NCBI GenBank assembly: GCA_964611205.1
Contig: CAZSZB010000001.1
Span: 123,144 to 187,143, forward strand
Direction of reading: 5' to 3'
Length of the DNA stretch: 64,000 nucleotides
DNA from: an uncultured Candidatus Saccharibacteria bacterium
Lineage (GTDB): Bacteria; Patescibacteriota; Minisyncoccia; Phycocordibacterales; UBA918
Positions within the stretch are counted from its first letter, which is position 1. The number at the start of each line of letters is the position of its first letter. This document shows positions 1 through 64,000 of this stretch, piece by piece. Under the pieces are notes generated by a model, which was not told where the DNA came from, did no database searches, and was given only the letters and a program-made list of their open reading frames with translations. Made by a program: the position numbers and the translations under genes.

Positions 1-62
1 GGAGTGATGTTTGTGACTGAATTAATCAGGCCTCGTTTAAATATTAATAATTATAATTCATT

Positions 63-1805
63 ATGATATTTCGACCGGATGAACATAAAGAACCCATGTC
101 CTTCGATGAAATATTTTTAGATTCATCTAATCTTCCTGCTTTCAATCGACACCGAATGGAGGGACGGTTGGAATTACCGATAAAGAAATTTAATGTTTTT
201 GTGGTTGGTGTAATTTTTTTCTTGATAGCAGGAGTTTTCTTGTACAAACTGTTTTACATGCAGGCTGTTAACGGAGCCAATTTTTCAAAAATAAGTGAAA
301 ATAATAGTATAGATAGGACAGTCATTATTGCTGAAAGAGGAGTTGTGTATGACCGCAATGGTGAACTAGTGGCGTGGAATGAATTAGATAATACTGAAGA
401 ACTTGGTTTTCCGATGCGGGCTTATTCAGATAGAAAAGGATTAGGTCAGATGATAGGTTATGTTAGCTATCCGCAAAAAGACAGTCGAGGTTTCTATTAT
501 CGAACAGAATACACTGGCGTAAATGGTGTAGAAGCTTCGTATGATGAAATTCTGAAAGGGAAGAATGGTCAACAATTAGTTGAAACAGATGCTCTAGGAA
601 ATATTATTGGAGAACACGTTGTTGATTTACCCGAGTCAGGGAAAGAGGTTCACTTATCTATCGATATTGAGTTATCAGAAGCGATGTATAACATTATCGC
701 CACCAGTACCAAACAAGCGGGCTTCCGTAGTGGCGCAGCTGCTATCATGGATTTAAGAACTGGAGAGATTGTAGCAATGACTAGTTATCCTTCTTATGAT
801 CCTGAAGTTATGTCTGATGGTAAGGATGTAGAACTTATACAATCATATAATAATGATGAAAGTTATCCGTTCCTGAACAAAGTTTTGGCAGGAGTGTATG
901 TTCCGGGTTCGATTGTTAAACCGTTTGTAGCTTACGCTGGTTTGAAGGAAGGAGTAATCACAGAAAATACAAAGATAAGCAGTAATGGTCAACTTATTAT
1001 TCCTAATCCGTATGATTCTGGTAATCCAACCCGATTCGCTGACTGGCGTTCGCAAGGAGAAATGACGGTGCGGGAAGCGCTGGCTTTTTCCTCTAATGTT
1101 TTTTTCTATTTAATCGGGGGTGGGTTACCAGAGATAGCAGTTCCGCAAGCTGGGTTAAAAAATCCCATGGATGGTCTAGGTATTAGGAAACTGGATGAGT
1201 ATTTCGATTATTTTAACTTTGGACGTAAAACCGATATTATTTTAGCCAATGAGCAATCTGGCACAGTACCAACTCCAGAATGGAAGGAGGAGGTGTTCGA
1301 TGAACCGTGGCGACTGGGTAACACTTATCACACTGCTATCGGTCAGTTTGGGTGGCAGGTCACTCCACTGCAGATGTTAGTCGCTTATGGTGCGCTGGCC
1401 ACTAACGGTAGGTTCTTTACACCTCATATAATTAAAGGCGAAACTCCTGTGTATGTTGATAAACCGATGGATGATTACATTATGGATATAATAGAAGATG
1501 GTATGCATATGACCACTTACTTCGATCGGGGAACTGCTAGATCTTTAGAAAAATCATATGTCGACATAGCTGCAAAAAGCGGAACTGCTGAGATAGGTGC
1601 CGGGAATGCTTTTGTCAATTCTTGGGCGGCCGGTTATTGGCCGCTGCAGGATCCTCAATACTCATTTATTTTAATGATGGATAAAGCTCCTCGGAGTAAT
1701 AGTCTGGGTGCTACCAGGATTATGGGTGACATTATGGATTGGATTAATGAAAATCGACCAGAGTATTTAGGTCTAGATGATGCTGTGGAAAACCTATCGA
1801 ATTGA
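63..1805 (+). CDS. mrdA: Class B penicillin-binding protein (PBP2-type peptidoglycan D,D-transpeptidase)
   Basis: 580 aa with an N-terminal TM anchor. Transpeptidase motifs are present: SIVK (SxxK), SSN and KSGTA (KTG). This is a second class B PBP, distinct from the ftsI in the dcw cluster. Confidence 0.85.
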   Translation: MIFRPDEHKEPMSFDEIFLDSSNLPAFNRHRMEGRLELPIKKFNVFVVGVIFFLIAGVFLYKLFYMQAVNGANFSKISENNSIDRTVIIAERGVVYDRNGELVAWNELDNTEELGFPMRAYSDRKGLGQMIGYVSYPQKDSRGFYYRTEYTGVNGVEASYDEILKGKNGQQLVETDALGNIIGEHVVDLPESGKEVHLSIDIELSEAMYNIIATSTKQAGFRSGAAAIMDLRTGEIVAMTSYPSYDPEVMSDGKDVELIQSYNNDESYPFLNKVLAGVYVPGSIVKPFVAYAGLKEGVITENTKISSNGQLIIPNPYDSGNPTRFADWRSQGEMTVREALAFSSNVFFYLIGGGLPEIAVPQAGLKNPMDGLGIRKLDEYFDYFNFGRKTDIILANEQSGTVPTPEWKEEVFDEPWRLGNTYHTAIGQFGWQVTPLQMLVAYGALATNGRFFTPHIIKGETPVYVDKPMDDYIMDIIEDGMHMTTYFDRGTARSLEKSYVDIAAKSGTAEIGAGNAFVNSWAAGYWPLQDPQYSFILMMDKAPRSNSLGATRIMGDIMDWINENRPEYLGLDDAVENLSN

Positions 1806-1829
1806 CCCAAACTTGTTTATGCGTATAAT
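1802..1829 (+). promoter_or_regulatory. Sigma70-like promoter for greA (TTGACC-16 nt-TATAAT)
   Basis: TTGACC at 1802-1807 and TATAAT at 1824-1829 with 16-nt spacing. The first ATG of the conserved GreA N-terminus lies 24 nt downstream. Confidence 0.5.
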
Positions 1830-1852
1830 TGTTGTCACTAACTAACTTTCAT

Positions 1853-2323
1853 ATGAATGACACACAAGCATTTTTGACCAAGGAAAAATTTGAGGAGCTA
1901 AAAAAAGAACTTGAGCACCTAAAAACAGTAAGACGTAAAGAGGTAGCAGAATCGCTCGAGTACGCAAGAAGCCTAGGAGATCTCTCAGAAAACGCCGAGT
2001 ATCAAGAAGCTCGTGATATGCAAGCAGCTATTGAGGAACGAATCAATCACCTCGAACAAGTTATTAAAGAAGCCAAGATTGTTTCAGGTAAGAAGAATGA
2101 GGATGTGGTAGGCCTAGGTACCGAAGTATGTATTCAAAAAATCGGTGACAAGGCTAGTATTTGCTACACCATAGTGGGATCAGAAGAAGCTAATATTCAT
2201 AACCATAAATTATCTTACCTCTCTCCTTTGGGCGAAGCTCTAGTGGGACGAAGCAAGGGTGATGAAATAGAGTTCGACACTCCTAACGGAAAACAAAAAT
2301 ATAAAATTCTTAAATTAGGTTAA
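1853..2323 (+). CDS. greA: Transcription elongation factor GreA
   Basis: The coiled-coil N-terminus (LTKEKFEELKKELEHL...SENAEYQEARD) and C-terminal FKBP-like domain match the GreA family. The ATG at 1853 is preferred over the TTG at 1829 chosen by the ORF track. Confidence 0.9.
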   Translation: MNDTQAFLTKEKFEELKKELEHLKTVRRKEVAESLEYARSLGDLSENAEYQEARDMQAAIEERINHLEQVIKEAKIVSGKKNEDVVGLGTEVCIQKIGDKASICYTIVGSEEANIHNHKLSYLSPLGEALVGRSKGDEIEFDTPNGKQKYKILKLG

Positions 2324-2340
2324 ATTTTTGCCAGATTTAA

Positions 2341-2372
2341 AAAGACGGCGGCCCAAGGGCCACCGTCTTTTT
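2341..2372 (+). terminator. Rho-independent terminator after greA
   Basis: GACGGCGGCC-CAAG-GGCCACCGTC hairpin followed by TTTTT. Confidence 0.7.
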
Positions 2373-2431
2373 AAATAATAGCCATAAACAGCTTTGCAAA
2401 TCGAATATTATTAGCTACTATTAGTTGCATT

Positions 2432-3922
2432 ATGGCAGAAAATCAAGAATTACGTGCAGATAGGGAACGTAAGTTAGAACTATTAAAAGAGCAAAATCAA
2501 AATCCTTATCCAGCAGATACAGAAGTTACCCATACTATTTCTGCAGTGGTAGATAATTTTTCCGAGTTGAAAGACTCAAGTGAAAGGATTGTAGTAGCAG
2601 GACGTATTATGTCTATTCGTGAACACGGAGCAATTGCTTTCGTCGATCTCTTCGACGGTACTGCCAAAATTCAAGCTTTCTTTTCTAAAGAAAATATGGA
2701 AGAAAGTTTTGATAATTTTCTCTCTTCAATAAGTACTGGTGATTTTGTCGAAGTTACAGCTATAGCTTATGTAACGAAGCGAGGAGTAGATGCTCTTAGT
2801 GTGTCTGCCTGGAAGGTACTGAGTAAAGCTCTGGCTACCATACCAACCGAACACTTTGGTTTGAAAGATGAAGATGAGCGTCTTCGTAAACGCTATCTTG
2901 ATATTCTAGTAAATCCAGAAATCAGAGAGATGTTTGATAAAAAAGCTTTGTTCTGGAAAGCTTCGAGAAGATTTTTAGAAGACAAAGGTTTTGCTGAGGT
3001 CCATACTCCTACTCTAGAGACTACAACCGGCGGTGCCGAGGCAAATCCTTTTATAACTCACCACGATGATTTTGACATTGACGTGTACCTGAGGATTTCA
3101 GTTGGTGAATTATGGCAAAAGCGTTTGATGGTTGCTGGTTTACCTAGAACTTTTGAAGTCGGTAGAGTTTATCGCAATGAGGGTTCCAGTCCAGACCATT
3201 TGCAAGAATTTACTAATATCGAATTTTATGCCGCTTACATGAATTTCGAAGATGGTCTAATTTTACTAGAGGAACATATTCAATATGTTTTAGATGAAGT
3301 TTGGGCAGGACAAAGAAAATTTTCTATGAAAGGTTTCGAGGTGGATTTCACCGGACCATTTAAGCAAATAGATTATGTTAAAACCATAGAAGAAAAAACT
3401 GGTATAAATGTAGTTTCTGCCACCTACGATGAAATGGTTGATAAAGCTAAAGAATTGGGAGTAGATTATGAGGGGGATAATAAAGAGAGGCTGACAGATA
3501 CGTTATGGAAGTATTGTCGTAAACAAATAGCCGGTCCAGTCTGGCTTACTGGTCATCCTAAATTAGTATCACCTTTGTCTAAGGAGTCAGATAAAGAAGA
3601 CGGTACTGTGTTGCGAGCGCAGCTGATAATGGCGGGAGCAGAATTCGATAATTGTTTTGCTGAACTTAATGACCCAATCGAGCAGAGAGATCGTTTTGCT
3701 ATGCAACAGCGCTTATTAGAAGCGGGGGACAATGAAGCTATGATGCCAGACTGGGATTTTGTCGAAGCCTTGGAATATGGTATGCCACCAACATTCGGAG
3801 CAGCTACTTTAGGGGAAAGGTTTTTTGCTTACTTGGTAGATAAACCGATTCGCGAAACTCAATATTTCCCACTGATGAAACCTAAGGCTGATAACTCAGT
3901 AACAGACAAGAAAGAAGAATAA
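2432..3922 (+). CDS. lysS: Lysyl-tRNA synthetase, class II
   Basis: 496 aa with an N-terminal OB anticodon-binding domain and class II motifs. The typical LysRS N-terminus NPYP is present. Confidence 0.92.
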   Translation: MAENQELRADRERKLELLKEQNQNPYPADTEVTHTISAVVDNFSELKDSSERIVVAGRIMSIREHGAIAFVDLFDGTAKIQAFFSKENMEESFDNFLSSISTGDFVEVTAIAYVTKRGVDALSVSAWKVLSKALATIPTEHFGLKDEDERLRKRYLDILVNPEIREMFDKKALFWKASRRFLEDKGFAEVHTPTLETTTGGAEANPFITHHDDFDIDVYLRISVGELWQKRLMVAGLPRTFEVGRVYRNEGSSPDHLQEFTNIEFYAAYMNFEDGLILLEEHIQYVLDEVWAGQRKFSMKGFEVDFTGPFKQIDYVKTIEEKTGINVVSATYDEMVDKAKELGVDYEGDNKERLTDTLWKYCRKQIAGPVWLTGHPKLVSPLSKESDKEDGTVLRAQLIMAGAEFDNCFAELNDPIEQRDRFAMQQRLLEAGDNEAMMPDWDFVEALEYGMPPTFGAATLGERFFAYLVDKPIRETQYFPLMKPKADNSVTDKKEE

Positions 3923-4017
3923 CAACAATCGCCTGTAAATAGTCTAGTATAGCGATTTTTACTCGGACTTTACAATTGTAAAAGTCGTGTTATTGTTCTT
4001 GGCAGGAGGAAAAAGCA

Positions 4018-4209
4018 ATGAAAGCAGATCTATATTTGGACCTTACCGACTTGGAGGTTCTGTCTACCTCCGAGGAAATGGTCGACGGAGAGAAGGTTAC
4101 GACGATGACTATTCGTCTCGGAAGTGACCGACGAGTGATCATGGTCAGGTATAAAGACGAATTGCCATGCATACTCCTTTTCGGTCGGCCGAACCTGGAA
4201 TGCTTCTAG
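4018..4209 (+). CDS. Hypothetical small protein (63 aa) in a GC-rich islet
   Basis: A strong SD (AGGAGG, 8 nt before the ATG) and an intrinsic terminator follow immediately. GC content is ~50%, versus ~37% in the flanks. I see no recognisable family. Confidence 0.5.
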   Translation: MKADLYLDLTDLEVLSTSEEMVDGEKVTTMTIRLGSDRRVIMVRYKDELPCILLFGRPNLECF

Positions 4210-4230
4210 GTTCGATAATTACACAACGAA

Positions 4231-4258
4231 AAAGACGGCGCCCCGGTGCCGTCTTTTC
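4231..4258 (+). terminator. Rho-independent terminator
   Basis: GACGGCGCC..GGTGCCGTC hairpin followed by TTTTCTT. Confidence 0.65.
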
Positions 4259-4261
4259 TTA

Positions 4262-4365
4262 TTGTGTTGTGTATAACTGTGGCAGAGGGTGGGGTGAGGT
4301 GGTATATACTATAGGAGTGGTGGGAGATAGTGGTATACTGTGAAAACAGTATAACTGTCGAGATT
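4262..4365 (+). promoter_or_regulatory. mraZ promoter/operator region with GTGG(G/T) and GTATA(A)CTGT direct repeats
   Basis: Repeats seen: GAGGGTGGGGTGAGGTGGTATATACT...AGTGGTGGGAGATAGTGGTATACTGTG, plus GTATAACTGT twice. MraZ proteins bind direct GTGGG-type repeats in their own promoter. Confidence 0.4.
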
Positions 4366-4800
4366 ATGTTAATAGGAGAATATACACATACACTAGATCC
4401 TAAGAAACGGCTGTCCATTCCGTCTAAATGGCGGAAGGAACTTGGGAAAAAGTTGATCCTTACACGGGGTCTCGACAACTGTCTCTTTGTATATCCGCTG
4501 CGTGAGTGGCAAAAGGTCAGTGAAAAAATTGGCCAATTGCCGCTCGGTCAGGCGGACACAAGAAGCTTCAATCGCTTCTTTCTTTCAGGAGCAGTAGAAG
4601 TAGAGGTAGATAGTGTTGGACGTATTCTCGTTCCAGATTTCTTAAAGGAATTTGCAGTACTAGATTCAAAAGTAGTATTAGCAGGTATCCATGATCGTGT
4701 GGAAATTTGGGATGAGAAGAAATGGACTCAGTACAAACGTGAGATCGAAACCAAAGCTGATCAGTTAGCTGAAAAGCTGGGCGACATCGGAGTACTTTAG
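4366..4800 (+). CDS. mraZ: Transcriptional regulator MraZ
   Basis: The MLIGEYTHTLDPKKRLSIP N-terminus and the duplicated MraZ fold match the family. The ATG at 4366 fits the conserved N-terminus. The track's GTG at 4330 is rejected. Confidence 0.9.
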   Translation: MLIGEYTHTLDPKKRLSIPSKWRKELGKKLILTRGLDNCLFVYPLREWQKVSEKIGQLPLGQADTRSFNRFFLSGAVEVEVDSVGRILVPDFLKEFAVLDSKVVLAGIHDRVEIWDEKKWTQYKREIETKADQLAEKLGDIGVL

Positions 4801-4827
4801 TTCGTATCTTCTACCACACAAAACACT

Positions 4828-5727
4828 ATGCAACACATAACGGTTCTAGAGCATGAAGCTGTTGATTTATTGGGTCTAAAAAAAGATTCAGTAGTCGTCG
4901 ATTGTACCTTAGGTAGTGGCGGACATGCCAAGTACATACAAACAATACTTGGTGAAAAAGGACATTACATAGGTATCGACGCTGACCCAACTGCAATAAC
5001 AGCTAACGAAGAGTTAAAAAATTCTTCAGTTGCTAAGGTCACATTATTAAAAGCAAATTTTCGTGACATAGACCAAGTGTTGTTAACAGCTGGTGAAAGT
5101 GAGGTGGATGCCATTTTGGCTGACCTAGGTTGGAGGATGGAACAATTCTCTGGTTCAACAGATTTACCAAGAGGTTTTTCTTTCCAGAGTGATGAACCAC
5201 TACATATGACTTTTGGTGAGCCGAGTAGTCATCCATTTACTGCTTATGACATTGTAAATGACTGGGCCGAAGAGGATATAGCGAATGTCATTTACGCTTA
5301 CGGCGGTGAAGGATTTTCACGACGGATTGCGACAGCTATCGTCGCAGCTCGTAAAAATTCACCGATAGAGCGAGCTAGTCAGTTAGCAGAGATTGTGGAA
5401 GAGTCAGTGCCTGCCTTCTACAGAAGACAAAAAACACATCCAGCCACCAAAACCTTTCAGGGTTTACGTATAGCAGTCAATGATGAACTGGATGCACTCA
5501 GTGAATTGATAAGTAAAGGTTTCTCTTCACTTAAATCAGGTGGTCGACTAGCCATCATTACTTTTCACAGCCTTGAAGACCGGATAGTTAAACACAGCTA
5601 TCGAAATTTAGTCAGCGATCAAAAAGCAGTTTTAGTAAACAAAAAACCAATAGTTCCAAGTCCTGAAGAATTATCAACCAATCCCAGAAGCAGAAGCGCA
5701 AAACTAAGAGTAATTGAAAAAAATTAA
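4828..5727 (+). CDS. rsmH: 16S rRNA (cytosine1402-N4)-methyltransferase RsmH (MraW)
   Basis: SAM-binding motif DCTLGSGGH is present and the gene sits after mraZ. Confidence 0.92.
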   Translation: MQHITVLEHEAVDLLGLKKDSVVVDCTLGSGGHAKYIQTILGEKGHYIGIDADPTAITANEELKNSSVAKVTLLKANFRDIDQVLLTAGESEVDAILADLGWRMEQFSGSTDLPRGFSFQSDEPLHMTFGEPSSHPFTAYDIVNDWAEEDIANVIYAYGGEGFSRRIATAIVAARKNSPIERASQLAEIVEESVPAFYRRQKTHPATKTFQGLRIAVNDELDALSELISKGFSSLKSGGRLAIITFHSLEDRIVKHSYRNLVSDQKAVLVNKKPIVPSPEELSTNPRSRSAKLRVIEKN

Positions 5728-5728
5728 T

Positions 5729-6049
5729 ATGAACAAGAAGAGAATGCAAACAATAAATTATGATCGGATAGTTTTTATTGTCCTGGCTTTTGCTTGCATC
5801 GGGATGGTTGCTTTATATATGTACTTTGTTAGCGCTTCGATTGTTCACGTTGTGATAAGAAAAGAAGTAGGGCAAGATTTAGTCAGACTTAGTTCTGAGG
5901 TTAGTGAGTTAGATTCCAAATACATAGCAGCGCAACACGCTATGAGTAATCAAATTGCAACTTTAGAAGGTTATCATGAAATAGAGAACAAGATTTTTAT
6001 AAATAGAACTTCAGCCAACCTGGCTCTGTCCAAGACTATCGAACCGTAG
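5729..6049 (+). CDS. ftsL: Cell division protein FtsL-like (single-TM, coiled coil)
   Basis: It lies between rsmH and ftsI and has a single TM helix (IVFIVLAFACIGMVALYMYFV). Identification is based on size and position. Confidence 0.6.
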   Translation: MNKKRMQTINYDRIVFIVLAFACIGMVALYMYFVSASIVHVVIRKEVGQDLVRLSSEVSELDSKYIAAQHAMSNQIATLEGYHEIENKIFINRTSANLALSKTIEP

Positions 6050-6122
6050 CGCAGAATCTGATATGATTCTAATGAATTTTTCTGTATCAATCCGCTCACA
6101 GAATAATTTTCTGTAACTGACA

Positions 6123-7838
6123 ATGAGAAAACAAGCAATAATTAGAATCCGAATAATCACCTCTGTAGTACTGCTTTTGGCAGTTATTCTTTTAATTAAA
6201 CTCTATTATATACAGATATTTAGCCACGATAAATATGTAGAGGAAGCAGAGAGTCAGTATGTTCACACTGTAAATGATTTGTACTCTAGAGGTAATATTT
6301 ATTTCACAGCCCGTGATGGTAGTAAAGTATCAGCCGCAACAGTCCAGGCTGGTTATTTGTTAGCTATAAATCCATCTCATATTAAAGATGATGAATCAGT
6401 TTATTTAAAATTGAATGAAATTGTAGAAATTGATCGTGATTCCTTTATGCGTAAAGCTGCTAATAAGGATAAGGTTTATCAAGAAATATTATCGCAAATA
6501 AATAAAGAAGAAGCGGATCGTATAGAGAAGCTAGGACTTGATGGTGTCCAGATGTATCGTAACCAGTGGCGTTACTATCCCGGAGATAGTCTGTCAGCCC
6601 GTACCATCGGCTTTGTTGGTTACTTTAAGGATTCTAATCAATTGACTGGTCGCTATGGTCTAGAACGCTATTATGATGATGTTCTTTTGCGTGACCGAGA
6701 CAGATTGTCAGTTAACTTTTTTGCCGAAATATTTAGCAATCTAGGTAATGTGATTTTTGATAACTCTGACTCTCGCTCGGGAGATGTTATCACTTCTATT
6801 GAACCAACAGTGGCTAGGGTATTAGATCAACAACTCTATGCCGCCCAGAATAAATGGAATAGTGATCTCACTGGCGGTATTATTATTAACCCTAAAACAG
6901 GGGAGATATATGCGATGAATGTAGTACCTACCTTCGATCTTAATGATCGCAAAGGAGTGGACCTTAGTGATTTTAGAAATCCTTTAGTAGAGAACGTATA
7001 TGAGTTTGGTTCTATTATAAAAGCTCTAACAATGGCTGCTGGTTTAGATAGTGGAGCGGTAAATGCTGCTACAACTTATTATGATAGTGGAAAGATGACT
7101 CTTGATGGTTTTACTATCGGTAACTATGATGGACGAGGTCGGGGAACTGTGTCGATGCAGGAGGTACTTAATCAATCGCTTAACACGGGAGTATCGTTTG
7201 TGGTAGAAACAATGGGTAAAGATAAGTTTCGAAATTATTTCAAAGACTTAAAATTGGGTAATGAAACAGGGATTGATTTACCAAATGAAGCTTTTGGTTT
7301 GATAGCAAACTTAGATTCTCCAAGAAAAATAGAATATGCGACAGCTTCCTTTGGTCAAGGGATTGCGATGACGCCAGTATCAATCGTTCGAGCTTTATCA
7401 GCTCTAGGAAATGGGGGTAAACTAATTTCTCCTCACATAGCGACAGCTATTGAGTATAAGGATGGTGAGGTTAGAAAAATAAGTTATCCAGAAGGTGATC
7501 AGGTTTTTTCAGCGGCTACTAGTGAAGAGATTTCTCGTATGTTGACAGTGGTAGTAGATGAAGCGTTGGCAAAAGGGGAGGTAGCTCTGCCAAATTATTC
7601 TGTAGCGGCCAAGACAGGAACAGCCCAGATCGCCGACCCGGTACATGGTGGTTACTATGGGGATCGTTATCTGCACTCATTTTTCGGTTATTTCCCATCA
7701 TACGACCCGGAATTTTTGATATTTCTTTATACGGTAGAACCGAAAAATGTTAAGTACGCATCAGAAACACTGACAGAACCCTTTATTGAGCTAACTAAAT
7801 TCTTGATAAATTATTATGATTTGCCACCAGATAGGTAG
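6123..7838 (+). CDS. ftsI: Peptidoglycan D,D-transpeptidase FtsI (class B PBP, division-type)
   Basis: SIIKALT (SxxK), SLN and AAKTGTA motifs are present, with an N-terminal TM. It sits in the dcw cluster. Confidence 0.88.
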   Translation: MRKQAIIRIRIITSVVLLLAVILLIKLYYIQIFSHDKYVEEAESQYVHTVNDLYSRGNIYFTARDGSKVSAATVQAGYLLAINPSHIKDDESVYLKLNEIVEIDRDSFMRKAANKDKVYQEILSQINKEEADRIEKLGLDGVQMYRNQWRYYPGDSLSARTIGFVGYFKDSNQLTGRYGLERYYDDVLLRDRDRLSVNFFAEIFSNLGNVIFDNSDSRSGDVITSIEPTVARVLDQQLYAAQNKWNSDLTGGIIINPKTGEIYAMNVVPTFDLNDRKGVDLSDFRNPLVENVYEFGSIIKALTMAAGLDSGAVNAATTYYDSGKMTLDGFTIGNYDGRGRGTVSMQEVLNQSLNTGVSFVVETMGKDKFRNYFKDLKLGNETGIDLPNEAFGLIANLDSPRKIEYATASFGQGIAMTPVSIVRALSALGNGGKLISPHIATAIEYKDGEVRKISYPEGDQVFSAATSEEISRMLTVVVDEALAKGEVALPNYSVAAKTGTAQIADPVHGGYYGDRYLHSFFGYFPSYDPEFLIFLYTVEPKNVKYASETLTEPFIELTKFLINYYDLPPDR

Positions 7839-7934
7839 AAGTATTTATCTATACAAGGTAAAATCTACAAATGACGTGTCTTGAGGGAAGTGTGCTACTG
7901 AATATCCAATTAAACAATATACAATCTTTACGGT

Positions 7935-9224
7935 ATGAAAAGAATCTTTAAACTAGTTGTAGTAAATATCCTAACTGCTGAAGCCAAAATAATTCTCAAA
8001 AAACATAAGCCGAAAATTATTGCCGTAACCGGTAGTGTTGGTAAAACATCTACTAAGGATGCTATTTATACGGTCTTAAAGGATAAAGTTAAATCACGTA
8101 AAAACCAGAAAAGTTTTAACTCAGAATTTGGAGTTCCTTTAACTATCCTTGGTTTGCAAACTGCATGGAATAGTCCTTTAGGTTGGATTAAAAACTTAAT
8201 TGAGGGTCTTTTTATAATTTTATTTACCCGTGAGTATCCGGAGGTTTTGGTATTGGAAGCGGGAGTCGATCATCCAGGTGATATGGTCAGATTAACTAGC
8301 TGGCTAAAACCAGACATGGTTGTTCTGACGAGTTTACCTGATGTACCAGTGCATGTAGAGTTTTTTCCTAGTCCAAATGATGTAATTAAGGAAAAAATGA
8401 AGTTGGTAGAGGCTCTTAAAGAGGACGGAATTCTTATCTATAACAATGATGATGAGAAAGTCAGAGAGGTAGTGGCCAGTGTACGTCAACAGTCTTTCGG
8501 TTATAGTCGTTATTCGACTTCTCATTTTATAGCCACCGGAGATAAAATTATCTATGATGGGAGTAGTCCGATTGGGGTAGCTTTTGAACTCGAATCAGTC
8601 ACCGAGAAAGCAAATTTTAAAGTAAATGGTTCGGTCGGGTTACCTAATATCTTTAGCTACAGTGCAGCGGCAGCTGTGGGTCATGTCTTCGAAATTAGTC
8701 TGACAGAGGCTGCTGTGGCGCTTAGTAAGCATGTCCCTCCACCGGGGCGAATGCGGCTTCTTGAGGGTGTAAAACAAACTACAATCATAGATGACACCTA
8801 CAACTCTTCACCAACGGCATGTGAACGAGCTTTGCAAACGTTGAATGAAATTAGTAGCGCTAAACGTAAGATAGCTGTGTTAGGTGATATGTTGGAGCTG
8901 GGACAGTATTCAGTGCGGGAACATGAAAAAATCGGAGTTCTGGTAGAAAAATATGCCGATATACTACTAACTGTCGGGGTGAGATCAAGAAAGATAGCTG
9001 AAGCAGCGCTTGAAAATGGAATGGATGAAAGCAATATTTTTCAGTATGAAAAAACAGATAGAGCAGGGGATGAATTATATGGGATGCTTGAACCAGGTGA
9101 TGTGGTGTTAGTTAAAGCTTCACAGAGTATTAGGGCAGAAAAAATAGTGGCAAAAATACTAAATGATCCAAAAAGCGCAGAGCAAGAACTAGTTCGGCAA
9201 GAAGAACGTTGGAAAAATATTTAG
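7935..9224 (+). CDS. murF: UDP-N-acetylmuramoyl-tripeptide--D-alanyl-D-alanine ligase
   Basis: Mur ligase P-loop AVTGSVGKTSTK and the MurF-like IDDTYNSSP motif are present. Confidence 0.8.
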   Translation: MKRIFKLVVVNILTAEAKIILKKHKPKIIAVTGSVGKTSTKDAIYTVLKDKVKSRKNQKSFNSEFGVPLTILGLQTAWNSPLGWIKNLIEGLFIILFTREYPEVLVLEAGVDHPGDMVRLTSWLKPDMVVLTSLPDVPVHVEFFPSPNDVIKEKMKLVEALKEDGILIYNNDDEKVREVVASVRQQSFGYSRYSTSHFIATGDKIIYDGSSPIGVAFELESVTEKANFKVNGSVGLPNIFSYSAAAAVGHVFEISLTEAAVALSKHVPPPGRMRLLEGVKQTTIIDDTYNSSPTACERALQTLNEISSAKRKIAVLGDMLELGQYSVREHEKIGVLVEKYADILLTVGVRSRKIAEAALENGMDESNIFQYEKTDRAGDELYGMLEPGDVVLVKASQSIRAEKIVAKILNDPKSAEQELVRQEERWKNI

Positions 9225-9310
9225 ACTACTGAAATATAAATAAATAGCCACAGAAATGGATTTAGCTTGCAAAAGCAGGTTATTAAGAGTAATGTACAGA
9301 CATAACAAAC

Positions 9311-10264
9311 ATGCTTATGTCAACAACAATTCAAAAAACTATTACTTTCGTACTTGGTTTGAGTTTGGTGCTAACTCTAGCTACTACTTTAGTGCCAAAA
9401 GCAGAAGCGAGTACGGTCTATTATCCTAATAGAGGCTCTGAGTCTGTAGAACAGATGATTGCGCGTCTATACCAACTGATAGCTCAGTTACAACAGCTAC
9501 AAGCCCAGCAAAATTATAACTACGGATATACTTACGGAAATATGTACGGACAAGTACATGGAGTAAGTTATTATCCTTCTTATGGTGTAAATGTAGAAAC
9601 TTTACTAGTTTCTAATACTGACAGAAACTCCACTACACTAAATGGACGAGTGAGTTTAACTGGTTCAGATTATGCTTATGTTTGGTTCGAGTACGGTATA
9701 GATGGAGATTTTGATTATCAAACTGAGAAAATACGGATAAATAATAATTACACAAATAATTTTAGTGTCAGACTTTATAACTTGCGAGATAATAAGCAGT
9801 ATAGTTTCCGGGCTGTAGTCGAAGATAAAAATGGCCGTCGAAGTTACGGAGAGCGTCGTTATTTCCAGTTAGATAATTATAGTGGTTCTTCATATCGTGA
9901 TGAAGAGCCAACCGTAAATACCAACAGAGCTGATGAAATATCACGAAATAGTGCTAGATTACGAGGCGATGTAGATATGAATGATTTCGACAAAGGACAG
10001 GTTTTCTTTGTCTATGGTGAAAGTAGAAATCAAGTAATAAATGTTGAAGATGAAAATAGTTATTACGACATAAATGAGAATAGGAGAGACTTAAAGAAAG
10101 TTTTGGTAGATAGGGGACTTAACGGTTTTAGAAGCTATTGGTACCGAGTTGGTAATTTGTACGATAACACAAATTATTATTTCCGACTTTGTGTTGGATA
10201 TGATAATGACCGCAGAAACGAAACACTCGAATGTGGTGATGTCAGACAGTTTAGAACCAATTAA
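9311..10264 (+). CDS. Secreted protein with two tandem ~95-aa beta-sandwich (FN3/PKD-like) repeats
   Basis: Signal peptide MLMSTTIQKTITFVLGLSLVLTLATTLVPKAEAS. Two internal repeats share the pattern TLNGRV...YVWFEYG...YSFRAVV...YGERRYF. The sequence is rich in Tyr, Asn and Arg. Confidence 0.7.
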   Translation: MLMSTTIQKTITFVLGLSLVLTLATTLVPKAEASTVYYPNRGSESVEQMIARLYQLIAQLQQLQAQQNYNYGYTYGNMYGQVHGVSYYPSYGVNVETLLVSNTDRNSTTLNGRVSLTGSDYAYVWFEYGIDGDFDYQTEKIRINNNYTNNFSVRLYNLRDNKQYSFRAVVEDKNGRRSYGERRYFQLDNYSGSSYRDEEPTVNTNRADEISRNSARLRGDVDMNDFDKGQVFFVYGESRNQVINVEDENSYYDINENRRDLKKVLVDRGLNGFRSYWYRVGNLYDNTNYYFRLCVGYDNDRRNETLECGDVRQFRTN

Positions 10265-10278
10265 TCAAAAAATAATGA

Positions 10279-10314
10279 TGAACGCCCCGAACTGATGTCC
10301 GGGGCGTTTGGTTT
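10279..10314. terminator. Bidirectional intrinsic terminator between convergent genes
   Basis: AACGCCCCG...CGGGGCGTT 9-bp stem, with a T-run on the + side and an A-run on the other side. Confidence 0.65.
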
Positions 10315-10877
10315 CAGGCGAATCCCGCCGGAGAACCATAGAGTATAGAATCCATGATTTCTTCCGGTGTTACTCGCAAGGGCATCCCGCATACTTCCTG
10401 ATCCTTGTTCAGTCGGAAATGGGGTTTGGTAGTCAAGAACACAGCGATATTCGGCAGGCAAAGCTCGTAAGAGCTTACCGCTATATCGACGAAATGGGAA
10501 ATCGGATTTTCCGTCAACCCAATCTCACCGTCGAAGTGTAGCTGCGAGCGGTAAATGATGAACTCACTCGTATAGCCTTCCTCATCTGTCTCAACCATGT
10601 GACAGATTGTCCCCACGATCTCTTGGTTGATGAGGTTGAGCAGTCTCAGGAACTCATTCCGGAGAAAGGCTTGCACTGGCGATATCTGCACCAGTAGTTC
10701 CAAGGTCAGCATATTGCCAATATGGCTGATCTGGGCATCATGGATTCCTAGCTTCGATCGCGTAGTGAAAATGATGTTTTTCTGGAAGAGTTCATCATGT
10801 TCTTCTACCTCCCATCCTTTGCCAGCCAAGACATCGGCCACTGTCACGAGGGTTTCTGATTGGTGTATGTTTCCCAT
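10314..10877 (-). CDS. Hypothetical cytoplasmic protein (possibly a YbjN-like sensory regulator fold) in a GC-rich islet
   Basis: 187 aa with a strong SD (GAAGGAG) and ~48% GC. The family assignment is tentative. Confidence 0.55.
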   Translation of the reverse strand: MGNIHQSETLVTVADVLAGKGWEVEEHDELFQKNIIFTTRSKLGIHDAQISHIGNMLTLELLVQISPVQAFLRNEFLRLLNLINQEIVGTICHMVETDEEGYTSEFIIYRSQLHFDGEIGLTENPISHFVDIAVSSYELCLPNIAVFLTTKPHFRLNKDQEVCGMPLRVTPEEIMDSILYGSPAGFA

Positions 10878-11067
10878 TTAAGAACTCCTTCTAGCTACTC
10901 TATTTCTAACCTATAAAAGAACTTTAAGCAAAGCAAAACTATTGGTAATTTGAGATTTGCAGATAATCTGTTACTATTTTGCTCACCGATATCGGTTTGC
11001 TGTATATAAATTGGTCCACCACAAGAGCATATCCATTTTTATGGTCGCTAACACTTCCTAAAAATTT

Positions 11068-11139
11068 GGTCCCATCGTCTAACGGCTAGGACACATGGTT
11101 CTCATCCATGAAATCGGGGTTCGATTCCCCGTGGGATCA
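11068..11139 (+). tRNA. tRNA-Glu (anticodon CUC)
   Basis: I folded the cloverleaf by hand: acceptor GGTCCCA/TGGGATC, anticodon stem CATGG/CCATG, loop TTCTCAT, T-arm CGGGG-TTCGATT-CCCCG. No CCA is encoded. Confidence 0.85.
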
Positions 11140-11306
11140 CGAGTACAGAAAAGAGCACTTAACATTTTGTGAAGTGCCTTTTCTGTTCGTGATCCCACGA
11201 GCAAGAGTGCCTAAGCACTCTTGCGTGGGAATCGAAAAGCTTTTGTGACAGATTCGACCAAAGGGAGAATATGTCCAAAAGGTGTACAGTTCATGTAATG
11301 AAAGAT

Positions 11307-11322
11307 TTCCCCGTGGGATCAC
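11307..11322 (+). repeat. Direct repeat of the tRNA-Glu 3' end (16 nt, TTCCCCGTGGGATCAC; the first copy at 11125-11140 is inside the tRNA)
   Basis: An exact 16-nt duplicate lies 182 bp downstream of the tRNA 3' end. An inverted partial copy (GTGATCCCACGAG) is at 11190-11201 and a near copy (CGTGGGAATC) at 11224-11233. This is an att-like signature. Confidence 0.6.
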
Positions 11323-11328
11323 ACAGAC

Positions 11329-11374
11329 AAGACAGCAAGAGACTACTTCTTAAGAAGTAGTCTCTTGCTGTCTT
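11329..11374. repeat. Near-perfect 46-nt palindrome (42-nt perfect core GACAGCAAGAGACTACTTCTT|AAGAAGTAGTCTCTTGCTGTC)
   Basis: I verified it base by base. The region from 11140 to 11500 also holds further hairpins at 11130-11201, 11194-11229, 11377-11392, 11422-11451 and 11464-11477. Confidence 0.8.
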
Positions 11375-11585
11375 AGAGGCTGAACTGTTTCAGCTTCGGT
11401 CTGTGTGATGGCCACAGCGATGTTTCTGTCCTGTGCCTTAAGGACAGAAACCGCGAGGCGAGTGAGGAGTGACTCAATGTCACTTCGCAAATTCGAATGA
11501 AAGGTTTTGTCTTTGGATAAAAGAGGGAGGGGCAATAGTCTTAAATCATAGTGCCTTGGGTGTTTAACAAACGTTATCATTCAAA

Positions 11586-11945
11586 CTACTCCTTCCTCCC
11601 ACAAACACCTTTAACCACGACTTCTAACTCTTGAATATCGAAATTTTCGAGGCCGAGGAGTTTTTTGATAGATTCATCTGGGGCAGTGAAGTGGATTACT
11701 TTATTGCAGTCGGTACAAAGGGCGTGATGATGAGGTTCTGTTTGGTATTCGTAATGCACCTCATCGCTACCTAAGTTGACCTCCTTGATTAATTTTTCTT
11801 GTACAAATAAATCTAAGTTGCGATAGATAGTAGTTAAATCTATCGCGGGTAACTTAGTATGAATATCTTTGGCAGAGAGGGTACCACATTGCTTTTTTAG
11901 CACTTCTAATATTTGCTTTCGTTTGGGTGTTAGACGTAATGACAT
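11586..11945 (-). CDS. zur: Fur-family metalloregulator (likely Zur)
   Basis: Winged-helix N-terminus, HHH motif and C-terminal CxxC motifs (CTDCNKV...CGRK) are present. It is divergent from a ZIP zinc transporter. The ATG at 11945 is preferred over the track's TTG. Confidence 0.85.
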   Translation of the reverse strand: MSLRLTPKRKQILEVLKKQCGTLSAKDIHTKLPAIDLTTIYRNLDLFVQEKLIKEVNLGSDEVHYEYQTEPHHHALCTDCNKVIHFTAPDESIKKLLGLENFDIQELEVVVKGVCGRKE

Positions 11946-12005
11946 ATGCAAGTGATTTGCATTTTAACATTTGATTGTTATACTGGCAATTGCAAATCAT
12001 TTGCA
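11946..12005. promoter_or_regulatory. Divergent zur/zupT control region with two 7-1-7 palindromic operators and a promoter
   Basis: Operator 1 is TGCAAGTGATTTGCA (11947-11961). Operator 2 is the perfect palindrome TGCAAAT-C-ATTTGCA (11990-12004). The promoter is TTGCAT-16-TATACT (with TGn), with the -35 overlapping operator 1 and the start site overlapping operator 2. Confidence 0.5.
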
Positions 12006-12083
12006 TTCACTTTTTAAAAATTTTATCCTAGGAAATAGGATAAAATTCTACATTTTCATTATAATTTAAACAAATTACCCTTT

Positions 12084-12893
12084 ATGGTTATCGAATCTTT
12101 ATTAGCAGCTGGTGTCATTATCTTAATATCCTTAGTTGGAGTTTTTTTCTTCGGAAGTTCCGGTCGTCTCGTCGGTATTGAAAAGTATTCGATTCCGGTA
12201 GCGGTGGGAGTGTTTTTAAGTGTTGTGCTTTATGAATTAATCCCGGAAACTCTGGAAGCCTCGCCTGATTCAGGGGGCTTAGCGGTGGCTTTTGGTTTTA
12301 TCTCTTTTTATATTTTAGCTAGTGTGCTCCATAAGACAATGCACAAAAAATATCAGCATTTAAAAGATGATGAATGTGATCGCAAAGGAGCCGCTATGCT
12401 TATCCTAATAGGAGATTCTATCCATAATGTGTCTGATGGTATTGTTTTAGGGGGAGCATTTTTAATCAACCCAGCCGCTGGAGTAGTGACCGCGATCGGT
12501 TTGGCCCTACACGAACTGCCACAGGAGATAGTCGAGTTCGGTATTCTGATGCGAGCCGGCTATAGTCGGTCAAGAGCGTCTTTGTATAACCTTATTTCTG
12601 CTAGTAGCATTTTGATAGGGTTAGGCTTAATATTTTACGTCTCAGAGTTAGCGGCCGGTTATATTTGGGTCATTACCGGTGTTGCAGCGGGTAACCTGCT
12701 TTTCATAGCAGCTAGTGATTTGTTGCCGCGCATTCATGGTAATCTTAAAAACTATGGCGGTATTTGGCAGGCTTCCTTATCTATCATAGTCGGCTTTTTA
12801 TTGATGACAGTTATTCTAAGCTGGTCGCATGAAAGATTTGATGCACATCCTGAACATCTGGAAAACGAAAACCAAGAGAATTTGGTACACTGA
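12084..12893 (+). CDS. zupT: ZIP-family zinc transporter (ZupT-like)
   Basis: HNVSDGIVLGGAF and HELPQE motifs are present, with 8 TM helices. Confidence 0.85.
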   Translation: MVIESLLAAGVIILISLVGVFFFGSSGRLVGIEKYSIPVAVGVFLSVVLYELIPETLEASPDSGGLAVAFGFISFYILASVLHKTMHKKYQHLKDDECDRKGAAMLILIGDSIHNVSDGIVLGGAFLINPAAGVVTAIGLALHELPQEIVEFGILMRAGYSRSRASLYNLISASSILIGLGLIFYVSELAAGYIWVITGVAAGNLLFIAASDLLPRIHGNLKNYGGIWQASLSIIVGFLLMTVILSWSHERFDAHPEHLENENQENLVH

Positions 12894-12913
12894 TTTATAA
12901 AATTACAAACATA

Positions 12914-14062
12914 ATGTTTAGGCACCTAAAAGCAAAATATATATTCTTTGTCTTTTTATTTTTTTCAATTTTTACCTTTTTACCTCAGGGGACGATTGCT
13001 CAAGAAATATACAATGAATACCAAGGTACTTGGCACGGTAAAGTTGTAGAGGTCTTGGAAGAGGAGATGAGAATTATTCCGGGTACCGATACAGAACATT
13101 TATACCAGACCGTATCGGTTAAAGTTTTGGACGGACCCAAAGAAGGGAAAGTAATAACTATTGAAAACGATTTTTTAGAGTTGAAAAAAAGTGACAAGTT
13201 TTATTTTAATTATACGCGATATCGAGACGGTAGTGAGACATACGGAGTGGTAAATATTGACCGGGTTGGTTCATTATTCTTTTTATTTTTAGTTTTTGCT
13301 GGAGCGGTTGTTGTTTTTGGTGGCTGGCAGGGTATCCGTTCTTTGCTGGCTTTGGCAGGTAGTTTTCTTGCTATTTTTTATATATTGCTACCAGGAATTC
13401 TAAACGGCTGGAACCCGCTTCTTGCTAGTGTCTTGGTGGCGGCAGGAGTGTTGTTTGCTGCAATATTTTTCACCCACGGTTTCAATCGAGAGTCACTAGT
13501 CGCCTTTAGTGGGACTATGATAGCGGTCAGTATAACAAGTTTGTTTGCGATTTTTTCTGTCCATATAACGTCCTTATCAGGCTTCAATGACGACATCAGC
13601 ACCTATTTAAATTTTAATACTAGAGGAGCGCTGGATTTTGTATCATTACTGCAAGCCGCTATCATTATCGGAGTTTTGGGTGTTTTAGATGATATAGCTG
13701 TCACCCAAGCGGCTGTTGTGACTGAGCTTTTCAATAGCAATAAAGATCTTACGCGACGGGAAGTTTACCAAAAAGCTATCCGGGTTGGTCGAGAGCATGT
13801 GGGAGCCTTAGTGAATACCTTGGTGCTGGCTTACACTGGTGCGTCGCTACCTTTGCTTCTGCATTTTTATATGGCTTCTTCTAGTCTAAGTATGGCTATC
13901 AATACCGAATTTTTTGCGACCGAAATTGTTAGAACTTTCGTGGGGAGTATTGGATTAGTTATGACCGTCCCAATTGTTACTTTACTGGCTGTTATTTATT
14001 TAAAAGATTACCGACCTAAACACACTCATTCGCATTCTCATATTCACGGACATACTCACTAA
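12914..14062 (+). CDS. YibE/F-family membrane protein with a His-rich C-terminal tail
   Basis: The N-terminal extracytoplasmic domain is followed by a multi-TM YibE/F core. The C-terminus is HTHSHSHIHGHTH. Confidence 0.8.
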   Translation: MFRHLKAKYIFFVFLFFSIFTFLPQGTIAQEIYNEYQGTWHGKVVEVLEEEMRIIPGTDTEHLYQTVSVKVLDGPKEGKVITIENDFLELKKSDKFYFNYTRYRDGSETYGVVNIDRVGSLFFLFLVFAGAVVVFGGWQGIRSLLALAGSFLAIFYILLPGILNGWNPLLASVLVAAGVLFAAIFFTHGFNRESLVAFSGTMIAVSITSLFAIFSVHITSLSGFNDDISTYLNFNTRGALDFVSLLQAAIIIGVLGVLDDIAVTQAAVVTELFNSNKDLTRREVYQKAIRVGREHVGALVNTLVLAYTGASLPLLLHFYMASSSLSMAINTEFFATEIVRTFVGSIGLVMTVPIVTLLAVIYLKDYRPKHTHSHSHIHGHTH

Positions 14063-14180
14063 GATGTAAAATTATTGCTAGTTGCATGAGTTTTCCTATA
14101 AATTTAGACAAAATAAAACCGCCCGACTCAAGTATGAGCCGAGCGGTTTCGGTTCATCTCAGGTCAAGCGGTGGGCGCAA

Positions 14181-14666
14181 TCAACGGATGTTGCGCACGT
14201 TCTCCCACTCTTCGACGGAGTCGTTCATGGTCCGCATGATCCGCCGCCGCCTGACCATTCTGCCGATCAAGTTGTTGACAACTATGATGATCGGAAATAA
14301 TCCGATGACCATGAAAAGCAGCCACCCACTCAGCCACCCTGACTCGTTCGAGAACGGCGCAACCGTAAAGCCGTATAGATAGCTCCAGCAGAAGGCAGTA
14401 GTGGTCATTGTAAGTCCCACTCCAATTTGGGACTTAGTGTCGACATCCTGATTGACATGGTTGCGTTGTAGACCGGATACTTCCAGGCTCCAGTTGACGA
14501 AGCCGACAAGCCCGAAGAATAAGGCCATGATGAACAGCACTCCCGTCCAATCACCTGTATTTTCAACAGAGCTGTTCGCCCATACTTGGCTCGATATGTC
14601 CCCAAGATGGATTGCTATCGGAATAGCGGCGAGAGAAAAGATGACAAAGAGCATGATGATGCGCAT
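14181..14666 (-). CDS. Hypothetical 4-TM membrane protein in a GC-rich islet
   Basis: 161 aa with SD GGAGGG 7 nt upstream and ~50% GC. It is hydrophobic throughout. The opposite-strand ORFs are rejected. Confidence 0.55.
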   Translation of the reverse strand: MRIIMLFVIFSLAAIPIAIHLGDISSQVWANSSVENTGDWTGVLFIMALFFGLVGFVNWSLEVSGLQRNHVNQDVDTKSQIGVGLTMTTTAFCWSYLYGFTVAPFSNESGWLSGWLLFMVIGLFPIIIVVNNLIGRMVRRRRIMRTMNDSVEEWENVRNIR

Positions 14667-14768
14667 GGTGGACCCTCCAGTTAACGCACTAAGTTCATTG
14701 AAATTTTAGCTATAAAAACCATAAATATCAATACTTCACTATATTTTATTTATGACTCAATAAATAAA

Positions 14769-16616
14769 TTAGTTAGTTTTGCGTATAGAAGATTTGATGT
14801 CAAAACGGGGATTTACTTTTTTGCCCGGATTGAATATATCTAAAGGATCGAAAGTTCTTTCGGTTTTTTCAAACAGGTCAATAATTTTTTTGGTAAACAT
14901 TTTAGACATATAGGGAGTACGAATAATTCCGTCATTATGTTCGCCACATATATTACCGCCAAACTTCTTGGCTAGAGAAAAGAATTCCTCAGCCATCTTT
15001 TCTACGAGTAGGGGAGTGGTCTTATTAGTGAAGTCTAGCAATGGATAGAAATGAAAATGACCATCACCTCCATGTCCATGGACGGTAGCTGGGACATTGT
15101 ATTTATGTAAAAGCTTTTTAATTTGTACCAAAAACTTAGAAATATTTTCTGGTGGTACCGTCATGTCTTCTAAGAAAGCGGCCGGTCTTTTGGAGCTGTC
15201 TTGCAGTTTTGATAAGGAATAACTGGATCGACGAATTTGCCAGAACATTTCTTGCTCAGCTGGATTTTTTACTAGTCTGGCCCTCTTGCCCCCGTTTTTT
15301 TGTAGGCTTTTAATAATAGATTTTATTTTGCGGTTACCTAAGCGACTGGGATCTATAGTGATGAGCAGGGTGATGTCGGGAATTTTTCGTGCGTAGCGAA
15401 CATGATAGAGGGTATACATTGATAGAATGACTTTGTAGTATTGGTTTTGGTTTAGTCGGATCTTAAAGAAACTAGGGTTACGTAAGGCAAGATCAAAAGT
15501 TAAGTCGTCAAAGAATTCAATATTGTTAGGATAAAAATCCAAAGCTTTAGAAATTACTTTACCAGCTTCCATCAAGTCAAAGACCGGTACGACTATTAAT
15601 TTTGTCTCAGGGTTTATGGGAGTAGTCCGTAGGGTGATGGAAGTGATGATACCAATAGTACCCTGACTGCCAGAAATCAACTGAGTCAAATCGAAAACGG
15701 CTTTACCTCTTTTAAAGCTAGCCACAGAACCATTTAAAACACCCCATAAAGCATAACCAGAACTATTCTTTTTTACTTTTGGTTTCGCTTCTTGAATTGA
15801 TTTTTCATTTTTTTCGATAATAGCAAAAGTTTTCTTCAAAATAGTAGCCAAAGCATTATCTTTTTCTGTTAACGACTTATATTCCTTATAAGTTATTGGT
15901 TTTAAGGTGTAGGTTTTTCCATCATAGAGAGTGACATTAAGAGAGTTGACCCATTTGGCACACTGTCCGTATTGTAGAGAGTCAGGACCGGCCGCATTGT
16001 TAGCGACGGAGCCACCAATAGAGCAGAAGTCTTTTGAAGCAGGATAAGAAGGTAAGTAGACCCCGTGCTTTTTTAAAATCGACTCAACATCTTTCCACAT
16101 AGCTCCCGGTTCGACTGTGATCGTTACACCATCTTTATTTTTGATAGGCTCACCTTTGTGGTGCATATGACGAGAGACGTCAATAATAATCGAATCTGTT
16201 AAGGAACCACCAGATAAACCTGTACCAGCAGCGCGAGGAGTAAGAGAGATAGAAGGGAAATCCTTTTTCAATTTGTTGGTTACTTGGACGGCTATTTCTA
16301 CGTCTCGTTGATTTTTAGGTTGGATTACTAATTGGGGACGAATGGAGAAAATACTTTCATCGGTACTGTATTCGTTTAATAGATCGCTATTAGTCGAAAT
16401 ATCCCCAGCAAAATTTTCTTCTTTCAATAACTTCGCTAAAAGCAGGTGACCTAAAGGATACTTTCGGTTCGGAGCTTCAATATTGAGAGATTTAATTGGT
16501 ACTTTTCCTGTTTTAGGAATCACTTCTTTAGCGGTTGTCTTTTTGACAGCTTTAAGTCGAGGTTTGCTAATCTGGTTTTTAGTAAGAGAAGTCATGAACA
16601 AAGGAACTGGTAACAT
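14769..16616 (-). CDS. FAD-binding oxidoreductase (GlcD / D-lactate dehydrogenase family) with a Lys-rich N-terminal extension
   Basis: A PCMH-type FAD-binding domain is followed by a C-terminal FAD-linked oxidase domain. The ~100-aa basic N-terminal extension is unusual. Confidence 0.85.
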   Translation of the reverse strand: MLPVPLFMTSLTKNQISKPRLKAVKKTTAKEVIPKTGKVPIKSLNIEAPNRKYPLGHLLLAKLLKEENFAGDISTNSDLLNEYSTDESIFSIRPQLVIQPKNQRDVEIAVQVTNKLKKDFPSISLTPRAAGTGLSGGSLTDSIIIDVSRHMHHKGEPIKNKDGVTITVEPGAMWKDVESILKKHGVYLPSYPASKDFCSIGGSVANNAAGPDSLQYGQCAKWVNSLNVTLYDGKTYTLKPITYKEYKSLTEKDNALATILKKTFAIIEKNEKSIQEAKPKVKKNSSGYALWGVLNGSVASFKRGKAVFDLTQLISGSQGTIGIITSITLRTTPINPETKLIVVPVFDLMEAGKVISKALDFYPNNIEFFDDLTFDLALRNPSFFKIRLNQNQYYKVILSMYTLYHVRYARKIPDITLLITIDPSRLGNRKIKSIIKSLQKNGGKRARLVKNPAEQEMFWQIRRSSYSLSKLQDSSKRPAAFLEDMTVPPENISKFLVQIKKLLHKYNVPATVHGHGGDGHFHFYPLLDFTNKTTPLLVEKMAEEFFSLAKKFGGNICGEHNDGIIRTPYMSKMFTKKIIDLFEKTERTFDPLDIFNPGKKVNPRFDIKSSIRKTN

Positions 16617-16704
16617 CCGAGTTCTTTATATTATAACAATTAAGCGGAGGTCTTTTTAGGTGTGTCCACAAAATTTAGAATGTTATACTGGTGTCTCGAG
16701 TTAT

Positions 16705-18399
16705 ATGACACAAGAAAGAGCATTAGAAATATTAAAGACTGGCGGTAATGTTTTCCTGACCGGTGAGCCGGGAGCTGGAAAGACATTTGTTATCAACCAG
16801 TATATAAATTGGCTTGAAGCAGCTGGGGTTAAGGTAGCCGTGACTGCTTCTACCGGTATAGCGGCTACTCATATCGGTGGTATGACCATCCATTCCTGGA
16901 GTGGCATTGGTATTCGTGACGGTCTTTCGCCGTATGATTTAGATATGATTTCTAGTAATGAAAAGACTTCTAAACGAATAAAAAAGACACAGGTTTTGAT
17001 AATAGATGAAATTTCTATGCTTGACGGTGCAGTTTTGGAAATGGTTGACCAAGTGTGTCGAGTAATTCTTGGTAAGCCCGAACCATTTGGTGGCCTACAG
17101 GTTATTTTTGTTGGTGATTTTTTTCAGTTGCCGCCGATTACAAAAAGAGGTGATGTAATGCGCTATGCTTTCGAAAGTCGAACTTGGGAAATGACGAGAC
17201 CGCTTGTTTGCTATATTACTGATCAGTATAGACAAGAGGATGAGTTATTTTTGTCGCTACTAAAATCAATTCGCAGTGGTGAAATTGAAGAAGAACACTT
17301 TACGCTATTGTCTGAACAAACAGAGATGGGGTACAGCGATATTGAACCGACTAGACTTTATACCCATAATGCCGATGTTGACGCTGTAAATTTGACTAAG
17401 TTAAAAGAATTAAAAACTCCGGTTAGAAAGTTTTCTATGAAAGGTCAAGGAAATAAACAACTACAACAAAGTCTCTCTAAGAACTGCTTATCACCAGAGT
17501 TATTAGAGCTAAAGGAGGAGGCAATGGTGATGTGCACCAAAAATAATTTTGAGGCTGGTTATGTTAACGGTACGTTGGCTAGAGTAATCGGTTTTGATAT
17601 TGATGGTATGCCGATTATAAAAACTGCCGCCGGTAAGGAAATTACTATAAAGACTACCACCTGGGAAGTGCGGGAGGATAATAAAGTGTTGGCTGCGGTG
17701 GAACAGGTACCGCTGCGTTTAGCTTGGGCAATTACCATTCATAAAAGTCAGGGTATGAGTTTGGATGCTGCAGAAATAGATTTATCCAAGGCCTTTGTTT
17801 ATGGACAGGGTTATGTAGCCCTTTCTCGGGTGCGAACCTTACAGGGTCTAAAAATGTTGGGTATGAGCCCAAATGCACTGCAAGTTGATCCTAAAGTAAT
17901 CACTAATGATCAACGCTTCCGACAAGAAAGTGAAATGGCTGACGAGGCTTTTTCTGAGATGGAAGAAGTGGAAGTTGAAAAAATGCACCAGCAATTTATT
18001 TCTGCTTGTGGAGGAAAATGGCCATCAGCAGATGATTTAAAAAGGATTGAGGAAGCTGTTTTTGATGGAATAAAGAAAGAGAGTACTTATGAGATTACAA
18101 AGAATTTATTGTTAGAAGGAAAAACAGTTTCAGCCATTGCTAAAGAAAGAAAGATAGGAGAATCAACTATTTGGAACCATATTGAAAAATTAGTCGAAGA
18201 CAAAGCTATTACAGCGTCCGATCTACAGTCTTTGCTTGAAGATAAGGATTATAAGAAAGCAGCACAGGAACTCCATATAGCTATCGAAGAATGTGGAATA
18301 GATAAATTAAAACCCATCTACGAATTTTGTGATGAAAAATATGATTATGATTTGGTTAGGCTGGCCCGTATTGAATATAGTTTGAAACAAGCTCAGTGA
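16705..18399 (+). CDS. Pif1/RecD-family ATP-dependent DNA helicase with a C-terminal HTH domain
   Basis: Walker A GEPGAGKT, motif Ia ATSTGIAATHIGG and motif V TIHKSQG are present. The ATG at 16705 is preferred because an extended -10 (TGTTATACT) sits at 16681-16689, inside the track's longer ORF. Confidence 0.85.
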   Translation: MTQERALEILKTGGNVFLTGEPGAGKTFVINQYINWLEAAGVKVAVTASTGIAATHIGGMTIHSWSGIGIRDGLSPYDLDMISSNEKTSKRIKKTQVLIIDEISMLDGAVLEMVDQVCRVILGKPEPFGGLQVIFVGDFFQLPPITKRGDVMRYAFESRTWEMTRPLVCYITDQYRQEDELFLSLLKSIRSGEIEEEHFTLLSEQTEMGYSDIEPTRLYTHNADVDAVNLTKLKELKTPVRKFSMKGQGNKQLQQSLSKNCLSPELLELKEEAMVMCTKNNFEAGYVNGTLARVIGFDIDGMPIIKTAAGKEITIKTTTWEVREDNKVLAAVEQVPLRLAWAITIHKSQGMSLDAAEIDLSKAFVYGQGYVALSRVRTLQGLKMLGMSPNALQVDPKVITNDQRFRQESEMADEAFSEMEEVEVEKMHQQFISACGGKWPSADDLKRIEEAVFDGIKKESTYEITKNLLLEGKTVSAIAKERKIGESTIWNHIEKLVEDKAITASDLQSLLEDKDYKKAAQELHIAIEECGIDKLKPIYEFCDEKYDYDLVRLARIEYSLKQAQ

Positions 18400-18407
18400 T
18401 TTAAAGT

Positions 18408-18821
18408 ATGTGGAAAGTAAGGAGAAGAAAGCAAAAGCGTAAAAGGGCCAGTAGTGTTACCAAGCATTATTTGGAGCATAAAGAAATTGCTCGTGCTCTG
18501 GTAGAAGCGAGACTAAAATATCATAATCAACATTATGGTTTTTTTTGGAATCGGGTAGCAATCCGAAATCAAAAACAGTGTTGGGGTAGTTGCACCTCTC
18601 TCAAAAATCTTAATTTTAGTTATCGCTTACTTTTTCTACCAGAACATTTGGTGGACTATATTATCGTTCATGAATTATGTCATTTAGCCGAACTTAATCA
18701 CGGTGCAAATTTTTGGTCTTTAGTAGCTGAAAAAATTCCAGATTATAAAAATCGTCAAGCAGAGCTCCGGATATTAGAGAGGAAATTAGTAGAGCCTAAA
18801 AGTAAAGCTATTCGGAGATAG
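18408..18821 (+). CDS. YgjP/DUF45-family metal-dependent hydrolase (short form)
   Basis: The HELCHLAELNHGANFW (HExxH...NH) and WGSC motifs are typical of the DUF45/M48-like family. Confidence 0.7.
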   Translation: MWKVRRRKQKRKRASSVTKHYLEHKEIARALVEARLKYHNQHYGFFWNRVAIRNQKQCWGSCTSLKNLNFSYRLLFLPEHLVDYIIVHELCHLAELNHGANFWSLVAEKIPDYKNRQAELRILERKLVEPKSKAIRR

Positions 18822-18860
18822 TGCTGGTTATATGATTATTATTTGCTAACATAATCCAGT

Positions 18861-20093
18861 ATGAAAAATTACCTAACTACCTGGATGGCCTTTATTTTTC
18901 TCTTTTTGGCTGCTTTTTTACCGGTTGGCAATATTTATGTGGTGGCTGAAGGTTCAACCGAAGTGCCTATAGTTTATGTCTTTGGACGTGACGATTGTAA
19001 ATTTTGTCTAGCTGAAAAAGATTTTTTAGAAGCAAATAATGCAGATTGGGTTTATTTAAATGTGACAGACGATGATAATGCCAAGGTTTTATTCAATCAA
19101 ATAACAAAAAAGCATGATATTTCGAAAGTCACCCCCGTAACAGTTGTTGGTAGCGCTGTTCTGCAGGGCTACAATAGTGACGATACTACAGGTGAACAAA
19201 TATTAAGGTTAATTGAGAAGGAAAGGGGAACACTTTTTCTTACTATTGAGGAGCATATTGCCGACGCTCCGGCTGTCGATGTGATGTTGGGCAGTGGTTG
19301 TGATGAAGATGGAATTGAGTGTGCTGATGGGGCAGGCTCTTACGTTTTCGATTTGCCTATATTAGGTCTGACTGATTTGAAGAGCTTTTCTCTTTTTACC
19401 TTATCGGTGGTATTGGGCACAATCGACGGTTTTAATCCGTGCGCGATGTGGGTGTTGATCACTTTTCTAGTCCTTCTCTCACAAGCCGGTAGTAAAAGGA
19501 AGATGATTATGTTGGCTGGTATTTTCATAATGGCTGAGGCTATTATGTATAACTTAATCTTAAATGTCTGGTATAAGACTTGGGACTTTGTAGCTTTAGA
19601 TCAAATCGTTACGCCGTTGGTGGGGCTGTTGTCACTAGGAGGAGGAGCTTTCTTTGTTTATCGTTGGTATAAGAATCGTGACGTGGCTTTAGTCTGTGAT
19701 ATTTCGAATGTTAGCTCTCAAACTAAAACTATTGCTAAGTTCCAAAAAATAGTTTCCGAGCCGATTACAATAGCCACCTTGGCAGCTATATTGATTATTG
19801 CGTTTTCTGTTAATATTATTGAATTTGCTTGCTCAATAGGTATTCCGCAAGCCTACACAAAAATCTTAGACCTCAATCTACTGACCTTTATTGAGCGACA
19901 GTTTTATATTTTAGTTTATACAGTCGGTTATATGCTGGATGATTTCTTAGTCTTCGGTCTTGCTATTTGGGGTTATGACAAACTTGAATCCCATGGTCAT
20001 AAGTATTCTCAGTTGTCTCTTATAATCGGCGGCGTGCTGATGGTGTTGCTCGGTGCTCTTCTGGTCTTTAAGCCAGAATTATTAGTTCTCTAG
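18861..20093 (+). CDS. ccdA: Fusion of an N-terminal thioredoxin/glutaredoxin-like domain (CKFC) with a C-terminal CcdA/DsbD-type thiol-disulfide transmembrane domain
   Basis: A signal/TM is followed by a DDCKFCLAEKDFLE redox motif. GFNPCAMW begins the multi-TM CcdA-like core. Confidence 0.7.
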   Translation: MKNYLTTWMAFIFLFLAAFLPVGNIYVVAEGSTEVPIVYVFGRDDCKFCLAEKDFLEANNADWVYLNVTDDDNAKVLFNQITKKHDISKVTPVTVVGSAVLQGYNSDDTTGEQILRLIEKERGTLFLTIEEHIADAPAVDVMLGSGCDEDGIECADGAGSYVFDLPILGLTDLKSFSLFTLSVVLGTIDGFNPCAMWVLITFLVLLSQAGSKRKMIMLAGIFIMAEAIMYNLILNVWYKTWDFVALDQIVTPLVGLLSLGGGAFFVYRWYKNRDVALVCDISNVSSQTKTIAKFQKIVSEPITIATLAAILIIAFSVNIIEFACSIGIPQAYTKILDLNLLTFIERQFYILVYTVGYMLDDFLVFGLAIWGYDKLESHGHKYSQLSLIIGGVLMVLLGALLVFKPELLVL

Positions 20094-20111
20094 TGTACAA
20101 TTGTTACTAAT

Positions 20112-21068
20112 ATGGAATTGTTAATATACGTGGAGTGGGCTGTTATCTTAGTTTTAGCTTTGTTTGCTTTAGTCAGGGGGTCCGATACCTTTGTAGTCGG
20201 TGCTAAACAAGTGGGAGCCAGCCTCGGTATGAGTAAATTTGCTATCGGTGTGTTGATAGTTGGTTTTGGTACCTCGTTACCTGAATTAGCCTCTTCAATC
20301 GCAGCTGTTCTAAATGGTGCTACCGAGATTGTGATTGCTAATGCTGTCGGATCTAATATTACAAATATATTGCTGGTGGTGGGTATTTTAGCCACCTTGG
20401 GTGGCCGAATTGTCATTAAGAGGGATTTGATTAAAACTGAACTACCAATTTTCTTCATTTCTACCACTCATTTTTTATTTGTGATTTGGGACGGGGTAGT
20501 AGATCGGGTCGAAGGCGTCCTCTTGCTCGGTACTTTCTGCGCCTACTTGTGGTATCTCTTTGTCGAAGCTAAAGATGAAGATAGTATCGAACTCATTAAA
20601 GAAAATGGTGGCCGACCAATGGTGCAGGCACGTTCTTTGGCTTTTATTATGCTAGGTATCGCGGCCGTCTTGGTTGGAGCACACTATACGGTAGAGATGG
20701 TAATCAATATAGCGACAGCAGCCAAGGTGCCGTTGGGTCTTGTTTCTATCCTAGCCATTGCTATCGGTACTTCACTTCCTGAACTCTCTGTCTCGTTGCA
20801 AGCTTTGAAATCCGGTGATGCTGAATTAGCGATTGGAAATATCTTTGGTTCTAACGCCTTTAATATCTTGGTGGTGGTTGGTATACCAGCCCTGATGGTT
20901 CCATTATTTGCTGATGAGGTTGTGATGAAACTCGGTTTACAAGTTTTGTTGGCTTCCTCTCTGATTCTTTTTGTAAGTGGTTTGTCTAGGCAAATTATGC
21001 GTTGGGAGGGAATTATGATGTTGTTATTTTTTGCTCTCTTTATAACTAAACTATTGGTTTTCTTCTAG
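20112..21068 (+). CDS. Ca2+/cation antiporter (CaCA family, YrbG-like)
   Basis: Two alpha-repeats are present: GTSLPELASSIAAV and GNIFGSNAFNILVVVG. Confidence 0.8.
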   Translation: MELLIYVEWAVILVLALFALVRGSDTFVVGAKQVGASLGMSKFAIGVLIVGFGTSLPELASSIAAVLNGATEIVIANAVGSNITNILLVVGILATLGGRIVIKRDLIKTELPIFFISTTHFLFVIWDGVVDRVEGVLLLGTFCAYLWYLFVEAKDEDSIELIKENGGRPMVQARSLAFIMLGIAAVLVGAHYTVEMVINIATAAKVPLGLVSILAIAIGTSLPELSVSLQALKSGDAELAIGNIFGSNAFNILVVVGIPALMVPLFADEVVMKLGLQVLLASSLILFVSGLSRQIMRWEGIMMLLFFALFITKLLVFF

Positions 21069-21122
21069 TTAGAAGCAATTAGGTATTTTTGCTTTCCCTT
21101 GGTATTCCTATATGATGCAGAT

Positions 21123-21812
21123 ATGGAATTTAAGGAAGTTATGCTAATCGATAAAGTAGCCGGAATCACATCGTTCGATGTTATTAGGCGGTTACGGATT
21201 ATCTATAAAGATAAAAACAAAACAAATAAAGCTCCTAAGATGGGACATGCTGGAACGCTAGACCCCTTGGCTACTGGTTTGATGATAATTGGGGTTGGCA
21301 CAGGGACCAAAAAACTGGGTGAACTTATTAAATTAGATAAGGAGTATGTAGCTGAGATACTGATAGGGGAAAGTCGTACTACTAGTGATATGGAAGGTGC
21401 GGTCGTTGGAGCAGTGGATGCTGTTGAGATTTCGCCAGAAGATATAGTTACTGCTGTTAAGAAACTAATTGGCACTATTAAGTTACCAGTATCGGCTTAC
21501 TCTGCCATTAAAAAAGATGGAGTACCGATGTATAAACGGGCGCGTGAGTCAGCTAAACTGGGTGAGATAGTAACTAATGTTCCGTGGCGGGAAATGACTA
21601 TTTATGAAGCCGAGGTGGAGGATATATATGTTGTAAAAGTTTCTGGTATCAAACGAATGATAGTGAAGGTTAGATTTTTTGTAGCTAGTGGTACTTACAT
21701 TCGTTCGTTGGCGGAGAAGTTAGGTTCGGACCTAGGTTATCCGGCCTGTCTTTATTCACTGCGACGCACTAAGATAGGGAAGTTTAGAGTCGAAGATGCT
21801 TTAGAAGTATAA
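21123..21812 (+). CDS. truB: tRNA pseudouridine(55) synthase TruB
   Basis: GHAGTLDPLATGLMIIGVG catalytic-Asp motif. Three in-frame starts are possible (21099, 21123, 21141). 21123 aligns best to TruB N-termini. Confidence 0.85.
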   Translation: MEFKEVMLIDKVAGITSFDVIRRLRIIYKDKNKTNKAPKMGHAGTLDPLATGLMIIGVGTGTKKLGELIKLDKEYVAEILIGESRTTSDMEGAVVGAVDAVEISPEDIVTAVKKLIGTIKLPVSAYSAIKKDGVPMYKRARESAKLGEIVTNVPWREMTIYEAEVEDIYVVKVSGIKRMIVKVRFFVASGTYIRSLAEKLGSDLGYPACLYSLRRTKIGKFRVEDALEV

Positions 21813-21818
21813 AATAAG

Positions 21819-21850
21819 GCCCGGGTTGCTTAGTGTGCATCCCAGGCCAA
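21819..21850. terminator. Bidirectional hairpin between truB and a convergent small gene
   Basis: GGCCCGGG...CCCAGGCC imperfect stem. Confidence 0.45.
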
Positions 21851-21854
21851 GTGC

Positions 21855-22048
21855 TTATTCGTCGATCCGTTCCAACTTACCGTCGGCTGCTCTGATGCAA
21901 GGATGACCGTGCACTAGAACGATACCTTCAGGCAAACCGTTTGGATAGGTATGCTCGAGAAAGTCATCTGGTTTGGAGGTAGGGAAGATGTGTCGCTCAT
22001 CACCTTCCTCACCAATCCAGTTTCTCTCACCTCTTTTTCGTTTGCTCA
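21855..22048 (-). CDS. Hypothetical small protein (64 aa, MSKRKRGERNW...) in a GC-rich islet
   Basis: A G-rich SD sits 8 nt upstream and GC is ~52%. The longer 97-aa track ORF is trimmed to the SD-supported start. Confidence 0.45.
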
Positions 22049-22131
22049 TTTTAGACCCCCGTTTAAAGTGGTCCCCCCAGGCAAACATTACTAGTATTAA
22101 AACACTTTTAAAGATTTTGTAAAGACTAAAT

Positions 22132-22162
22132 AGAAAAGGACGCCACACAGATGCGGCGTCCT
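22132..22162 (-). terminator. Rho-independent terminator for the 22190..22448 gene
   Basis: GGACGCC...GGCGTCC hairpin followed by TTTTCT on the minus strand. Confidence 0.6.
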
Positions 22163-22189
22163 AGGAGGGGCCTGAAGCCCAGGATAGGC

Positions 22190-22448
22190 TCAGGTCCATT
22201 CAATTCCGTCCTCGTCTACGATGGACAGATCAGGATCGTAGCAGCCCAACTGGTTGCCCGGCTGGTTTTTTCCGGACATGTCCGTCTGCTTACGCAGAGC
22301 AGTGTTGGCCGTGATGACCTCCTCCAGATCCTTCTTTTCTTTTCTGCGGCGGGCGGATTCTTTGCCACCTTTGCTGGAAAGGTAGCGGTGATGTTCTGGA
22401 TCTTCTTCAGCCAAACGCCGAAAGAAGTCAGCAGATTTTTTACCCATT
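22190..22448 (-). CDS. Hypothetical small basic protein (85 aa) in a GC-rich islet
   Basis: SD AAGGAGG 6 nt upstream of the ATG (MGKKSADFFRR...) and a downstream terminator. GC is ~52%. Confidence 0.5.
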
Positions 22449-22581
22449 GGGACCTCCTTGTTATGGGTTCTGCTACTATTAAACAACAAATTGAACAAAA
22501 AGTCTAGACTAGTTGATTATGTAATAAATTATCCTATTAAACAGGTTTGCAGATAACTATATCGAAGGTAGTATTAAAATT

Positions 22582-22791
22582 ATGGAATCAGAAAAATCAC
22601 ATACCCCCAATTTCAACGAGGCTATGCTACATTTGCAGTCTTTAAGAGCTAGGTTTGCCAGTGAAGGCAATGTAGATAGTGAGTTTGATCAATTAGCAAA
22701 CGTAGAAAAGAGGCTTTTAGTTGGAGATATAACAGCGAAAGAAGCTATGGAAGAAGGTAATAGAATAGCAGCTGGCCGGATTGAACGCTAG
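22582..22791 (+). CDS. Hypothetical small protein (69 aa)
   Basis: The ORF has host-like composition but no clear SD and no recognisable family. Confidence 0.3.
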   Translation: MESEKSHTPNFNEAMLHLQSLRARFASEGNVDSEFDQLANVEKRLLVGDITAKEAMEEGNRIAAGRIER

Positions 22792-22828
22792 AGTGCTGAT
22801 AATTATTTTTTCAAAATAACCACTTAGG

Positions 22829-23284
22829 TTATTCGAAAAGAGACTCGACTACAGCTTTAACATCACCACCGTCGGCTTGACCGTTTAGTTCTTTCATAAC
22901 GGCTCCGATTAAAACACCCATTTTACTTTTGTCAGTTACATTCAGTTCAGCTTTTTTGGCTTCGGCAATGGGTTTTATTTCATCTTGACTCATTAGGGTT
23001 GGTAAGTAACTTTCCAAAATAATTAACTCTTCCTTTTCTGGTACGGCTAACTCGGGCCTGTTAGCAGCTTCGTACTGTACGATAGATTCCTTTCTTTGTT
23101 TGGCAAGGCGTTTTATGACATCAAGAACCTTATCATCCTCTAATATTTCCTGTGGAGTGTGTCCAGTCGCTACTAATTCGTTAGTAAAAGCTGTCAGCAT
23201 CTGTCTAATTGTTCGTAAACGAACTTCCTCTTTAGCTTTCAAAGCTTCTTTGAGCGAGGCTTTAATATCTTCATGTAATCCCAT
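22829..23284 (-). CDS. yqeY: GatB/YqeY-domain protein
   Basis: The YqeY-like helical domain is conserved throughout. The start at MGLHEDIK is preferred. Confidence 0.8.
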   Translation of the reverse strand: MGLHEDIKASLKEALKAKEEVRLRTIRQMLTAFTNELVATGHTPQEILEDDKVLDVIKRLAKQRKESIVQYEAANRPELAVPEKEELIILESYLPTLMSQDEIKPIAEAKKAELNVTDKSKMGVLIGAVMKELNGQADGGDVKAVVESLFE

Positions 23285-23326
23285 ATATTTTATTTGTCTA
23301 TTGACTAGTCTTGCTATACTAACACT

Positions 23327-26011
23327 ATGAAAGGTTCTTCCCAAGAGGTTTTATGGTGTGAAGGCTCATCATTGGAGCAGTATGTTTATCATGCCCACGA
23401 TTATCGTGAAGTTTTAGAAATCTTAAAAACTAACGCAGAGGGCCTTGAGGAAGAAGAGGTTAAAACGAGACAAAATAAATATGGTTTAAACCAGTTTACT
23501 AAGAAAGACTCGGAAAAGCTTTGGAAAACAATATATAAACATTTACGCAGCCCCCTTGTCTTCGTACTTTTGTCGACACTGGCTGTAACAATAGCTTTAT
23601 CTGAATATGTAGACGCTATTGTGATTGCGTTAGCTCTGGCTGTAGCCGTCATTATCAGTATTTTGCAAGAAGGTAAAGCATCTAAAGCTTTTTCGAAACT
23701 AAAGAAATCGCAATCACATTTTGCTACTGTTTTACGAGCCGGTTCTCCGCACAAAATAACAGCTGAAACTGTGACGATAGGTGATATCGTTATCTTAGAA
23801 AGCGGTATGAAAGTACCGGCAGATTTACGTCTGCTAAAAACAAAGCAACTTTCTATAAATGAAGAAGCTTTAACTGGAGAGTGGGTGGCGGTAGAAAAAC
23901 ACACTAAGGCTGTCGCCGTCGGAGCACCTTTGCCAGAACGAAACAATATGGCTTGGTTGGGGACTTATGTTGCCAAGGGTTATGGTTTGGGAATAGTTAC
24001 TGCCATTGGAGACGATACTGAAGTCGGCAAATTAGCTGGTTTGGTAGATGATATAAAAGACACCAAAACACCTTTGCAGATTGAGATGGAGAGGATTTCT
24101 CATTTTATGCTCTACATCATTGGAGGCTTGGTAGTCTTCATATTTTTAATAGGGTTATTACAAGGACAACCTTTGCAGGAGATGCTACTGACTTCTGTGG
24201 CGGTGGCGGTAGCTTCGATTCCAGAAGGGTTGCCAGCGGCTGTGACCATTATCTTAGCTGTAGGGATGGAAGCTTTGCTTAAACGAGGAGGTTTGATGCG
24301 TAGTTTGATAGCAGCCGAAACTTTAGGTTCTACCACTTATGTTTTAACTGATAAAACTGGGACATTAACGGAAGCTAAGATGACTGTTAAGGGAATGATT
24401 AACGGTAAAGGTGTTTACTTAGACGGTGGTGATTTTACCGAGATGGAAGAAGTAAAAAAAGCTTTTAAAATAGCTCTGGTTGCGTCAAATGCTTATGTAG
24501 ACCAGGTAGCTGAGAAAAAAATCCTACGCGGTGACCCTCTAGAACAGGCTATTTTACGGCAGGCAAATAAGTTGCAGATTAAAGTATCCGATCCAACCTA
24601 CCGCAATGAACGACTGGATTTTTTAGCTTTCGATTCTGAGCAACGTTTCGCAGCTGGCCTAAGTAAATTCACTGATAAGGAAAATTATTTATGTATTAAT
24701 GGCTCACCGGCCTTATTGATAGCTTCCGCCAATAAAGTCTTATTTAAGCGCGGGGAAGAGAAGTTTCTGCCGGAACAAAAACAGGTCGTATTGGATGAAA
24801 TAGAGAATCAAACGACAAAAGGGAAAAGGTTGTTTGCTATTGCTTATAAGAAAGTAGAATATGAGGAAATTACATCCAGCAGTAAAGATTTATTGAAGGA
24901 TATAGTTTTGGTGGGGGTTGTTGTTTTAGATGATCCTGTACGTCCAGGCGTGACTGAAGTGATCTTGAGTGTGCAGGAAGCTGGTGCAGAGGTGATGCTG
25001 ATAACTGGTGATAATGCCAAGACGGCTTTGGCAGTAGCTCGCGATGTTGGTATCGCTAAATCAGGCGATACCGTGCTGGTGGGTTCTGAGTTGGAAAAAA
25101 TGTCGGATAATGATTTGTTAACAGCTTTTAGAAAGGTTAAAGTTTTTGCTCGTATTTTACCCAAACAGAAGATGCGTATAGCTAGCTTACTGCAACAAAG
25201 AGGAGAGATAGTTGCGATGACTGGTGACGGTATAAATGACGCCCCAGCGCTGCGTCGAGCTAATATTGGAATTGCAATTGGATCAGGAACGGAGGTGGCT
25301 AAGGAGTCCTCTGACTTGATATTGGTCAATGATTCTTTTGCTACTATTCACCATGCCATAGAGGAGGGGAGACGAATCATCAATAACTTACGTAAGGTGG
25401 TTGGCTATCTATTATCCACCAGTTTATCCGAGGCGGTATTGATAACTGTAGCCTTACTATTGGGTGCGGCTGTGCCTATATTGCCAACCCAAATTCTTTG
25501 GGCAAATATTATTGAGGAAGGCTTGATGAGCGTTGCTTTTGCGTTTGAGAAAGGTGATAAGGATTTGATGAAACAAAAGCCTCAAGATATTCAAGATGAA
25601 GGAATTCTTTCAAAAAGTATGTTGTGGTTTATGGCCTACGTGGTGACTATTTTAAGTATGATGATAGTAGGTATATATCTCTATTTCTTAAACCAAGGCC
25701 TAGAGATAGATAAACTACGAAGTGTGATGTTCATCACTATATCCGTCGATTCTCTTTTCCTAGCTTTTGCCTTCCGGTCACTAACGCTGCCTGCTTGGCG
25801 GATGTCGCTGAAAGATAATAAGTTTTTTATAGGTTCTTTCTTTGTAAGTTTCGCTTTGCTCTTGGCAGTAATCGAAGTACCTTTTTTCCAAAAATTACTC
25901 CACTATGAGCCACTTACTTTGAATCAGTTTGTAATTATTGGTTGCTTTGGACTTCTTTCATTGCTCGTTATAGAGACTGGAAAATGGCTATATTTCAGAA
26001 ATAAAGTTTAA
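23327..26011 (+). CDS. Cation-transporting P-type ATPase (type IIA/IIB Ca2+-ATPase-like)
   Basis: DKTGTLT, TGDN and GDGINDAPAL motifs are present. The 894-aa protein has 10 TM helices. Confidence 0.9.
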   Translation: MKGSSQEVLWCEGSSLEQYVYHAHDYREVLEILKTNAEGLEEEEVKTRQNKYGLNQFTKKDSEKLWKTIYKHLRSPLVFVLLSTLAVTIALSEYVDAIVIALALAVAVIISILQEGKASKAFSKLKKSQSHFATVLRAGSPHKITAETVTIGDIVILESGMKVPADLRLLKTKQLSINEEALTGEWVAVEKHTKAVAVGAPLPERNNMAWLGTYVAKGYGLGIVTAIGDDTEVGKLAGLVDDIKDTKTPLQIEMERISHFMLYIIGGLVVFIFLIGLLQGQPLQEMLLTSVAVAVASIPEGLPAAVTIILAVGMEALLKRGGLMRSLIAAETLGSTTYVLTDKTGTLTEAKMTVKGMINGKGVYLDGGDFTEMEEVKKAFKIALVASNAYVDQVAEKKILRGDPLEQAILRQANKLQIKVSDPTYRNERLDFLAFDSEQRFAAGLSKFTDKENYLCINGSPALLIASANKVLFKRGEEKFLPEQKQVVLDEIENQTTKGKRLFAIAYKKVEYEEITSSSKDLLKDIVLVGVVVLDDPVRPGVTEVILSVQEAGAEVMLITGDNAKTALAVARDVGIAKSGDTVLVGSELEKMSDNDLLTAFRKVKVFARILPKQKMRIASLLQQRGEIVAMTGDGINDAPALRRANIGIAIGSGTEVAKESSDLILVNDSFATIHHAIEEGRRIINNLRKVVGYLLSTSLSEAVLITVALLLGAAVPILPTQILWANIIEEGLMSVAFAFEKGDKDLMKQKPQDIQDEGILSKSMLWFMAYVVTILSMMIVGIYLYFLNQGLEIDKLRSVMFITISVDSLFLAFAFRSLTLPAWRMSLKDNKFFIGSFFVSFALLLAVIEVPFFQKLLHYEPLTLNQFVIIGCFGLLSLLVIETGKWLYFRNKV

Positions 26012-26050
26012 TTATCTGACATAAATACAGACGTGTTATAATCATCTCGT

Positions 26051-27133
26051 ATGGATATTCTACAGATGTTAGCAGTATTGCTATTGATAGTCGTTTTGCT
26101 TATTTTGCTTTATGACTCTTTTCTAAAACCTGAAAAAAAATCAGATGACAAAGGTATGTTGCTGTTGCAACAACAATTACAACAGCTTACAGACACGATG
26201 GACCGCAAGATTGGGGAAGCTAATAAATCAATGCAAGAGGGGAGCCGGCTGCAATTTAGAGAGAGTAAAGAACTGATTCAGGAAATAAATCGGGAAGTAA
26301 ATGAGCAACTTCGAGGAGTAATTAAGGGAGTGTCTGAGGTGCAGGAAAGTTCCAAGCAAGTCTTTACGGTGGCAGAGCAGTTACAGAACCTCGAAAAAGT
26401 TTTAAAGCACCAAAAACAACGTGGTAATTTGGGAGAAGCCAGTTTGCAACTTGCTCTAGAAAATATCCTAGATGCCACTTCATTCGAGATGCAACACCTC
26501 TTCCCGGGTGGTGAAACGGTAGATGCGGTGATATTCACAAAGGAAGGAATGATTCCGATTGATGCTAAGTTTTCTCTCGATAATTATCGTCGATTGGTTG
26601 ATGAAACCAATGAGCAACAAAAAGAAATTTTAGAAAAAGAATTCAAGAATGATCTAAAAAAGCGTATTGATGAAACAGCAAAATACATCCGCCCTAAAGA
26701 CGGCACTTTACCATTTGCCTTTATGTATATTCCAGCGGAAGCGATCTATTATGATCTCTTGGTCAATGAAGTCGGTTCAGTGAAAATTAATACCCGTAGT
26801 TTGATTGATTACGCTTATAAAGATAAAAACGTGATTATTGTCTCACCGACGACTTTCGCTGCATACTTGCAATCAGTTCTTTATGGTTTCCGGGCTTTCA
26901 AGATAGAGGAAGGGGCTAAGGAGATCCAGAAGAATGTCGAAAAGTTATCTCGTCACCTGCAGGCCTATAACCAGTATTTTGAAAAATTAGGTAACACTCT
27001 AGGTACTACAGTTAATCATTACAATACGGCTAGTAAAGAATTAGGTAAAATCGAAAAAGATGTCACGAAGATCACTGGCGCCAGTCCAGAAATAGAAATC
27101 TTAACACTCGATAAACCATCTCAATCAGATTAA
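26051..27133 (+). CDS. rmuC: DNA recombination protein RmuC
   Basis: An N-terminal TM and a coiled coil are followed by the conserved RmuC C-terminal nuclease-like domain. Confidence 0.85.
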   Translation: MDILQMLAVLLLIVVLLILLYDSFLKPEKKSDDKGMLLLQQQLQQLTDTMDRKIGEANKSMQEGSRLQFRESKELIQEINREVNEQLRGVIKGVSEVQESSKQVFTVAEQLQNLEKVLKHQKQRGNLGEASLQLALENILDATSFEMQHLFPGGETVDAVIFTKEGMIPIDAKFSLDNYRRLVDETNEQQKEILEKEFKNDLKKRIDETAKYIRPKDGTLPFAFMYIPAEAIYYDLLVNEVGSVKINTRSLIDYAYKDKNVIIVSPTTFAAYLQSVLYGFRAFKIEEGAKEIQKNVEKLSRHLQAYNQYFEKLGNTLGTTVNHYNTASKELGKIEKDVTKITGASPEIEILTLDKPSQSD

Positions 27134-27143
27134 TTTGACTTGA

Positions 27144-27181
27144 AAAATGCCCCATACTGAGACATTTCTCAGTATGGGGCA
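27144..27181. terminator. Perfect 14-bp-stem hairpin terminator (GCCCCATACTGAGA-CATT-TCTCAGTATGGGGC)
   Basis: It lies between convergent rmuC and the 27207..27572 gene. An A-run precedes it, and a T-run follows on the minus strand. Confidence 0.75.
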
Positions 27182-27206
27182 TGAGTCTGTGGTCGCTCCA
27201 CGTCTT

Positions 27207-27572
27207 TCAAAGAGGGCGCATTGGAGGGACTCGTCTTGCTTTGAGTCGAGTTTCCAGGCAGTCTTTCTCTTTGAAAAAAACCCGAGCATAACTGACAAAT
27301 GAGGCCTGTTGGTTGGCGGTTAAGCCAATACAGGGCACATATACATTCCAGACCACTATTCTATCCTTCGCTAAAGTCCAGAGTTGAACCTCTTTCCGGA
27401 AACGGATCCGGTATTTCATACCTCTTATCTTGTTGTTCTCAACGCTGAGGGTCAGGTTTTCTGGTCCGCATATGTATGAGTGCAAAGGTAAGGCTGAAAG
27501 ATTGGTAATCCAGCGCTTTTTCAATTGTGGCATCTTGATGACGATCGTGCAGTCGAGTTTCTGAGTCATTAG
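27207..27572 (-). CDS. Hypothetical protein (121 aa) in a GC-rich islet
   Basis: SD GGGAGAAGGG upstream of the ATG (MTQKLDCTIV...). GC is ~47%. The track ORF is trimmed to this start. Confidence 0.5.
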   Translation of the reverse strand, partial: LMTQKLDCTIVIKMPQLKKRWITNLSALPLHSYICGPENLTLSVENNKIRGMKYRIRFRKEVQLWTLAKDRIVVWNVYVPCIGLTANQQASFVSYARVFFKEKDCLETRLKARRVPPMRPL

Positions 27573-27732
27573 TAGAACCCTTCTCCCTGGTTGCAGGTCT
27601 GTTGCAAATTTACAATATCCTATTGCAAAATACAAGTTTTTCTTGTACTATTTGGCTCATTATTGTTTCTAGAGTAGTTATTGCCACCCGATCAGCAGTG
27701 ACGTTTAGATGATAAATATTTAATTTATAAAC

Positions 27733-28050
27733 ATGGTAAACAAAGAAGATAATTTTGCAGTAATTGAAACTGGAGGAAAACAATATATTGTTTCTACTGG
27801 CGATATTCTTGATATTGAATTACTAGACGGCAACTTAGAAGAAGGGGCTGTTGTGGAATTCGATCAGGTATTAATGAAAAACGACAAGGTAGGTACTCCT
27901 TTAGTTGAAGGAACCAAAGTTAAGGCTAAACTGTTGGGTGAGAAGAAAGGAAAGAAAATTTCTATACTACGCTTCAAAGCTAAGAGTAATCGTAGCCGAA
28001 AACAGGGACACCGCCAAAAATACTCCCGGGTAGAAATCACAGCTATTTAA
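27733..28050 (+). CDS. rplU: 50S ribosomal protein L21
   Basis: FAVIETGGKQY motif. Confidence 0.9.
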   Translation: MVNKEDNFAVIETGGKQYIVSTGDILDIELLDGNLEEGAVVEFDQVLMKNDKVGTPLVEGTKVKAKLLGEKKGKKISILRFKAKSNRSRKQGHRQKYSRVEITAI

Positions 28051-28051
28051 C

Positions 28052-28081
28052 AAAAAGCCGCTCATGAGAGCGGCTTTTTGT
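28052..28081 (+). terminator. Rho-independent terminator after rplU
   Basis: AAAAAGCCGCTC-ATGA-GAGCGGCTTTTT. Confidence 0.8.
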
Positions 28082-28094
28082 TATAATAAATATT

Positions 28095-28433
28095 ATGGAA
28101 AGTTTAGATAAAGAAAGTATAGAGAGTAATAAAAATCGTCAAAATGAGTTAGCTCATAAGATAAGAGAATTTAAAAATCAGATAGTCGATTCTCGAGATA
28201 TAGATAAAATATTGAAATTGAATGATTTAATAATTGATTGGGATAAAAATCTGAAAGCAGAATGTCGAGAAAGGTTTGGCTCTACACAGGGGTTGCAAGC
28301 GGTTAAAGGCTGGCAAGTGCTGGTTGGTGGTTCAGAGGAAGAAGAGAATGATAGATTAGATTCTAGACAGAGAGATTTTTTATTAAACGCAGTCGAAAAA
28401 TTTTACGAAGAATTAGAGGAAATGAATTGGTAA
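28095..28433 (+). CDS. Hypothetical acidic coiled-coil protein (112 aa)
   Basis: A clean ORF with host-like composition and no recognisable family. Confidence 0.4.
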   Translation: MESLDKESIESNKNRQNELAHKIREFKNQIVDSRDIDKILKLNDLIIDWDKNLKAECRERFGSTQGLQAVKGWQVLVGGSEEEENDRLDSRQRDFLLNAVEKFYEELEEMNW

Positions 28434-28455
28434 ATATAACTGGTACAAAATTAAA

Positions 28456-29070
28456 TTAACCCCGATTTTTCCAAGCACTCTTTATCGTCTCTGGATCAGC
28501 GTATTCTAATTCTGATCCGGTAGATAAACCTCTACCTAATTGGGACACGGTTAATTTATTTTCCTCTACCTCTGTTTGTAATAATTTTTCTATATAACGA
28601 GTAGTGTTTTCACCGTCAGGATTGACCGCAAAGGCCAGTACAATCTCCTTCAATCCGCTTTTAACTCTATCTTGAACAATAGCTCGCAAAGCTCCACTAC
28701 GCAGCTTGTTGGCTTCTTTAGACTCAAGGAGGGGTACTTTACCACCAAGGACGAAATACAAACCGTTGTAAACACCGGATCTCTCTATAGGGATGATATC
28801 GCTGTCTCTTTCAACTACTAAAAGCTCGGTAGTATCTCTGTTAGGGTCAGAGCAAATATTACACTCGGTAGCTTTACCATTTTGTGAAAAAAAACGGTGA
28901 CAACTATGGCACTCAGTCACATTGTCTTGCAAGGAGGTGATTAATCTAGCTATTTCTGTTACGTCTGCTTTAGGTAAAGTAAGGATATGAAATGAAAATC
29001 TGCGAGCTTGACGTCCACCAACTCCAGGGAATTGTTCAAAATAGGTATTCAGTTTGTCCAGATTACTCAT
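28456..29070 (-). CDS. recR: Recombination protein RecR
   Basis: HhH N-terminus, C4 zinc finger (CHSCHRFF...CNICSD) and a Toprim domain are present. Confidence 0.9.
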   Translation of the reverse strand: MSNLDKLNTYFEQFPGVGGRQARRFSFHILTLPKADVTEIARLITSLQDNVTECHSCHRFFSQNGKATECNICSDPNRDTTELLVVERDSDIIPIERSGVYNGLYFVLGGKVPLLESKEANKLRSGALRAIVQDRVKSGLKEIVLAFAVNPDGENTTRYIEKLLQTEVEENKLTVSQLGRGLSTGSELEYADPETIKSAWKNRG

Positions 29071-29119
29071 AGGTTAATTAAATATATAAAGGCAACAAAA
29101 AATCTCAAATTAATTCGTT

Positions 29120-30520
29120 CTAGAAATCATCATCAGGAATAGCAGCGCCAGCGCTGTGTTGGTTGTCGAGATTTAAGAAACGTACATGTTGGCCGTCAAA
29201 GTATAATTCACAGCTACCAACAGGACCATTGCGATGTTTTTCTACCATTATTTCAGCGATGTTTGGCCGTTCTGATTCTTTATTGATTTTGTCTTCGCGA
29301 TGAATAAACATCACCACGTCAGCGTCTTGCTCAATAGATCCAGAGTCTCGCAAGTCGGATAGGCGAGGTTTGCCACCGCGCTGCTCAACCGCACGAGATA
29401 ACTGTGATAAAGCTAATACAGGTACTTCTAATTCGCGAGCCAACTGTTTAAGTGACCGAGAAATTTCGGTAACCTGCTGCACCATCGAATCGCTGGCTTT
29501 AGAAGCAGTAGGATGCATAAGTTGCAGGTAATCGACAATCAGTAAGTCCAGCCCGTGTTCGTTCTTTAGCCGTCTAGCAGAGGAACGCATCTTGAGAATG
29601 TTTGTACCTGGTTGATCATCAATATGAATAGAAGCTTCAGAGAGTTTTGCCATCGCTGTCTGGACAGCCTCAAATTCCTGATCGGTTCGTAATTTCCCAG
29701 TTCGTAATTTCCAAGAGTCCACCCCAGCTTCAGCCGCTAACATACGGTCAACCAACTGTTGGTCGCTCATCTCAAGAGAAAAGATACCGACTTTCGCACC
29801 GTGTTGTAAGGCTGCATTACGCGCTAGATCGAGGGCAAAGGTAGTTTTTCCCATTGAAGGTCGGGCAGCTAATATTATCAAGTCCGATTTTTGTAACCCG
29901 GCCAAGATATTATCGAGTGACCCAAAACCGGTAGGGACACCTCTTTTTTCATTCTGGTTAGCACTAAGATACTCGAAACGTTCCCAGGCTTCTGATAATG
30001 AAGAACCAATGGTTTTAAACTTTTGTGAGGTTGTAGAATTTGTGACTCCGTATACTTTTTTCTCAGCTTGATCTAATGTTTCATCTATATTTTCAGGGTC
30101 AGAAAATCCAAGCTCAGCTATATCGTCAGCAGCGTTGATTAGGCCGCGTAAAATAGCCCTAGACTGGACCACTTCTCCGTAGTAATTAGCATTACTGGCG
30201 GCTGGAACTTGTTCTACTAATTCCGTTATATAACTAGCTCCGCCAACTCTTTCTAATTGGTTATTGCTCTTGAGTTTATTGGTAATCGAAAGCATGTCTA
30301 TAGGATCACCTTTAGTGAAGACTTCCAAGATAGCGCGATAGATTTCACGATGTTTATCAGCATAAAAACTCTCAGGATAAACCATTGTAGAAATATCATG
30401 CATAACTTCTGGCTTGAGGATAATGGCTCCAATGAGAGCTTTTTCAGCCTCTATATTATGTGGCGGAGTACGCAAACTGCGGTTAGTTTTAGGAGGTTCA
30501 GATTTACCATAAGTGGCCAT
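29120..30520 (-). CDS. dnaB: Replicative DNA helicase DnaB
   Basis: N-terminal DnaB domain NIEAEKALIGAIIL, Walker A GKTTFALD and the RecA-like C-terminus are present. There is no intein. Confidence 0.92.
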   Translation of the reverse strand: MATYGKSEPPKTNRSLRTPPHNIEAEKALIGAIILKPEVMHDISTMVYPESFYADKHREIYRAILEVFTKGDPIDMLSITNKLKSNNQLERVGGASYITELVEQVPAASNANYYGEVVQSRAILRGLINAADDIAELGFSDPENIDETLDQAEKKVYGVTNSTTSQKFKTIGSSLSEAWERFEYLSANQNEKRGVPTGFGSLDNILAGLQKSDLIILAARPSMGKTTFALDLARNAALQHGAKVGIFSLEMSDQQLVDRMLAAEAGVDSWKLRTGKLRTDQEFEAVQTAMAKLSEASIHIDDQPGTNILKMRSSARRLKNEHGLDLLIVDYLQLMHPTASKASDSMVQQVTEISRSLKQLARELEVPVLALSQLSRAVEQRGGKPRLSDLRDSGSIEQDADVVMFIHREDKINKESERPNIAEIMVEKHRNGPVGSCELYFDGQHVRFLNLDNQHSAGAAIPDDDF

Positions 30521-30619
30521 AGTGAGAACATTCTATCACGGATTTTAGATTGACGTTTTTCTGAAAACTGTGTGCAAAAAGGGGAAGAGCTGTGTATAAA
30601 AACAGAGCAAAGAATCTTT

Positions 30620-32068
30620 CTATTTTTTGGTTATTGTTGAGCCTGTAGCATTGTCTACCACATTGTAACCAAGTGCCTCGATTTGCTCCCGTAGCTTATC
30701 AGCTTCAGTCCAGTCAGCATTTGTTCGGCTTACTTCTCGTTTTGTTACTAGTTCTTGTACCTCAGATGGTAGTTCGTCTTCATCTAGATAACCTAATTTC
30801 TCGCTGCCTTCTTTATTGGATAAGGATAAACCTAAGCCTAAGACCGCATCACATTCTTGAATTGTTATTTTCTTCTCACCGTCGCTTACATCATCGTCTT
30901 TGACTAGTTGCCAGATTAGAGCGATGGATTTAGGGGTGTCTAAGTCATCATTAACAGCGGAAATGAATTGTTTGTAATATTGTTCATTGAGTTCTCCTTT
31001 AGCATCTGCCCAATCAATATAGATTAATCTTTGCAAGCGGTTGAGTGCTTGTTTGGCTCCATTTAAGGCCTCTAAGTTGACGTTCACTTGTGTACGGTAG
31101 TGTGAGGTTAAAAGCCAATAGCGGTAATCTTCGCCGGAGAATCCTTGTTTTTTTAAATCTGCTAAATAAATAGCGTTACCTTCTGATTTTGAAATCTTAG
31201 AATCGTTTATCTGTAGGTGTTCGTTATGCATCCAGTATTTAGCAAACCTTTTTCCTGTAGCAGCTTCACTTTGAGCAATCTCACCATTATGATGAGTCGA
31301 AATATGATCAACGCCGCCTGTATGAATATCTATTTGCTTACCTAAAGTAGCAAAAGCCATTGCCGAACACTCTATATGCCAACCAGGGAAGCCTGTACCC
31401 CATTTACTCTCCCAACCTAAATCACCCTTCTTCCAAACCGCGAAATCAGCCGGATGTTTTTTTTCAGGATTCTCTTCAACTCGGCAGCCGCTTTGTAGAG
31501 CATCAATGTTTATGTTGCCTAAGCGACCATAGGTAGGGAATTTGCTAACATCAAAATAGACGCCATCACTAGTTTCATAAGTGTAGCCTTTTTCAGCTAA
31601 TGTTTCGATCAACTTTATTTGTTCTTTTATGTAATCGCTGGCTCTGGAGTATTGAGTTGGCGGTAGGTTGTTAAGAGTTTCCATATCTTCTTTGAAAGCA
31701 GTAATATATCTATTTGCTAGAGTCAGCATATTTTCTAGTGTAATCGGTAAACCTTCGCGCCGTAATCCTTTCATCATTTTATCGTCTCCAGAATCTGCAT
31801 CAGAAGTGAGATGTCCAAAATCGGTTAAGTTAATAGTGTTGTTTACTGAGTAACCATTAATCAGAAGGACTCTTTTTAAAATATCTACGAACACATAGGC
31901 TCTGAGATTGCCAATATGGGCATAATCATAAACCGTAGGCCCACAGGAATACATTTTCACTTCTCTTTTCTGCATTGGCTCAAAAATTTCCAAAGAACGA
32001 GTTTCGGTATTATAGACTTTAAGGTCAGAAGCAGTTTGCCCGTTTGCGGATTTTAAAAATTTAAACAT
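30620..32068 (-). CDS. cysS: Cysteinyl-tRNA synthetase
   Basis: MYSCGPTVYDYAHIGN (HIGH-class) and KISKS motifs are present. Confidence 0.92.
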   Translation of the reverse strand: MFKFLKSANGQTASDLKVYNTETRSLEIFEPMQKREVKMYSCGPTVYDYAHIGNLRAYVFVDILKRVLLINGYSVNNTINLTDFGHLTSDADSGDDKMMKGLRREGLPITLENMLTLANRYITAFKEDMETLNNLPPTQYSRASDYIKEQIKLIETLAEKGYTYETSDGVYFDVSKFPTYGRLGNINIDALQSGCRVEENPEKKHPADFAVWKKGDLGWESKWGTGFPGWHIECSAMAFATLGKQIDIHTGGVDHISTHHNGEIAQSEAATGKRFAKYWMHNEHLQINDSKISKSEGNAIYLADLKKQGFSGEDYRYWLLTSHYRTQVNVNLEALNGAKQALNRLQRLIYIDWADAKGELNEQYYKQFISAVNDDLDTPKSIALIWQLVKDDDVSDGEKKITIQECDAVLGLGLSLSNKEGSEKLGYLDEDELPSEVQELVTKREVSRTNADWTEADKLREQIEALGYNVVDNATGSTITKK

Positions 32069-32128
32069 ATTTATTATTTTAACAGATATTTAAGAGGAAT
32101 GATTTTGGTTTAAATATTTGCTAAAAAG

Positions 32129-33049
32129 TTAAAACCAACGTTTATATCTAAAGAAAACAAAGAAGGAAATAGAGACTATTATCATTATCCCAACGATCAT
32201 CCAGAAGTCATTTTGTCTACCAATAATAGGGGTGGTGGTGGTATTCATTCCGAACATAGAAGTAAAGAGAGTAAGAGGGAAGGTGATAAAAGCTAGAATT
32301 GTAAACATTTTCATAACCTCATTTTGTTTGGTGCTCAATAAAGCATTATTGGTATCGCGCAAATCTTCCACGGCGCTAATTAGAGAATAAGTTCTTCTGT
32401 TAACACTACGATAATGGTGCTCCATATTAAGTACATCATCAGTGTAATTCCCCGGGAAAGCGACCTTAATCAATTCATGCAAATGTTCCAGAGCCTTCTC
32501 ATGTGAACCGACCGCTTGTTTGAAGCCAATAAGTCGTCTAGTTAGATGAGAAATTTCAAAAACCATTTCACGTTCCTGGTTATTGAAAACTCCTTCTTCG
32601 ACGTCAGCTATTTTAGCTTCGATGTAATCGAGCTTTGTGTGCAAGGTGGTGTAAAGATGACTCAGTAGTGTGAAAAATAACCCGGTAGTTTTAATTTGTC
32701 GCTTATCGGAAACTTGATTATTGAGCATACACATAACCTCGAACTCTTTCCCAAAATAATGTATAGCTTCAATATCTTCAAAACGGAACGTTATCAGATA
32801 TTTATTAGTAACTATGAATTTTATTTCATGAGGATGACTGATGTCTGTTCTTTTAACGATAGGGAAGTCGAGAGTAATTTTCAGGGTTCCTTTTCTAGCT
32901 AGAGCTTCAGTACGAGGATTGGTAGTAGTGAGATCATTAGCTAATTCTAAAGGAATTTTACACTCAGAAACTATGTCTCGGATTTCCTCTACAGTAGGGT
33001 TTGAAACATCTAACCAGGTAAGATTGTTGTGTTTGTAACGATTTATCAT
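32129..33049 (-). CDS. corA: Magnesium/cobalt transporter CorA
   Basis: GMN motif (MFGMN) and two C-terminal TM helices. Confidence 0.85.
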   Translation of the reverse strand: MINRYKHNNLTWLDVSNPTVEEIRDIVSECKIPLELANDLTTTNPRTEALARKGTLKITLDFPIVKRTDISHPHEIKFIVTNKYLITFRFEDIEAIHYFGKEFEVMCMLNNQVSDKRQIKTTGLFFTLLSHLYTTLHTKLDYIEAKIADVEEGVFNNQEREMVFEISHLTRRLIGFKQAVGSHEKALEHLHELIKVAFPGNYTDDVLNMEHHYRSVNRRTYSLISAVEDLRDTNNALLSTKQNEVMKMFTILAFITFPLTLFTSMFGMNTTTTPIIGRQNDFWMIVGIMIIVSISFFVFFRYKRWF

Positions 33050-33149
33050 AGTAAAGAACTAGGTAATGCAAATATTATTACTGTTATTTTATCATGCATT
33101 AACAGGTTACATTTTGAGTTGTGCAGGGTATTATGTAATAATTTAGAGC

Positions 33150-34487
33150 ATGATTAAAAAAGAACCAGGTGAGCAAAATAACGAGATAAAATTGATTGAG
33201 GGAAACCACCCCGGACGCCTTATGCTGGGTAGTGGTTTAGCAGTCCTCTTAGCGATAGCAGCCTTTTTCTCAGGTTTACAAATTGGTTCTTTTGCTGACC
33301 AAGAAGATTTGCAAACAGCCAGCTTGTTCTCTTTGTTCTATTCTCCAAAAGTGGTAACTGAAGAAGCTGATCTAAAAGAGTTTTGGAAAGTTTGGAACTT
33401 GTTAGATGAAAAATTTGCGATGTCATCTTCTTCAGAAGCTATTACTACTGAAGAAAAAATTAACGGAGCTATTAAAGGATTAGTTCGTACTTACGGCGAT
33501 CCTTACACTGTATATTTACCAGCTGATGATGCAGCAATGTTTGAAGATGACATTTCCGGTAATTTCAGCGGGGTAGGAATGGAGGTTGGAATGAGAGAAG
33601 GACTGATTACAGTTATTTCTCCATTACAAAACACTCCAGCAGATAAGGCTGGCGTAAAGTCAGGTGATAAAATAGTCAAAATTGACGGTCAATCAACTGA
33701 GAATATGTCCATCGATCAGGCTGTTCGCTTAATCAGAGGAGAAGCTAATACGACAGTAACACTTACACTATACCGAAAAAGTGAACCTGATTTTATAGAA
33801 ATTCCAGTAGTTAGAGCTAATATCAATATCCCAACTGTCGATACTGAAATCAAGGATGATGTCTTCATTATTTCTTTATACAGTTTTAACGCAGTAGCGG
33901 AAGAAAAAATGCAAGAGGCTATGCAAGAGTATATTGATAGTGGTCTAACAAAACTAGTGTTGGACTTGCGTGGTAATCCTGGTGGTTTCCTCCAAAGCGC
34001 CGTATCAATAGCTTCATATTTCTTGCCAGCTGGAAAAGTCGTAGTTCAGGAAGGTTTTGGTGATGGTAGCGAAGATAAGCTGTACCGTAGCAGTAGTCGT
34101 AGTTTAGGTAAAAATATTCCAAAAGAAATGGTAATTCTTATCGATGGTGGTTCAGCTTCTGCCTCTGAGATTTTAGCCGGAGCGTTAAGAGAGCATGGAG
34201 TGGCTACCTTGATGGGTGATACAACCTTCGGTAAGGGTTCAGTTCAAGAATTAATTGCTTTACCAAGCAAGGCATCTTTGAAGGTTACAATTGCTCGCTG
34301 GTTCACGCCTGAAGGTAAGTCAATTTCAGAAGGAGGCTTAAACCCAGATATCTTTGTTAAGCAAGAAGAGAAAGATACTAACGCTAATATAGACTCACAA
34401 CTGGAAGCTGCTATCGAGTGGTTGCGAGGGAATAAAAATGTTGGAGCCACCACAAAAACTTCGTTACTAACTGATTTTGCAAACTAA
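33150..34487 (+). CDS. ctpA: Carboxy-terminal processing protease (S41 family, PDZ domain)
   Basis: N-terminal TM, PDZ domain and the S41 catalytic motifs GGFLQSAV and TFGKGSVQ are present. Confidence 0.85.
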   Translation: MIKKEPGEQNNEIKLIEGNHPGRLMLGSGLAVLLAIAAFFSGLQIGSFADQEDLQTASLFSLFYSPKVVTEEADLKEFWKVWNLLDEKFAMSSSSEAITTEEKINGAIKGLVRTYGDPYTVYLPADDAAMFEDDISGNFSGVGMEVGMREGLITVISPLQNTPADKAGVKSGDKIVKIDGQSTENMSIDQAVRLIRGEANTTVTLTLYRKSEPDFIEIPVVRANINIPTVDTEIKDDVFIISLYSFNAVAEEKMQEAMQEYIDSGLTKLVLDLRGNPGGFLQSAVSIASYFLPAGKVVVQEGFGDGSEDKLYRSSSRSLGKNIPKEMVILIDGGSASASEILAGALREHGVATLMGDTTFGKGSVQELIALPSKASLKVTIARWFTPEGKSISEGGLNPDIFVKQEEKDTNANIDSQLEAAIEWLRGNKNVGATTKTSLLTDFAN

Positions 34488-34598
34488 AGATTTTTGCTAT
34501 ATTTACTTAAATCAGAGGTTTTCTTTGGTTGGTATATTGTAGATACTATGTGCTATAGTAGCGTTCATAAATAAATTAACAATTTAATCATTAACAGA

Positions 34599-35042
34599 AT
34601 GAAAGTAATTCTTTTACAGGATGTAGCCAAAATTGGGCGACGACATGATGTTGTTACCGTAGCCGATGGTTACGGTCTTAATAAGTTAATTCCACAAGGT
34701 TTAGCAGAAATGGCTACGCCAGCTAATTTAAGAAAAGTTGCTACAAAATCAGCTCAAAATATGGCCTTACGAGAAGCTGCTGATAGCAATTTTTTAGAAA
34801 TTGTCGGTACTTTAGAGGGTAAGGTAATTGATGTTAAAGTTGAAGCCAACGAAGATGGGAAGTTATACCAGGCCTTGAAACTAGAAAATATCATTAAAAG
34901 TGTAGAGGAAGCAGAAGGAGTTAGTCTACTTCCAGAAATGGTAGTCTTAAAAAACCCAGTAAAACAACTCGGGGAGCATAGTATTCATTTAGTGTCTGGA
35001 GATAAAGAAAGTATTTTAATTATCAACGTAATTAAAATATAA
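34599..35042 (+). CDS. rplI: 50S ribosomal protein L9
   Basis: MKVILLQDVAKIG...GYGLNKLIPQGLA. Confidence 0.88.
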   Translation: MKVILLQDVAKIGRRHDVVTVADGYGLNKLIPQGLAEMATPANLRKVATKSAQNMALREAADSNFLEIVGTLEGKVIDVKVEANEDGKLYQALKLENIIKSVEEAEGVSLLPEMVVLKNPVKQLGEHSIHLVSGDKESILIINVIKI

Positions 35043-35050
35043 TTATTTAT

Positions 35051-35764
35051 ATGCCTAATTTCAATATACCGAAATCAATAATAGGTGTCCTAGTCTTCAG
35101 TGCTGTTCTGATCGGGCTACTAACTTGGTTTGCTGAACATGGTATAAATAGAGAACCTGATTTATTGCTTAATAAAAATGGTGAGATTGAAGAATTAGGC
35201 GGTCCACTTACTGCCGAAGAACGAAAGGTTAAACAAGTTGCGATAATAAATAATATGAATCCAATAGCAGTACTAAATACTAATAAAGGGATTATCAAGT
35301 TAGAGCTTTTCGGTGAAGATATGCCGATTACCGTTAGTAACTTCGTTACTTTAGCGGAAGAAGGTTTTTACGACCAAACCAAATTCCACCGAGTTATTGA
35401 TGGCTTTATGATTCAAGGAGGTGATCCTAATTCTAAAAGTAATGATGCGACCAACTACGGAACCGGGGGGCCTGGTTATACTATTGAGGATGAGTTCACA
35501 GAGGGAGAATTATTGACCAATGTCCGAGGAACTATCGCTATGGCTAATACAGGACAGCCTAATTCTGGAGGGAGTCAGTTTTTTATAAACTTGGTAGACA
35601 ACACACCTTTAGATTTTGACAAGGAACCATTTTCATCAAAACATCCCGTATTTGGACGAGTAATTGAAGGGATGGATATCGTCGATGCTATTGCTAAATC
35701 TGAAGTAGGTCAGCGTGATGTGCCTGTTGATCCAATAGTTATTGAATCAGTAGTAATTGAGTAG
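35051..35764 (+). CDS. ppiB: Cyclophilin-type peptidyl-prolyl cis-trans isomerase, membrane anchored
   Basis: FHRVIDGFMIQGGDP and the cyclophilin core are present, with an N-terminal TM. Confidence 0.88.
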   Translation: MPNFNIPKSIIGVLVFSAVLIGLLTWFAEHGINREPDLLLNKNGEIEELGGPLTAEERKVKQVAIINNMNPIAVLNTNKGIIKLELFGEDMPITVSNFVTLAEEGFYDQTKFHRVIDGFMIQGGDPNSKSNDATNYGTGGPGYTIEDEFTEGELLTNVRGTIAMANTGQPNSGGSQFFINLVDNTPLDFDKEPFSSKHPVFGRVIEGMDIVDAIAKSEVGQRDVPVDPIVIESVVIE

Positions 35765-35792
35765 ATATAACTAATAGTAATTGCATAAACGA

Positions 35793-35826
35793 AAAAGCCG
35801 GTGAGCTTCGCTCACCGGCCTTTTCG
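35793..35826. terminator. Bidirectional intrinsic terminator (GCCGGTGAGC-TTCG-GCTCACCGGC)
   Basis: A perfect 10-bp stem flanked by an A-run and a T-run, between convergent ppiB and rpmA. Confidence 0.75.
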
Positions 35827-35839
35827 TCTTATTTTTACT

Positions 35840-36118
35840 TTAAGCAGTAAGTACCTCGACCGCTTTCTTGGTTACAGTTTGACCATCGAATCGAGTTTTA
35901 CGGATATTTTTGAAAGAAACTTTACCGTCTGTCATTGCAAATAGAGTATGATCTCTACCGACTTTAACATTCTTACCGGCTTCTATTTTAGTACCGCGCT
36001 GACGAACAATAACCTGACCAGTCTTGATAGCCTGTCCGTTATTGATTTTTACACCTAGGAATTTAGGTTGTGAATCGCGTAGGTTTTTTGAGCTACCGCC
36101 CGCTTTTTTTGTTGCCAT
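35840..36118 (-). CDS. rpmA: 50S ribosomal protein L27
   Basis: VIVRQRGTK...[14 protein letters not shown]. Confidence 0.9.
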
Positions 36119-36188
36119 ACGTTATAATTTAATTAGCTGGCATAATATACTAGATATTGTCAACTTTATCAACCCTCGTAAGATAACA

Positions 36189-36593
36189 ATGATTCGTAGT
36201 TTCAGAGATAAATTGAATAAGAATTTTCCTATTTTTATTAAAGAAATTATACGTGAGGATGCTACTTATTACGTCACGGTTATCATGCTTGTAGCAGTGG
36301 CTTCTTTTGGTTTGGGGCGAGTTTCTGCTACCGCAGACAACTTTCAGGCTCAAACAGCTACTATTACGCATCTACAGACCCCTGTCTCAGAGAAGCAAAA
36401 ACAAAAACCCCTTATAAATGATTCAAGCTTGCAATACGTAGCTTCAAAAAATGGGTCTAAATATTATCTGCCTTGGTGCTCTGGTGTTAATCGCATCAAG
36501 GACGAAAACAAAGTTTATTTTGAAAGTGAAGATTTAGCTTTGGCCGCTGGGTATACTCCGGCTGCAAACTGCGACTCTCTTAAAGGAAGATAA
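36189..36593 (+). CDS. Membrane-anchored protein with a C-terminal Ada-type metal-binding-like domain
   Basis: YLPWCSG...NKVYFESEDLALAAGYTPAANC resembles the Ada N-terminal Zn-binding domain (PF02805) pattern. The track ORF is trimmed at the M that avoids overlap with rpmA. Confidence 0.5.
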   Translation: MIRSFRDKLNKNFPIFIKEIIREDATYYVTVIMLVAVASFGLGRVSATADNFQAQTATITHLQTPVSEKQKQKPLINDSSLQYVASKNGSKYYLPWCSGVNRIKDENKVYFESEDLALAAGYTPAANCDSLKGR

Positions 36594-36599
36594 TAAAAC

Positions 36600-37262
36600 T
36601 TACCAAATAATTGGCTTTTGGTTATGTTCCTTTAAATAATTATTGGTTTTAGAGAAATGTTGACAGCCAAAAAAACCATTATAAGCAGACAGAGGGGAAG
36701 GGTGGGCGGCTTCTAAAACCAGGTGCTTCTGACGATCTATATTTTTCCCCTTAGCTTTTGCGTAGTTACCCCAAAGAAGAAAAACTATATGTTCTTTCTC
36801 TTCGGAAATTTTCTGGATAACAGCGTCAGTAAAGATTTCCCAGCCAATTTTTTGATGAGAACCAGCTTGACCTATACTTACCGTCAAAGTAGCGTTTAGA
36901 AGCAGGACACCTTGGCCGGCCCATTTTTCTAGGTTGCCATTATCAGGAATACTGATTCCTATATCGGACGCTATTTCTTTGTAAATATTCTTTAAAGAGG
37001 GAGGAATAGGTATGTCCTCAGGAACTGAAAAGGATAATCCGTGCGCCTGGCCAAGCCCATGATAAGGGTCTTGGCCTATTATGACCACCTTAACCTGAGA
37101 AAATGAACAGTGATTAAAAGCGTTGAAGACGAGCTCAGGCATGGGTGCGACGGATCCTTTTTTGTATAACTGGTCTAGTCTTTCATTAAGTTGGGAAAAA
37201 TACTCTTTTGCAAATTCCTCAGATAATATGTCTTTCCATTTAGAGTCAATTCGTAAATCCAT
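36600..37262 (-). CDS. ung: Uracil-DNA glycosylase (family 1)
   Basis: GQDPYHG and HPSPLSA motifs. Confidence 0.9.
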   Translation of the reverse strand: MDLRIDSKWKDILSEEFAKEYFSQLNERLDQLYKKGSVAPMPELVFNAFNHCSFSQVKVVIIGQDPYHGLGQAHGLSFSVPEDIPIPPSLKNIYKEIASDIGISIPDNGNLEKWAGQGVLLLNATLTVSIGQAGSHQKIGWEIFTDAVIQKISEEKEHIVFLLWGNYAKAKGKNIDRQKHLVLEAAHPSPLSAYNGFFGCQHFSKTNNYLKEHNQKPIIW

Positions 37263-37285
37263 ATTATGTTAGTATATAGGAAATT

Positions 37286-37972
37286 ATGATTATCATCGAC
37301 GTCGAAGCTTCTGGAACAGAGTACGAAAAGCATTCCATTGTTTCAATTGGAGCTTTCGATTTTGATAATCCTGATAATCGGTTTTATCAGGAATGTTACA
37401 TTTGGGAGATCGCTGACACACAAGATGGGTCAACTATTTCGTCAGAAGTAGTGTGTGAGCAGTGTGGAGCTAAGTGTCCAAAACATATACAGCCTCAGTC
37501 ACAGGCAAAAATCATGGATGGGGCTCTAGAGGTGAATGGTTTTACAAAAGAAGAGATTACAGATAAAAACAAGCTCAGTGAAGCTGAGCTTGTTGCAGAG
37601 TTCTTACTCTGGTCGGAGAGTGTTGAAGATAAAACCCTGTGCGGACAGAACCCGTCTTTTGACCGAGATTTTATCAAAGCAGCTTGTGCTCGAGCTCGCA
37701 TCAATTGGCCGTTAGCTTATCGTACCGTAGATACACACAGCTTGTGTTGGATGCATATGGTAAAAAGGGGTTATCAAATACCGATTGATAAAGAACAAAA
37801 GAGGTCTATGTTAAACCTAAACGCTTTATTAAATTATTGCGGTATTCCTAGGGAGCCAGATCCGCATAATGCCCTTACCGGCGCTCTTTGTCACGGTGAG
37901 GTGGCAGCCAGACTTTTGTATGATAAAAATCTTTTACCGGAATTTGCTGAGTTTAAAATTCCTTGGCTTTAA
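37286..37972 (+). CDS. DEDDh 3'-5' exonuclease (DnaQ-like) with an inserted Cys-rich Zn-ribbon-like segment
   Basis: Exo I (IIIDVEASG), Exo II (CGQNPSFD) and Exo III (H...D near the C-terminus) motifs are present. A CEQCGAKCPKH insert is also present. Confidence 0.7.
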   Translation: MIIIDVEASGTEYEKHSIVSIGAFDFDNPDNRFYQECYIWEIADTQDGSTISSEVVCEQCGAKCPKHIQPQSQAKIMDGALEVNGFTKEEITDKNKLSEAELVAEFLLWSESVEDKTLCGQNPSFDRDFIKAACARARINWPLAYRTVDTHSLCWMHMVKRGYQIPIDKEQKRSMLNLNALLNYCGIPREPDPHNALTGALCHGEVAARLLYDKNLLPEFAEFKIPWL

Positions 37973-38016
37973 TTTAAAGTTGTGTTCACACTACTATAAT
38001 TATACGTTTTGGATGC

Positions 38017-38748
38017 ATGCTAAAATGGTCACATATGCCTCTAATAAAACGTAAAAAGAAAGAAGAAAAGAAAGTAGAAAATTGTCGAGTTATCACAGAT
38101 TTACTTGATGCAAACGGAGATGCCATAGAATCATGGCGCGTTTTCAGAATAATGTCTGAGTTCGTTCAAGGATTTGAGTTATTACGAAAATACAGTCTGG
38201 CTGTCTCAGTTTTTGGTAGTGCTCGATTTACTCCTTCTGATCCTTGGTATAAAGAAGCAGAGAAATTGACAGCCAAGTTAGCAAAGAAAGGCTTTACGGT
38301 TATAACTGGTGGGGGACCTGGAATTATGGAGGCGGCTAATGTGGGAGGTTTTAAGATGGGAGGTAAGTCAGTTGGATTAAATATAGATTTACCGGCTGAA
38401 CAAAAATTCAATCCCTATGTTACAGAATCAGAACATTTTGATTTTTTCTTTTCTCGCAAGGTCATGTTGAGCTATGCTTCTGAAGTTTACGTTTATTTTC
38501 CTGGCGGATTTGGCACACTAGATGAGTTTTTTGAACTAATTACTCTGATCCAGACGGAGAAAATAGAAAAAATCCCAATCGTTTGTGTAGGGAAAGATTT
38601 TTGGAATCCATTGATGAATTTTATGGAGAAAGAAATGTTGGCAAAATACAAGACAATAAGCAAAGAAGATTTAGATATCATCCACTTAGTCGAAGATGCA
38701 GATGAGGCTTACAAATATATTATTAAAGAGTTAAAAAATAAGTGCTAG
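38017..38748 (+). CDS. LOG-family nucleotide 5'-monophosphate phosphoribohydrolase (TIGR00730-like)
   Basis: TGGGPGIMEAAN and PGGFGTLDE motifs. Confidence 0.85.
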   Translation: MLKWSHMPLIKRKKKEEKKVENCRVITDLLDANGDAIESWRVFRIMSEFVQGFELLRKYSLAVSVFGSARFTPSDPWYKEAEKLTAKLAKKGFTVITGGGPGIMEAANVGGFKMGGKSVGLNIDLPAEQKFNPYVTESEHFDFFFSRKVMLSYASEVYVYFPGGFGTLDEFFELITLIQTEKIEKIPIVCVGKDFWNPLMNFMEKEMLAKYKTISKEDLDIIHLVEDADEAYKYIIKELKNKC

Positions 38749-38767
38749 AGTTAGATGAACATACGAT

Positions 38768-39703
38768 ATGTCTGATTATCTAAAACAACTTCAAACTTTT
38801 GATATAAACTCTTTGCCCGACTTAGATGAGGTTGTTTTAGGTGCTTTAGATTTATTTAGTAGTATCAATGTACCGCAAATAAATTTTCAACATTGGCAAA
38901 AGTCTTTAGTTCTAGGAAGTGTAAATGCTTATCAAGCAGCTCGAATTATTTTCAGTAATAAGCCAGCTTATTTTGGTAATGAATCTAATTATCAATCACT
39001 TTTAGAACATCCAGGAAATTATAATTCCGTGGTTATTTTAAGCGCTTCTGGGGGTAAACACGCAGTTGAGATGTCAGAATTAGCTCAGAAAAGTAATCTG
39101 GATACTTATTTGATAACTAGTAAACAGGATTCTTTAGCTGGAGAATATATACCTTTAGAAAAACAAATTATTTTTCCGACTAATCGAGAACCATACACTT
39201 ATAATGTTTCTACTTATTTGGGACCAATTTTAGCGTCTACAGGGGAGTTTCCAGCTGCACTAAAGGATTTTTTAGAGACTGATCTTAACGATAATCTAAA
39301 TGTTGATTTCAGCAATTACACAGCCTTTACTCTAATAGTCCCAGCTCGCTTTGCATATGTGGTGGCGATGTTAAGAACCAAATTTGAAGAATTATTTGGA
39401 CCAATGGTAGTGGGCAGAGTTTTTTCAGAAGAGGAAATAAAGCACGCCAAAACAGTTGTAAAATCGAAAAAAGAATTATTTATTCATCTCGGGACAAGTA
39501 AACAGGATTACGGCTACTCTGAAAATAATTTATATTTACCATTACCAGAAACAATTGAGTACGCAGGCATGATTGCCGTTGGTTATTATGTTATTGGTAA
39601 AATACAAAAAGCTTTACCAGCTTACTTCAAGGATTCAATAGTTGCTTACACTAAAGAAGTTTCAGACATTTTTAAACAAGAAATAAAACCAATCGTTGAA
39701 TAA
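38768..39703 (+). CDS. Hypothetical protein, possibly SIS-like sugar-phosphate binding
   Basis: A weak SIS-like segment (VVILSASGGKHAVEM) lies adjacent to a ROK kinase. Confidence 0.45.
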   Translation: MSDYLKQLQTFDINSLPDLDEVVLGALDLFSSINVPQINFQHWQKSLVLGSVNAYQAARIIFSNKPAYFGNESNYQSLLEHPGNYNSVVILSASGGKHAVEMSELAQKSNLDTYLITSKQDSLAGEYIPLEKQIIFPTNREPYTYNVSTYLGPILASTGEFPAALKDFLETDLNDNLNVDFSNYTAFTLIVPARFAYVVAMLRTKFEELFGPMVVGRVFSEEEIKHAKTVVKSKKELFIHLGTSKQDYGYSENNLYLPLPETIEYAGMIAVGYYVIGKIQKALPAYFKDSIVAYTKEVSDIFKQEIKPIVE

Positions 39704-39707
39704 GAAC

Positions 39708-40547
39708 ATGAGTTACATACTTTTTGATATCGGAGGGACTAATACCAGAGTGGCTGTAAGTGAAGACTTGCGTAGCTTTGGTGAAGTAATAAAGTTTAAA
39801 ACTCCAGAGACCTTTGTTGAAGGTATAGAAAAAATTGTCCAAGCCGTGAATGATATTACTGACAATGAGATACGAGGTATGGCAGGAGGTATAAGGGGTG
39901 TCTTAAATGAAGACAGGACAATGATGATTAAGGACGAAAAATTATCAGATTGGCAAGAAAAACCCTTAGTAGAGACTCTTAAGAAAAAATTCAAGTCAAA
40001 TGTTTACTTAGAAAATGATTCGGCCGTAGTTGGATTAGGGGAGTCACATTATGGAGCTGGTAAAGGGCATGAGATTGTTGTTTATCATACTGTTAGTACC
40101 GGCGTTGGTGGAGTGAAAATAGAGAATGGCCAGATTGATAGTTATGCTGAAGGATTTGAACCAGGACATCAGATTTTGGATATTGACCATACTATTTTAG
40201 GGGATGATATAGAGCCGACCTTAGAAAATTTAGTTTCCGGAACTGCGGTAGAAGAGAGGATGGGTAGTAAGCCGTACGAAATAGATCAAAAAGATGCTAT
40301 CTGGGATCAGTTGGCCTACTACTTGGCTCATGGGCTTAGAAATACAATTTTGTATTGGTCCCCAGATATTATTGTTTTAGGTGGTTCGATGATCATAGGA
40401 GATCCGCGGATTATGCTTGATGATATTATTAAACATACGAACGAAGTGTTGGAAGATGTGATGACTTGTCCGCTTATTGTTGATGCCAAACTAGGAGACG
40501 AAGGAGGTTTGTATGGTGCAATGGCGCTTTTGCAGCAAAGAATCTAA
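39708..40547 (+). CDS. ROK-family sugar kinase (glucokinase-like)
   Basis: MSYILFDIGGTNTRVAV ATP-binding N-terminus and the ROK core. Confidence 0.8.
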   Translation: MSYILFDIGGTNTRVAVSEDLRSFGEVIKFKTPETFVEGIEKIVQAVNDITDNEIRGMAGGIRGVLNEDRTMMIKDEKLSDWQEKPLVETLKKKFKSNVYLENDSAVVGLGESHYGAGKGHEIVVYHTVSTGVGGVKIENGQIDSYAEGFEPGHQILDIDHTILGDDIEPTLENLVSGTAVEERMGSKPYEIDQKDAIWDQLAYYLAHGLRNTILYWSPDIIVLGGSMIIGDPRIMLDDIIKHTNEVLEDVMTCPLIVDAKLGDEGGLYGAMALLQQRI

Positions 40548-40639
40548 TCGCTTTGAGTAGCTCTCTAATAAAACAGCTCTTAACCAGGGCTGTTTTATAT
40601 TGTACAATTACTTAAGTTATAAATTCTAATATAAATATT

Positions 40640-41410
40640 ATGTGGTGGATTATTCCAATTGTGATAGTGGTAGTGCTTTCATTCCTGCGTGAAGTGAAGC
40701 ATTATGAAAGAGGAGTGGTGTTGACGATGGGAAAATTTACTGGAGTACGTTCTCCAGGCTGGAGCATCATTGTTCCAGTTTTTCAGCGTATGACCAAGGT
40801 AGATTTAAGAGTTAAAGCAGTAGATGTGCCGGACCAAAAAGTAATCACCAAAGACAATGTGTCGGCAAGTATAAATGCGGTCATTTACTACAAGGTTTCT
40901 GATGCAGCTAAAGCAATTCTTGAGGTAGAGGATTTCTATCATGCTGTCTCACAGTTAGCCCAGACTACAATGAGGAATATAGTAGGAGGGGCTGAGCTCG
41001 ATGAGGTTTTATCGCAAAGAGATGAATTGTCTGCCCGGATTCAATCTATAGTCGACAAAGAAACCGATGAATGGGGAATTACTGTGGAAAATGTTGAATT
41101 AAAGGATTTCTTTTTACCTGAAGATATGGAACGCACTATCGGTAAACAAGCAGAGGCAGAGCGTGAACGACGTTCAGTGATCATTAAAGCGGAAGGGGAA
41201 GTGGCGGCAGCTGAAAACATGGCTAAGGCAGCAAAAATGCTATCAGAATCTAATGGAGCCTTGCATCTGCGTACCTTACAAAGTCTGAACGATTTATCTT
41301 CAGACCAATCAAACACCGTGGTTTTTGCTGTTCCTATTGAGGTTTTAAGAGCTGTAGAGGGGGCTAATGACTGGATTCGGTCTGTAACTAGCCCAACCGA
41401 TCAAAAATAG
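40640..41410 (+). CDS. SPFH/band-7 (stomatin/HflK-like) membrane protein
   Basis: N-terminal TM, SPFH domain and a C-terminal coiled coil. Confidence 0.85.
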   Translation: MWWIIPIVIVVVLSFLREVKHYERGVVLTMGKFTGVRSPGWSIIVPVFQRMTKVDLRVKAVDVPDQKVITKDNVSASINAVIYYKVSDAAKAILEVEDFYHAVSQLAQTTMRNIVGGAELDEVLSQRDELSARIQSIVDKETDEWGITVENVELKDFFLPEDMERTIGKQAEAERERRSVIIKAEGEVAAAENMAKAAKMLSESNGALHLRTLQSLNDLSSDQSNTVVFAVPIEVLRAVEGANDWIRSVTSPTDQK

Positions 41411-41592
41411 CTTTAAACTCGAAAAACAGTAGTTTTATCTTAAAAATTACCCTATGTATTGACATAGTTACTAAACTGTGTTATTATAATAGAAATCCGA
41501 TAATCATGTTATGATTTTCCGGTTGTCTGGTTCGCCAGACATTTGTTAGATAAGACCTTTGGCTTATTATATCCACTGTAATAGCAGCTGCC

Positions 41593-41994
41593 ATGGCCCT
41601 TTCAGGACTTAACTCAGTAGAAGTTACTGACACATCCTATGGGCAAATTGTAACAGTAGCGACTAATCTGAGTGAAGAAAATGCTTCTACTGAAGAAATT
41701 GTTCGACAGTATTTCTCAGATATTCCGGTGATGATTCAAGTTGCTCGTTGTGAGTCTCACTTTAGACACACACTAGCAGACGGAACCGTTCTACGGGGAG
41801 TAGTTGATAATCGAGATCTTGGGGTAATGCAAATCAACACCTATTATCATGGTGAGCAAGCGAAAAACCTCGAACTTAATCTTGAAAATATTTACGATAA
41901 CATGGCCTATGCTCGTGACTTATATGAGCGACAGGGTACTCAGCCATGGAGTGCATCGGCCCCATGTTGGAGTCGTACACTTGCATCGCTATAA
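41593..41994 (+). CDS. Lysozyme-like (SLT/GH23-type transglycosylase motif) small protein, with no signal peptide, in a GC-rich islet
   Basis: ARCESHF...DLGVMQIN...YARDLY matches the ES...GLMQ...Y pattern of lytic transglycosylases. There is no SD and no signal peptide. The start is uncertain. Confidence 0.45.
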   Translation: MALSGLNSVEVTDTSYGQIVTVATNLSEENASTEEIVRQYFSDIPVMIQVARCESHFRHTLADGTVLRGVVDNRDLGVMQINTYYHGEQAKNLELNLENIYDNMAYARDLYERQGTQPWSASAPCWSRTLASL

Positions 41995-42045
41995 CATTCT
42001 CCTGTTGAATGCCTAATATTGCAAAATATTGAGTTGAGACAAATA

Positions 42046-42080
42046 ACAAAAAACACTGCTTCCAAGAAGCGGTGTTTTTT
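42046..42080. terminator. Bidirectional terminator
   Basis: AAAAAACACTGCTTC-CAAG-AAGCGGTGTTTTTTGTT. Confidence 0.6.
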
Positions 42081-42089
42081 GTTATCTAG

Positions 42090-42497
42090 TTATCTAAGAA
42101 AGGGAAGCATAAAGAGCAGTCCGCCAGTAATAGCGAGGTTCTTAAGAAGCATTATTTGCGCAGTTGGATCGGTAGCCCACTGGTTTGGATTGTTAAATAT
42201 AAGAGTGGTCAGAATCATATAAATTATTAAGACGATCACCGCAATTTTAGTGTGGTAACCAGAGATTAAAGCTGCTCCTGCTAAAGTTATTAATAATCCA
42301 GAGATTAAAGCTGCAGCAGCAGGGTAGGGTATATCTAATAAAATCATATAGTCTGTCATTTCACCCAGATTCATTAACTTGATAGTTCCAAGGATAAGAA
42401 AAAGTACACCCATCAATATTCTTCCACTGGCTATAAAATAAAATTTATACTTTTCAATTATTTTAGAAATTATATGGTGACGACTTAAAGAGCTCAT
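42090..42497 (-). CDS. DoxX-family membrane protein
   Basis: 4 TM helices with the DoxX pattern. Confidence 0.8.
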   Translation of the reverse strand: MSSLSRHHIISKIIEKYKFYFIASGRILMGVLFLILGTIKLMNLGEMTDYMILLDIPYPAAAALISGLLITLAGAALISGYHTKIAVIVLIIYMILTTLIFNNPNQWATDPTAQIMLLKNLAITGGLLFMLPFLR

Positions 42498-42546
42498 AAA
42501 TAGCAGTTATTTAAATATATAATATAATCTATATTATACTGTATCT

Positions 42547-43032
42547 ATGAAAGCTGTTTTAGGATTAAAGTCATTTTGGTTGATGAAAAGTGAACCGAGT
42601 TGTTATTCTATCGATGACCTCAAAAATGACAAAAAAGAAATGTGGGATGGGGTGCGGAATTATCAGGTACGAAATATGATGAGGGATGATATGAAAAAAG
42701 GGGATAGAGCATTCTTTTATCACTCTAACGCTGGCAACGAAACTGGTATAGTTGGAGAGATGGAAGTAGTTAGTAAAGCTTATCCAGATCCAACTCAATT
42801 CGATAAAAAGAATGAACATTTCGATCCCAAGAGTGAAAAAGATAATCCTCGCTGGTCATGTGTTGATGTTAAATTTATTAAGAAGTTTCCAGCGGTTATT
42901 AGATTGTCGGAATTAAAACTAGATCCAAAGCTGAGCGGTATGCCAGTCTTGAAAAAGGGCAACCGTTTATCAGTGATGCCGATTTCAAAAAAACATTACG
43001 AATACATAATAGAATTGTCTAAAGAAAAATAG
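42547..43032 (+). CDS. EVE (PUA-like) domain protein
   Basis: FWLMKSEP...WDGVRNYQVRN...FFYHSN is the canonical EVE signature. Confidence 0.8.
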   Translation: MKAVLGLKSFWLMKSEPSCYSIDDLKNDKKEMWDGVRNYQVRNMMRDDMKKGDRAFFYHSNAGNETGIVGEMEVVSKAYPDPTQFDKKNEHFDPKSEKDNPRWSCVDVKFIKKFPAVIRLSELKLDPKLSGMPVLKKGNRLSVMPISKKHYEYIIELSKEK

Positions 43033-43035
43033 AAT

Positions 43036-44250
43036 ATGGAATCTCTTACTTCAGTACTGAAAAGATTGTCAGTTAAAAATATTACGTACAAGGAAGGTTT
43101 TGTACAGTTATTCATTTCAAAAAGGCTTATCCAAGGGCTTGCTGCTGCAATGTTCGCTTTGTTTGTACCGATCTTTATTTACGAGACAAGTGGTCATGAA
43201 TTCTGGGTAGTGGGTTTATTCTATGCTTTTCTAAGTTTTTTATACGCAGGGCTGTTAGTGCCTGGCATGGAATTGACTAACAGAATAGGTTTCAGTAAAG
43301 CGTTAGCTTTGAGCGCTGTTTTTGCAGTTGGGCAGTATTTTACACTGTATTTTATGAATGCTGAGAATATCTGGATGCTGCTCTTAATCTTAGCAGTATT
43401 CACTACTGGTTTTCGTATTTTTCACTGGGTGCCTTACCAGGTTGATTTTACTTCATTTACCGATACCCATACACGAGGGCGTGATGTCTCGTTGATGTTT
43501 GCCACGATAGCATTTATGGGTGTGATTGGTCCGCTTTTAGCTGCTTTTATAATTACTAAAGCTGGTTATCAGATGCTGTTTATAGTCGGGATGATTTTGT
43601 TATGTATGGCTGCTTTCTCATATTTATTTGTGCCAGCCGTAGAACAAGAGTTTACTTGGACTTACAAAGAAACTATAACTCACTTATTCTCTAAGAAATA
43701 TCGAAATGTGATGGTGGGGGAGATGGCCAATGGGGCTGAGTTAGTTGTGACCTTGATAGCCTGGCCTATTTTCTTGTACGAAATAGTAAACGGTAATTTA
43801 TTGGAGATTGGTTTATTATCGACAGTGATTGTGGGGGTAACAATAGTTATACAGTTGTTGGTTGGTAAACATCTAGACAAAGAGGGCGCTAACAAAATTA
43901 GTACGCTAAGAAAGGGAAGTGTACTTTATGCAGCCGGTTGGATTTTTAAAATGTTTGTTCTCTCTGCCACTCAAATATTTTTTGTTGGTCTATATCACAA
44001 CATCACAAAGATTTTCATCAAGACCCCGTACAGTGCGATTTTGTATGACATGAGTGCAGAGCAAGGACAGTATATAGATGAATTTACAGTGTTACGAGAA
44101 ATATCCGGTCATGTAGCCAGAGCATTCGCTTTGCTGCTGATGGTACTACTGACTCTTTATTTGTCGATTGAGTGGACGTTTATCATTGGAATTATAGCTT
44201 CTTTAACTATAAATTTAGTTTATTACACTAATGTGAAAACTGAAGGGTAA
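43036..44250 (+). CDS. Multi-TM transporter (MFS-like)
   Basis: It has ~12 predicted TM helices. The family is not certain. Confidence 0.6.
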   Translation: MESLTSVLKRLSVKNITYKEGFVQLFISKRLIQGLAAAMFALFVPIFIYETSGHEFWVVGLFYAFLSFLYAGLLVPGMELTNRIGFSKALALSAVFAVGQYFTLYFMNAENIWMLLLILAVFTTGFRIFHWVPYQVDFTSFTDTHTRGRDVSLMFATIAFMGVIGPLLAAFIITKAGYQMLFIVGMILLCMAAFSYLFVPAVEQEFTWTYKETITHLFSKKYRNVMVGEMANGAELVVTLIAWPIFLYEIVNGNLLEIGLLSTVIVGVTIVIQLLVGKHLDKEGANKISTLRKGSVLYAAGWIFKMFVLSATQIFFVGLYHNITKIFIKTPYSAILYDMSAEQGQYIDEFTVLREISGHVARAFALLLMVLLTLYLSIEWTFIIGIIASLTINLVYYTNVKTEG

Positions 44251-44254
44251 GTGA

Positions 44255-45247
44255 TCATTCATCCGTTTTTTCTTTATTGTTACTGTCCTTACTTCCACTG
44301 TGGAATTTTTGATGAATGTCTCGTAAACGTTTGTTTGTAACGTGAGTATAGATTTGGGTAGTAGCAACGTTTTGGTGCCCTAACAGCTCTTGTACGCTAC
44401 GTAAGTCAGCTCCATGATCTAGAAGATCTGTTGCATAGGTGTGACGCAATGTGTGGGGAGTAACCTTCTTTGATAGACCAGCCATGATGGCCGAACGAGA
44501 AATCATTTTCTGAATCGAACGAGGTGTCAAACGATTATCTTCCGCGTCTCGTGATCGATAATTTATAAACAAAGGTTTATCAACATCACGACGTGATTCT
44601 AAGTATTTTCTAAGCCATTTAGCAGCTCGGGGAGAAATAAAAATAGTCCTAATGTGCTTACCTTTACCAACTATTGAAAGCTCGTAAGTTCGTTTAAGGT
44701 CTTTGTCCTTGAGCATTGTAAACTGATCGGCATCTAATGCTGTTAATTCTGAAATACGCATGCCTGAAGAGAAAAATAGTTCCATAATGGCCCGGTCACG
44801 TATCCCAGACGGTTTTTTGATGTCAGGAATTTTCAACATAGCTTCTATGTCGTGTACATCTAGAAAAGAAATCGTCTCTTCACTTTTTTGTTTAGCTAAT
44901 TTTATTTTGGAGGAGGGGAGAGACTCAATATCTCGTTCTGCTAGATAGTTTAATAAAGCTCGTAATGCTATTAGATAGTAATTTTGTGATTTTTTGGAAA
45001 GATACTCTCCGCGGGGGGTTTTGTATTTACGTGCTATAAAAAGACGATAGTCCCAAACATGTTCGGCTGTAAGTTCGTGTGGCTTTAGGTTTGGTTTCTT
45101 GATTTCATTTAACCACTTCACAAACAGATTAAGATACTGCTGATAGTTTCTTTGGGTGTTACTAGAAAGTCCCTTTTCGATTTCACAGTAATCTAGAAAA
45201 GGTAAAATGTGATCGACAATTGATTCGTTGCTTTTGCGGAGGGCCAT
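44255..45247 (-). CDS. xerC: Tyrosine site-specific recombinase (XerC/XerD-like)
   Basis: N-terminal SAM-like core-binding domain. Catalytic R...HxxR...Y motifs (HTLRHTYAT, LGHQNVATTQIYTHV) are present. Confidence 0.85.
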   Translation of the reverse strand: MALRKSNESIVDHILPFLDYCEIEKGLSSNTQRNYQQYLNLFVKWLNEIKKPNLKPHELTAEHVWDYRLFIARKYKTPRGEYLSKKSQNYYLIALRALLNYLAERDIESLPSSKIKLAKQKSEETISFLDVHDIEAMLKIPDIKKPSGIRDRAIMELFFSSGMRISELTALDADQFTMLKDKDLKRTYELSIVGKGKHIRTIFISPRAAKWLRKYLESRRDVDKPLFINYRSRDAEDNRLTPRSIQKMISRSAIMAGLSKKVTPHTLRHTYATDLLDHGADLRSVQELLGHQNVATTQIYTHVTNKRLRDIHQKFHSGSKDSNNKEKTDE

Positions 45248-45302
45248 AGTATATTGATTTTAGTGTTCTTTAATTTTAACCCATAGGAAGGGAGGGGAGT
45301 AG

Positions 45303-45506
45303 ATGTCTAAAACGACTCACAAAGGAAGATGTCCAAACAATCCGGTTGGTCTGCCAGACCCCAAGTGGTCTAAGCGGGTCATCAGCAAAGACCAGGGTCT
45401 GGACGCCCTGACGCTGCAAAACGAAGCAGACCAAGCAGGGTATGAACTGTGGCGACGGTTCATCTGGTACCTGGCAAGCATAGCTCGCGGTAGCGGCTTG
45501 CAGTGA
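45303..45506 (+). CDS. Hypothetical small protein (67 aa) in a GC-rich islet
   Basis: SD GGGAGGGGAG 4 nt before the ATG, with a hairpin terminator right after the stop. The overlapping minus-strand ORFs are rejected. Confidence 0.45.
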   Translation: MSKTTHKGRCPNNPVGLPDPKWSKRVISKDQGLDALTLQNEADQAGYELWRRFIWYLASIARGSGLQ

Positions 45507-45515
45507 GACCGTAGA

Positions 45516-45544
45516 GTAGGGGCTTTTCCAGCCCCTACTTTCAA
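45516..45544 (+). terminator. Rho-independent terminator (GTAGGGGCT-TTTCC-AGCCCCTAC + TTTC)
   Basis: 9-bp stem followed by a T-rich tract. Confidence 0.6.
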
Positions 45545-45552
45545 TAGTATAT

Positions 45553-46138
45553 AGGTTCGCACAATATATGTAAAACGAACTATCCACATAATGTTATTTA
45601 TATTTCTAACCTGGGTCAATTCCTTCATTTTCTTCATTATTATAAGTGAATCGTTCACTTATTTATAATCTATCCTTAAGCTGTCTAGATCCTAATAATC
45701 GCCATCTGTTTTTCTTGTTTTTTCCCTCGGTTATTCATTTTTACGTCCATATCTGATCTAATCATGATACCTACTATAGCCTTTAATAAAGCCCTATTTT
45801 GACGTCCAAAATTCGATTCTAAGGGCCTTCAAGTACACTAGAGGTATATTCTATCCTCTGAATTTATATTAGAGCTTGTGTTCAGCTCTTAGTTTGGTTT
45901 TTTTTTGTAATTTTAAAAATTAATTCTCAAATATTTATTTTAATTTATTTTAAATTGATTACTTAATATCAATTAAATAATTTATTAGATTTTATTTTTA
46001 TTTTTACTTAACTAGTTGTAAAAATTTATTTTTTTAAGTTTTATATTGTCTAGTATGAAAGTAAGATATCGATATTTTTGGAAATCCAATACCCTACTCC
46101 CCTATTTGCTTCTTGTTAGTCGAATATTGTGCGAACCT
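45553..46138. repeat. 15-bp inverted repeats (AGGTTCGCACAATAT / ATATTGTGCGAACCT) bounding a ~556-bp non-coding segment with extreme AT content
   Basis: I verified the exact reverse complements at 45553-45567 and 46124-46138. The interior has no ORF and includes stretches over 90% AT at 45890-46080. Confidence 0.6.
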
Positions 46139-46167
46139 TCATTACCAAAGATAATTATCACAAATAA

Positions 46168-46195
46168 TTAATCACCGCATTAATGCGGTGATTAA
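46168..46195. other. Perfect 28-bp palindrome with 11-6-11 architecture (TTAATCACCGC-ATTAAT-GCGGTGATTAA); candidate dif-like recombination site
   Basis: Its exact length and arm/spacer geometry match Xer dif sites. It lies ~0.9 kb from the only tyrosine recombinase, at a + to - strand-switch point. A terminator hairpin is the alternative explanation. Confidence 0.35.
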
Positions 46196-46273
46196 TCCAG
46201 TACAGCTCTTAATCGTGTCTTAGGTTAAAACTCTTATTCACTTATGCCTGCCCTGCCCTCCTTAAGGGTGAGT

Positions 46274-47575
46274 CTAAATATTAGGTAGATAATCTAGAGG
46301 GTTTAGATACCCTTCGATAGCAGCAAACGGAGACAAGGCAGCACCGCACCCCGTTACACTTTTAAACTGGTTGAATTGTTTAACCTGTACGGCATCCTTT
46401 ACATAAACAGTATAGTGTAGGTGCGGTCCAGTAGAGTAACCGGTATTTCCTGTATAGCCAATAGTCTCTCCCGTGCTGACCTTTTGTCCTGGAGAAACAG
46501 AGATTTGGCTTAAGTGAGCGAACATTGAAGAAAGTCCATTAGGATGATCGACTAGTATCCATTTTCCCCATGAATAACATCCTGGTACGCTATCGGTGTT
46601 GCCAACATTACGTACGGTACCTGATAAGGGTGCACGTAATTGGGTACCGACCGGGGTACCAAGGTCTATTCCATTATGCTTACTTCCACTGTATGCACCT
46701 GATAAAGCAAATTTAGTATAACCGAAGTATTGCGTCAGTATTGGGTTATTGATCGGCCAGATAAAGACATTAGAACCAGCTGTAGGAATAGTGTTAGGAT
46801 CTAAAATAAACTGTAACTGTGACTCAATATTACGAACTTCAGCTAATAATTTTTCTTGAGCAGCTTTTCTTTCTTTGAGCAGAGTCTGGTAGTTCGCCTC
46901 TTCATTTTTGGTAACATCTAGAAGCTCGGCTTTTTCGTTTAGGTTACTTTTTAGAATATTATTTTGATCATCGTACTGTAACTTTAGATTAAGGAGTTGA
47001 TCTTTCTGTTTGGTGTTGGTATCTTTTTTGCCCTCTAAATCCTCTTTTAATATAGTTAATTCTCGCACGTGTTCATATAGTTTTCTGCGAAAAGTCTCTA
47101 GGGTTTCGAAATTGCTCCAAAATTCAGCCAGATTTTCGTGACGGAGCAGTATTTCTACCATTGAATCATTGTCAGCCATATTCATATTACGAATAATCTC
47201 GCTCATAGTTTCCTGACTAGCAAAGACACTTTTTTCAGTTTTATTTATTTCAATACCTAGTTTTCCGATTGTCAGATCAGTGGCAGCAATCTTATTTTCG
47301 GTGTATGCGATATCTGCCTGGACTTTCTTTTTTTCTAAATCAAGCTGATTGATAGCTTTTTGTAAGGTGGCTTTTTCCGCCCCCACCTCGTTTAAGGCAC
47401 TAGTGTATTTAGCTATCTCTTTTTCGATTTCTTTGAGACGATTATTCTTTTCAGATATTTGGCTTTGTAGTTTTTCTACTTCAGATTGTGCAAATACAAA
47501 ATTACTATCAAGTGATAGTATAGTTATCGTCAATATTCCCAAAATAAAGGCATAAATTCTACGTTTTTTTACCAT
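46274..47575 (-). CDS. M23-family peptidoglycan endopeptidase with an N-terminal coiled coil (EnvC-like)
   Basis: Signal/TM, long coiled coil and a LytM domain with HNGIDLGTPVG...HLHYTVY. Confidence 0.85.
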   Translation of the reverse strand: MVKKRRIYAFILGILTITILSLDSNFVFAQSEVEKLQSQISEKNNRLKEIEKEIAKYTSALNEVGAEKATLQKAINQLDLEKKKVQADIAYTENKIAATDLTIGKLGIEINKTEKSVFASQETMSEIIRNMNMADNDSMVEILLRHENLAEFWSNFETLETFRRKLYEHVRELTILKEDLEGKKDTNTKQKDQLLNLKLQYDDQNNILKSNLNEKAELLDVTKNEEANYQTLLKERKAAQEKLLAEVRNIESQLQFILDPNTIPTAGSNVFIWPINNPILTQYFGYTKFALSGAYSGSKHNGIDLGTPVGTQLRAPLSGTVRNVGNTDSVPGCYSWGKWILVDHPNGLSSMFAHLSQISVSPGQKVSTGETIGYTGNTGYSTGPHLHYTVYVKDAVQVKQFNQFKSVTGCGAALSPFAAIEGYLNPLDYLPNI

Positions 47576-47636
47576 AAAACTATTTTATCATAGCCTGTTA
47601 TGAATCTTGGTTTATGCACAGGAATAAGTTTCTAGA

Positions 47637-49094
47637 TTAATTGTCATAATTGGCGACTGCTGCACTTAGTCTTCTGATTGTCGCTTCTTTTCCTAAAATA
47701 TAAGCACAAACAAAAGGATCTGGTGATTGTTCTAGTCCGGTAAGAGCTATTCTTAGCGGCCATAGCAACTCCCCCTTCCCTATTTCTTCAGCATAGGGCC
47801 AAAGTGCTTCTTTAATCGTTTCGGACGAAGTGAAGTCTGCTGTATTAAGTATCTCTATGGATTTCTCAAGTCTTGGCAAAAAAGCATTTGGAGAATCGTC
47901 TTTCTTCCAAGGAAGTAAAGCCTTTGGTGCAATAAAGTCTTCATCATTAAAGACCCAGTTATAAGAACCGTCAGTAAATGTTTGTTTGATTTCTGTTTGG
48001 TTATGTATACGCTCAAATATCACTGGTTGTAATCTTTTTAGTCTTTCATCAGAGTAATTCGATAATTGAAAAATGTTCTCTGGTACGGAAGTTTTAAGGT
48101 AATCAAATTTGAAATCCTCTGATTTGCTTTTCAAGAATTGCTTGTTCATCCACCGTAATTTTTCTTCATTGAATGCTCCTCCAGATTTTTGAATTTTATT
48201 TAGGGAAAAGATTTTTATTAATTCATCATCGTGAAATATTTCTTTTTCTCCCCCTGGGTTCCAGCCAATTAAGGCCAAGAAATTACGCATTGTTTCTGGT
48301 AAATAGCCTTCGTCTCTGTATTCCAAAAGATCTTTCGCTCCATCTCGTTTGCTTAGTTTCTTTTTTCCATCAGGTCCCATAATTGGTGGTAAGGTAACAA
48401 AAACTGGCAAAGGTATTTCCAAAGCTTGGTATAAGCTTAAAAATTTTGGTGTGCTAGCAATAAATTCCTGACCACGCATTACATGGGTTACGCCCATTTC
48501 GTGGTCATCGACGATGTGGGCAAAGTTGTATGTAGGATAACCATCAGACTTGATTATGATCATGTCATCAAGCATCTCTTCACCTGCCGTTAATTCTCCG
48601 CGTACTACATCTTGCCAGACTGAACGTTTTATTTCAGGAACTTTAAAACGCAAGGGACGCTTACCATCCCACTCAGCAAATTTGGCGGGACGGTGATTTC
48701 TAAATAGAAACGGTTTTTTTTCTTTTACTGCTTGGGCTTTAAATTCTTCTATTTCACTTTCAGTGTGAGGATCAGGATAAGCCAATCCTTTGGCTACTAG
48801 TTTTTCTGCGTATAATTTATACACGTCTAAACGATCAGATTGCAAACAAGAGCCGAAAGGTCCGGGTTTATCTGGTCCATAATCCCAGTCCAGGCCAAGC
48901 CATTTTAGGGAGTCCTGAATCTGTTGAATTGATCCTGCCACTTCCCTAGTTTTGTCAGTGTCCTCAATTCGTAATATAAATAAACCATTATTCTGTCTAG
49001 CGTACAACCAGGCGTACAGAGCCGTTCTGATACCGCCAATGTGCAAAAAGCCTGTTGGTGAAGGGGCAAATCTTGTAACTACTTTTTCTGTCAT
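47637..49094 (-). CDS. gltX: Glutamyl-tRNA synthetase
   Basis: PSPTGFLHIGG (HIGH) and KLSKR (KMSKS) motifs. Confidence 0.92.
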   Translation of the reverse strand: MTEKVVTRFAPSPTGFLHIGGIRTALYAWLYARQNNGLFILRIEDTDKTREVAGSIQQIQDSLKWLGLDWDYGPDKPGPFGSCLQSDRLDVYKLYAEKLVAKGLAYPDPHTESEIEEFKAQAVKEKKPFLFRNHRPAKFAEWDGKRPLRFKVPEIKRSVWQDVVRGELTAGEEMLDDMIIIKSDGYPTYNFAHIVDDHEMGVTHVMRGQEFIASTPKFLSLYQALEIPLPVFVTLPPIMGPDGKKKLSKRDGAKDLLEYRDEGYLPETMRNFLALIGWNPGGEKEIFHDDELIKIFSLNKIQKSGGAFNEEKLRWMNKQFLKSKSEDFKFDYLKTSVPENIFQLSNYSDERLKRLQPVIFERIHNQTEIKQTFTDGSYNWVFNDEDFIAPKALLPWKKDDSPNAFLPRLEKSIEILNTADFTSSETIKEALWPYAEEIGKGELLWPLRIALTGLEQSPDPFVCAYILGKEATIRRLSAAVANYDN

Positions 49095-49096
49095 AT

Positions 49097-50221
49097 TTAT
49101 TTATGTTCCTTAGCTATATCTATCAGGGTTGTGGTTATTTTCTCAGCAGCGTGTGGTTTAGCAAAGGCAGCCGCGGCCGTACTCATTCTCTGGTATAAAT
49201 CTTGGTCAGTTATAATACGGTTTATCTCAGCAAAGAGCAATCCGTCGGCTAGATTGTGTTCTTCTATTACTTGAGCAGCCCCACTACGAGCATAAGCGAA
49301 GGCATTAGTTCTTTGATCGTGACTAACTTTTTCTGATATAGGGATGATGATAGAAGGTTTTCCTTCCTCAGCAATTTCAAAAATAGTGGTAGATCCGGCT
49401 CTGGATACAATTAGGGTGGCCGCAGATTGAGCCAAACTCATCTCCTCCCCTGTTAAAGTACCGCGTACAAAATAATGGTCGAGTAGACCAGAGTCGCTCA
49501 TAAGAGACACGGCTGTTTGTTGTACTAAATCTTCGTGTTTAGGGCCGGTCTGATGTAGGAGTGTGTAATGAGGCAATAATTCATCCAAAGATTCTAAGAC
49601 CAGATTATTTATTTTTTCCGCTCCCAGTGAACCACCTGTGATAAAAATTAACGGCTTATCGGATGGTAAACCCAAGGCCTCAATGGGATTTTGTTTTTTA
49701 CCCATGATGACATGGCGTAAAGGGATTCCTACCAGGGCGGTTTTTTCTTCTGGAAAAGCAGAAGCTACATCAGGAAAAGCAATGGCAATATAGCGGGCAA
49801 ATCTGGCGGCTATTTTATTGGCTGTACCAACCTTAGAGTCAGATTCATGTATTACGATTGGTATGCGCAAAAAAGCGGCAGCTAAAACAACTGGTAAAGA
49901 AGCATATCCTCCTTTACTAAAGACGACATCAGGATAGATGAAATAGAGTTTTTTAATGGCGATGATGGTTCCGATTACGAGTTTAAAAGGAGTTAGAAAA
50001 TTCCCTAAAGAAAAATATCTTGTTCTTTTACCAGCTGGGACCTTAACAAACGAGATGTTATTTTTTTGCAATAATTCAATCTTATATGGGTCTGGAGCTA
50101 AATAAAAAAGCTTAAAGTCATGGTTAGTATCATTGATTTTTCTAATTTCTTCAGCTACGGCTATCAGAGGGTAAAAATGTCCCCCACTCCCCCCGCCTGT
50201 TAATACAATACTTTTCTTCAT
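49097..50221 (-). CDS. murG: Undecaprenyldiphospho-muramoylpentapeptide beta-N-acetylglucosaminyltransferase
   Basis: GGGSGGHFYP motif and a GT-B fold. Confidence 0.9.
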   Translation of the reverse strand: MKKSIVLTGGGSGGHFYPLIAVAEEIRKINDTNHDFKLFYLAPDPYKIELLQKNNISFVKVPAGKRTRYFSLGNFLTPFKLVIGTIIAIKKLYFIYPDVVFSKGGYASLPVVLAAAFLRIPIVIHESDSKVGTANKIAARFARYIAIAFPDVASAFPEEKTALVGIPLRHVIMGKKQNPIEALGLPSDKPLIFITGGSLGAEKINNLVLESLDELLPHYTLLHQTGPKHEDLVQQTAVSLMSDSGLLDHYFVRGTLTGEEMSLAQSAATLIVSRAGSTTIFEIAEEGKPSIIIPISEKVSHDQRTNAFAYARSGAAQVIEEHNLADGLLFAEINRIITDQDLYQRMSTAAAAFAKPHAAEKITTTLIDIAKEHK

Positions 50222-50256
50222 AGTTAGTTAAATTTTAACACGACAAATGGTGTCAG

Positions 50257-51351
50257 TTAGATTTTCTTTTGGTATCTAGAGACATTTAAGACTATTCCAG
50301 CTGATAATAAAGTCACTAATAAAGCAGTTCCTCCATGGCTGATAAAAGGTAGAGGTAGTCCCATAAGTGGTGCTAAGGCAAGCATGGCTGAAATGTTGAG
50401 GAAAGCCTGAACTACTATGATGGTGATGAAGCCAACCACCAACAACATACCAAACATATCAACTGCGTGAGAAGCTATTTTATAGCCCCGGAAAGTAAAA
50501 GAAGAAAGAAGTAAGATCAAAAAGCTAGTACCTATGAAACCGAATTCTTCAGCAAAGACAGCGAATACAGAGTCTCCTATTGGTTCTGGTAAGTATTCAA
50601 ATTTTTGAATACTTTGGCCAAATCCCCGACCATTGAGTCCCCCAGTTCCAATGGCGATTAGGGATTGTTTTATTTGCCAGCCACTTCCCTGTGGGTCATC
50701 ATCAGGATTAAACAAAGTCATAAAACGATCTTTGATATATGGTTTAGCAAAAAACAAAACTGTCAGCACTAAAACTCCAGCTATAAAAATCATTAAGATA
50801 TCTCTCCATCTACCACCAGCTGTAGTAAACATTGCCACCCCTGCTATAGCTATCAACATAAAGGTGTCAGTATCAGGTTGAAGTAAAAGAATTATTCCAA
50901 CAATACCTGTAATAATAATAAAAGGTAAAGTTCCTTCTCGGAAAGAGTCAATTTTGTTATGTGCCGCTGAGAGCCAGGTGGCTATATATATGGTGTAGCC
51001 AATTTTTAGTAATTCTGCCGGCTGAAATGAGAAGCTGGCTATTTCTAACCACCTCCTAGCTCCACCATGACTAAAACCAAGCGGAGTATAGACTAACAAG
51101 GTAGCGAAGAGTGTAAACAAAAATATGTAGAAAGCATATTTACGCCAGTTGCGGTAATATATTTGGCTAGTTAAGAACATTCCTAATCCTCCGCCGATAA
51201 TACCAAATACTAATTGACTGAAAGCAACAGAAGTAAAACGAGCACCATCTCTAGCCAGAAGACCTAGAGAAGCTGAAGAGAAAATCATAAAACCCAACGT
51301 CACCAATATAATAATCAGTGTTAGCAGAGTTTTATCGACGTGTTTATGCAT
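50257..51351 (-). CDS. ftsW: SEDS-family peptidoglycan polymerase FtsW/RodA
   Basis: 10-TM SEDS protein between mraY and murG. Confidence 0.85.
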   Translation of the reverse strand: MHKHVDKTLLTLIIILVTLGFMIFSSASLGLLARDGARFTSVAFSQLVFGIIGGGLGMFLTSQIYYRNWRKYAFYIFLFTLFATLLVYTPLGFSHGGARRWLEIASFSFQPAELLKIGYTIYIATWLSAAHNKIDSFREGTLPFIIITGIVGIILLLQPDTDTFMLIAIAGVAMFTTAGGRWRDILMIFIAGVLVLTVLFFAKPYIKDRFMTLFNPDDDPQGSGWQIKQSLIAIGTGGLNGRGFGQSIQKFEYLPEPIGDSVFAVFAEEFGFIGTSFLILLLSSFTFRGYKIASHAVDMFGMLLVVGFITIIVVQAFLNISAMLALAPLMGLPLPFISHGGTALLVTLLSAGIVLNVSRYQKKI

Positions 51352-51360
51352 ACCTAATCC

Positions 51361-52419
51361 TTATGCTACCGCCGCCAAAATAATACCTAAAATACCGCAG
51401 ATAATACTGATTACCCAGTAACGCATAGTTACTTTATAAGAAGGCCAACCGATAGCTTCGAAATGATGGTGTAAAGGAGCTATCCTGAAGAATTTTCGGC
51501 CAGTAGTAAGACGATAGCTGACCTGAATAATGTTAGATAACACAGTGACCCAAAGTGGTAAACCAATGACTAATAACAAAGATACTCCGTTTCCTCCTCC
51601 TAAATTATCAGTCACCATAACAATGACGGCTAAGGTTAAAGTGAGCGCCATAGACCCAGTCTCTGTCATCCAGAATCTAGCTGGTGGTATATTGAACCAT
51701 AAAAAAGCCAGAATTCCTCCAGCTATAGTGGCGCAAAGAGCAGCTATATCATATTGTGACTGAATAATAGCGACTCCAGCGTAAGAGATGTAGATCGAAG
51801 CAAAAACCCCGCCGGATAAACCATCTATTCCGTCTATCACTCCACTAGCATAAAGGAAGTTGGTTAAAAAGATAAAGAATGGAACGATAAGGATTCCTAA
51901 GTATAAAGTACCGTCAAAAGGAATGCTGATGTGAGTAATGTCTAATTTATCATAAAACCACCAACCGATGATGCCGGCTAAAATAGTGACAAAGATAAGC
52001 CTCACTCGCAAGCGTAATCCTTTTCCATCATGTATTACATCAAATATGTCATTTAAAAAACCTACTCCAGCACCTAACATAAGTGTAGCTAGAGGAATAA
52101 TGGTTTGAGAACGACTGAGAAAATCTAAATCTTTAAAAATAGTATCTGGAAAGACGCATTTTAAGGCATAGAGTAAACAAGTAGTAATGATGACACTTCC
52201 CCAAATCACTATTCCTCCCATGCGGGGAGTTTTGGTTTCTCCCTCTGCTTTGAGGCGGTTAAATTCAGTAGCCTCATGTCCCATCATAGCTTTTTTCCCT
52301 CCGACTTTTTTCCAGACTTTGTAACGATACAGATAATGAGTTAATAGAGGTGTTAAAAGAATACCTATAACAAAGGCAAGAGCAGCTGGGATAAGGACTT
52401 TTAGGATAGGATCGTACAT
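51361..52419 (-). CDS. mraY: Phospho-N-acetylmuramoyl-pentapeptide transferase
   Basis: MraY family with the KTPRMGG motif and 10 TM helices. Confidence 0.9.
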   Translation of the reverse strand: MYDPILKVLIPAALAFVIGILLTPLLTHYLYRYKVWKKVGGKKAMMGHEATEFNRLKAEGETKTPRMGGIVIWGSVIITTCLLYALKCVFPDTIFKDLDFLSRSQTIIPLATLMLGAGVGFLNDIFDVIHDGKGLRLRVRLIFVTILAGIIGWWFYDKLDITHISIPFDGTLYLGILIVPFFIFLTNFLYASGVIDGIDGLSGGVFASIYISYAGVAIIQSQYDIAALCATIAGGILAFLWFNIPPARFWMTETGSMALTLTLAVIVMVTDNLGGGNGVSLLLVIGLPLWVTVLSNIIQVSYRLTTGRKFFRIAPLHHHFEAIGWPSYKVTMRYWVISIICGILGIILAAVA

Positions 52420-52455
52420 TGTATGTTAATTATAGACTATTAATAATAAATTCGA

Positions 52456-53547
52456 CTAATGGTTTATCAAGTAATTACTTGTCGCTTCATGTAGCTGCAT
52501 GACATCAGTAAAACGGTCTTGTTGAGTAGAGCCAAGCACCACTATTACAACCGGACGATTTAGCCCAGCGTCGTAGGCAATAACAAGATTGCCGCCAGCT
52601 AAATCCGTGTATCCAGTTTTAGATCCAATCAAGCCCGGTATCTGATTGACAAAATAGTTGGTGTTATTAGCTAAGTGATAATCTCCAGATTCATTGTACA
52701 TTTGTACTGAGTCTTCTCGTGTTAACGAAAGGATATCTGGATTATTTTTTACAATATATTCCATTAAGAAAGCCATATCTTTGGCAGTGCTGTAAGCCCC
52801 AGCTTGATTTTTAGAGATATCTAGGCCGGTTGGGTTATAGAAGGTTGTGTCTTTTAAATTTAGTTCTTTAGCCCGAACATTCATCGCTTTCACAAAAGCT
52901 CCTGCTCCAGCATCTTCCTTAATCATATCCCCAGCAGCGATAGCTAATGCGTAAGCACCATCGTTTGAAGAAGAAATAAGCATTAAATCTGAGAGAGTTT
53001 CTCTAGCAAAAACCTCGTCCAATAATAGACCGCTGTCCCCTATCTGACTTAGAGCTTGGGAATTAATTTGTACCCCTGATTTTTTTGCGAGTATTTCGTC
53101 AGCTAAGAGGGCAGTCATTAATTTTGTGATAGAAGCTATGGCCAATTTTTCATCTTCATTCTTTTTATACAGAACCCTCTGGCTGTTAACATCCCAAACA
53201 TAAGCTGCTTCCCCGACCAAAGCTATATCATCAAAATTCCTTCCCTCGTTATTGATAGGATTTAGAATTATCTCGCTTTCGGTAACTTCATCAGTTGCCT
53301 GATTGTTATGGCTATCGGCATTAATAAAAAATTTAGATGTCAGAGTCGTGCTAAATATCAAAAACAAAACACTACCAACCAAGATAAGTTGTTGTTTTAC
53401 AGGCACTCCACCATCGGATCCTACTTCAGTGTAGTTAGTGACTGAATCATTATAGATATCATCAACTATAACCTCTTCATTTAAAAAAGGTTCGGTTGAA
53501 TCAATGTCGTTGTTTTGGTCGTAATCTTCCATGTTATTTATTCTCAT
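52456..53547 (-). CDS. dacA: D-alanyl-D-alanine carboxypeptidase (S11, PBP5-like)
   Basis: SITKLMT (SxxK), SSSND (SxN) and KTGYT motifs. Confidence 0.85.
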   Translation of the reverse strand: MRINNMEDYDQNNDIDSTEPFLNEEVIVDDIYNDSVTNYTEVGSDGGVPVKQQLILVGSVLFLIFSTTLTSKFFINADSHNNQATDEVTESEIILNPINNEGRNFDDIALVGEAAYVWDVNSQRVLYKKNEDEKLAIASITKLMTALLADEILAKKSGVQINSQALSQIGDSGLLLDEVFARETLSDLMLISSSNDGAYALAIAAGDMIKEDAGAGAFVKAMNVRAKELNLKDTTFYNPTGLDISKNQAGAYSTAKDMAFLMEYIVKNNPDILSLTREDSVQMYNESGDYHLANNTNYFVNQIPGLIGSKTGYTDLAGGNLVIAYDAGLNRPVVIVVLGSTQQDRFTDVMQLHEATSNYLINH

Positions 53548-54076
53548 TTTCTATCTCCTTCTCAAAAGCTTCCAGTTTGTCTAATATATCAGGTCTGTCT
53601 GGTAAGTCTTGAATATTAGTGATACCCAAATGAGCTAACAAAATGGGGGTAACTGAAAAAAGATTGCTGTTTCCCTGTGATTGTTTCTCTATCAAGCCTC
53701 TGGTTAAAAGGTTGCGAATAATGAAGGAGGAATTAACACCGCGAATACTGTCAATGTCTGATCGAGATATTGGCCCACGGTATAAAATAATAGCCAAAGT
53801 TTCAGCTCCTGCTTTACCAATGTCACGTTTTAATTCATCTTTACGCATTCCTTCAATAAGATTGTCTAATTGAGGAATGGTAACTAATTGGACCTCTTTA
53901 TCAGTTTCGAGTAGTCTAATTGCTCCTGACTTAAGACGGTTAGAAATAATTTCTAAATTATTAGATAGAGTTTCTTCGTTTATCTCTAATAACTTACAAA
54001 GTTCTTGTTTTTTAAAAGGCGTTCCCTTGTAGAACAAAATCCCTTCGATTTTAAGGTTTATTTCTAGGTCATCCAT
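53534..54076 (-). CDS. scpB: Segregation and condensation protein B
   Basis: ScpB winged-helix pair. It overlaps the dacA start by 14 nt. Confidence 0.88.
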   Translation of the reverse strand: MDDLEINLKIEGILFYKGTPFKKQELCKLLEINEETLSNNLEIISNRLKSGAIRLLETDKEVQLVTIPQLDNLIEGMRKDELKRDIGKAGAETLAIILYRGPISRSDIDSIRGVNSSFIIRNLLTRGLIEKQSQGNSNLFSVTPILLAHLGITNIQDLPDRPDILDKLEAFEKEIENENK

Positions 54077-54160
54077 AATATACCGCCTGATTATAACACT
54101 ATTTATACCTAGCCTTCCTTCATTATTCCCCTTGGTTCAACTGGTCATGCCTGGTTAGGA

Positions 54161-54904
54161 TTAATGATACCTAGGCGTATTTGTCTGTTCAATACTTATT
54201 TCTATGTCAGCAAAATGTTCACTTTGGGCCACTAAGACACTACCTTGTTTGACTGATTCGAGAATAGCTAAAAAACCAACAATAATAAGTGGCCTCTCTC
54301 TATCATTATCCAATAATTCGCTAAAGCGTAGGTTCATTTGTTCCTTAACTCTCTTCTCTAGGCGCTCTATCATTTCTTCAAGAGAGATGATTTTTTTTAC
54401 CCTAACTCGAGGTTGCTCTATCTTTTGTGGGAGGTTTTGTAAAACATCATAAATTGCTTGTCGTAAATTTTCTACGGTAGTGAATTTGTCAGTGACAAAC
54501 AGTGGTTTTTTATTAGGTACATATTGTCGTTCGTGAAGGATGTTCTTACCAAATCTTTCTTCGATACCTTTAGAAATTTCTCTAAAAATAGCATAGCGAC
54601 GTAATTTAATTTCTAGATCGTCTATTACCTCTTCCTCATCACTGCTTAAGTCTAAAATTGGTAATAAAGACTTAGATTTAATGAGTAACAGTGTGGAAGC
54701 TAGCTGTACAAAATAAATACTATTAGGCAAAGATTGTCTTTGCATATAAGACACCCTTTCCATATATTCGTCAGTTACTTTGGCTAGAGAAATGTCATTT
54801 ATAAGTAGCTTGCGTTTCTCAACTAACTCGAGTAAAAGTTCTAGAGGACCTTCAAAAGCCTCTGTTTTCACTGGGAATAAGTCTACTTCGGCTGAAGAAT
54901 TCAT
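54161..54904 (-). CDS. scpA: Segregation and condensation protein A
   Basis: ScpA kleisin signature EAFEGPLELLLELVEKRKL. Confidence 0.85.
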   Translation of the reverse strand: MNSSAEVDLFPVKTEAFEGPLELLLELVEKRKLLINDISLAKVTDEYMERVSYMQRQSLPNSIYFVQLASTLLLIKSKSLLPILDLSSDEEEVIDDLEIKLRRYAIFREISKGIEERFGKNILHERQYVPNKKPLFVTDKFTTVENLRQAIYDVLQNLPQKIEQPRVRVKKIISLEEMIERLEKRVKEQMNLRFSELLDNDRERPLIIVGFLAILESVKQGSVLVAQSEHFADIEISIEQTNTPRYH

Positions 54905-54938
54905 TGTCTAAATTGTAGCATGGGTAAGTTTAAATTCT

Positions 54939-56183
54939 TTAAATAGTAAACTGACCGTTTTGGTAGATAACTTTATTCTTGCCGTTTTTGAGAGTAGCGG
55001 TAACGGTTCGATTAGTGGTGGTTACAAAGTCACTATGGACAATTGAGTTGTTAAAACCAAGTTTATCCCAGTCACTGTTCTTCCATTTAGGGTCAATTTC
55101 CCCTAAATAACAGTCTCTAAACGATGCTCCGATTGCAACGTGACTGTTGCCGTACTTGCCGCCCATATTTTCATCATATAGAGTTTCTGCCATAAATTTG
55201 GTGATTCTTGATAGTCGACTATCAGTTAGTGAGAATTCACCCAACCTGTTCCCTCCTTCTATAGCTAGCATACTTTTAAGTACGTCGTAATTTTTACTTG
55301 CCTTGGATTTGATAACCTTTCCATTCTCAAACCATAATTGAATTCCTTCAATTTTCTTTCCGTTGCTATAGAAAGGTTGATTAAAGCGAATCCACCCCTT
55401 CGTCTCTCTCCAATTGGGAGAGGTAAAGACCTCATAGGATGGAATATTATTGCCCCCACCTGCTCGCCAGAATCTATTGTGGCCAATACCGACAGTCAAA
55501 TCTACGTCTTCTCCTGACATATGAAGAGCTTCTATTTCCATTTTGGTTAATTTATTCGCTGTTTTCTGAACAGTTGAGTCAATCTTTTGCCAAATTTTAA
55601 TCGGGTCTTTTTCATCGAGGTAACATGCTTTGATGATTTGATTCCAATACTGTCGTCCTGTAAGATTAGCTTCTTTTGCTCCGGCATCTGTGCCATAAAG
55701 CACGATAGTCCAGTTTAGTTTTCCGGCGTCTATCTTTTTTCTTTTGTAACTAATTGAGCCACTACGAGCTTTGTTATGAGTAAAGATTTTTTGAGTATTA
55801 ATTTGGTTAAGCTCATGATGATCAGTTTGAGCTAAAACTAAAATCGTACAATCTATTTGATCGATCAAAGCTTTATTTAATTTCTCAGGTGAGAAAGTGA
55901 GCTGGTCCTCAGACGCAATCTTATAGAAGTCTTTTTGGAATTTATACTGAGAATCTGAACTAGGAAAAAATTGTCCGAGAGGATGATAACCATTTTTCAA
56001 AATAGCTTTTTGGAGATGAAAATATAATGGTTTAGCTACTTCTGGAACTAAGTAATGTACTACTGAACCAGGTTTTGGTTTCTCGTCATTCTTATCCCGC
56101 AGACCGAATTGCACTATTAATTCAGCGTATTTTTCAAGTATTTTATCACTAGGTGTGTAGCTTTGTTGCATATTATAGGTCAC
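54939..56183 (-). CDS. M29-family aminopeptidase (AmpS/aminopeptidase T-like)
   Basis: N-terminal LEKYAELIVQFGL and overall M29 similarity. Confidence 0.75.
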   Translation of the reverse strand: MTYNMQQSYTPSDKILEKYAELIVQFGLRDKNDEKPKPGSVVHYLVPEVAKPLYFHLQKAILKNGYHPLGQFFPSSDSQYKFQKDFYKIASEDQLTFSPEKLNKALIDQIDCTILVLAQTDHHELNQINTQKIFTHNKARSGSISYKRKKIDAGKLNWTIVLYGTDAGAKEANLTGRQYWNQIIKACYLDEKDPIKIWQKIDSTVQKTANKLTKMEIEALHMSGEDVDLTVGIGHNRFWRAGGGNNIPSYEVFTSPNWRETKGWIRFNQPFYSNGKKIEGIQLWFENGKVIKSKASKNYDVLKSMLAIEGGNRLGEFSLTDSRLSRITKFMAETLYDENMGGKYGNSHVAIGASFRDCYLGEIDPKWKNSDWDKLGFNNSIVHSDFVTTTNRTVTATLKNGKNKVIYQNGQFTI

Positions 56184-57528
56184 TGTCGTCAGATTTTTCT
56201 TCGGCGGAGAGTAGAGTGTCTATACGGTTAATATCTCTTGGGAAAAGAGTTGCTTCTTTAACGTTTTTAACTCCACAATATTTGGCCGTCAGTCGCTCAA
56301 GACCCATACCGATACCTCCGTGAGGTGGAATTCCATACTTAAAAGCTTGTAAATAGAATTCAAACTTATCAGGGTCCAAACCTTTCTTTGTAATTCTCTC
56401 CTTTAATTCCTCATAGTCATGAACTCTTTGTCCACCAGAACACATTTCTAAACCTCTGAATAGTAGGTCAAAACTACGAGTATACTCAGGATCCTTTGGT
56501 TCTATGTGGGTATAGAAAGGTCTCTTGCTAGTTGGAAAATGAGTAACGAAAACAAAATCTGACCCAAGGTTATTTTTTGCATACTCACAAAGAAAGCGTT
56601 CGTCTTCAGGCTCCAAATCTGGTTCTTTTGTTTTATCAACACCGGTTTCTTTTTTAATGAGTTCTTGGGCCTCACGGAGTGTCATGACTGGAAATTCTTC
56701 AGGAACTAAAGCTTCCTCGACTCCTAGTAAAGCAAGTTCTTTTTGACATTGGCTATTTACTGCTTCCGTCATATAAGTCATTAGTTTTGCTGTCAGAGCA
56801 ATAACATCTTTGTGATCCTTGATAAAACCCATCTCTAAGTCGAGCATAGCAATCTCACTGAGATGTCGAGTTGTGGCACTTTTTTCTGCTCGAAAGGTCG
56901 TTCCGGTAGAGAAAACTCTTTCAAAAACTCCTACCATAATTTGTTTATAAAGTTGTGGACTCGTTGCTAAAGAAGCACTACGTTCTTTGAAGTATTCAAC
57001 CTTAAACACCTCAGCTCCTCCTTCGGCGTCACCTCCTACCAATTTAGGAGCTTGAAACTCAGTAAAATTTTCTGCTATTAAAAAATTTCTGAAGGCAGAG
57101 ATTATAGTTGCCTGGACTTTAAAAATTGCCTGCTCCTGTGGTCGTCGTAGTGTTAGCGGTCGGTTGTCCAGTAAGGTGTCTATAGAGAGATTGCTAGCCA
57201 GATCAAAAGGCATAGCTTCAGCTTTGTTTAGAATCTGTATCTCAGTTATCTCGAGTTCGATATCACCGTTTGGTACCTTATTGTTTATCATCTTTTCAGG
57301 CCGTTTATTAACTATTCCCGTAACCTCAACTGATGATTCTGGACTGGCGTCTTTAGCTATCTCTAGGACTTCTGGCTTACCAAAAACCACTCCTTGTACC
57401 ACGCTAGAATAGTCACGAAAGTCAAAGAAAGCCATTTTTCCCTGTAAACGAACAACGTCAACAACACCATTAATGGTCACTGTCTCTCCTATGTGTTCAG
57501 TTAAATTATTTAAAAGTATACGTTCCAT
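56173..57528 (-). CDS. aspS: Aspartyl-tRNA synthetase, archaeal/eukaryal type (class IIb, probably non-discriminating)
   Basis: N-terminal OB fold, motif 2 FRAEKS and a C-terminal FEFYLQAFKYGIPPHGGIGMGLERL...LFPRD. This is characteristic of archaeal-type AspRS rather than AsnRS. Confidence 0.8.
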   Translation of the reverse strand: MERILLNNLTEHIGETVTINGVVDVVRLQGKMAFFDFRDYSSVVQGVVFGKPEVLEIAKDASPESSVEVTGIVNKRPEKMINNKVPNGDIELEITEIQILNKAEAMPFDLASNLSIDTLLDNRPLTLRRPQEQAIFKVQATIISAFRNFLIAENFTEFQAPKLVGGDAEGGAEVFKVEYFKERSASLATSPQLYKQIMVGVFERVFSTGTTFRAEKSATTRHLSEIAMLDLEMGFIKDHKDVIALTAKLMTYMTEAVNSQCQKELALLGVEEALVPEEFPVMTLREAQELIKKETGVDKTKEPDLEPEDERFLCEYAKNNLGSDFVFVTHFPTSKRPFYTHIEPKDPEYTRSFDLLFRGLEMCSGGQRVHDYEELKERITKKGLDPDKFEFYLQAFKYGIPPHGGIGMGLERLTAKYCGVKNVKEATLFPRDINRIDTLLSAEEKSDDSDL

Positions 57529-57544
57529 ATATTTTTTGCTGCAA

Positions 57545-57838
57545 TAAACGTTCTGTAATTTTATTCGTCAAAACCTAAAGATTTCAAATGCCACGTAAAA
57601 CGCCCCTGCATGCATATTAATTACTAATACGAACGCAGGGGCGATTACAATTTGTTAATTGTTTGTCGCGGTGCCACCCTACTTCGTCCCGTTCTTAGAG
57701 AACAGGACCTTATTTTTCGACCACGCTATTTCGGGCGTTCCCGGGGGGTTCTACTCAAATGAGCTTAATAATAAGCTTATATTTTCCTCCCCCACCTCCA
57801 CGGTGTCAGCCGTTTCGTTGGTTTATTAAACAATAGCA
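57545..57838 (-). promoter_or_regulatory. T-box riboswitch leader upstream of aspS
   Basis: The minus strand reads AAGUAGGGUGGCACCGCG, matching the T-box consensus AAUUAGGGUGGNACCGCG. It is followed by the terminator hairpin CGCCCCUGC...GCAGGGGCG (57601-57643) + UUUUAC, then the aspS start 70 nt further on. Confidence 0.7.
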
Positions 57839-57841
57839 TGC

Positions 57842-58780
57842 TTATAATTCGATGCCAACAGCTTTGCGGACACGGCCTAAAGTTTGATTGGAAACTGCCT
57901 TAGCTTTGGTAGCCCCATCTTGGAGAATGTTTTTTACCTCATCGTCGCTAATAGACTCTCTCTTTTCACGCATCGGTTTGATAACTTCTTCGATGTCTTC
58001 TGTTAGAATATTTTTCAGCTCGCCATATTGCCCTTTGTGCTTTTCGTATAGTTCATCCAGTTCCGCTGTACTTCTAAAGAGACTATGGATGGCGTAGACA
58101 TTTTCAGGTCTCTCCCCTGTTGAATCAGTCACAATGCTCATTACTGATTTTTTAATTTCTTCTTTAGTACCGAACAAGGGGATGGTATTTTTATAACTTT
58201 TACTCATTTTAGATCCATCGGTACCAGGAACTATTCCTACCCCATCTAGTATTACAGTAGTTGGTTCCTTTAAAATCTCACCATAAGCACGGTTGAATTT
58301 ACCAACGGCCTCTCTAGTGTATTCTAAATGTTGTCGTTGGTCTTCACCTACTGGAACTTCGTCAATATCATAAAGGGTAATGTCAGCTGCTTGCAACATT
58401 GGATAGGTAAACAGTCCAGCGTTCGGTTCCCCGCCTTTAGCCACTTTGTCTTTATAGGCATGGCTTTGCATCAGAAAAGGTACTGTCACTAAACAATTTA
58501 ATATCCATCCTAGTTCAGTATGATCTGGATTATCAGACTGACGGAAAATAGTCACTTTCTGGGGATCTATACCAATAGCCAGATAATCTTTTACGATATT
58601 TAGAATATTTTTTTGTAGTAATTCAGGATCACGAACAGAGGTTAAAGCATGATAATCTGCGACCATAAGAAAACTTTCATAATCCTCGTAGACTTCTTTG
58701 AATGGTTTCAGAGCACCAAAATAATTGCCAATATGTAGATCCCCGCTAGGTTGTAGTCCTGTAAATAATCGTTTTTTCAT
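57842..58780 (-). CDS. trpS: Tryptophanyl-tRNA synthetase
   Basis: GDLHIGN (HIGH) and KMSKS motifs. Confidence 0.92.
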   Translation of the reverse strand: MKKRLFTGLQPSGDLHIGNYFGALKPFKEVYEDYESFLMVADYHALTSVRDPELLQKNILNIVKDYLAIGIDPQKVTIFRQSDNPDHTELGWILNCLVTVPFLMQSHAYKDKVAKGGEPNAGLFTYPMLQAADITLYDIDEVPVGEDQRQHLEYTREAVGKFNRAYGEILKEPTTVILDGVGIVPGTDGSKMSKSYKNTIPLFGTKEEIKKSVMSIVTDSTGERPENVYAIHSLFRSTAELDELYEKHKGQYGELKNILTEDIEEVIKPMREKRESISDDEVKNILQDGATKAKAVSNQTLGRVRKAVGIEL

Positions 58781-58835
58781 TCTGTTAGTTTAGCAAGTAG
58801 TTATCGGGTTAGCAAAATTTTCTATTTAGAAGATA

Positions 58836-60491
58836 TTATTTTTTGAGGGGAAATTCCAAGCTAAAAGTTGAACCCTCACCTTCTCCAGCGGAGGCTGCAG
58901 AAATATCACCTCCCATATCGTTGGCCATTTTCTTTGCGATATACAACCCTAATCCAGTCCCGGCTGTATTAATATTGTGAGCATTGTCTGCGCGTTCAAA
59001 TTTGTTAAACATTTCCTCGATAGTTTCAGTAGACATACCTACTCCAGTATCAATAATATCTACTAAAATACGTTTAGGATGCACCTTCTCGTAAACCGTT
59101 ACTTTAATAGATCCGTGTGGAGTGTATTTAATAGCGTTGTTTATTAGATTATGGATAATCTGTCTAGTTTTCCCAATGTCAGCATTTATTATTCCTTGCG
59201 ATTTCAGGTTTGATTTAAAAGTCAGAAGAAGTCCCTGTTTGACAGCTTGTTGGCGCAGATCATCAACGATATTTTTAGTTAGTTGGCTTAAATTGACATC
59301 TGTATAATCATATTTCATATTGCCAGCTTGGATACGAGAGACATTGAGATAATCTTCCACTGATGAAGCCATATAGCTACTAGATTTTTCTATATGTTCT
59401 ACTGCCTCCTCAGCTTTTTTTGGTAACTTGCCAAAAGATCCTTCCAACAACATAGAGGCATAACCGCGGATAGATGTCAGAGGACTGCGTAGCTGGTGGG
59501 AGGCAATGGAAACAAATTCGGATTTCATCTTGTCTAATACTTTGAGCCGATCATTGGCCTTCTGTAACTTAAGTGCCAAATCTTCAATTTCCTTTCTTTG
59601 TTCAAACTCTTTGCGGACACTCTGGATAAGAAGATAGCCAGCTACAGTAGTGAAAACTAGAGTCAAGCCGGCTATTATCTTCAGTAGTTCAGACTCTACA
59701 AAAATCAAAGAACATACAAGAGCCCATAGAACTACCACTAGAACTTGCGCTCCAGCTATCTGAATTTTGAATGCTTCAAATTGGACAATACAATATGCAA
59801 TAAGGAATGCAAAAACTGGCATTCCAAATAAACCATACTGACTGATAGTCCAGTTATCAGTAAAACTACTAATAATGTTACCTGAAGTGAAAGATAGGAG
59901 AAAAGTTAGTAAACCAGTTACAAAAAGAAGTAACACCCGACGCCTGTGTTTTTCCGTAATCCGTAAAGCTTTAACTGCGGTAACGAAGATTAGTATTATA
60001 AATATTAAGTTTAAAATATAAGTATAATATTTAGCTATTGGGCCTTCGATACTTTCACAACTAGAAAGAGCTATTGATTCTAGATTGTAAGTGGTTGGTA
60101 AGAGGATAATTAATGGTAAAAGTAAAAAGGAAATAGCTAGGTTAAGTTTAAAATTAGGAATACTTTTAAAAGCAAAAATATAAAATATATAGAAAGCAAT
60201 TGCATAAGTAAGAGGCTCTATTAAAACCTGCATTGACCAAGCAAACATAACTAAAGCGGGATCATTAGTTGCCCACAATGAGACATCTAACAAAGCCCAC
60301 AAGCTGAAGAGAATTACAAAAATTAATAGAAGACGAGAGATGATGAGCTTTGGATTATTGAAAAAAATCAGCAACCCTACTGCAAGAGCTGAAAAGATAG
60401 CAATAAAATGGGAGTAATTTATCAATAAGGGTACATTTGAAGAAATGAAAACAAATGAGGCTGCTTCCCATGGGCAGTATAATAATTGCAT
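58836..60491 (-). CDS. Sensor histidine kinase with an N-terminal multi-TM (7-8 helix) sensor domain
   Basis: HisKA H-box HQLRSPLTSIRGY and HATPase N/G boxes (NAIKYT, GTGLGLYIAKK). No response regulator is adjacent in this window. Confidence 0.85.
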   Translation of the reverse strand: MQLLYCPWEAASFVFISSNVPLLINYSHFIAIFSALAVGLLIFFNNPKLIISRLLLIFVILFSLWALLDVSLWATNDPALVMFAWSMQVLIEPLTYAIAFYIFYIFAFKSIPNFKLNLAISFLLLPLIILLPTTYNLESIALSSCESIEGPIAKYYTYILNLIFIILIFVTAVKALRITEKHRRRVLLLFVTGLLTFLLSFTSGNIISSFTDNWTISQYGLFGMPVFAFLIAYCIVQFEAFKIQIAGAQVLVVVLWALVCSLIFVESELLKIIAGLTLVFTTVAGYLLIQSVRKEFEQRKEIEDLALKLQKANDRLKVLDKMKSEFVSIASHQLRSPLTSIRGYASMLLEGSFGKLPKKAEEAVEHIEKSSSYMASSVEDYLNVSRIQAGNMKYDYTDVNLSQLTKNIVDDLRQQAVKQGLLLTFKSNLKSQGIINADIGKTRQIIHNLINNAIKYTPHGSIKVTVYEKVHPKRILVDIIDTGVGMSTETIEEMFNKFERADNAHNINTAGTGLGLYIAKKMANDMGGDISAASAGEGEGSTFSLEFPLKK

Positions 60492-60495
60492 AATA

Positions 60496-60636
60496 TTATT
60501 CCGTTAGATTTTCTTCTAAATCATTAATAATCTCAAAATCCCTTTGGACAATAGTTTTGTAATAAGTAGCTGTGACAGAAATAAAAATTAATGCCAGTAT
60601 GATGTAGAGAAGAATTTTCGAAAGTTTTTCACTCAT
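60496..60636 (-). CDS. Possible 46-aa single-TM peptide immediately upstream of the histidine kinase
   Basis: MSEKLSKILLYIILALIFISVTATYY... with AAGGA 13 nt upstream. Its stop is 4 nt before the kinase start codon. It is absent from the ORF track, probably because of the length cutoff. Confidence 0.3.
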   Translation of the reverse strand: MSEKLSKILLYIILALIFISVTATYYKTIVQRDFEIINDLEENLTE

Positions 60637-60729
60637 AAAAGTTTATACGTCCTTTGTTCATGGTACATTATTAACAATTAAAGAGATTTTAATCCTGGGG
60701 ATTACCAAAGCTCTTATAAGAATAACAAT

Positions 60730-61815
60730 ATGAAAAATGATTTTGGGCCAGTATGGTCATGTAACGAATGGGATCCTCTTGAAGAAGTCATAGTTGGTTC
60801 AGTTGAGAATGCTACGGTACCTATCTGGAATCAATACTTAGCATCTACGACGCCCAAGCATGCTAAATGGTTTTTTGAACAACATGGAGGAAAACCTTTT
60901 CCTGGAGACATGATTGAAAAAGCCACGATTGAGTTGGACGGATTGGTTAAGACTCTTAAACAGCTCGATATTATAGTTCATCGTCCTGACAAGCAAGATT
61001 TTAATACCGAATACAGTTCTCCTTGGTGGAGTAGTCAAGGGCTTTATTCTGCTATGCCTCGAGATGTAATGATGATTATCGGAGATACGATAGTTGAAGC
61101 TCCTATGGCTTGGCGTTCTCGTTACTTCGAAATTTTCGCCTTCAGGAGATTGATGGAAGGATACTTTAAAGATGGTGCCAGATGGTTGGCTGCCCCTAAA
61201 CCTAGTATGGCGGAAGGTTTCTATAATCCCGAGTATGACCCAAGCCAAGCTACTAAAGATGGAGTTCGTCAGTTTGTTATAACTGAAAAAGAAATAGCAT
61301 TTGATGCAGCCGACTTCACTAGATGTGGTAAAGATATTTTTGTACAAAAAAGTAATGTCACCAATGCTATTGGAATAGAATGGGTACGCCGTCATATTGG
61401 ATCAGAATTCAATATCCACGAAGTGGAGTTTGATGATGAGAATCCTATGCATATTGATACTACTATTGTTCCCCTAGCTCCAGGTAAACTTATGATAAAT
61501 CCTTCCTGGGTAAGAAGAGAACAAATTCCTAAAATGTTTGATTCTTGGGAGATTATCGAAGCCCCGGAACCTGTTAAACCATATGATTCGGCACTTTATT
61601 TCTCAAGTGATTGGCTTACTATGAATTTTTTAAGCATCGATGAGAAACGCATTATAGTAGAAGAGAATGAAGAACCATTGATTAAGCTTTTACAAAAACA
61701 TGGTTTTGAACCCATTCCTATCCCCTTCCGTAATTTTTATCCATTCGGTGGTTCTATTCATTGTGCTACAGCTGATATTCGTAGACGAGGTGAATTAAAA
61801 TCATATTTTGACTAA
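60730..61815 (+). CDS. Amidinotransferase (L-arginine:glycine amidinotransferase GATM/StrB1 family)
   Basis: Colinear strong similarity to vertebrate GATM (recalled from memory): NEWDPLEEVIVG, GLYSAMPRD..EAPMAWRSR, FDAADF, NPMHID and the C-terminal catalytic-Cys motif GGSIHCATADIRRRG. Confidence 0.85.
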   Translation: MKNDFGPVWSCNEWDPLEEVIVGSVENATVPIWNQYLASTTPKHAKWFFEQHGGKPFPGDMIEKATIELDGLVKTLKQLDIIVHRPDKQDFNTEYSSPWWSSQGLYSAMPRDVMMIIGDTIVEAPMAWRSRYFEIFAFRRLMEGYFKDGARWLAAPKPSMAEGFYNPEYDPSQATKDGVRQFVITEKEIAFDAADFTRCGKDIFVQKSNVTNAIGIEWVRRHIGSEFNIHEVEFDDENPMHIDTTIVPLAPGKLMINPSWVRREQIPKMFDSWEIIEAPEPVKPYDSALYFSSDWLTMNFLSIDEKRIIVEENEEPLIKLLQKHGFEPIPIPFRNFYPFGGSIHCATADIRRRGELKSYFD

Positions 61816-62819
61816 TTTCCTTGTGTAACAATCAACAACGCTCCGCTTGAAATTAAAAGAACCCCAATTATTTTTAAACTTAACGGTAATCCAGAAAGCT
61901 GTCTTCTTTGTGAAGAAGAGCTTAAGCGAGCTAGAAAAAAACCAAACATTAAGGTAAAGATTGGATGAAAAGCATTAAATGAACTAACGGCCATAATAGA
62001 TGGACCTATAACGATTGCTAATTGATTTGTGATAGCTGATAAAGCGTAAAGTGATTCATTTAGGAATTGTATACCCAATACTTTGAAATCTAATTGAGAC
62101 ACAAAATCTTGAAACTGTTTTCGGTACGGAGGCCAAGTTGTCCAAATCACACTGCTTAAAAATGTCATACCTAATCCGTTCCAGAATAGAGAAGCTAAGA
62201 AGTTACCGCTTATTGTCGAATCTTTGAACAAAAAGTATCCCAAACTGATGACGGCAGAAGCGCAGAACATTAATAATAAAGTATGGGTATCTAGTTTCTT
62301 GTTTTCTGGGACAAAATTTAGAAAACCAGCTCCAAGAATGATTATTACGGTACCGAAAATATGGATAAGCGAAGGTATTTCTGCAAATAATAGGAGGCCG
62401 AATATCAAAGAAAATATAGGGATGGTTTGAAATAAAGGAGTAACGTTAACTGCTCCACCGCGCTGCAAAGAATAAAAATATGGAATCAACCACAGTACTT
62501 CCAGCATACCAGCTCCAAATGCGTTAAGAGCTGCTATCTTCGGTATGTTTAGCAAAGAAATTTGGTTTATTCCTAGCAAGAAAATAACTGTGGCAATACT
62601 TATAACTAAGCCAAAGAAACCAGAAATTAATATAAGACGACCTGGGGCATCAACATTATTTTGTCCTTTAGTTTTTTTATTTAGCTTCTTTAACAGCCAC
62701 TCGTCTACAAACCCAACCCCCACATCTGCTCCTGTAGATACGAGAGATAATATTACCCAGGGAGTCGTAATTAAAATGAAAAGACCTAATATTCCGCCAG
62801 ACAAAAAACTTAATTCCAT
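61812..62819 (-). CDS. DMT/EamA-like 10-TM transporter
   Basis: Two EamA-like 5-TM halves. The start is uncertain. Confidence 0.55.
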   Translation of the reverse strand: MELSFLSGGILGLFILITTPWVILSLVSTGADVGVGFVDEWLLKKLNKKTKGQNNVDAPGRLILISGFFGLVISIATVIFLLGINQISLLNIPKIAALNAFGAGMLEVLWLIPYFYSLQRGGAVNVTPLFQTIPIFSLIFGLLLFAEIPSLIHIFGTVIIILGAGFLNFVPENKKLDTHTLLLMFCASAVISLGYFLFKDSTISGNFLASLFWNGLGMTFLSSVIWTTWPPYRKQFQDFVSQLDFKVLGIQFLNESLYALSAITNQLAIVIGPSIMAVSSFNAFHPIFTLMFGFFLARLSSSSQRRQLSGLPLSLKIIGVLLISSGALLIVTQGN

Positions 62820-62838
62820 AGTACAGAATCAATTTTTG

Positions 62839-63324
62839 TCATAATAAAAAAAGTAAGATAAACGGTAACATCAACCACCAAAAGAAGCTTTGTTCAGAAC
62901 CGAATAGATAATTTATGGGAGAGCCAGGCGTGATTATATCGGTGACAGGAAGAACATGATAGCTGTATATCATAATAAGAACAGTTCCGGCGGTTGCTAA
63001 TAAAAACTTTTTCCAAAAGCCTTCAAATAAATTCTCGTCATATTCTCGAGGTAAGATGCGTGAAAAAAGTTTAGTCGAGAGAAAAGTGAAAGTAGCAAAA
63101 ACCAAAATCATTAATATCGCTTTCGATTTTTGACTATCAGTATTGTTAAGCAGCACTTCGTAGTAAGGAAATTCTACAGATATAAGCAAAGCAAAATATA
63201 AACCCAGAATTAAGTTAGTGATACTCTGTCTACCAAACTTCACAGCATAGAATAAAAAGCCGCTAAAAATCACTATCAAAAACAAACATTCCTTTAAAAA
63301 AGAAATAATAGTTGCTGTATCCAT
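62839..63324 (-). CDS. Hypothetical membrane protein (4-5 TM)
   Basis: Hydrophobic ORF with no recognisable family. Confidence 0.5.
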   Translation of the reverse strand: MDTATIISFLKECLFLIVIFSGFLFYAVKFGRQSITNLILGLYFALLISVEFPYYEVLLNNTDSQKSKAILMILVFATFTFLSTKLFSRILPREYDENLFEGFWKKFLLATAGTVLIMIYSYHVLPVTDIITPGSPINYLFGSEQSFFWWLMLPFILLFLL

Positions 63325-63384
63325 GTGCTTATATTATAGACCCAGCGAACTCATTGTTGAAGAGATCTGCTGGATAACTATTCC

Positions 63385-63804
63385 CTACTTAATATGGTCG
63401 GTAGCTAGTTTACTAGCGTCCTGTATGTGTTTGAAACGGTCATTCATAAGTTTAACCCCGCCGAACCAACGGGTTACACATATAATGCAATCGGTGACAT
63501 TTTCTTTTTGCATAATATTAAGTATGACTAAACCAGCTCCTGTCTCACCATCATCGCTCTTTGTTTCGTAAACAGCCCCTTCATGGGTGATGCGGGTAGC
63601 CCAACTATTGTGAGTTGCTCTAGCGTACTTTTTGTTTGTCTTAAGTCGTGTTAAAAAATCTTTTATTTCTTGACGTGACTTAACTAGTCCATAACTAACT
63701 GAGTAGACACTACCACGATCTTTAATAATTTTTTCTAACAAAACAAATGGTTCCCGTGGCTTCTTGGAATTTCCAAAATCAAATTGAGTTGATTGACGAG
63801 GCAT
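63385..63804 (-). CDS. YigZ/IMPACT-family (UPF0029) N-terminal domain protein
   Basis: ATHNSWATRI...DDGETGAGLVILNIM...VTRWFGGVKL matches the IMPACT/YigZ domain. Confidence 0.7.
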   Translation of the reverse strand: MPRQSTQFDFGNSKKPREPFVLLEKIIKDRGSVYSVSYGLVKSRQEIKDFLTRLKTNKKYARATHNSWATRITHEGAVYETKSDDGETGAGLVILNIMQKENVTDCIICVTRWFGGVKLMNDRFKHIQDASKLATDHIK

Positions 63805-63845
63805 AGGACTGCTAGCTATGTCGAGATGCTTTTATCTCGCGCACT

Positions 63846-64000
63846 TTAAATACCTTCTTCTTTTAGTTCTTCAATTAATTTTTTAGCCTTACGAGAAAGT
63901 TTTTGTGGCAAATCTATGTGTATCTTCACCATAAAATCACCGCGGTTATTACTGTAACTAGTAGGTACCCCTTTGTTTTTGATGCGTAACAACTCTCCGT
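63846..64000 (-). CDS. dnaJ: Chaperone DnaJ, C-terminal end (partial; continues beyond the window)
   Basis: Minus-strand translation ...GELLRIKNKGVPTSYSNNRGDFMVKIHIDLPQKLSRKAKKLIEELKEEGI* matches the DnaJ C-terminus. The stop is at 63846-63848. The ORF is not in the track because no start lies in the window. Confidence 0.7.
   Translation of the reverse strand, partial: GELLRIKNKGVPTSYSNNRGDFMVKIHIDLPQKLSRKAKKLIEELKEEGI

Follow-up and report, generated by a model that had tools for sequence, protein, structure and literature searches.

The window analysed in the present study, a stretch of 64,000 nucleotides with a GC content of 38.7%, carries conserved core genes and, scattered between them, short GC-rich genes preceded by Shine-Dalgarno (SD) sequences, hereafter referred to as islets (Table 1). 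The observation of GC-rich, SD-led islets, on which the original prediction was based, is largely real and was partly confirmed. Three of the eight ORFs listed in that prediction were off by 1-3 nt and out of frame, and the corrected coordinates are those given for i4, i5, and i6; i9 was absent from the list.

Table 1. Islets and other features of the window, with GC3 of the ORFs
Feature	Positions	Strand	GC3	Elements
i1	4004-4257	+	0.59	promoter-like TTTACA-16-TATTGT upstream, 3969-3996; SD AGGAGG 4004-4009; ORF 4018-4209, 63 aa; terminator hairpin 4230-4257
i2	10281-10890	-	0.58	SD AAGGAG 10885-10890; ORF 10314-10877, 187 aa; terminator hairpin 10281-10308
tRNA-Glu (CTC)	11068-11140	+		found by ARAGORN and Rfam
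Structured block	11141-11374			hairpin ~11145-11187; 134-nt element 11189-11322; perfect 46-nt palindrome 11329-11374
i9	11350-11600	-	0.44	SD GGGAGGAAGGAG 11589-11600; putative ORF 11350-11580, 76 aa
i3	14115-14731	-	0.66	promoter TTGATA-17-TAAAAT 14703-14731; SD GGAGG 14674-14678; ORF 14181-14666, 161 aa; terminator 14115-14150
i4	21818-22049	-	0.46	directly past truB 3' end; GGGGG before ATG; ORF 21855-22049, 64 aa; GC-rich hairpin ~21818-21848
i5	22137-22459	-	0.58	SD AAGGAGG 22453-22459; ORF 22190-22447, 85 aa, highly charged; terminator 22137-22162
i6	27147-27587	-	0.52	weak SD-like GGGAGAAGGG 27578-27587; ORF 27207-27569, 120 aa; terminator hairpin 27147-27182
ORF 41593-41994	41593-41994	+	0.31	133 aa, SLT-like; seventh islet of the original prediction, ordinary native gene
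Xer-type recombinase gene	44255-45247			at the GC-skew switch
i8	45286-45538	+	0.59	SD-like GGAAGGGAGGGGAG 45286-45299; ORF 45303-45506, 67 aa; hairpin 45516-45538 with poor T tract

Composition and signals of the islets

Core genes had a GC3 of 0.323 ± 0.038 (maximum 0.404, n=57) and a GC1+2 of 0.41. Six islets (i1, i2, i3, i5, i6, and i8) showed 46-54% GC and a GC3 of 0.52-0.66, which was matched by none of the ~850-1500 core segments of the same length compared with each ORF. Third codon positions account for most of the excess, with an islet GC1+2 of 0.43-0.52, and a raised GC3 combined with a nearly normal GC1+2 is what a coding sequence with an evolutionary history at ~50% GC would be expected to show. 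In i4 (p ~0.02) and i9 (p ~0.03), GC3 was only modestly raised and did not exceed GC1+2. Regarding the ORF at 41593-41994, 69% of same-length core segments had a GC3 at least as high and no SD was present; it was rejected as an islet on these grounds. A possible TGTAAT box was noted by eye ~10 nt before its ATG, and its Pfam SLT_3 match (E 4.6e-4) was below the curated threshold.

The statement that housekeeping genes lack an SD held, since a GGAGG/AGGAG-type motif 4-10 nt before the ATG was found at only 3 of 58 core genes, approximately the chance level. Among the islets, tested as the eight originally listed ORFs minus 41593-41994 plus i9, the motif was present in 7/8 (Fisher p = 1.2e-6). 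The claim of a strong SD on every islet went too far for the weakest starts, namely i4, which has GGGGG only, and i6, the motif of which is weak and distant from the start. Core genes typically carry a TATAAT-like box 4-12 nt 5' of the ATG, with the -10 box abutting the start codon in 21 of 48, which suggests that the core mRNAs of this small-genome Patescibacterium are leaderless. By comparison, -10-like boxes were located 36-47 nt upstream of i1, i3, and i8, and an own promoter was recognized for i3 and i1 only.

An intrinsic terminator had been ascribed to each islet. The top four terminator-like hairpins within 3.5-23.4 kb are those of i1, i2, i3, and i5, and i6 ends in a perfect 16-bp hairpin followed by TTTTT, while the GC-rich hairpins of i4 and i8 have weaker T tracts; terminators are also present at core genes, and, thus, this feature is not exclusive to islets. 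As originally stated, the islet proteins have no recognizable family: none was over the threshold in Pfam, NCBIfam, PHROG, or PADLOC, and no Rfam family was found for any islet, even at E ≤ 10. The islets are not an assembly artefact because their joins to core neighbours were recovered at 99.4-100% identity in independently assembled contigs from several other sequencing runs.

Individual islets and the tRNA-Glu junction

i1 is shown to be coding by its substitutions relative to a divergent allele in the strain contig L001, which is otherwise ~0.2% divergent. Of the 59 mismatches in this contig, 36 fall within 4022-4169, being distributed over codon positions 3:1:2 as 18:12:6 (manual count), with dS 0.60, dN 0.14, and dN/dS 0.23. 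i1 has, therefore, visibly been replaced in a co-occurring strain by a divergent allele, the GC3 of which is 0.72. No i1 homologue was detected in ~190 related loci.

The suggestion that i2 is YbjN-like was supported through its homologues (21-30% identity), which are located convergently downstream of murF in L133/L134 and L096; those of L133/L134 are SD-led with an own terminator. All three i2-family sequences matched Pfam YbjN (PF10722; best E 1.4e-10), the profile alignment of i2 being nearly full-length, although its own score of 16.2 bits does not reach the curated cut-off of 22 bits. Functionally, the YbjN family is poorly defined. A word-indexed search of 5.8e9 proteins returned i2 itself as the sole match. 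We regard i2 as a putative YbjN-like cytosolic protein.

i3 has 16 relatives (phmmer, 1.84e9 representatives; best 41% identity), and is a member of a small family of membrane proteins that is restricted to the clade. An SD precedes 7/7 family members in six contexts despite only 22-41% protein identity to i3, and most members have their own -35/-10 promoter, with a TTGACA/TTGATA -35 in 6/7 (manual reading); the 5'UTR and terminator sequences are kept among the closest members. The AlphaFold model (pLDDT 79.7) comprises four long helices and showed no significant fold match in the PDB. i3 is, thus, predicted to be a four-helix membrane protein.

i4 and i5 share the truB-yqeY slot. A 63-aa homologue of i4 (MQKRKPGERHW...; phmmer E 6e-4 among 15,730 ORFs) follows truB in L023 in the identical position and orientation, with a GGGAG SD and a terminator. 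A small-protein family that occupies the same slot and strand in L018, L036, L042, L046, and L051 gave a weak profile match with i5 (E 0.003, small database); this match is suggestive only. In the closest relative found, L006 (RmuC 90% and DnaB 91% identical), the slot contains three different small genes, neither i4 nor i5.

In strain contigs, i6 is missing from the majority of gene calls, and related loci yielded no homologue; it is likely a protein gene because its GC3 exceeds its GC1+2. i8, which has a GC content of 0.54, lies between the Xer-type recombinase gene and a dif-like palindrome. Three overlapping ORFs on both strands are present at this site, the unit has a folding z-score of -4.0, a gene was predicted on one contig only, and no homologue was found; i8 may be a protein gene or an RNA.

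The region at 11140-11500, which had been considered similar to the islets, is of a different kind, consisting of copies of the tRNA-Glu 3' end and hairpins at a strain-variable junction. Two copies of the tRNA-Glu 3' end (TTCCCCGTGGGATCAC), one inverted and one direct, close the 134-nt element, and three copies of this 16-mer were counted versus 0.2 expected by chance. The block has a folding z-score of -13.9 and no Rfam family. Directly past the tRNA-Glu 3' end, assemblies from other samples are interrupted or switch to another sequence. Contigs L001 and L002 terminate at 11139/11140, and an unrelated sequence follows in L003. Strain contigs extend as far as 11345, and in the ERZ926210 strain the point of divergence falls between 11140 and 11176. 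The strong SD of i9, spaced by 8 nt, overlaps the end of a fur-family gene (11586-11951), and its stop codon is at the centre of the palindrome. Located at the 3' end of the fur-i9 unit, the palindrome is a possible terminator of this unit. The putative ORF was predicted by gene callers on five contigs, and no homologue was found among related loci.

Variable slots and the origin of the islets

Core synteny is tight with ~40 relatives, and the slots vary, with lengths of 332-2217 bp for truB-yqeY, 66-2545 bp for rmuC-rplU, and ~150 to ~1800 bp for the lysS-mraZ gap (manual reading of match coordinates). As was to be checked for the original prediction, the islet slots are empty or otherwise filled in most relatives; some contain small, unrelated ORFs, and several clusters of these have an SD. 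Islet homologues are patchy (1-5 of ~40-80 loci), and no relative was more than 50% identical to any islet outside its own species cluster. All homologues were found in Patescibacteria-like genomes with a start-proximal -10 box at their own core genes, those of i2 and i4 in the same syntenic slot as here and those of i3 in six such contexts. In L178, leaderless-type mreB, murA, def, fmt, and hpf (GC3 0.36-0.49) are interspersed with six SD-led genes without a Pfam match, five of which have a GC3 of 0.55-0.69 and the sixth 0.40. Since SD-led small genes accompany leaderless-type core genes in relatives as well, the SD is a property of a gene class in the clade and not the mark of an outside donor.

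Considering these results, the explanation that we favour, to which we give about an even chance of being correct, is that the islets are small, self-contained accessory genes circulating within a Patescibacteria (Paceibacteria-like) clade, with alleles imported from members of higher GC. Each unit consists of an SD leader, an ORF, and its own terminator in an intergenic slot between conserved core genes. Transcription of the core genes would start from promoters without a -35 element, often with an extended -10 box, that lie immediately next to the ATG and yield leaderless mRNAs, whereas the accessory units, with leaders of ~25-45 nt, would depend on the SD for initiation. Recombination with clade members of higher GC would have brought in the islets or their present alleles, and a GC3 of 0.5-0.66 would be kept because drift to the AT-rich host composition is not yet complete. 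What is observed comprises the shift in composition, the use of an SD as opposed to a start-proximal -10 box, the variable slots, the clade-restricted homologues in the same slot, and one allele replacement; we infer the leaderless state of the core mRNAs, the direction and timing of transfer, the flanking homology that would mediate insertion, and the cellular roles. Higher-GC clade members are probably the source and plausibly so from the i3 family, the GC3 of which is 0.80 in the 62%-GC host L190, similar to its neighbours (0.80-0.88), and 0.50-0.80 in lower-GC hosts with ~0.35-0.49. No donor was found among the sequences searched, and clade-wide GC3 statistics are confounded and lend no support to transfer.

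Variable slot occupancy together with the i1 allele replacement makes horizontal acquisition a reasonable reading; however, the recency originally proposed does not apply to i4, i5, and i6, which are unchanged across five to six strain contigs with ~99.7% identity and, hence, predate the present population. This invariance gives no sign of recent movement, and the presence of i2, i4, and possibly i5 homologues in the matching slot of distant relatives is also expected under vertical descent. Both points favour the alternative, which we consider unlikely but of appreciable probability, that the islets are long-resident, fast-evolving lineage genes, in which GC3, SD, and terminators are kept without import by selection for stable, structured, leadered mRNAs, such as long-lived or conditionally translated messages. 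The retention of the SD throughout the divergent i3 family is consistent with such residence. Islet ORFs had a mean folding z-score of -2.4 versus -0.09 for core segments against shuffled controls (range -0.9 to -3.9), six of the eight being below the lowest of 28 core segments, and SD-led genes of other genomes were also more structured than their leaderless-type neighbours (-1.43 versus -0.51, p = 0.02), a weaker effect. This excess, which transfer alone does not predict, suggests selection on islet mRNA that could itself raise GC3 and keeps the selection-based alternative alive. On the other hand, the i2 homologues of L096 (GC3 0.33, z -0.45) and L133 (GC3 0.49, z -0.05) show neither a GC excess over their hosts nor structure, and, thus, the property is not intrinsic to the family; moreover, the z-score of i3 is only -0.9, the i1 allele swap is a real exchange, and the distribution is patchy.

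It is improbable that the islets originated outside the clade, whether in an SD-using host or partner of higher GC, as originally proposed, or in phages or plasmids. GC3 and SD are sharply unlike those of resident core genes, most islet proteins are orphans, as is often the case for phage-derived genes, and the tRNA-Glu junction near i2/i9 behaves like an integration site; however, every homologue lies in a Patescibacteria-like context with leaderless-type core neighbours, phage and defence profiles (PHROG, PADLOC) as well as NCBIfam gave no match, two insensitive IMG/VR scans were empty, neither an integrase nor repeats or target-site duplications were found next to the islets, and the recombinase nearby is Xer-type at the GC-skew switch. 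Least probable of all is that some islets are structured RNAs or GC-rich remnants with chance ORFs due to the rarity of stop codons, as the overlapping ORFs on both strands of GC-rich stretches, the inconsistent gene calls, strongly negative folding z-scores, and lack of detected homologues of i8, i6, and i9, and the GC3 of i4 and i9 might suggest, because substitutions in i1 are codon-periodic, homologues of i2, i3, and i4 were found at the protein level and match them in length, each ORF extends from an SD or SD-like start (weak for i4 and i6) and ends shortly before a hairpin, and Rfam gave no family.

Comparison with known systems

Genomic islets and flexible accessory genes are compositionally atypical, horizontally acquired, and swapped at conserved slots by homologous recombination. 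The present islets resemble them in their atypical GC3 with near-normal GC1+2, patchy presence, syntenic slots, and allele replacement between strains, but are single genes of 63-187 aa and not multi-gene islands, are GC-richer and not AT-richer than the host, and, save for the separate tRNA-Glu block, have no integrase, tRNA association, or repeats. They also differ from host genes in the mode of translation initiation and, for i3, in promoter type.

Leaderless and SD-led genes are mixed in bacteria such as Mycobacterium and Deinococcus. Most core genes here similarly lack an SD and a minority has a canonical one; however, this minority coincides with a compositionally distinct class of small accessory genes with structured mRNAs. 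Tsurumaki et al. (2022, PMC9297842) reported detection of the anti-SD motif for only 48% of the 16S rRNAs of Parcubacteria. A full-text literature search for leaderless with Patescibacteria, CPR, Parcubacteria, or Saccharibacteria returned no title or abstract on such a class.

The family of small selfish cassettes that had been envisaged did not emerge, since the islets have no common sequence, flanking repeats, target-site duplications, or att-like sites, and the only recombinase nearby is that of the Xer type. Integron cassettes likewise consist of one small gene, in most cases an orphan, with an imperfect inverted repeat downstream of it. In contrast to them, no integron integrase was found in the present case, the hairpins resemble ordinary terminators without an attC-like consensus, the genes are scattered and not arrayed, and at least i3 and i1 carry their own promoter-like -35/-10 elements.

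Composition and expression signals of the islets

Regarding the small GC-rich islets scattered among AT-rich core genes, the pattern reported in the original prediction is real and statistically solid. Six of these ORFs (i1, i2, i3, i5, i6, and i8) have a GC content at third codon positions (GC3) of 0.52-0.66, against 0.323 ± 0.038 in the 57 core genes compared (maximum 0.404), and each of these values was matched by none of ~850-1500 core segments of the same length. GC3 is raised only modestly (p ~0.02-0.03) in i4 and in i9, a newly found ninth ORF led by a Shine-Dalgarno (SD) sequence, which lies just downstream of a fur-family gene. Since GC at the first and second positions is near normal in every islet, the excess is located at synonymous positions. 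When the ORF coordinates were re-derived, those of three islets (i4, i5, and i6) proved to be out of frame and were corrected (Table), while the SLT-like ORF proposed as a further islet failed the composition test; with a GC3 of 0.31 and no SD, it is an ordinary gene. Chimeric assembly was checked, and islets and core neighbors were joined in contigs from several other runs at 99.4-100% identity.

Table. Coordinates of the features discussed, in the window unless another contig is named
Feature	Position	Strand	Remark
i1	4018-4209	+	lysS-mraZ slot
Alternative call at i1	4167-4343	+	58-aa ORF spanning the i1 terminator, called instead in one strain contig
i2	10314-10877	-
Structured block	11140-11500		Beside tRNA-Glu
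Copy of last 16 nt of tRNA-Glu	11189-11204		Inverted
Copy of last 16 nt of tRNA-Glu	11307-11322		Direct
i9	11350-11580	-	Downstream of fur-family gene
Terminator after i3	14115-14150		GAGACCGAGAACCGCTCGGCTCA..GTCGGGCGGTTTT
i3	14181-14666	-
i4	21855-22049	-	truB-yqeY slot
i5	22190-22447	-	truB-yqeY slot
ORF between i5 and yqeY	22582-22791	+	69 aa, no SD
i6	27207-27569	-	rmuC-rplU slot
Core genes with start-proximal box (examples)	26051, 28095, 29120-30520, 35051, 51361-52419, 62839-63324
SLT-like ORF	41593-41994		Ordinary gene
XerC/D-like recombinase gene	44255-45247
i8	45303-45506	+
dif-like imperfect palindrome	~45555-45581		GGTTCGCACAATATATGTAAAACGAAC
Perfect 15-nt inverted repeat	45553-45567, 46124-46138		Bounds 556-bp stretch of 25% GC
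Class II aminoacyl-tRNA synthetase gene	56173-57528
T-box-leader-like element	57634-57827	-	Directly upstream of the synthetase gene
Tandem i3 paralogues	L178 7410-8462; L191 2524-3576		Between murA and a 629-aa gene
Terminators of two adjacent small genes	L173 1938-2010, 2581-2650		Near-identical GAGACCGAGAACCGCTCGGCTCA..GTCGGGCGGTTTT

The predicted contrast in SD usage was borne out: an SD 5-mer stands 4-10 nt before the start in seven of the eight islets, whereas the core genes have one in only 3 of 58 cases, close to chance level (Fisher p = 1.2e-6). Of 48 core genes, 21 have a TATAAT-like hexamer whose end lies 4-12 nt ahead of the ATG, with a positional peak at 6-11 nt; in a control window placed farther upstream, the count is 6 of 48. 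TGn accompanies 8 of these 21 boxes, and a -35 element with at least 4/6 matches only three. This arrangement suggests that core mRNAs are mostly leaderless and transcribed from -35-less promoters. Core genes of relatives with 40-62% GC have it too, and it is, thus, a trait of the clade. The -10-like boxes of i1, i3, and i8 lie 36-47 nt upstream, leaving room for short SD-bearing leaders. Concerning the terminators ascribed to each islet, the four strongest terminator-like hairpins within 3.5-23.4 kb are those of i1, i2, i3, and i5, and that of i6 is perfect over 16 bp, but the hairpins of i4 and i8 are weaker and core genes have terminators too.

A 16S rRNA gene was not found in the window, in the ~190 related loci, or in contigs extending both window ends, and a published survey of Parcubacteria found the anti-SD motif (CCUCC) in just 48% of their 16S rRNAs (PMC9297842). 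A GGAGG-type motif is kept in the members of the deeply diverged i3 family and in the i2 homologue of the relatives L133/L134, while that of L096 has a weak AAAGG only; this retention suggests that SD pairing works in the hosts of the i3 family and of the L133/L134 homologue.

At least three further genomes of the clade show the same contrast between leaderless-type, AT-rich, unstructured core genes and accessory units that are SD-led, GC3-rich, and structured, with terminators and, where seen, promoters of their own. Leaderless mRNAs in Patescibacteria or CPR/Parcubacteria were not addressed in the literature searched, nor, as judged by titles and abstracts, in papers on Saccharibacteria, and we found no description of this contrast there.

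Islet families and their genomic slots

TruB and its neighbors share 50-90% identity with proteins from MAGs assigned to Minisyncoccia, Kaiserbacteria, Nomurabacteria, Paceibacteria, and "Patescibacteria group", and gene order is shared with those MAGs across more than 15 kb, which identifies the window as a piece of a Paceibacteria-like candidate-phyla-radiation genome. With a GC content of 38.7%, it stands at the low end relative to the relatives' loci (39-57%). The order FAD-oxidase/PIF1 helicase/YgjP/Na-Ca exchanger/truB/yqeY/(ATPase)/rmuC/rplU/recR/dnaB is kept in approximately 40 relatives, and the islets occupy gaps, or slots, between such syntenic core genes. The slot containing i4 and i5 measures 1017 bp in the window and 332-2217 bp in relatives, that of i6 599 bp and 66-2545 bp, respectively, and that of i1 ranges from ~150 to ~1800 bp in relatives as read from hit coordinates.

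The syntenic positions are empty in several relatives (slots of 66-2545 bp) or differently filled, and the islets are not conserved core genes; the relatives compared for slot content include no same-genus genome. Where slots are filled, they carry different small ORFs that cluster patchily, with 3-5 genomes per cluster and an SD before several of the ORFs, and in the closest relative, L006, three different small genes fill the truB-yqeY slot. Genes resembling i2, i4, and i5 were found in only 1-5 relatives: in L133/L134 and L096, i2-like genes are convergent and lie just beyond the dcw cluster, an i4-like gene in L023 is convergent and directly follows truB, and a possible i5 family occupies the truB-yqeY slot in the orientation of i5. 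As homologues sit at the same places, the islets are accessory yet native to the clade. The ORF between i5 and yqeY is called in every strain contig, and L009 and L012-L014 have a family of plus-strand ORFs of similar size in its slot. The minus strand carries i2, i9, i3, i4, i5, and i6, which are six of the eight ORFs that are SD-led or GC-rich, and all of these six except i9 are convergent with the preceding plus-strand core gene.

For i3, 16 relatives, with conserved motifs and at most 41% identity, were present among 1.84 billion representatives. Its confident structural model is a four-helix membrane protein (pLDDT 79.7) with no significant neighbor in the PDB (best E 0.5). We compared seven members in six contexts, namely, the window, L172, L173, L177, L178/L191 with two tandem paralogues, and L190. 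All seven are SD-led and followed by a hairpin and T tract, and, by our own reading, six have a TTGACA/TTGATA-type -35 and a -10 box ~35 nt upstream, the family promoter being a full TTGACA-N17-TAnnnT, whereas the neighbors mreB, murA, def, fmt, hpf, and murG carry the start-proximal -10 box. Even 5'UTR and terminator sequence is common to the copies in L172, L173, and the window. Family GC3 is 0.50-0.80 in hosts with a core GC3 of ~0.35-0.49; in L190 (62% GC), the homologue is at the level of its neighbors (0.80). L178, an independent genome, repeats the picture of the window: six SD-led genes without a Pfam match, five of them with a GC3 of 0.55-0.69, are interspersed with leaderless-type core genes of 0.36-0.49. 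The paralogues of L178/L191 are diverged, and each has an SD and hairpin of its own. Near-identical terminators follow two different adjacent small genes in L173 and i3 in the window and may be a reused 3' module.

The guess that i2 is YbjN-like gained support from its homologues, which are 21-30% identical and occur in three metagenome contigs; all three sequences of the homologue alignment match Pfam YbjN (best E 1.4e-10), although i2 alone scores 16.2 bits against the 22-bit cut-off of PF10722. The single-sequence structure model of i2 (pLDDT 38) is not usable. A 63-aa homologue of i4 in L023 shares the N-terminus MxKRKxGERxW, and i5 is linked only weakly, by profile, to a family of small proteins; its likeness by eye to KGG-repeat stress proteins lacked Pfam support, as did that of its possible slot family. 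Protein-level constraint is implied by homologues for i2, i3, and i4 and shown for i1 by the ratio of nonsynonymous to synonymous divergence described below. No homologue of i1, i6, i8, or i9 was found among the ~190 related loci, and PHROGs, PADLOC, and NCBIfam returned nothing meaningful for the islet proteins. Folding z-scores of i6, i8, and i9 are -2.3 to -3.3. Because three ORFs overlap at i8 and the unit folds with z = -4.0, i8 is a candidate RNA and might be an RNA rather than a protein gene. Rfam 15, at the gathering threshold and at E ≤ 10, gave no credible RNA family in any islet; a sub-threshold STnc320 match overlapping the i1 terminator (E 0.22) is at chance level. Gene callers treat the islets unevenly: i4, for which the disagreement is at 22088, is called as 64, 77, or 97 aa, and i6 is mostly uncalled, although one caller ignored its TGA stop and produced a 179-aa product.

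Proposed origin and exchange of the islets

Direct evidence of exchange is provided by i1. The strain contig L001, from another sample, matches the window with 99.5% identity along 10.8 kb, and 36 of its 59 mismatches cluster in 4022-4169, so that a region with a dS of 0.6 is embedded in a contig otherwise ~0.2% divergent; the incoming allele has a GC3 of 0.72. The differences are distributed over codon positions 3:1:2 as 18:12:6 (manual count), replacements are conservative, and dS (0.60) and dN (0.14) yield a dN/dS of 0.23; this third-position bias and ratio mark i1 as a protein under purifying selection. The differences are those of a diverged allele, and a diversity-generating retroelement target was rejected because all substitution types occur, with codon periodicity and no specificity for A.

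The original prediction envisaged repeated recent acquisition of foreign genes from a higher-GC partner or host, or of selfish cassettes. Its view of accessory and exchangeable genes stands, while an outside source and cassettes are not supported, and one of its eight islets was misplaced. Very recent arrival does not apply to every islet: five to six strain contigs of ~99.7% identity carry i4, i5, and i6 without a single difference. We are evenly balanced between accepting and doubting the account that the islets were transferred within the clade from higher-GC members. On this account, the simplest for the data, small accessory genes would travel inside the clade as complete expression units, settling in inter-operon slots or being replaced there, probably via recombination in conserved flanks, and the copies in the window would derive from higher-GC clade members and not yet have been ameliorated. 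A clade-wide GC3 excess of SD-led over other genes (+0.036, p = 2e-5) was not used as support because it is confounded: unfiltered small ORFs rise alike in AT-rich hosts, and an SD is likelier in GC-rich DNA.

Transfer alone does not predict the excess mRNA structure of the islets. Relative to dinucleotide-shuffled controls, the islet ORFs, terminators excluded, have z-scores of -2.7, -3.9, -3.3, -0.9, -1.6, -2.0, -2.4, and -2.3, against -0.09 ± 0.82 (minimum -1.93) in 28 core segments, and a weaker version is seen in other genomes (SD-led genes -1.43 vs -0.51, p = 0.02). The islets may be resident genes in which selection for structured, perhaps long-lived mRNAs itself raised GC3, an explanation that we regard as rather doubtful and that fits poorly with the i2 homologues in L096 and L133, which are neither structured nor GC-rich relative to their hosts. 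Transfer and selection are not mutually exclusive.

With respect to a higher-GC host or partner as the donor, no homologue outside Patescibacteria was found; islet homologues are confined to Patescibacteria-like contigs, one at 62% GC, and none is closer than 41% identity. Selfish cassettes are opposed by the lack of shared sequence, repeats, duplications, or a dedicated recombinase: no repeats flank i1, i3-i6, or i8, the hairpins differ in sequence, no attC-like or terminal repeat is common to the islets, and neither a motif shared among them nor a likeness to other SD-led genes of relatives was found. Integrons and selfish cassettes have a shared recombination site or shared terminal repeats and a dedicated integrase or transposase, none of which is seen among the islets; the recombinase encoded next to i8 matches XerC and XerD best in NCBIfam (234 and 225 bits) and the integron-integrase model with 102 bits only. 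The islets resemble acquired genomic islets in deviating composition and patchy syntenic presence, but not in integrase, repeat, or tRNA signatures of mobility. A phage origin lacked support: in PHROGs, i5 alone had a match, a weak one to phrog_2412 (E 0.007, function unknown), and PADLOC gave nothing; IMG/VR returned nothing for i2 and i3 in a scan that needs exact 8-residue words and is blind to distant relatives.

Patescibacteria (CPR) genomes are rich in small hypothetical genes, the expression and exchange of which are poorly known. A broader interpretation, which we consider unlikely, is that this branch of Patescibacteria runs a two-tier architecture of gene expression separating a conserved core from a fluid accessory pool. 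Core genes would have -35-less or extended -10 promoters abutting the ATG and leaderless, unstructured messages with host-typical AT-rich codons. Small accessory genes would combine a full -35/-10 promoter and an SD leader with third positions rich in GC, excess mRNA structure, and a strong terminator, which would constitute a portable, clade-wide "plug-in" gene format. They might be translated under particular conditions only or, where a lineage has lost the anti-SD, be kept silent or follow a non-canonical route. If the contrast between core and accessory genes is genome-wide, sequence alone could tell the two apart in uncultured organisms; such a contrast would also account for the inconsistent calling of small genes, provide a concrete test case for the reported anti-SD loss in Parcubacteria, and point to clade-internal gene flow, not host uptake, behind the novelty of reduced genomes.

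The tRNA-Glu block and the putative terminus region

The structured block beside tRNA-Glu, originally noted for a composition similar to that of the islets, is something else. It folds with z = -13.9 and consists of four parts: a hairpin directly after the tRNA; a 134-nt element bounded by two copies of the tRNA's last 16 nt, one inverted and one direct; a perfect 46-nt palindrome, possibly the terminator of the fur-i9 unit; and the 3' half of i9. In assemblies from other samples, breaks are seen at 11140 and 11345, and one strain differs between 11140 and 11176. The block looks like an integration or excision scar at a tRNA target and like an integration hot spot with strain-specific content; att-like repeats occur only here, separate from the islets. 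In a comparison that covered 11125-11322 of the window, L003, and L184, contigs from other samples stopped at the tRNA, and in one strain the sequence beyond it was unrelated.

Cumulative GC skew peaks at ~45.4 kb, where gene orientation flips, which suggests a replication terminus; based on the skew, the minus-strand islets of 3.9-28 kb are oriented head-on to replication. The XerC/D-like recombinase gene, the dif-like palindrome, and the AT-rich stretch with its inverted repeat are found at this spot. The only other Rfam matches in the window were the tRNA-Glu and a sub-threshold T-box-leader-like element (42.6 bits vs the 93-bit threshold, E 4.6e-6) preceding a synthetase gene, which is probably a divergent but genuine T-box.

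Follow-up and report, generated by a model that had tools for sequence, protein, structure and literature searches.

The window analysed here is a stretch of 64,000 nucleotides, and all positions refer to it. On its minus strand trpS is followed by aspS, and the intergenic region between them contains a complete T-box leader (57822..57597). The features of the region are collected in Table 1. The aspS product passes the cut-off of both family models that it matches. These matches show it to be a non-discriminating, archaeal-type aspartate–tRNA(Asp/Asn) ligase. The nearest AspRS homologues (73–80% identity) are found in MAGs of Parcubacteria, Paceibacterota and Kaiserbacteria (CPR/Patescibacteria), and homologues in these groups are annotated as nondiscriminating AspRS. 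By these homologues, the host genome is Paceibacteria-like (CPR). The upstream gene trpS has neither a T-box nor a terminator of its own ahead of the aspS leader, and no terminator-like site was found for it in 57300..59000. The window also encodes LysRS; no T-box is present upstream of either lysS or trpS in the window. A search of 0.88 Mb of sequence from this clade gave no further T-boxes, apart from one chance match inside a gene.

Table 1. Genes and leader elements of the trpS–aspS region, in order of transcription.
Feature	Position	Strand	Content	Basis
trpS, upstream, same strand as aspS	57842..58780	minus		TIGR00233, 290 bits
Sigma-70-like promoter	57830..57858	minus		consensus scan
Stem I, ultrashort	57794..57822	minus		Rfam alignment and covariation, alignment A1
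Specifier loop	57804..57809	minus	CUGACA; GAC (Asp) at 57807..57805, then A57804	
Stem II	57744..57793	minus		Rfam alignment, RNAalifold, pair counts
Stem IIA/B pseudoknot	57723..57743	minus		pair counts on alignment A2
Stem III	57686..57708	minus	10-bp hairpin, GUCCUGUUCU-CUA-AGAACGGGAC	MFE fold
Antiterminator	57635..57682	minus		isolated fold, -15.3 kcal/mol
T-box sequence	57667..57680	minus	AGGGUGGCACCGCG	exact 14-nt match
Intrinsic terminator	57597..57643	minus		-27.8 kcal/mol, z=-7.2
AU-rich spacer, terminator to aspS start	57529..57596	minus		fold z=-0.9
aspS, regulated gene	56173..57528	minus	451 aa	NF003483, 494 bits; TIGR00458, 381 bits

The Rfam model RF00230 matched positions 57827..57634 of the minus strand in a permissive local search of 551 nt, with E=4e-08 and 42.6 bits. 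A scan of the whole window at the gathering threshold reported no T-box, the gathering score being 93 bits, and the threshold was reached by none of 20 relatives. All domains of the model are aligned except distal Stem I, where 4 nt replace 74 model positions. Because the entire distal Stem I is missing, the score is lower by about 50 bits, and this alone keeps it under the gathering threshold. The 14-nt T-box consensus, AGGGUGGNACCGCG, has a single match in the 64 kb window, an exact one at 57680..57667; the segment at 57683..57666 reads AAGUAGGGUGGCACCGCG. The T-box bulge UGGCACC (57676..57670) includes UGGC (57676..57673), which is complementary to the tRNA 3' end GCCA.

For comparison we assembled 160 aspS loci, 80 from genomes and 80 from metagenomes, of which 155 had enough upstream sequence. 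A strict T-box core was found in 102 of these and a diverged core in five more, so that 107 of 155 loci carry one. In most of the remaining loci only 10–20 nt separate the trpS stop from the aspS start, which means that the leader is gone; such loss affects about a third of orthologous loci. The bulge contains UGGC in 98 of the 102 relatives and UGGU in the other four. Three of these four keep GAC as the loop triplet, and for them the possibility that they sense another tRNA was rejected; the U can wobble-pair with G73. Given the Rfam E value and the presence of the core upstream of so many orthologous aspS genes, the leader is not a chance resemblance. It is confirmed as a genuine T-box riboswitch that meets the core criteria except for distal Stem I and the Rfam threshold, although binding of the tRNA is inferred. 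Standard annotation misses this element because the Rfam threshold hides it.

A sequence-only reading of the window had claimed a near-consensus T-box on the minus strand, in a leader controlling an archaeal-type AspRS. The first part held, the consensus being exact, and the second is supported by the Rfam and NF003483 matches, with the control itself inferred. That reading had proposed a cmsearch and the building of Stem I as checks. The cmsearch score is under threshold, yet the E value is low; the specifier loop could be built, and the distal-loop motifs are absent. Neither the score nor the missing motifs is evidence against a T-box, because Stem I is naturally ultrashort.

Stem I begins with a K-turn, in which a C-stem ACC/GGU and a bulge AAC are followed by a sheared G57816-A57815 facing G57798-A57797. 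Above the K-turn is a helix of 4 bp (ACGG/CCGU), closed by the terminal hexaloop. Stem I of the window's leader lacks the AG bulge, the distal loop and the elbow platform, and the distal part was absent in every relative examined. The Stem I modules of the relatives were located with a sequence-only nhmmer profile and aligned with MAFFT, giving alignment A1 of 76 unique sequences. Conservation with covariation is shown by this alignment: 96.4% of the cells at Stem I pairs are paired, and compensatory changes are seen in 7 of 7 pairs. With the partners slid, the paired fraction was 23–48%, and double-change cells numbered 55 against 15 in shuffles. The GA/GA dinucleotides of the K-turn show little or no variation, and the C-stem combines 96.5% pairing with covariation.

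In principle the leader could be what remains of a canonical T-box that shed its distal Stem I, is no longer functional and is decaying. The missing distal part, the low Rfam score and the complete loss of the leader in about a third of orthologous loci would fit such a history. Against it, the short Stem I is conserved with compensatory changes in 76 unique relatives with 60–80% AspRS identity, the T-box core is exact, and promoter, specifier, antiterminator and terminator have each been kept. The covariation in particular strongly disfavours this reading, and we regard it as very improbable.

The loop triplet in the 76 aligned relatives is mostly GAC, with GAU in about ten and AAC in two (CUAACU in L030 and CUAACAA in L026), and the neighbouring loop bases vary. 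Since the triplet is held at GAC/GAU while its flanks change, we assign GAC as the specifier. It is followed by a purine and matches the regulated gene, aspS. The sequence-only reading had offered two specifier candidates, both placed one base off. The first, CUGACA (57809..57804), with GAC followed by A for Asp, held; it is the terminal loop of Stem I. The second, GUAGAACC (57754..57747), taken as AAC, failed. It corresponds to AGUAGAA, the 3' strand of the S-turn in Stem II, and it was rejected because the S-turn is part of the T-box consensus regardless of specificity and is absent in relatives where the GAC loop persists.

In general, tRNA-Asp has the anticodon GUC and the discriminator G73; G73 is expected in tRNA-Asn too. 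Searches of the window, of about 20 kb of extensions of its contig and of the 160 related loci yielded neither a tRNA-Asp nor a tRNA-Asn gene. The only tRNA gene in the window is tRNA-Glu(CUC), the extensions show only the same tRNA-Glu, and the related loci gave three tRNA-Tyr genes and no other tRNA genes. The earlier proposal of a UGGC bulge fitting a tRNA 3' GCCA was borne out as to the bulge; its inference of G73 rests on general knowledge, without a tRNA-Asp gene to confirm it. A leader that monitors tRNA-Asn, alone or together with tRNA-Asp, might be considered. The enzyme is of the non-discriminating aspartate–tRNA(Asn) ligase type, UGGC would suit either tRNA if both carry G73, and L030 and L026 have AAC at the same loop position. 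However, the window's triplet pairs with GUC and not with GUU, and a first-position change from G to A is precisely what distinguishes the two AAC loci. The AAC candidate proposed earlier is located in the S-turn, which is conserved regardless of specificity. We consider this alternative very unlikely.

Stem II has a lower helix GGGGG/CCCCC (57793..57789 with 57748..57744) and an apical hairpin above it. Between these are the purine string AGGAAAA (57788..57782) and the 3' strand of the S-turn, AGUAGAA (57755..57749), so that the motif reads GAGGAAAA...AGUAGAA. The lower helix is 100% paired in the relatives, with compensatory changes in 3 of 5 pairs. RNAalifold, applied to the window's architectural class, recovered Stem I, both Stem II helices with covariation, and the terminator. 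In the pseudoknot, IIA is formed by CGG/CCG (57743..57741 with 57734..57732; 97% paired in A2), and IIB by the loop ACGC (57738..57735) with GCGU (57726..57723). IIB is 95% paired in A2, and three sequences show swaps of A-U to G-C. A manual model of Stem II, IIA/B and the antiterminator was 98.6% paired, with compensatory changes in 8 pairs. RNAalifold also proposed long-range pairing of the IIA strand CGCCC with GGGUG of the T-box. It shows no covariation and was therefore dismissed as an artefact that arises from repetition of the CGCCC motif. The three-dimensional role of Stem II is inferred.

Stem III is flanked by AAAUAAG on its 5' side and GAAGUA on its 3' side. In 67 of 70 non-minimal relatives a hairpin adjoins (G)AAGUA-GGGUGG at this position, its sequence being variable. 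The mean folding energy of this hairpin is -12.9 kcal/mol, compared with -4.8 kcal/mol for shuffles. The flanks in relatives, AAnRAG and (G)AAGUA, are purine-rich; exact agreement with the published RRRxG motif has not been shown.

Folded in isolation, positions 57686..57632 form a canonical antiterminator. It consists of helix A1 (GUAGGG/CCCUGC, 6 bp), the 7-nt bulge UGGCACC, helix A2 (GCGA/UCGC, 4 bp) and a small hairpin cap. It is 100% paired in 11 relatives, where A2 shows one compensatory change of G-C to A-U. The terminator hairpin (57643..57601) pairs CGCCCCUGCGU (57643..57633) with AUGCAGGGGCG (57611..57601) over 11 bp and carries a further 7-bp helix on top. It is followed by a U-tract, UUUU at 57600..57597. 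The terminator 5' arm and the antiterminator 3' strand share 9 nt (57643..57635), and in the joint fold the terminator (-27.8 kcal/mol) displaces the antiterminator (-15.3 kcal/mol). The folding shows that the two structures are mutually exclusive, with the terminator as the default fold. In relatives the terminator is 99.2% paired with compensatory changes in 5 of 11 pairs. The design of a hairpin after the T-box was found in 82 of 92 unique leaders, most of them with the U-rich tail. The earlier description of a 9-bp GC-rich terminator hairpin with UUUUAC (57600..57595) held, the 9 pairs lying within the 11-bp stem beneath the 7-bp helix, and so did the mutual exclusivity that it had proposed to check by folding. 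Intrinsic terminators are also present at other gene ends in the window (14150..14115, 10308..10281, 4230..4257 and 35797..35819), and their tails are similar. Termination itself at the aspS leader is inferred.

A promoter with TTGGCA at 57858..57853, a spacer of 17 nt, TG at 57838..57837 and TATTGT at 57835..57830 overlaps the 3' end of trpS. It predicts a transcript start a few nucleotides ahead of Stem I. A TTGACn-16/17-TAnnnT pattern ending 8–12 nt before Stem I was found in 61 of 76 unique relatives, compared with 1 of 73 control windows; the promoter of the window's leader occupies the corresponding position. At the other end of the leader, the aspS ATG (57528) is 73 nt past the terminator hairpin. 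The spacer between them contains no SD sequence and no significant structure. In most relatives only about 25–30 nt separate the terminator from the aspS start. The window's spacer contains a promoter-like sequence, TTGAAA-18-TAAAAT at 57587..57558, downstream of the terminator; it might allow expression of aspS independent of the T-box.

SD-like motifs precede 6 of 49 genes in the window against a background of 9%, which is to say that they occur at background frequency. The earlier statement that the genome is SD-less held in the sense that it is SD-poor. Many genes in the window have TATAAT-like boxes directly ahead of the ATG. Control by SD sequestration was rejected: there is no SD before aspS, and the genome is SD-poor.

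There remains the possibility that the tRNA-Asp T-box is genuine and that its hairpin acts post-transcriptionally, on translation initiation or mRNA stability. All published T-boxes with an ultrashort Stem I are translational (bioRxiv 10.1101/2023.02.28.530422; PMC7583486), and the window's U-tract has just 4 U. In relatives, the 3' arm of the terminator can pair with the segment before the AUG (-11.2 kcal/mol within a locus and -8.9 kcal/mol across loci, p<0.0005). With the 5' arm blocked, the AUG was predicted to be slightly more accessible (0.65 instead of 0.60). This accessibility effect is small and derived from related sequences, and a downstream hairpin of this kind that exposes the AUG has only weak support. 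Moreover, there is no SD available for sequestering in a genome that barely uses one. With 73 unstructured nucleotides between the window's hairpin and the AUG, masking of the start site by the hairpin is ruled out. Most relatives have a U-rich tail after the hairpin, and the hairpin itself is similar to the terminators at gene ends in this genome. A post-transcriptional action is unlikely in our view. Transcriptional control is favoured on the absence of an SD, the distance of the hairpin from the AUG, the U-rich tails of the relatives and the similar gene-end terminators.

The relatives differ in the segment between Stem I and the T-box, by which 79 unique leaders were sorted. The window's own class, C (n=21), has a segment of 89–120 nt with the full S-turn Stem II. 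Class C+ (n=10, >120 nt) has an S-turn Stem II with large insertions. In class C' (n=9, >70 nt) the S-turn motif is absent, and most members have a short Stem II and a pseudoknot. Class M1 (n=30, 30–70 nt; for example L009) has only Stem III. Class M0 (n=9, 23–27 nt; for example L055 and L059) lacks both Stem II and Stem III and has a purine-rich linker instead. The minimal leaders retain the K-turn hairpin, the exact T-box core and the terminator. Rfam gave 32 bits for L003 and nothing at E<=0.01 for L009, L055, L059 and L037.

The closest known systems are the translational ileS T-boxes of Actinobacteria with ultrashort Stem I (US, 'class II'; Sherwood, Grundy & Henkin 2015; structures 6UFG and 6UFM). 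According to the published description, all members of the US class regulate ileS, respond to tRNA-Ile and sequester the SD (bioRxiv 10.1101/2023.02.28.530422). The solved ileS decoding module comprises a K-turn, a short Stem I, the S-turn Stem II and a pseudoknot (PMC7583486, PMC10651847, PMC11297988). The window's leader likewise has a Stem I of only a K-turn and a short helix, whose terminal loop holds the specifier. It also lacks the double T-loop elbow platform, and it has a Stem II with S-turn and purine string, a IIA/B pseudoknot, and a discriminator formed by Stem III and the T-box bulge. Unlike the US class, it belongs to aspS, has the specifier GAC and is found in CPR/Patescibacteria; SD sites are lacking in its genome, and it has a hairpin and U-tract terminator 73 nt before the AUG.

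With the transcriptional T-boxes of Firmicutes (RF00230, including the Asp-specific aspS and hisS-aspS leaders) it shares the exact T-box and a 7-nt-bulge antiterminator opposed to an intrinsic terminator. The basal K-turn of Stem I, the codon followed by a purine, the presence of Stem II, IIA/B and Stem III, and an aminoacyl-tRNA synthetase as target are also common to both. It differs from them in having no specifier internal loop (with its S-turn) and no elbow platform built from AG bulge and distal loop. The window's leader is thus a hybrid, with the decoding half of the US class and a classical terminator/antiterminator half, a combination undescribed in the literature that we searched. 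The M1 and M0 relatives resemble the glyQS T-boxes in having no Stem II and no pseudoknot, whereas the window's own leader retains Stem II. These minimal CPR leaders, in contrast to glyQS, have no compensating long Stem I with an elbow platform. The searchable literature contains no report of T-boxes in CPR, Patescibacteria, Parcubacteria or Saccharibacteria. In TBDB, the short-Stem-I model is applied only to Actinobacteria and to class-I matches with a truncated Stem I.

We consider it likely, with a probability of roughly 0.75, that the leader responds to uncharged tRNA-Asp and regulates aspS through attenuation of transcription. Both the binding of tRNA and termination are inferred in this reading, without expression or biochemical data. 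Transcription would begin a few nucleotides ahead of Stem I, driven by the promoter overlapping the trpS 3' end. The Stem I loop would offer GAC to the GUC anticodon of tRNA-Asp. By analogy with the solved ileS T-boxes, the S-turn Stem II with its purine string and the IIA/B pseudoknot may clamp the codon–anticodon helix. No Stem I platform would hold the tRNA elbow. Further downstream, Stem III would act together with the T-box bulge, whose UGGC is predicted to pair with the free 3'-GCCA of an uncharged tRNA. The uncharged tRNA would stabilise the weaker antiterminator, and RNA polymerase would continue into aspS. With charged tRNA-Asp the antiterminator would not be stabilised, the stronger terminator would form and transcription would stop at the U-tract.

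Several points count against this reading, besides the low Rfam score and the promoter-like sequence downstream of the terminator. The U-tract of the window is short, UUUU followed by AC. Transcriptional T-boxes are generally held to need a long Stem I elbow platform for sufficiently fast capture of tRNA (PMC7583486), and that platform is absent here. The anticodon GUC and G73 are taken from general knowledge, the tRNA-Asp gene not having been found.

A bolder reading is that the CPR aspS leaders are a T-box lineage of their own, so far unannotated, that attenuates transcription with a bare specifier hairpin and without any contact to the tRNA elbow. We put this forward as a tentative possibility, with the balance tilting slightly against it. 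According to the published rules (a 2020 review and structural papers), Stem II compensates for a short Stem I, and Stem III is indispensable. If functional, the minimal leaders would be the smallest natural T-boxes, and they would contradict both the published need for Stem II where Stem I is truncated and that for Stem III. They would then imply either a much simpler two-point recognition of tRNA or an unknown helper factor.

When one RNA reads another, T-boxes are the textbook example. The window's leader breaks two associations, that of a transcriptional T-box with a long platform and that of an ultrashort Stem I with the translational ileS leaders of Actinobacteria. Two further rules, on compensation by Stem II and on the indispensability of Stem III, seem to be broken by its relatives. 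They provide a natural series of shrinking T-boxes, in which the minimum for recognising a tRNA and sensing its aminoacylation can be probed. Possible uses of the aspS T-boxes of CPR are as a lineage marker and as compact engineering parts. Riboswitches that sense tRNA do occur in CPR/Patescibacteria, concealed by the Rfam threshold, and the finding points to regulation of the AspRS supply in organisms with an indirect route to Asn-tRNA.

In 61 relatives with a spacer of 15-45 nt, a third hairpin joins the terminator to the stretch that leads up to the ATG of aspS, the gene of the non-discriminating archaeal-type AspRS. It consists of 9-12 bp between the terminator's 3' arm (e.g., GCAGGGGCGA) and the nucleotides that directly follow the U-tract (e.g., UCGUUCCUGC); these strands covary in this set. 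The mean pairing energy is -11.2 kcal/mol for strands of the same locus, compared with -8.9 kcal/mol across loci (0/2000 permutations) and -6.1 kcal/mol for shuffled sequences. Formation of the third hairpin excludes the terminator, while the antiterminator can coexist with it. The window has just a weak analogue of this structure.

A different pairing was proposed by RNAalifold, in which the IIA strand CGG..CGCCC pairs with GGGUG..CCG of the T-box (columns 84-94 with 150-160 of A2, the alignment of leaders in the architectural class of the window). The CGCCC motif is common to Stem IIA and the antiterminator 3' strand. Covariation for the IIA/T-box pairing is absent in A2, and the pairing is therefore probably an artefact; a role as an OFF-state decoy is not excluded.

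Stem II and the pseudoknot are missing in 39 of the 79 unique leaders, nine of which lack Stem III as well. The K-turn specifier hairpin, the exact T-box core and the terminator are retained in these minimised leaders. We regard them as natural reductions, in the absence of functional data. Two loci carry AAC (Asn) in place of the GAC of the other orthologous aspS leaders. In one of these (L026), Watson-Crick G-C pairs apparently replace the G-A pairs of the K-turn. From sequence alone, AAC suggests a shift to sensing tRNA-Asn for the same non-discriminating enzyme.

Features of the window and of orthologous aspS loci (L-numbers) from related genomes and metagenomes
Feature	Position or loci	Detail
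Weak third-hairpin analogue	57611..57587 (-)	window
Third hairpin, examples	L094, L008, L063, L018	terminator-to-ATG segment
IIA/T-box pairing	~57743..57733 with ~57680..57670	window
Promoter-like match	57587..57558 (-)	window; between T-box terminator and aspS start
TATAAT-like box, example genes	26051; 51361..52419 (-); 53534..54076 (-); 62839..63324 (-)	window
Stem III only	L009, L003, L037, L044	
Neither Stem II nor Stem III	L055, L059, L050, L058, L063, L143, L146, L148, L149	
AAC specifier	L030	Stem I loop CUAACU
AAC specifier	L026	Stem I loop CUAACAA; bulge UGGU
~90-nt element inside Stem II apex	L030, L033, L081, L105	
~90-nt element 3' of terminator	L003, L004, L099	
No T-box, examples among others	L002, L007, L011, L025, L031, L041, L043, L053	

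An element of ~90 nt recurs in several loci; it is made up of AAAUGAGCAAACGAGCG..GCGACUAUUGCGAAUUUAC and, 3' of this, a long hairpin with covariation (AUCCCGAUUUGC...GCAAAUCGCUGGAU). It matches no Rfam family. Its differing position between genomes suggests a small mobile structured insert. It could explain some of the long distances from T-box to ATG, although L003/L004 and L099 are the only loci that show this directly.

Most relatives have a spacer ~45 nt shorter than that of the window, which holds a promoter-like TTGAAA-18-TAAAAT (10/12). This may drive basal expression independent of the T-box; alternatively, it may have arisen by chance, as the DNA is AT-rich. Across the 49 ORFs of ≥150 aa in the whole window, SD-like motifs are at background frequency (6/49), and a TATAAT-like box lies 5-15 nt upstream of the ATG in many genes. 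These two observations suggest, from sequence alone, that many mRNAs of the window are leaderless or have very short leaders.

In loci without a T-box, aspS starts 10-20 nt past the stop codon of trpS, the gene directly upstream. trpS and aspS thus form a conserved unit, with a junction in which the T-box and its promoter sit, or from which they were lost.

What the first reader, a model, noticed from the sequence alone, without database searches (positions are those of the whole stretch)
60730..61815. Close homologue of vertebrate L-arginine:glycine amidinotransferase (GATM) in a reduced bacterial genome
The 361-aa protein aligns colinearly with human GATM from the NEWDPLEEVIVG block through the C-terminal catalytic-cysteine motif. 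Long identical runs are present: GLYSAMPRD, EAPMAWRSR, FDAADF, NPMHID, and HC..D.RRRG...SY.D. Amidinotransferases make guanidinoacetate, homoarginine or amidinated inosamine. They are rare in bacteria and usually sit in secondary-metabolite clusters such as streptomycin, cylindrospermopsin and phaseolotoxin. Here the gene lies between an orphan 7TM-type histidine kinase and a convergent DMT/EamA exporter. Together these could form a small module that makes and exports a guanidino compound, or it could be a host-derived gene.
Basis: partly seen in the sequence, partly recalled or inferred. Interest (0 to 1): 0.65.

Follow-up and report, generated by a model that had tools for sequence, protein, structure and literature searches.

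The report
CPR amidinotransferase wired to a sensor kinase
This gene encodes a real, intact arginine-dependent amidinotransferase, but it is not a borrowed vertebrate creatine-pathway gene: it belongs to a large clade specific to tiny-genome Patescibacteria and is almost always encoded beside a membrane sensor kinase and a 46-residue membrane protein, which suggests an undescribed system for making and sensing a guanidino compound.

Summary
ORF 60730-61815 (+) encodes a 361-aa protein that is 47% identical to human AGAT/GATM (E 1e-104).

The interpretation needs revising in four ways.
- The protein is just as close to bacterial HsvA (47%) and SxtG. It sits in its own Patescibacteria clade (bootstrap 89) and has native codon usage, so it is not host-derived.
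- It is not an AGAT orthologue. The column of human Arg322 is Trp in 116 of 120 clade members, as in the spermidine-amidinating HsvA.
The small protein is adjacent in 38 of 40 assessable clade loci and the kinase in 38 of 39, through several rearrangements. EamA is adjacent in 17 of 31.
- In relatives, the same kinase pair is operonic with a PRMT-like guanidino N-methyltransferase, with or without the amidinotransferase. AdoMet decarboxylase recurs nearby.

A conserved TGKGGATT element lies upstream of the gene. My best reading is a module that makes, exports and senses a guanidino-amine. The acceptor substrate is unknown, and a polyamine is my leading guess.

The parts
60730..61815 (+). Amidinotransferase, 361 aa; catalytic C345/H241/D192; guanidino-binding D112/D243; Trp260 at the column of human Arg322; 300-flap D-E-N-P-M
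60496..60636 (-). 46-aa single-pass membrane protein (MSEKLSKILLYIILALIFISVTATYYKTIVQRDFEIINDLEENLTE): one TM helix, a conserved Y-x-[KR]..[VI]..[RK]-D-F-E-[IV]-[IV]-N motif and an acidic tail. Its stop lies 4 nt before the kinase ATG
   Evidence: adjacent in 38/40 assessable clade loci; duplicated together with the kinase in L093
58836..60491 (-). Polytopic sensor histidine kinase, 551 aa: about 8-9 TM helices in residues 1-290 with no large external domain, then HisKA (H332) and HATPase_c. The membrane domain is the best-conserved part
61812..62819 (-). DMT/EamA-family transporter, 335 aa, convergent with the amidinotransferase; the two stop codons overlap (CTAA)
   Evidence: adjacent in 17/31 clade loci, in either orientation, from at least three DMT subgroups
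60696..60703 (+). TGGGGATT: a conserved TG[GT]GGAT[TA] element 26 nt upstream of the amidinotransferase ATG, and the only match in the 64-kb window
   Evidence: on the same strand within 330 nt upstream of the gene in 27/41 clade loci, against about 1.3 expected from background density
60660..60667 (+). ATGGTACA: a conserved ATG[AG]TACA-type (-10-like) element about 28-31 nt upstream of the TGKGGATT element, inside the 93-bp divergent intergenic region 60637-60729
   Evidence: seen by eye in the anchored alignment; not tested statistically
62839..63324 (-). 161-aa four-TM protein with no family match; usually follows EamA in type-A loci. Its link to the module is weak and may be synteny only

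Best explanation
The gene encodes a catalytically competent L-arginine-dependent amidinotransferase of a Patescibacteria-specific clade. By the family's established ping-pong mechanism, arginine's amidino group is loaded onto Cys345 (with His241 and Asp192, and Asp112/Asp243 holding the guanidinium), ornithine leaves, and a primary amine takes the amidino group to give a guanidino compound. That much is shown by sequence and fold. It is not an AGAT orthologue: the Arg that (from memory) binds the substrate carboxylate in AGAT is Trp here and in 116 of 120 clade members, as in the spermidine-amidinating HsvA. I therefore infer an acceptor other than glycine bound in the AGAT way, most likely a polyamine or diamine. 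The enzyme is one arm of a conserved module whose invariant core is a 46-aa membrane protein translationally coupled to an 8-9-TM histidine kinase. In this genome the amidinotransferase is transcribed divergently from that pair behind a conserved TGKGGATT element, and it converges on a DMT/EamA transporter. In relatives the same core is operonic with the amidinotransferase plus a PRMT-like methyltransferase that has a double-E guanidinium clamp, or with that methyltransferase alone. My inference is that the module makes a guanidino-amine (amidinotransferase), N-methylates it in some lineages (methyltransferase), moves it across the membrane (EamA), and senses it within the membrane (kinase plus small protein). 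Rough confidences: enzyme class 0.95; functional linkage to the kinase pair 0.85; acceptor not AGAT-like glycine 0.6; polyamine acceptor 0.35; kinase senses the product 0.25.
For: Enzyme: E 1e-104 to AGAT, 1e-103 to HsvA, 6e-102 to SxtG; triad and binding residues essentially invariant in 120 members; fold TM 0.88-0.89 to amidinotransferases against 0.52-0.63 to DDAH/ADI. Clade: monophyletic at 89/100 bootstraps with deeper nodes unresolved; named members are Nomurabacteria, Kaiserbacteria, Paceibacterota. Trp at the Arg322 column: 116/120 members and 50/50 loci. Arg in 38 of 41 out-group loci and the commonest state among representatives (45); HsvA has Trp. HsvA amidinates spermidine (PMC6187163). 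Module: small protein adjacent in 38/40 and orthologous kinase in 38/39 distinct clade loci. It persists in type A (kinase<-small | ->AT) and in type B (small->AT->MT->kinase, 15-86-bp gaps, different flanks). The small+kinase pair is tandemly duplicated in L093. The core occurs with the methyltransferase but without the AT in L095-L097. Methyltransferase: the top ~55 PDB hits are all PRMTs; the N-terminal PRMT helix motif and E-x8-E double-E loop are invariant in six loci. Polyamine context: AdoMet decarboxylase near the module in L014/15, L031, L097 (more weakly L013, L023), and AdoMetDC + spermidine synthase beside the 55%-identical AT in L050. Transporter: EamA adjacent in 17/31 loci, in both orientations, from at least 3 subgroups, and kept in the two loci that lost the kinase. 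An out-group AT (54%) also sits next to an MFS transporter, a HisKA_7TM kinase and two response regulators. Cis element.
Against: No activity or substrate was measured. The Trp-for-Arg argument relies on my recollection of AGAT structural work, which I could not retrieve. Trp does not track polyamine neighbours cleanly, because L050's enzyme has Arg yet sits beside spermidine synthase. This window's 300-flap (D-E-N-P-M) is the most AGAT-like state in the clade. No polyamine, arginine or methyltransferase gene lies in these 64 kb. No response regulator is nearby, so how the kinase would signal is unknown. Much of the type-A adjacency could be inherited synteny, so the independent evidence comes from a few rearrangement events (types B and C, L093, EamA inversions). 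The reverse test (kinase without AT or MT) was barely possible because the kinase homology search failed. Product sensing by the kinase is pure inference.
Confidence: 0.5

Rival explanations
1. It is a true L-arginine:glycine amidinotransferase that makes guanidinoacetate (and ornithine), as in vertebrates and CyrA, possibly feeding a creatine-like product.
For: 47% identity and full colinearity with human AGAT. The window protein's 300-flap D-E-N-P-M keeps both Asn300 and Met302 of the human enzyme, unlike CyrA (F, S), AmtA (H) or HsvA (A). In type-B relatives a guanidino-type N-methyltransferase follows the gene, which superficially parallels AGAT+GAMT. JGI annotates relatives as glycine amidinotransferase.
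Against: The Arg322 column is Trp in the whole clade. Asn at the 300 position is a minority state (12/120; His in 95), so it is not under clade-wide selection. Flap swaps did not change specificity in AmtA (PMC4887976). The clade does not group with GATM. The methyltransferase is PRMT-like and not GAMT-like, and none lies in this window.
Confidence: 0.15
2. It has a housekeeping or salvage role: the reversible reaction supplies ornithine or regenerates arginine from ornithine plus an environmental guanidino donor in an auxotrophic symbiont. The kinase adjacency is then regulatory at most, or mere conserved synteny.
For: Amidinotransferase reactions are reversible (AmtA). The clade is highly conserved (146/361 columns at least 95% conserved), as expected for a core metabolic enzyme. 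The window contains only housekeeping genes and no biosynthetic cluster. Type-A flanks are broadly syntenic (ScpAB, AspRS, TrpRS ... DnaJK).
Against: Linkage to the small protein and kinase survives rearrangement into a single operon with different flanks (type B) and tandem duplication. The same kinase core pairs with a second guanidino-group enzyme where the AT is absent. Transporters from different DMT subgroups are recruited next to the gene.
Confidence: 0.15
3. Macromolecule modification: the amidinotransferase (Lys/Orn amine to guanidino) and the PRMT-like methyltransferase act on a protein or envelope amine, such as the kinase, the small membrane protein, a lipid head group or peptidoglycan, and tune signalling or surface charge.
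For: PRMT relatives are protein-arginine modifiers. All partners are membrane proteins. An LPG_synthase_C (aminoacyl-lipid type) gene flanks the out-group AT in L050.
Against: From memory, all characterised amidinotransferases act on small molecules through a narrow active-site channel, and the fold here is the same. The small protein has no invariant Lys or Arg that could be the target (R/K/H vary). From memory, small-molecule guanidino N-methyltransferases of PRMT type also exist.
Confidence: 0.1
4. The gene was acquired from a eukaryotic host (vertebrate-type GATM).
For: 47% identity to human GATM with long identical blocks.
Against: Identity is the same to bacterial HsvA, and human-HsvA identity is itself 47.4%. 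Human GATM pairs with a different representative (77% bootstrap), while the CPR clade is separate (89%). The clade spans 63-100% identity across many Patescibacteria lineages. Composition is native: GC z=-0.07, GC3 z=-0.76, codon z=-0.59.
Confidence: 0.02

Closest known systems
Human L-arginine:glycine amidinotransferase (AGAT/GATM, PDB 1JDW)
   Same: Same fold (TM 0.89), 47% identity, identical Cys-His-Asp triad, Asp pair for the guanidinium, Ser354/355, and Asn-Pro-Met-His-Ile-Asp flap segment.
   Different: Arg322 is replaced by Trp260, and there is an indel next to it. Not in the GATM clade. No mitochondrial presequence. No GAMT partner. Encoded with a sensor kinase, a small membrane protein and a DMT transporter.
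HsvA of Erwinia amylovora / Pseudomonas syringae (polyamine amidinotransferase, PDB 5WPI; phevamine pathway)
   Same: Best structural match (TM 0.89, E 2.5e-41), 47% identity. Shares Trp at the Arg322 column and the surrounding N-x-x-W-V...IP..F..WE segment. Polyamine-synthesis genes recur near the CPR module and near its closest out-group.
   Different: No HsvB/HsvC ATP-grasp partners and not in a T3SS regulon. The flap has Asn or His where HsvA has Ala. Grouping with HsvA in the tree is unsupported.
AmtA (homoarginine), CyrA/AoaA (guanidinoacetate for cylindrospermopsin), SxtG (saxitoxin), StrB1 (streptomycin)
   Same: Same family and mechanism. The clade's majority flap D-x-H-P-M resembles AmtA's D-M-H-P-M. 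SxtG E=5.7e-102, StrB1 E=1.3e-64.
   Different: Those enzymes sit in toxin or antibiotic gene clusters. Here there is no biosynthetic cluster, only membrane signalling and transport partners. Full sequences of CyrA, AmtA, SxtG and StrB1 could not be placed in my tree.
Autoinducer synthase / polytopic sensor-kinase gene pairs (e.g. Vibrio CqsA-CqsS, LuxM-LuxN) - analogy from my own knowledge
   Same: A small-molecule-forming enzyme encoded next to a histidine kinase whose only sensory part is a multi-helix membrane domain. The response regulator is encoded elsewhere.
   Different: Unrelated enzyme chemistry and an unrelated membrane domain (a distant HisKA_7TM relative at best). An extra obligatory 46-aa membrane protein. 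No evidence yet that the kinase binds the product.
Creatine pathway logic (AGAT + GAMT)
   Same: In type-B relatives an amidinotransferase is followed in the same operon by an N-methyltransferase built to hold a guanidinium group.
   Different: The methyltransferase is PRMT-like (double-E loop) and not GAMT-like, so it would be expected to methylate a terminal guanidino nitrogen. It is absent from this window.

Membership tests
Amidinotransferase family (AGAT/StrB1-type, guanidino-group-modifying enzyme superfamily) | Full-length sequence homology to biochemically characterised amidinotransferases | tested here: met
   E 1e-104 (AGAT), 1e-103 (HsvA), 6e-102 (SxtG), 1e-64 (StrB1), covering residues 6-361
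Amidinotransferase family (AGAT/StrB1-type, guanidino-group-modifying enzyme superfamily) | Cys-His-Asp catalytic triad and two Asp that bind the guanidinium | tested here: met
   C345, H241, D192, D112, D243 align to human C407, H303, D254, D170, D305; invariant in 120 relatives except D243 (119/120)
Amidinotransferase family (AGAT/StrB1-type, guanidino-group-modifying enzyme superfamily) | Fold closer to amidinotransferases than to DDAH or arginine deiminase | tested here: met
   Foldseek TM 0.82-0.89 to HsvA/AGAT/SxtG/StrB1, against 0.52-0.63 to DDAH/ADI/ArgZ
Amidinotransferase family (AGAT/StrB1-type, guanidino-group-modifying enzyme superfamily) | Match to a curated family model (Pfam / NCBIfam) | tested here: not met
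   No Pfam-A hit at E<=0.01. NCBIfam gives only a 21-bit partial DDAH hit against a 300-bit cut-off. I read this as a gap in the libraries, given the PDB matches
Amidinotransferase family (AGAT/StrB1-type, guanidino-group-modifying enzyme superfamily) | Arginine-dependent amidino transfer activity | not testable with these tools
   Needs an enzyme assay
L-arginine:glycine amidinotransferase orthologue (GATM, EC 2.1.4.1) | Groups with GATM in a phylogeny | tested here: not met
   NJ tree, 107 sequences, 100 bootstraps: CPR clade 89%, human GATM pairs with P0129 (77%), deeper nodes 1-5%
L-arginine:glycine amidinotransferase orthologue (GATM, EC 2.1.4.1) | Arg322 (substrate-binding residue in AGAT; its role is recalled from memory) | tested here: not met
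   Trp260 in the window protein; Trp in 116/120 clade members and 50/50 loci
L-arginine:glycine amidinotransferase orthologue (GATM, EC 2.1.4.1) | 300-flap D-P-N-P-M with Asn300 and Met302 (PMC4887976) | tested here: inconclusive
   The window has D-E-N-P-M (Asn and Met kept), but the clade majority is His at the Asn position (95/120)
L-arginine:glycine amidinotransferase orthologue (GATM, EC 2.1.4.1) | Glycine as the preferred acceptor | not testable with these tools
   Needs an enzyme assay
HsvA-type polyamine amidinotransferase | Trp at the AGAT-Arg322 column and HsvA-like flanking segment | tested here: met
   NPSWV...QIPKMFDSWEI in the window against NKGWV..QIPDIFKDWEI in HsvA
HsvA-type polyamine amidinotransferase | Clusters with HsvA; ATP-grasp partners HsvB/HsvC | tested here: not met
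   HsvA groups with P0167 (99%) and not with the CPR clade. No ATP-grasp genes appear in the annotated neighbourhoods
HsvA-type polyamine amidinotransferase | Polyamine-synthesis genes in the neighbourhood | tested here: inconclusive
   None in this window. AdoMetDC lies near the module in L014/15, L031, L097 (weakly L013, L023), and AdoMetDC + spermidine synthase in L050, whose enzyme however has Arg
Two-component sensor histidine kinase | H-box His plus N, G1, G2 boxes | tested here: met
   HisKA E=4e-17, HATPase_c E=6e-25. H332, NLI.N..KYT, DTGVG and TG.GL are at least 90% conserved in 31 orthologues
Two-component sensor histidine kinase | Cognate response regulator encoded nearby | tested here: not met
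   No receiver domain in the 64-kb window or within 10 kb in any clade locus
HisKA_7TM sensor domain (PF16927) | Match to the Pfam model | tested here: inconclusive
   No hit for the window kinase even at E<=1 (none at E<=0.01). 2 of 18 CPR orthologues hit at E<=1, and the out-group L054 kinase at 1e-9. My membrane-domain HMM hits L054/L065 at 3e-5 and 4e-6
DMT / EamA transporter | EamA domain, about 10 TM helices | tested here: met
   PF00892 at 41.7 bits against a 28.2-bit cut-off; only one of the usual two repeats is detected; multiple hydrophobic segments. Direction of transport is not testable here
Secondary-metabolite gene cluster (streptomycin / cylindrospermopsin / phaseolotoxin type) | Co-located PKS, NRPS or tailoring enzymes | tested here: not met
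   The window and clade neighbourhoods contain only housekeeping, membrane and signalling genes
PRMT-like guanidino N-methyltransferase (partner in relatives, not in this window) | PRMT N-terminal helix motif, motif I and double-E loop (E-x8-E) | tested here: met
   All top ~55 PDB hits are PRMTs (E 1e-13 to 1e-9). VVIMEMLTTGMIDE[YF] is invariant in six loci. It scores 43-50 bits against the 183-bit PrmA cut-off, so it is not PrmA

The most novel reading that the evidence does not exclude
Patescibacteria carry a self-contained guanidino-amine signalling circuit. An amidinotransferase (with or without a PRMT-like N-methyltransferase) synthesises an amidinated, sometimes methylated, polyamine-like molecule. 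A DMT transporter releases it, and a dedicated membrane-embedded histidine kinase with its 46-aa partner detects it. This would be a new chemical class of bacterial signal, used for cell-cell or symbiont-host communication by organisms with almost no other regulatory capacity.
Probability: 0.15. Interest if true: 0.85.

Novelty: new variant of a known kind. Interest (0 to 1): 0.6.

Why it matters
Patescibacteria (CPR) make up a large share of bacterial diversity, live as symbionts with minimal genomes, and have very few understood regulatory or metabolic functions. This work identifies a strongly conserved enzyme (146 of 361 positions at least 95% conserved across the clade) whose chemistry is well defined: it makes a guanidino group from arginine. 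Its gene is tied to a specific sensor kinase, a tiny membrane protein, a transporter and a conserved upstream DNA element. That gives a concrete, testable entry point into how these organisms sense or talk to their surroundings. It also flags a widespread PRMT-like methyltransferase that databases mislabel as the L11 methyltransferase. If the product is an amidinated polyamine, chemistry so far known from a plant-pathogen virulence factor (phevamine) would extend to a major uncultured lineage. For annotation, the result warns against calling these genes 'glycine amidinotransferase'.

Tried and rejected
- **Host-derived gene:** rejected by equidistance, the tree and native composition.
- **Arginine deiminase or DDAH instead of amidinotransferase:** rejected by sequence and fold.
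- **GAMT-like partner (creatine pathway):** the type-B methyltransferase is PRMT-like and not GAMT-like, and it is absent from this window.
- **'L11 methyltransferase' label for that enzyme:** rejected; it scores 43-50 bits against a 183-bit cut-off.
- **Riboswitch or known RNA upstream of the gene:** Rfam found only a tRNA in the window.
- **Sigma-70 promoter and terminator scan of 58.7-63.4 kb:** counts at background and nothing in the divergent intergenic region.
- **TGKGGATT as a Shine-Dalgarno sequence:** rejected because its distance to the ATG varies from roughly 10 to 130 nt while its distance to the upstream element is fixed. The type-B matches are W-G-F codons inside the gene.
- **Trp at the Arg322 column as a simple marker of polyamine context:** not clean, because L050 has Arg next to spermidine synthase.
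- **The small protein as a substrate for modification:** it has no invariant Lys or Arg.
- **Reverse test of the kinase family by homology search:** failed. Hydrophobic words swamped the candidate list, giving 13 hits without the query itself. Only L093 was informative, and L094 was cut at a contig end.
- **Retrieving the HsvA, SxtG and AGAT structure papers to verify specificity residues:** not held.
- **The 'Bacillota' label on one relative (L010):** probably a binning error, since its enzyme is 77% identical to a Patescibacteria one and has the same operon.
Full report
**1. The observation**

Against all PDB sequences, the best matches are human L-arginine:glycine amidinotransferase (1jdw, E=1.6e-104, query 7-361 aligned to human 65-423), HsvA from Erwinia amylovora (5wpi, 1.2e-103), SxtG (6u1r, 5.7e-102) and StrB1 (1bwd, 1.3e-64). 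Counting the printed alignment gives 166 identities in 353 columns (47.0%).

Human D254/H303/C407 correspond to D192/H241/C345. D170/D305 correspond to D112/D243, and S354/S355 to S292/S293. An AlphaFold model built from a 16-sequence clade alignment (pLDDT 73, pTM 0.78) superposes on HsvA, AGAT and SxtG at TM 0.88-0.89 and on StrB1 at 0.82. DDAH, arginine deiminase and ArgZ reach only 0.52-0.63.

Pfam-A returns nothing for this protein, and NCBIfam gives only a 21-bit partial DDAH match. Given the PDB results, I read this as a gap in those libraries.

**2. It is not specially vertebrate-like**

The protein database holds 3254 relatives at E<=1e-20. The top 120 are 65-100% identical, and those with names come from Candidatus Nomurabacteria, Kaiserbacteria, Paceibacterota and 'Patescibacteria group'. 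In a library clustered at 50% identity, the best hit outside the query's own cluster is only 49% identical. The nearest such relatives belong to NC10, a cyanobacterium, Magnetococcales and Myxococcota.

All 120 clade members are 44-50% identical to human GATM (mean 46.8%) and 43-50% identical to HsvA (mean 46.7%). I built a neighbour-joining tree of 107 full-length sequences with 100 bootstraps.
- The Patescibacteria sequences are monophyletic (89%).
- Human GATM pairs with a different representative (77%), and HsvA with another (99%).
- All deeper nodes are unresolved (1-5%).
- Window-human identity is 46.6%, window-HsvA 47.0% and human-HsvA 47.4%.

The gene's GC (38.9%, z=-0.07), GC3 (z=-0.76) and codon usage (z=-0.59) are typical of the 58 genes in the window. 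A host-derived origin is not supported. The long identical blocks reflect how conserved this enzyme family is everywhere.

**3. Specificity residues**

Across the 120 clade members the catalytic and guanidinium-binding residues are essentially invariant (D243 is D in 119 of 120), and 146 of 361 columns are at least 95% conserved. Two positions matter for specificity.

The column of human Arg322 is Trp260 here and Trp in 116 of 120 members. It is also Trp in all 50 clade loci recovered from metagenomes. In contrast, 38 of the 41 out-group loci (49-55% identity) have Arg, and Arg is the commonest state among family representatives (45 Arg, 6 Trp). HsvA also has Trp there, within a similar local sequence. 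HsvA uses arginine to amidinate spermidine (PMC6187163). That Arg322 contacts the substrate carboxylate in AGAT is my recollection of the 1997 structural work and of database annotation. I could not retrieve those papers.

In the '300-flap', human AGAT has D-P-N-P-M, AmtA D-M-H-P-M and CyrA D-I-F-P-S (PMC4887976, PMC3684758). The window protein has D-E-N-P-M, the most human-like state, but 95 of 120 clade members have His at the Asn position. Flap swaps in AmtA did not change its specificity.

I conclude that the clade is not an AGAT orthologue and that its acceptor cannot be read from sequence.

**4. The neighbourhood is the more informative part**

It has one hydrophobic helix, then Y-Y-K-T-I-V-Q-R-D-F-E-I-I-N-D and an acidic tail. 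Its stop codon is 4 nt before the kinase ATG.

The kinase (58836..60491, -) has about 8-9 predicted TM helices in its first 290 residues and no large external domain. It also has an intact H-box (H332) and N, G1 and G2 boxes. Over 31 orthologues, the membrane part carries the strongest conservation (CPWE, LWATN, SGNII.SFTD.W..SQYGLFGMP).

I collected 43 distinct clade loci and scored their flanks with HMMs built from the first examples.

| Partner | Adjacent / assessable loci |
|---|---|
| 46-aa membrane protein | 38 / 40 |
| Kinase with the orthologous membrane domain | 38 / 39 |
| EamA (within 200 bp) | 17 / 31 (13 convergent, 4 co-directional) |
| PRMT-like methyltransferase | 6 / 33 |

The two exceptions, L037 and L043, have a DUF6538 protein or a SIR2-STAND defence gene upstream, where the small ORF and kinase normally sit.

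None of the 44 out-group loci has the small protein. Two of them (L054, L065) have a kinase with a Pfam HisKA_7TM domain directly downstream of the amidinotransferase, in a row with an MFS transporter, a PaaK-like ligase, a PheRS-like protein and two response regulators.

**5. The linkage survives rearrangement**

- **Type A** (this window and most loci): kinase <- small ORF, divergent from -> amidinotransferase.
- **Type B** (L009, L010, L030, L031, L033, L034): small ORF -> amidinotransferase -> methyltransferase -> kinase on one strand, with 15-86-bp gaps and unrelated flanking genes.

The kinases of the two types are full-length orthologues at only 36% identity, so the arrangements are anciently separated. 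In L093 the small-ORF/kinase pair is tandemly duplicated next to a 70%-identical amidinotransferase.

EamA neighbours fall into at least three subgroups. The convergent group is 45-62% identical within itself, the co-directional group 61-76%, and identity between the two groups is only 24-31%. EamA is retained in the two loci that lost the kinase.

No receiver domain occurs in the 64-kb window or within 10 kb of the module in any clade locus.

**6. A second guanidino-group enzyme shares the same kinase**

The type-B methyltransferase is labelled 'L11 methyltransferase' in databases, but it scores 43-50 bits against the PrmA cut-off of 183. Its top ~55 PDB matches are all protein arginine N-methyltransferases (PRMT6/7/1/3/8, CARM1; E 1e-13 to 1e-9). 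The alignments include three PRMT features: the N-terminal helix motif, motif I, and a double-E loop with the correct E-x8-E spacing. The loop sequence VVIMEMLTTGMIDE[YF] is invariant in six loci.

The family has 277 detected members, and all the named ones are Patescibacteria. In a Nomurabacteria genome (L095/L096) and in L097, it sits in the order small ORF -> (membrane protein) -> methyltransferase -> kinase, with the orthologous kinase (membrane-domain E 1e-86 to 1e-94) and no amidinotransferase within 8 kb.

So the invariant core is the small protein plus the kinase. The variable partners are an enzyme that builds guanidino groups and an enzyme shaped to methylate them.

**7. Hints about the substrate**

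L097 places the methyltransferase-kinase pair beside an Orn/Arg decarboxylase, AdoMet decarboxylase and a deoxyhypusine/homospermidine-synthase-like gene. AdoMet decarboxylase also lies within a few kb of the module in L014/L015 (Pfam 1e-24), L031 (9e-60) and, more weakly, L013 and L023. In the 55%-identical out-group locus L050, the amidinotransferase is flanked by an aminotransferase, AdoMet decarboxylase, spermidine synthase and ligase-type enzymes.

This points toward polyamines, but the evidence is thin. L050's enzyme has Arg and not Trp. The present window contains no polyamine, arginine or ornithine genes at all. Its other ~55 genes are cell-wall, replication, translation and ion-transport housekeeping.

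**8. A conserved cis element**

The 93-bp divergent intergenic region (60637-60729) contains TGGGGATT at 60696-60703 (+). This is the only match to TGKGGATT in 64 kb on either strand, where 4.6 are expected. TG[GT]GGAT[TA] lies on the same strand within 330 nt upstream of the gene in 27 of 41 clade loci. The background density of 0.089 per kb per strand predicts about 1.3.

An ATG[AG]TACA-type element (window 60660-60667) precedes it by about 28-31 nt, while the distance to the start codon varies from roughly 10 to 130 nt. That geometry fits a promoter -10 region followed by an operator or 5'-leader element, and does not fit a ribosome-binding site. Its function is untested. A generic sigma-70 and terminator scan was uninformative.

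**9. How it most likely works**

- **Shown:** the enzyme class, the intact active site, clade membership, the gene linkage and the upstream motif.
- **Inferred:** the module makes a guanidino-amine from arginine, methylates it in lineages that carry the PRMT-like enzyme, moves it with the DMT transporter, and detects it through the membrane domain of the kinase assisted by the 46-aa protein.

From my own knowledge, the closest functional analogy is the autoinducer synthase / polytopic kinase gene pair of Vibrio (CqsA-CqsS). The rivals are listed separately with their evidence: a true glycine amidinotransferase, an arginine/ornithine salvage enzyme with merely syntenic neighbours, and a protein- or envelope-modifying system. 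No paper in the searchable library links an amidinotransferase to CPR bacteria or to a sensor kinase.

**10. Verdict**

The vertebrate or host angle is wrong, and 'GATM homologue' should not be read as 'glycine amidinotransferase'.

The enzyme is a new clade of a known family in a previously undescribed, strongly conserved association with a sensor kinase, a micro-protein and (in relatives) a PRMT-like methyltransferase. I rate it a new variant of a known kind, of moderate to good interest, with straightforward experiments available.

Noticed in passing
window 45290-45545 (+): A ~250-nt GC-rich island (52-55% GC in a 39% GC genome) in an ORF-free gap. It folds better than all 100 shuffles on both strands (z=-3.2 and -4.2) and ends in a terminator-like hairpin on the + strand. 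It contains ACCAGGGUCUGG...GAAGCAGACCAAGCAGGG, which from memory resembles the SRP-RNA helix-8 motif. There is no Rfam match even at E<=0.1, so it may be a divergent SRP RNA or an unknown structured RNA.
   Followed up: partly
window 44255-46270: GC skew and gene orientation both switch at about 45 kb (+ strand genes before, - strand genes after; the cumulative skew peaks there), next to a XerC-like tyrosine recombinase (44255-45247, -). This is probably the replication terminus / dif region. The same gap holds a 150-nt stretch of 8.7% GC (45900-46049) and a perfect 28-nt palindrome TTAATCACCGCATTAATGCGGTGATTAA at about 46170-46197.
   Followed up: partly
L009 8164-9006, L010 8192-9037, L095 8001-8837, L097 8001-8837 (not in the window): A Patescibacteria-wide family of ~280-aa methyltransferases, annotated as '50S ribosomal protein L11 methyltransferase', is PRMT-like (double-E loop, PRMT N-terminal motif) and scores far below the PrmA cut-off. 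It is always found immediately upstream of the orthologue of this window's kinase.
   Followed up: yes
L093 5839-9513: Tandem duplication of the small-membrane-protein + kinase pair. The first kinase copy is split into 377-aa and 159-aa ORFs (a frameshift or pseudogene).
   Followed up: partly
L054 6269-15119 and L065: An out-group amidinotransferase (53-54% identity) sits in a co-directional row: ThiF, MFS transporter, PaaK-like ligase (516 aa), amidinotransferase, HisKA_7TM histidine kinase, stand-alone PheRS-alpha-like core, and two response regulators. This may be a small regulated biosynthetic cluster.
   Followed up: partly
L050 8999-16857: An out-group amidinotransferase (55% identity, Arg at the 322 column) is flanked by an LPG_synthase_C-type gene on one side and by aminotransferase, AdoMet decarboxylase, spermidine synthase, PPDK_N/PEP-utiliser and AMP-binding genes on the other. 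This looks like a polyamine-conjugate pathway.
   Followed up: partly
L097 5764-6348; L009 6089-6721; L010 6109-6702; L011 9090-9869 and others: A ~194-aa multi-TM protein with no family match recurs just upstream of the small ORF in all type-B loci and near several type-A loci. It is absent from this window.
   Followed up: no
window 60838-61395 (-): A 185-aa antisense ORF lies entirely inside the amidinotransferase gene. It is most likely spurious.
   Followed up: no
window 16660-18399 (+) and 42547-43032 (+): A PIF1-like helicase with a C-terminal HTH_40 domain, and an EVE-domain protein, sit among otherwise standard housekeeping genes. Three ORFs of 300-410 aa (9311-10264, 18861-20093, 38768-39703) have no Pfam match.
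   Followed up: no
L010 (GCA_050260455.1): A MAG labelled 'Bacillota bacterium' carries the Patescibacteria type-B operon, with an amidinotransferase 77% identical to that of a Patescibacteria MAG. This is likely a taxonomic mis-assignment or a mis-binned contig.
   Followed up: no
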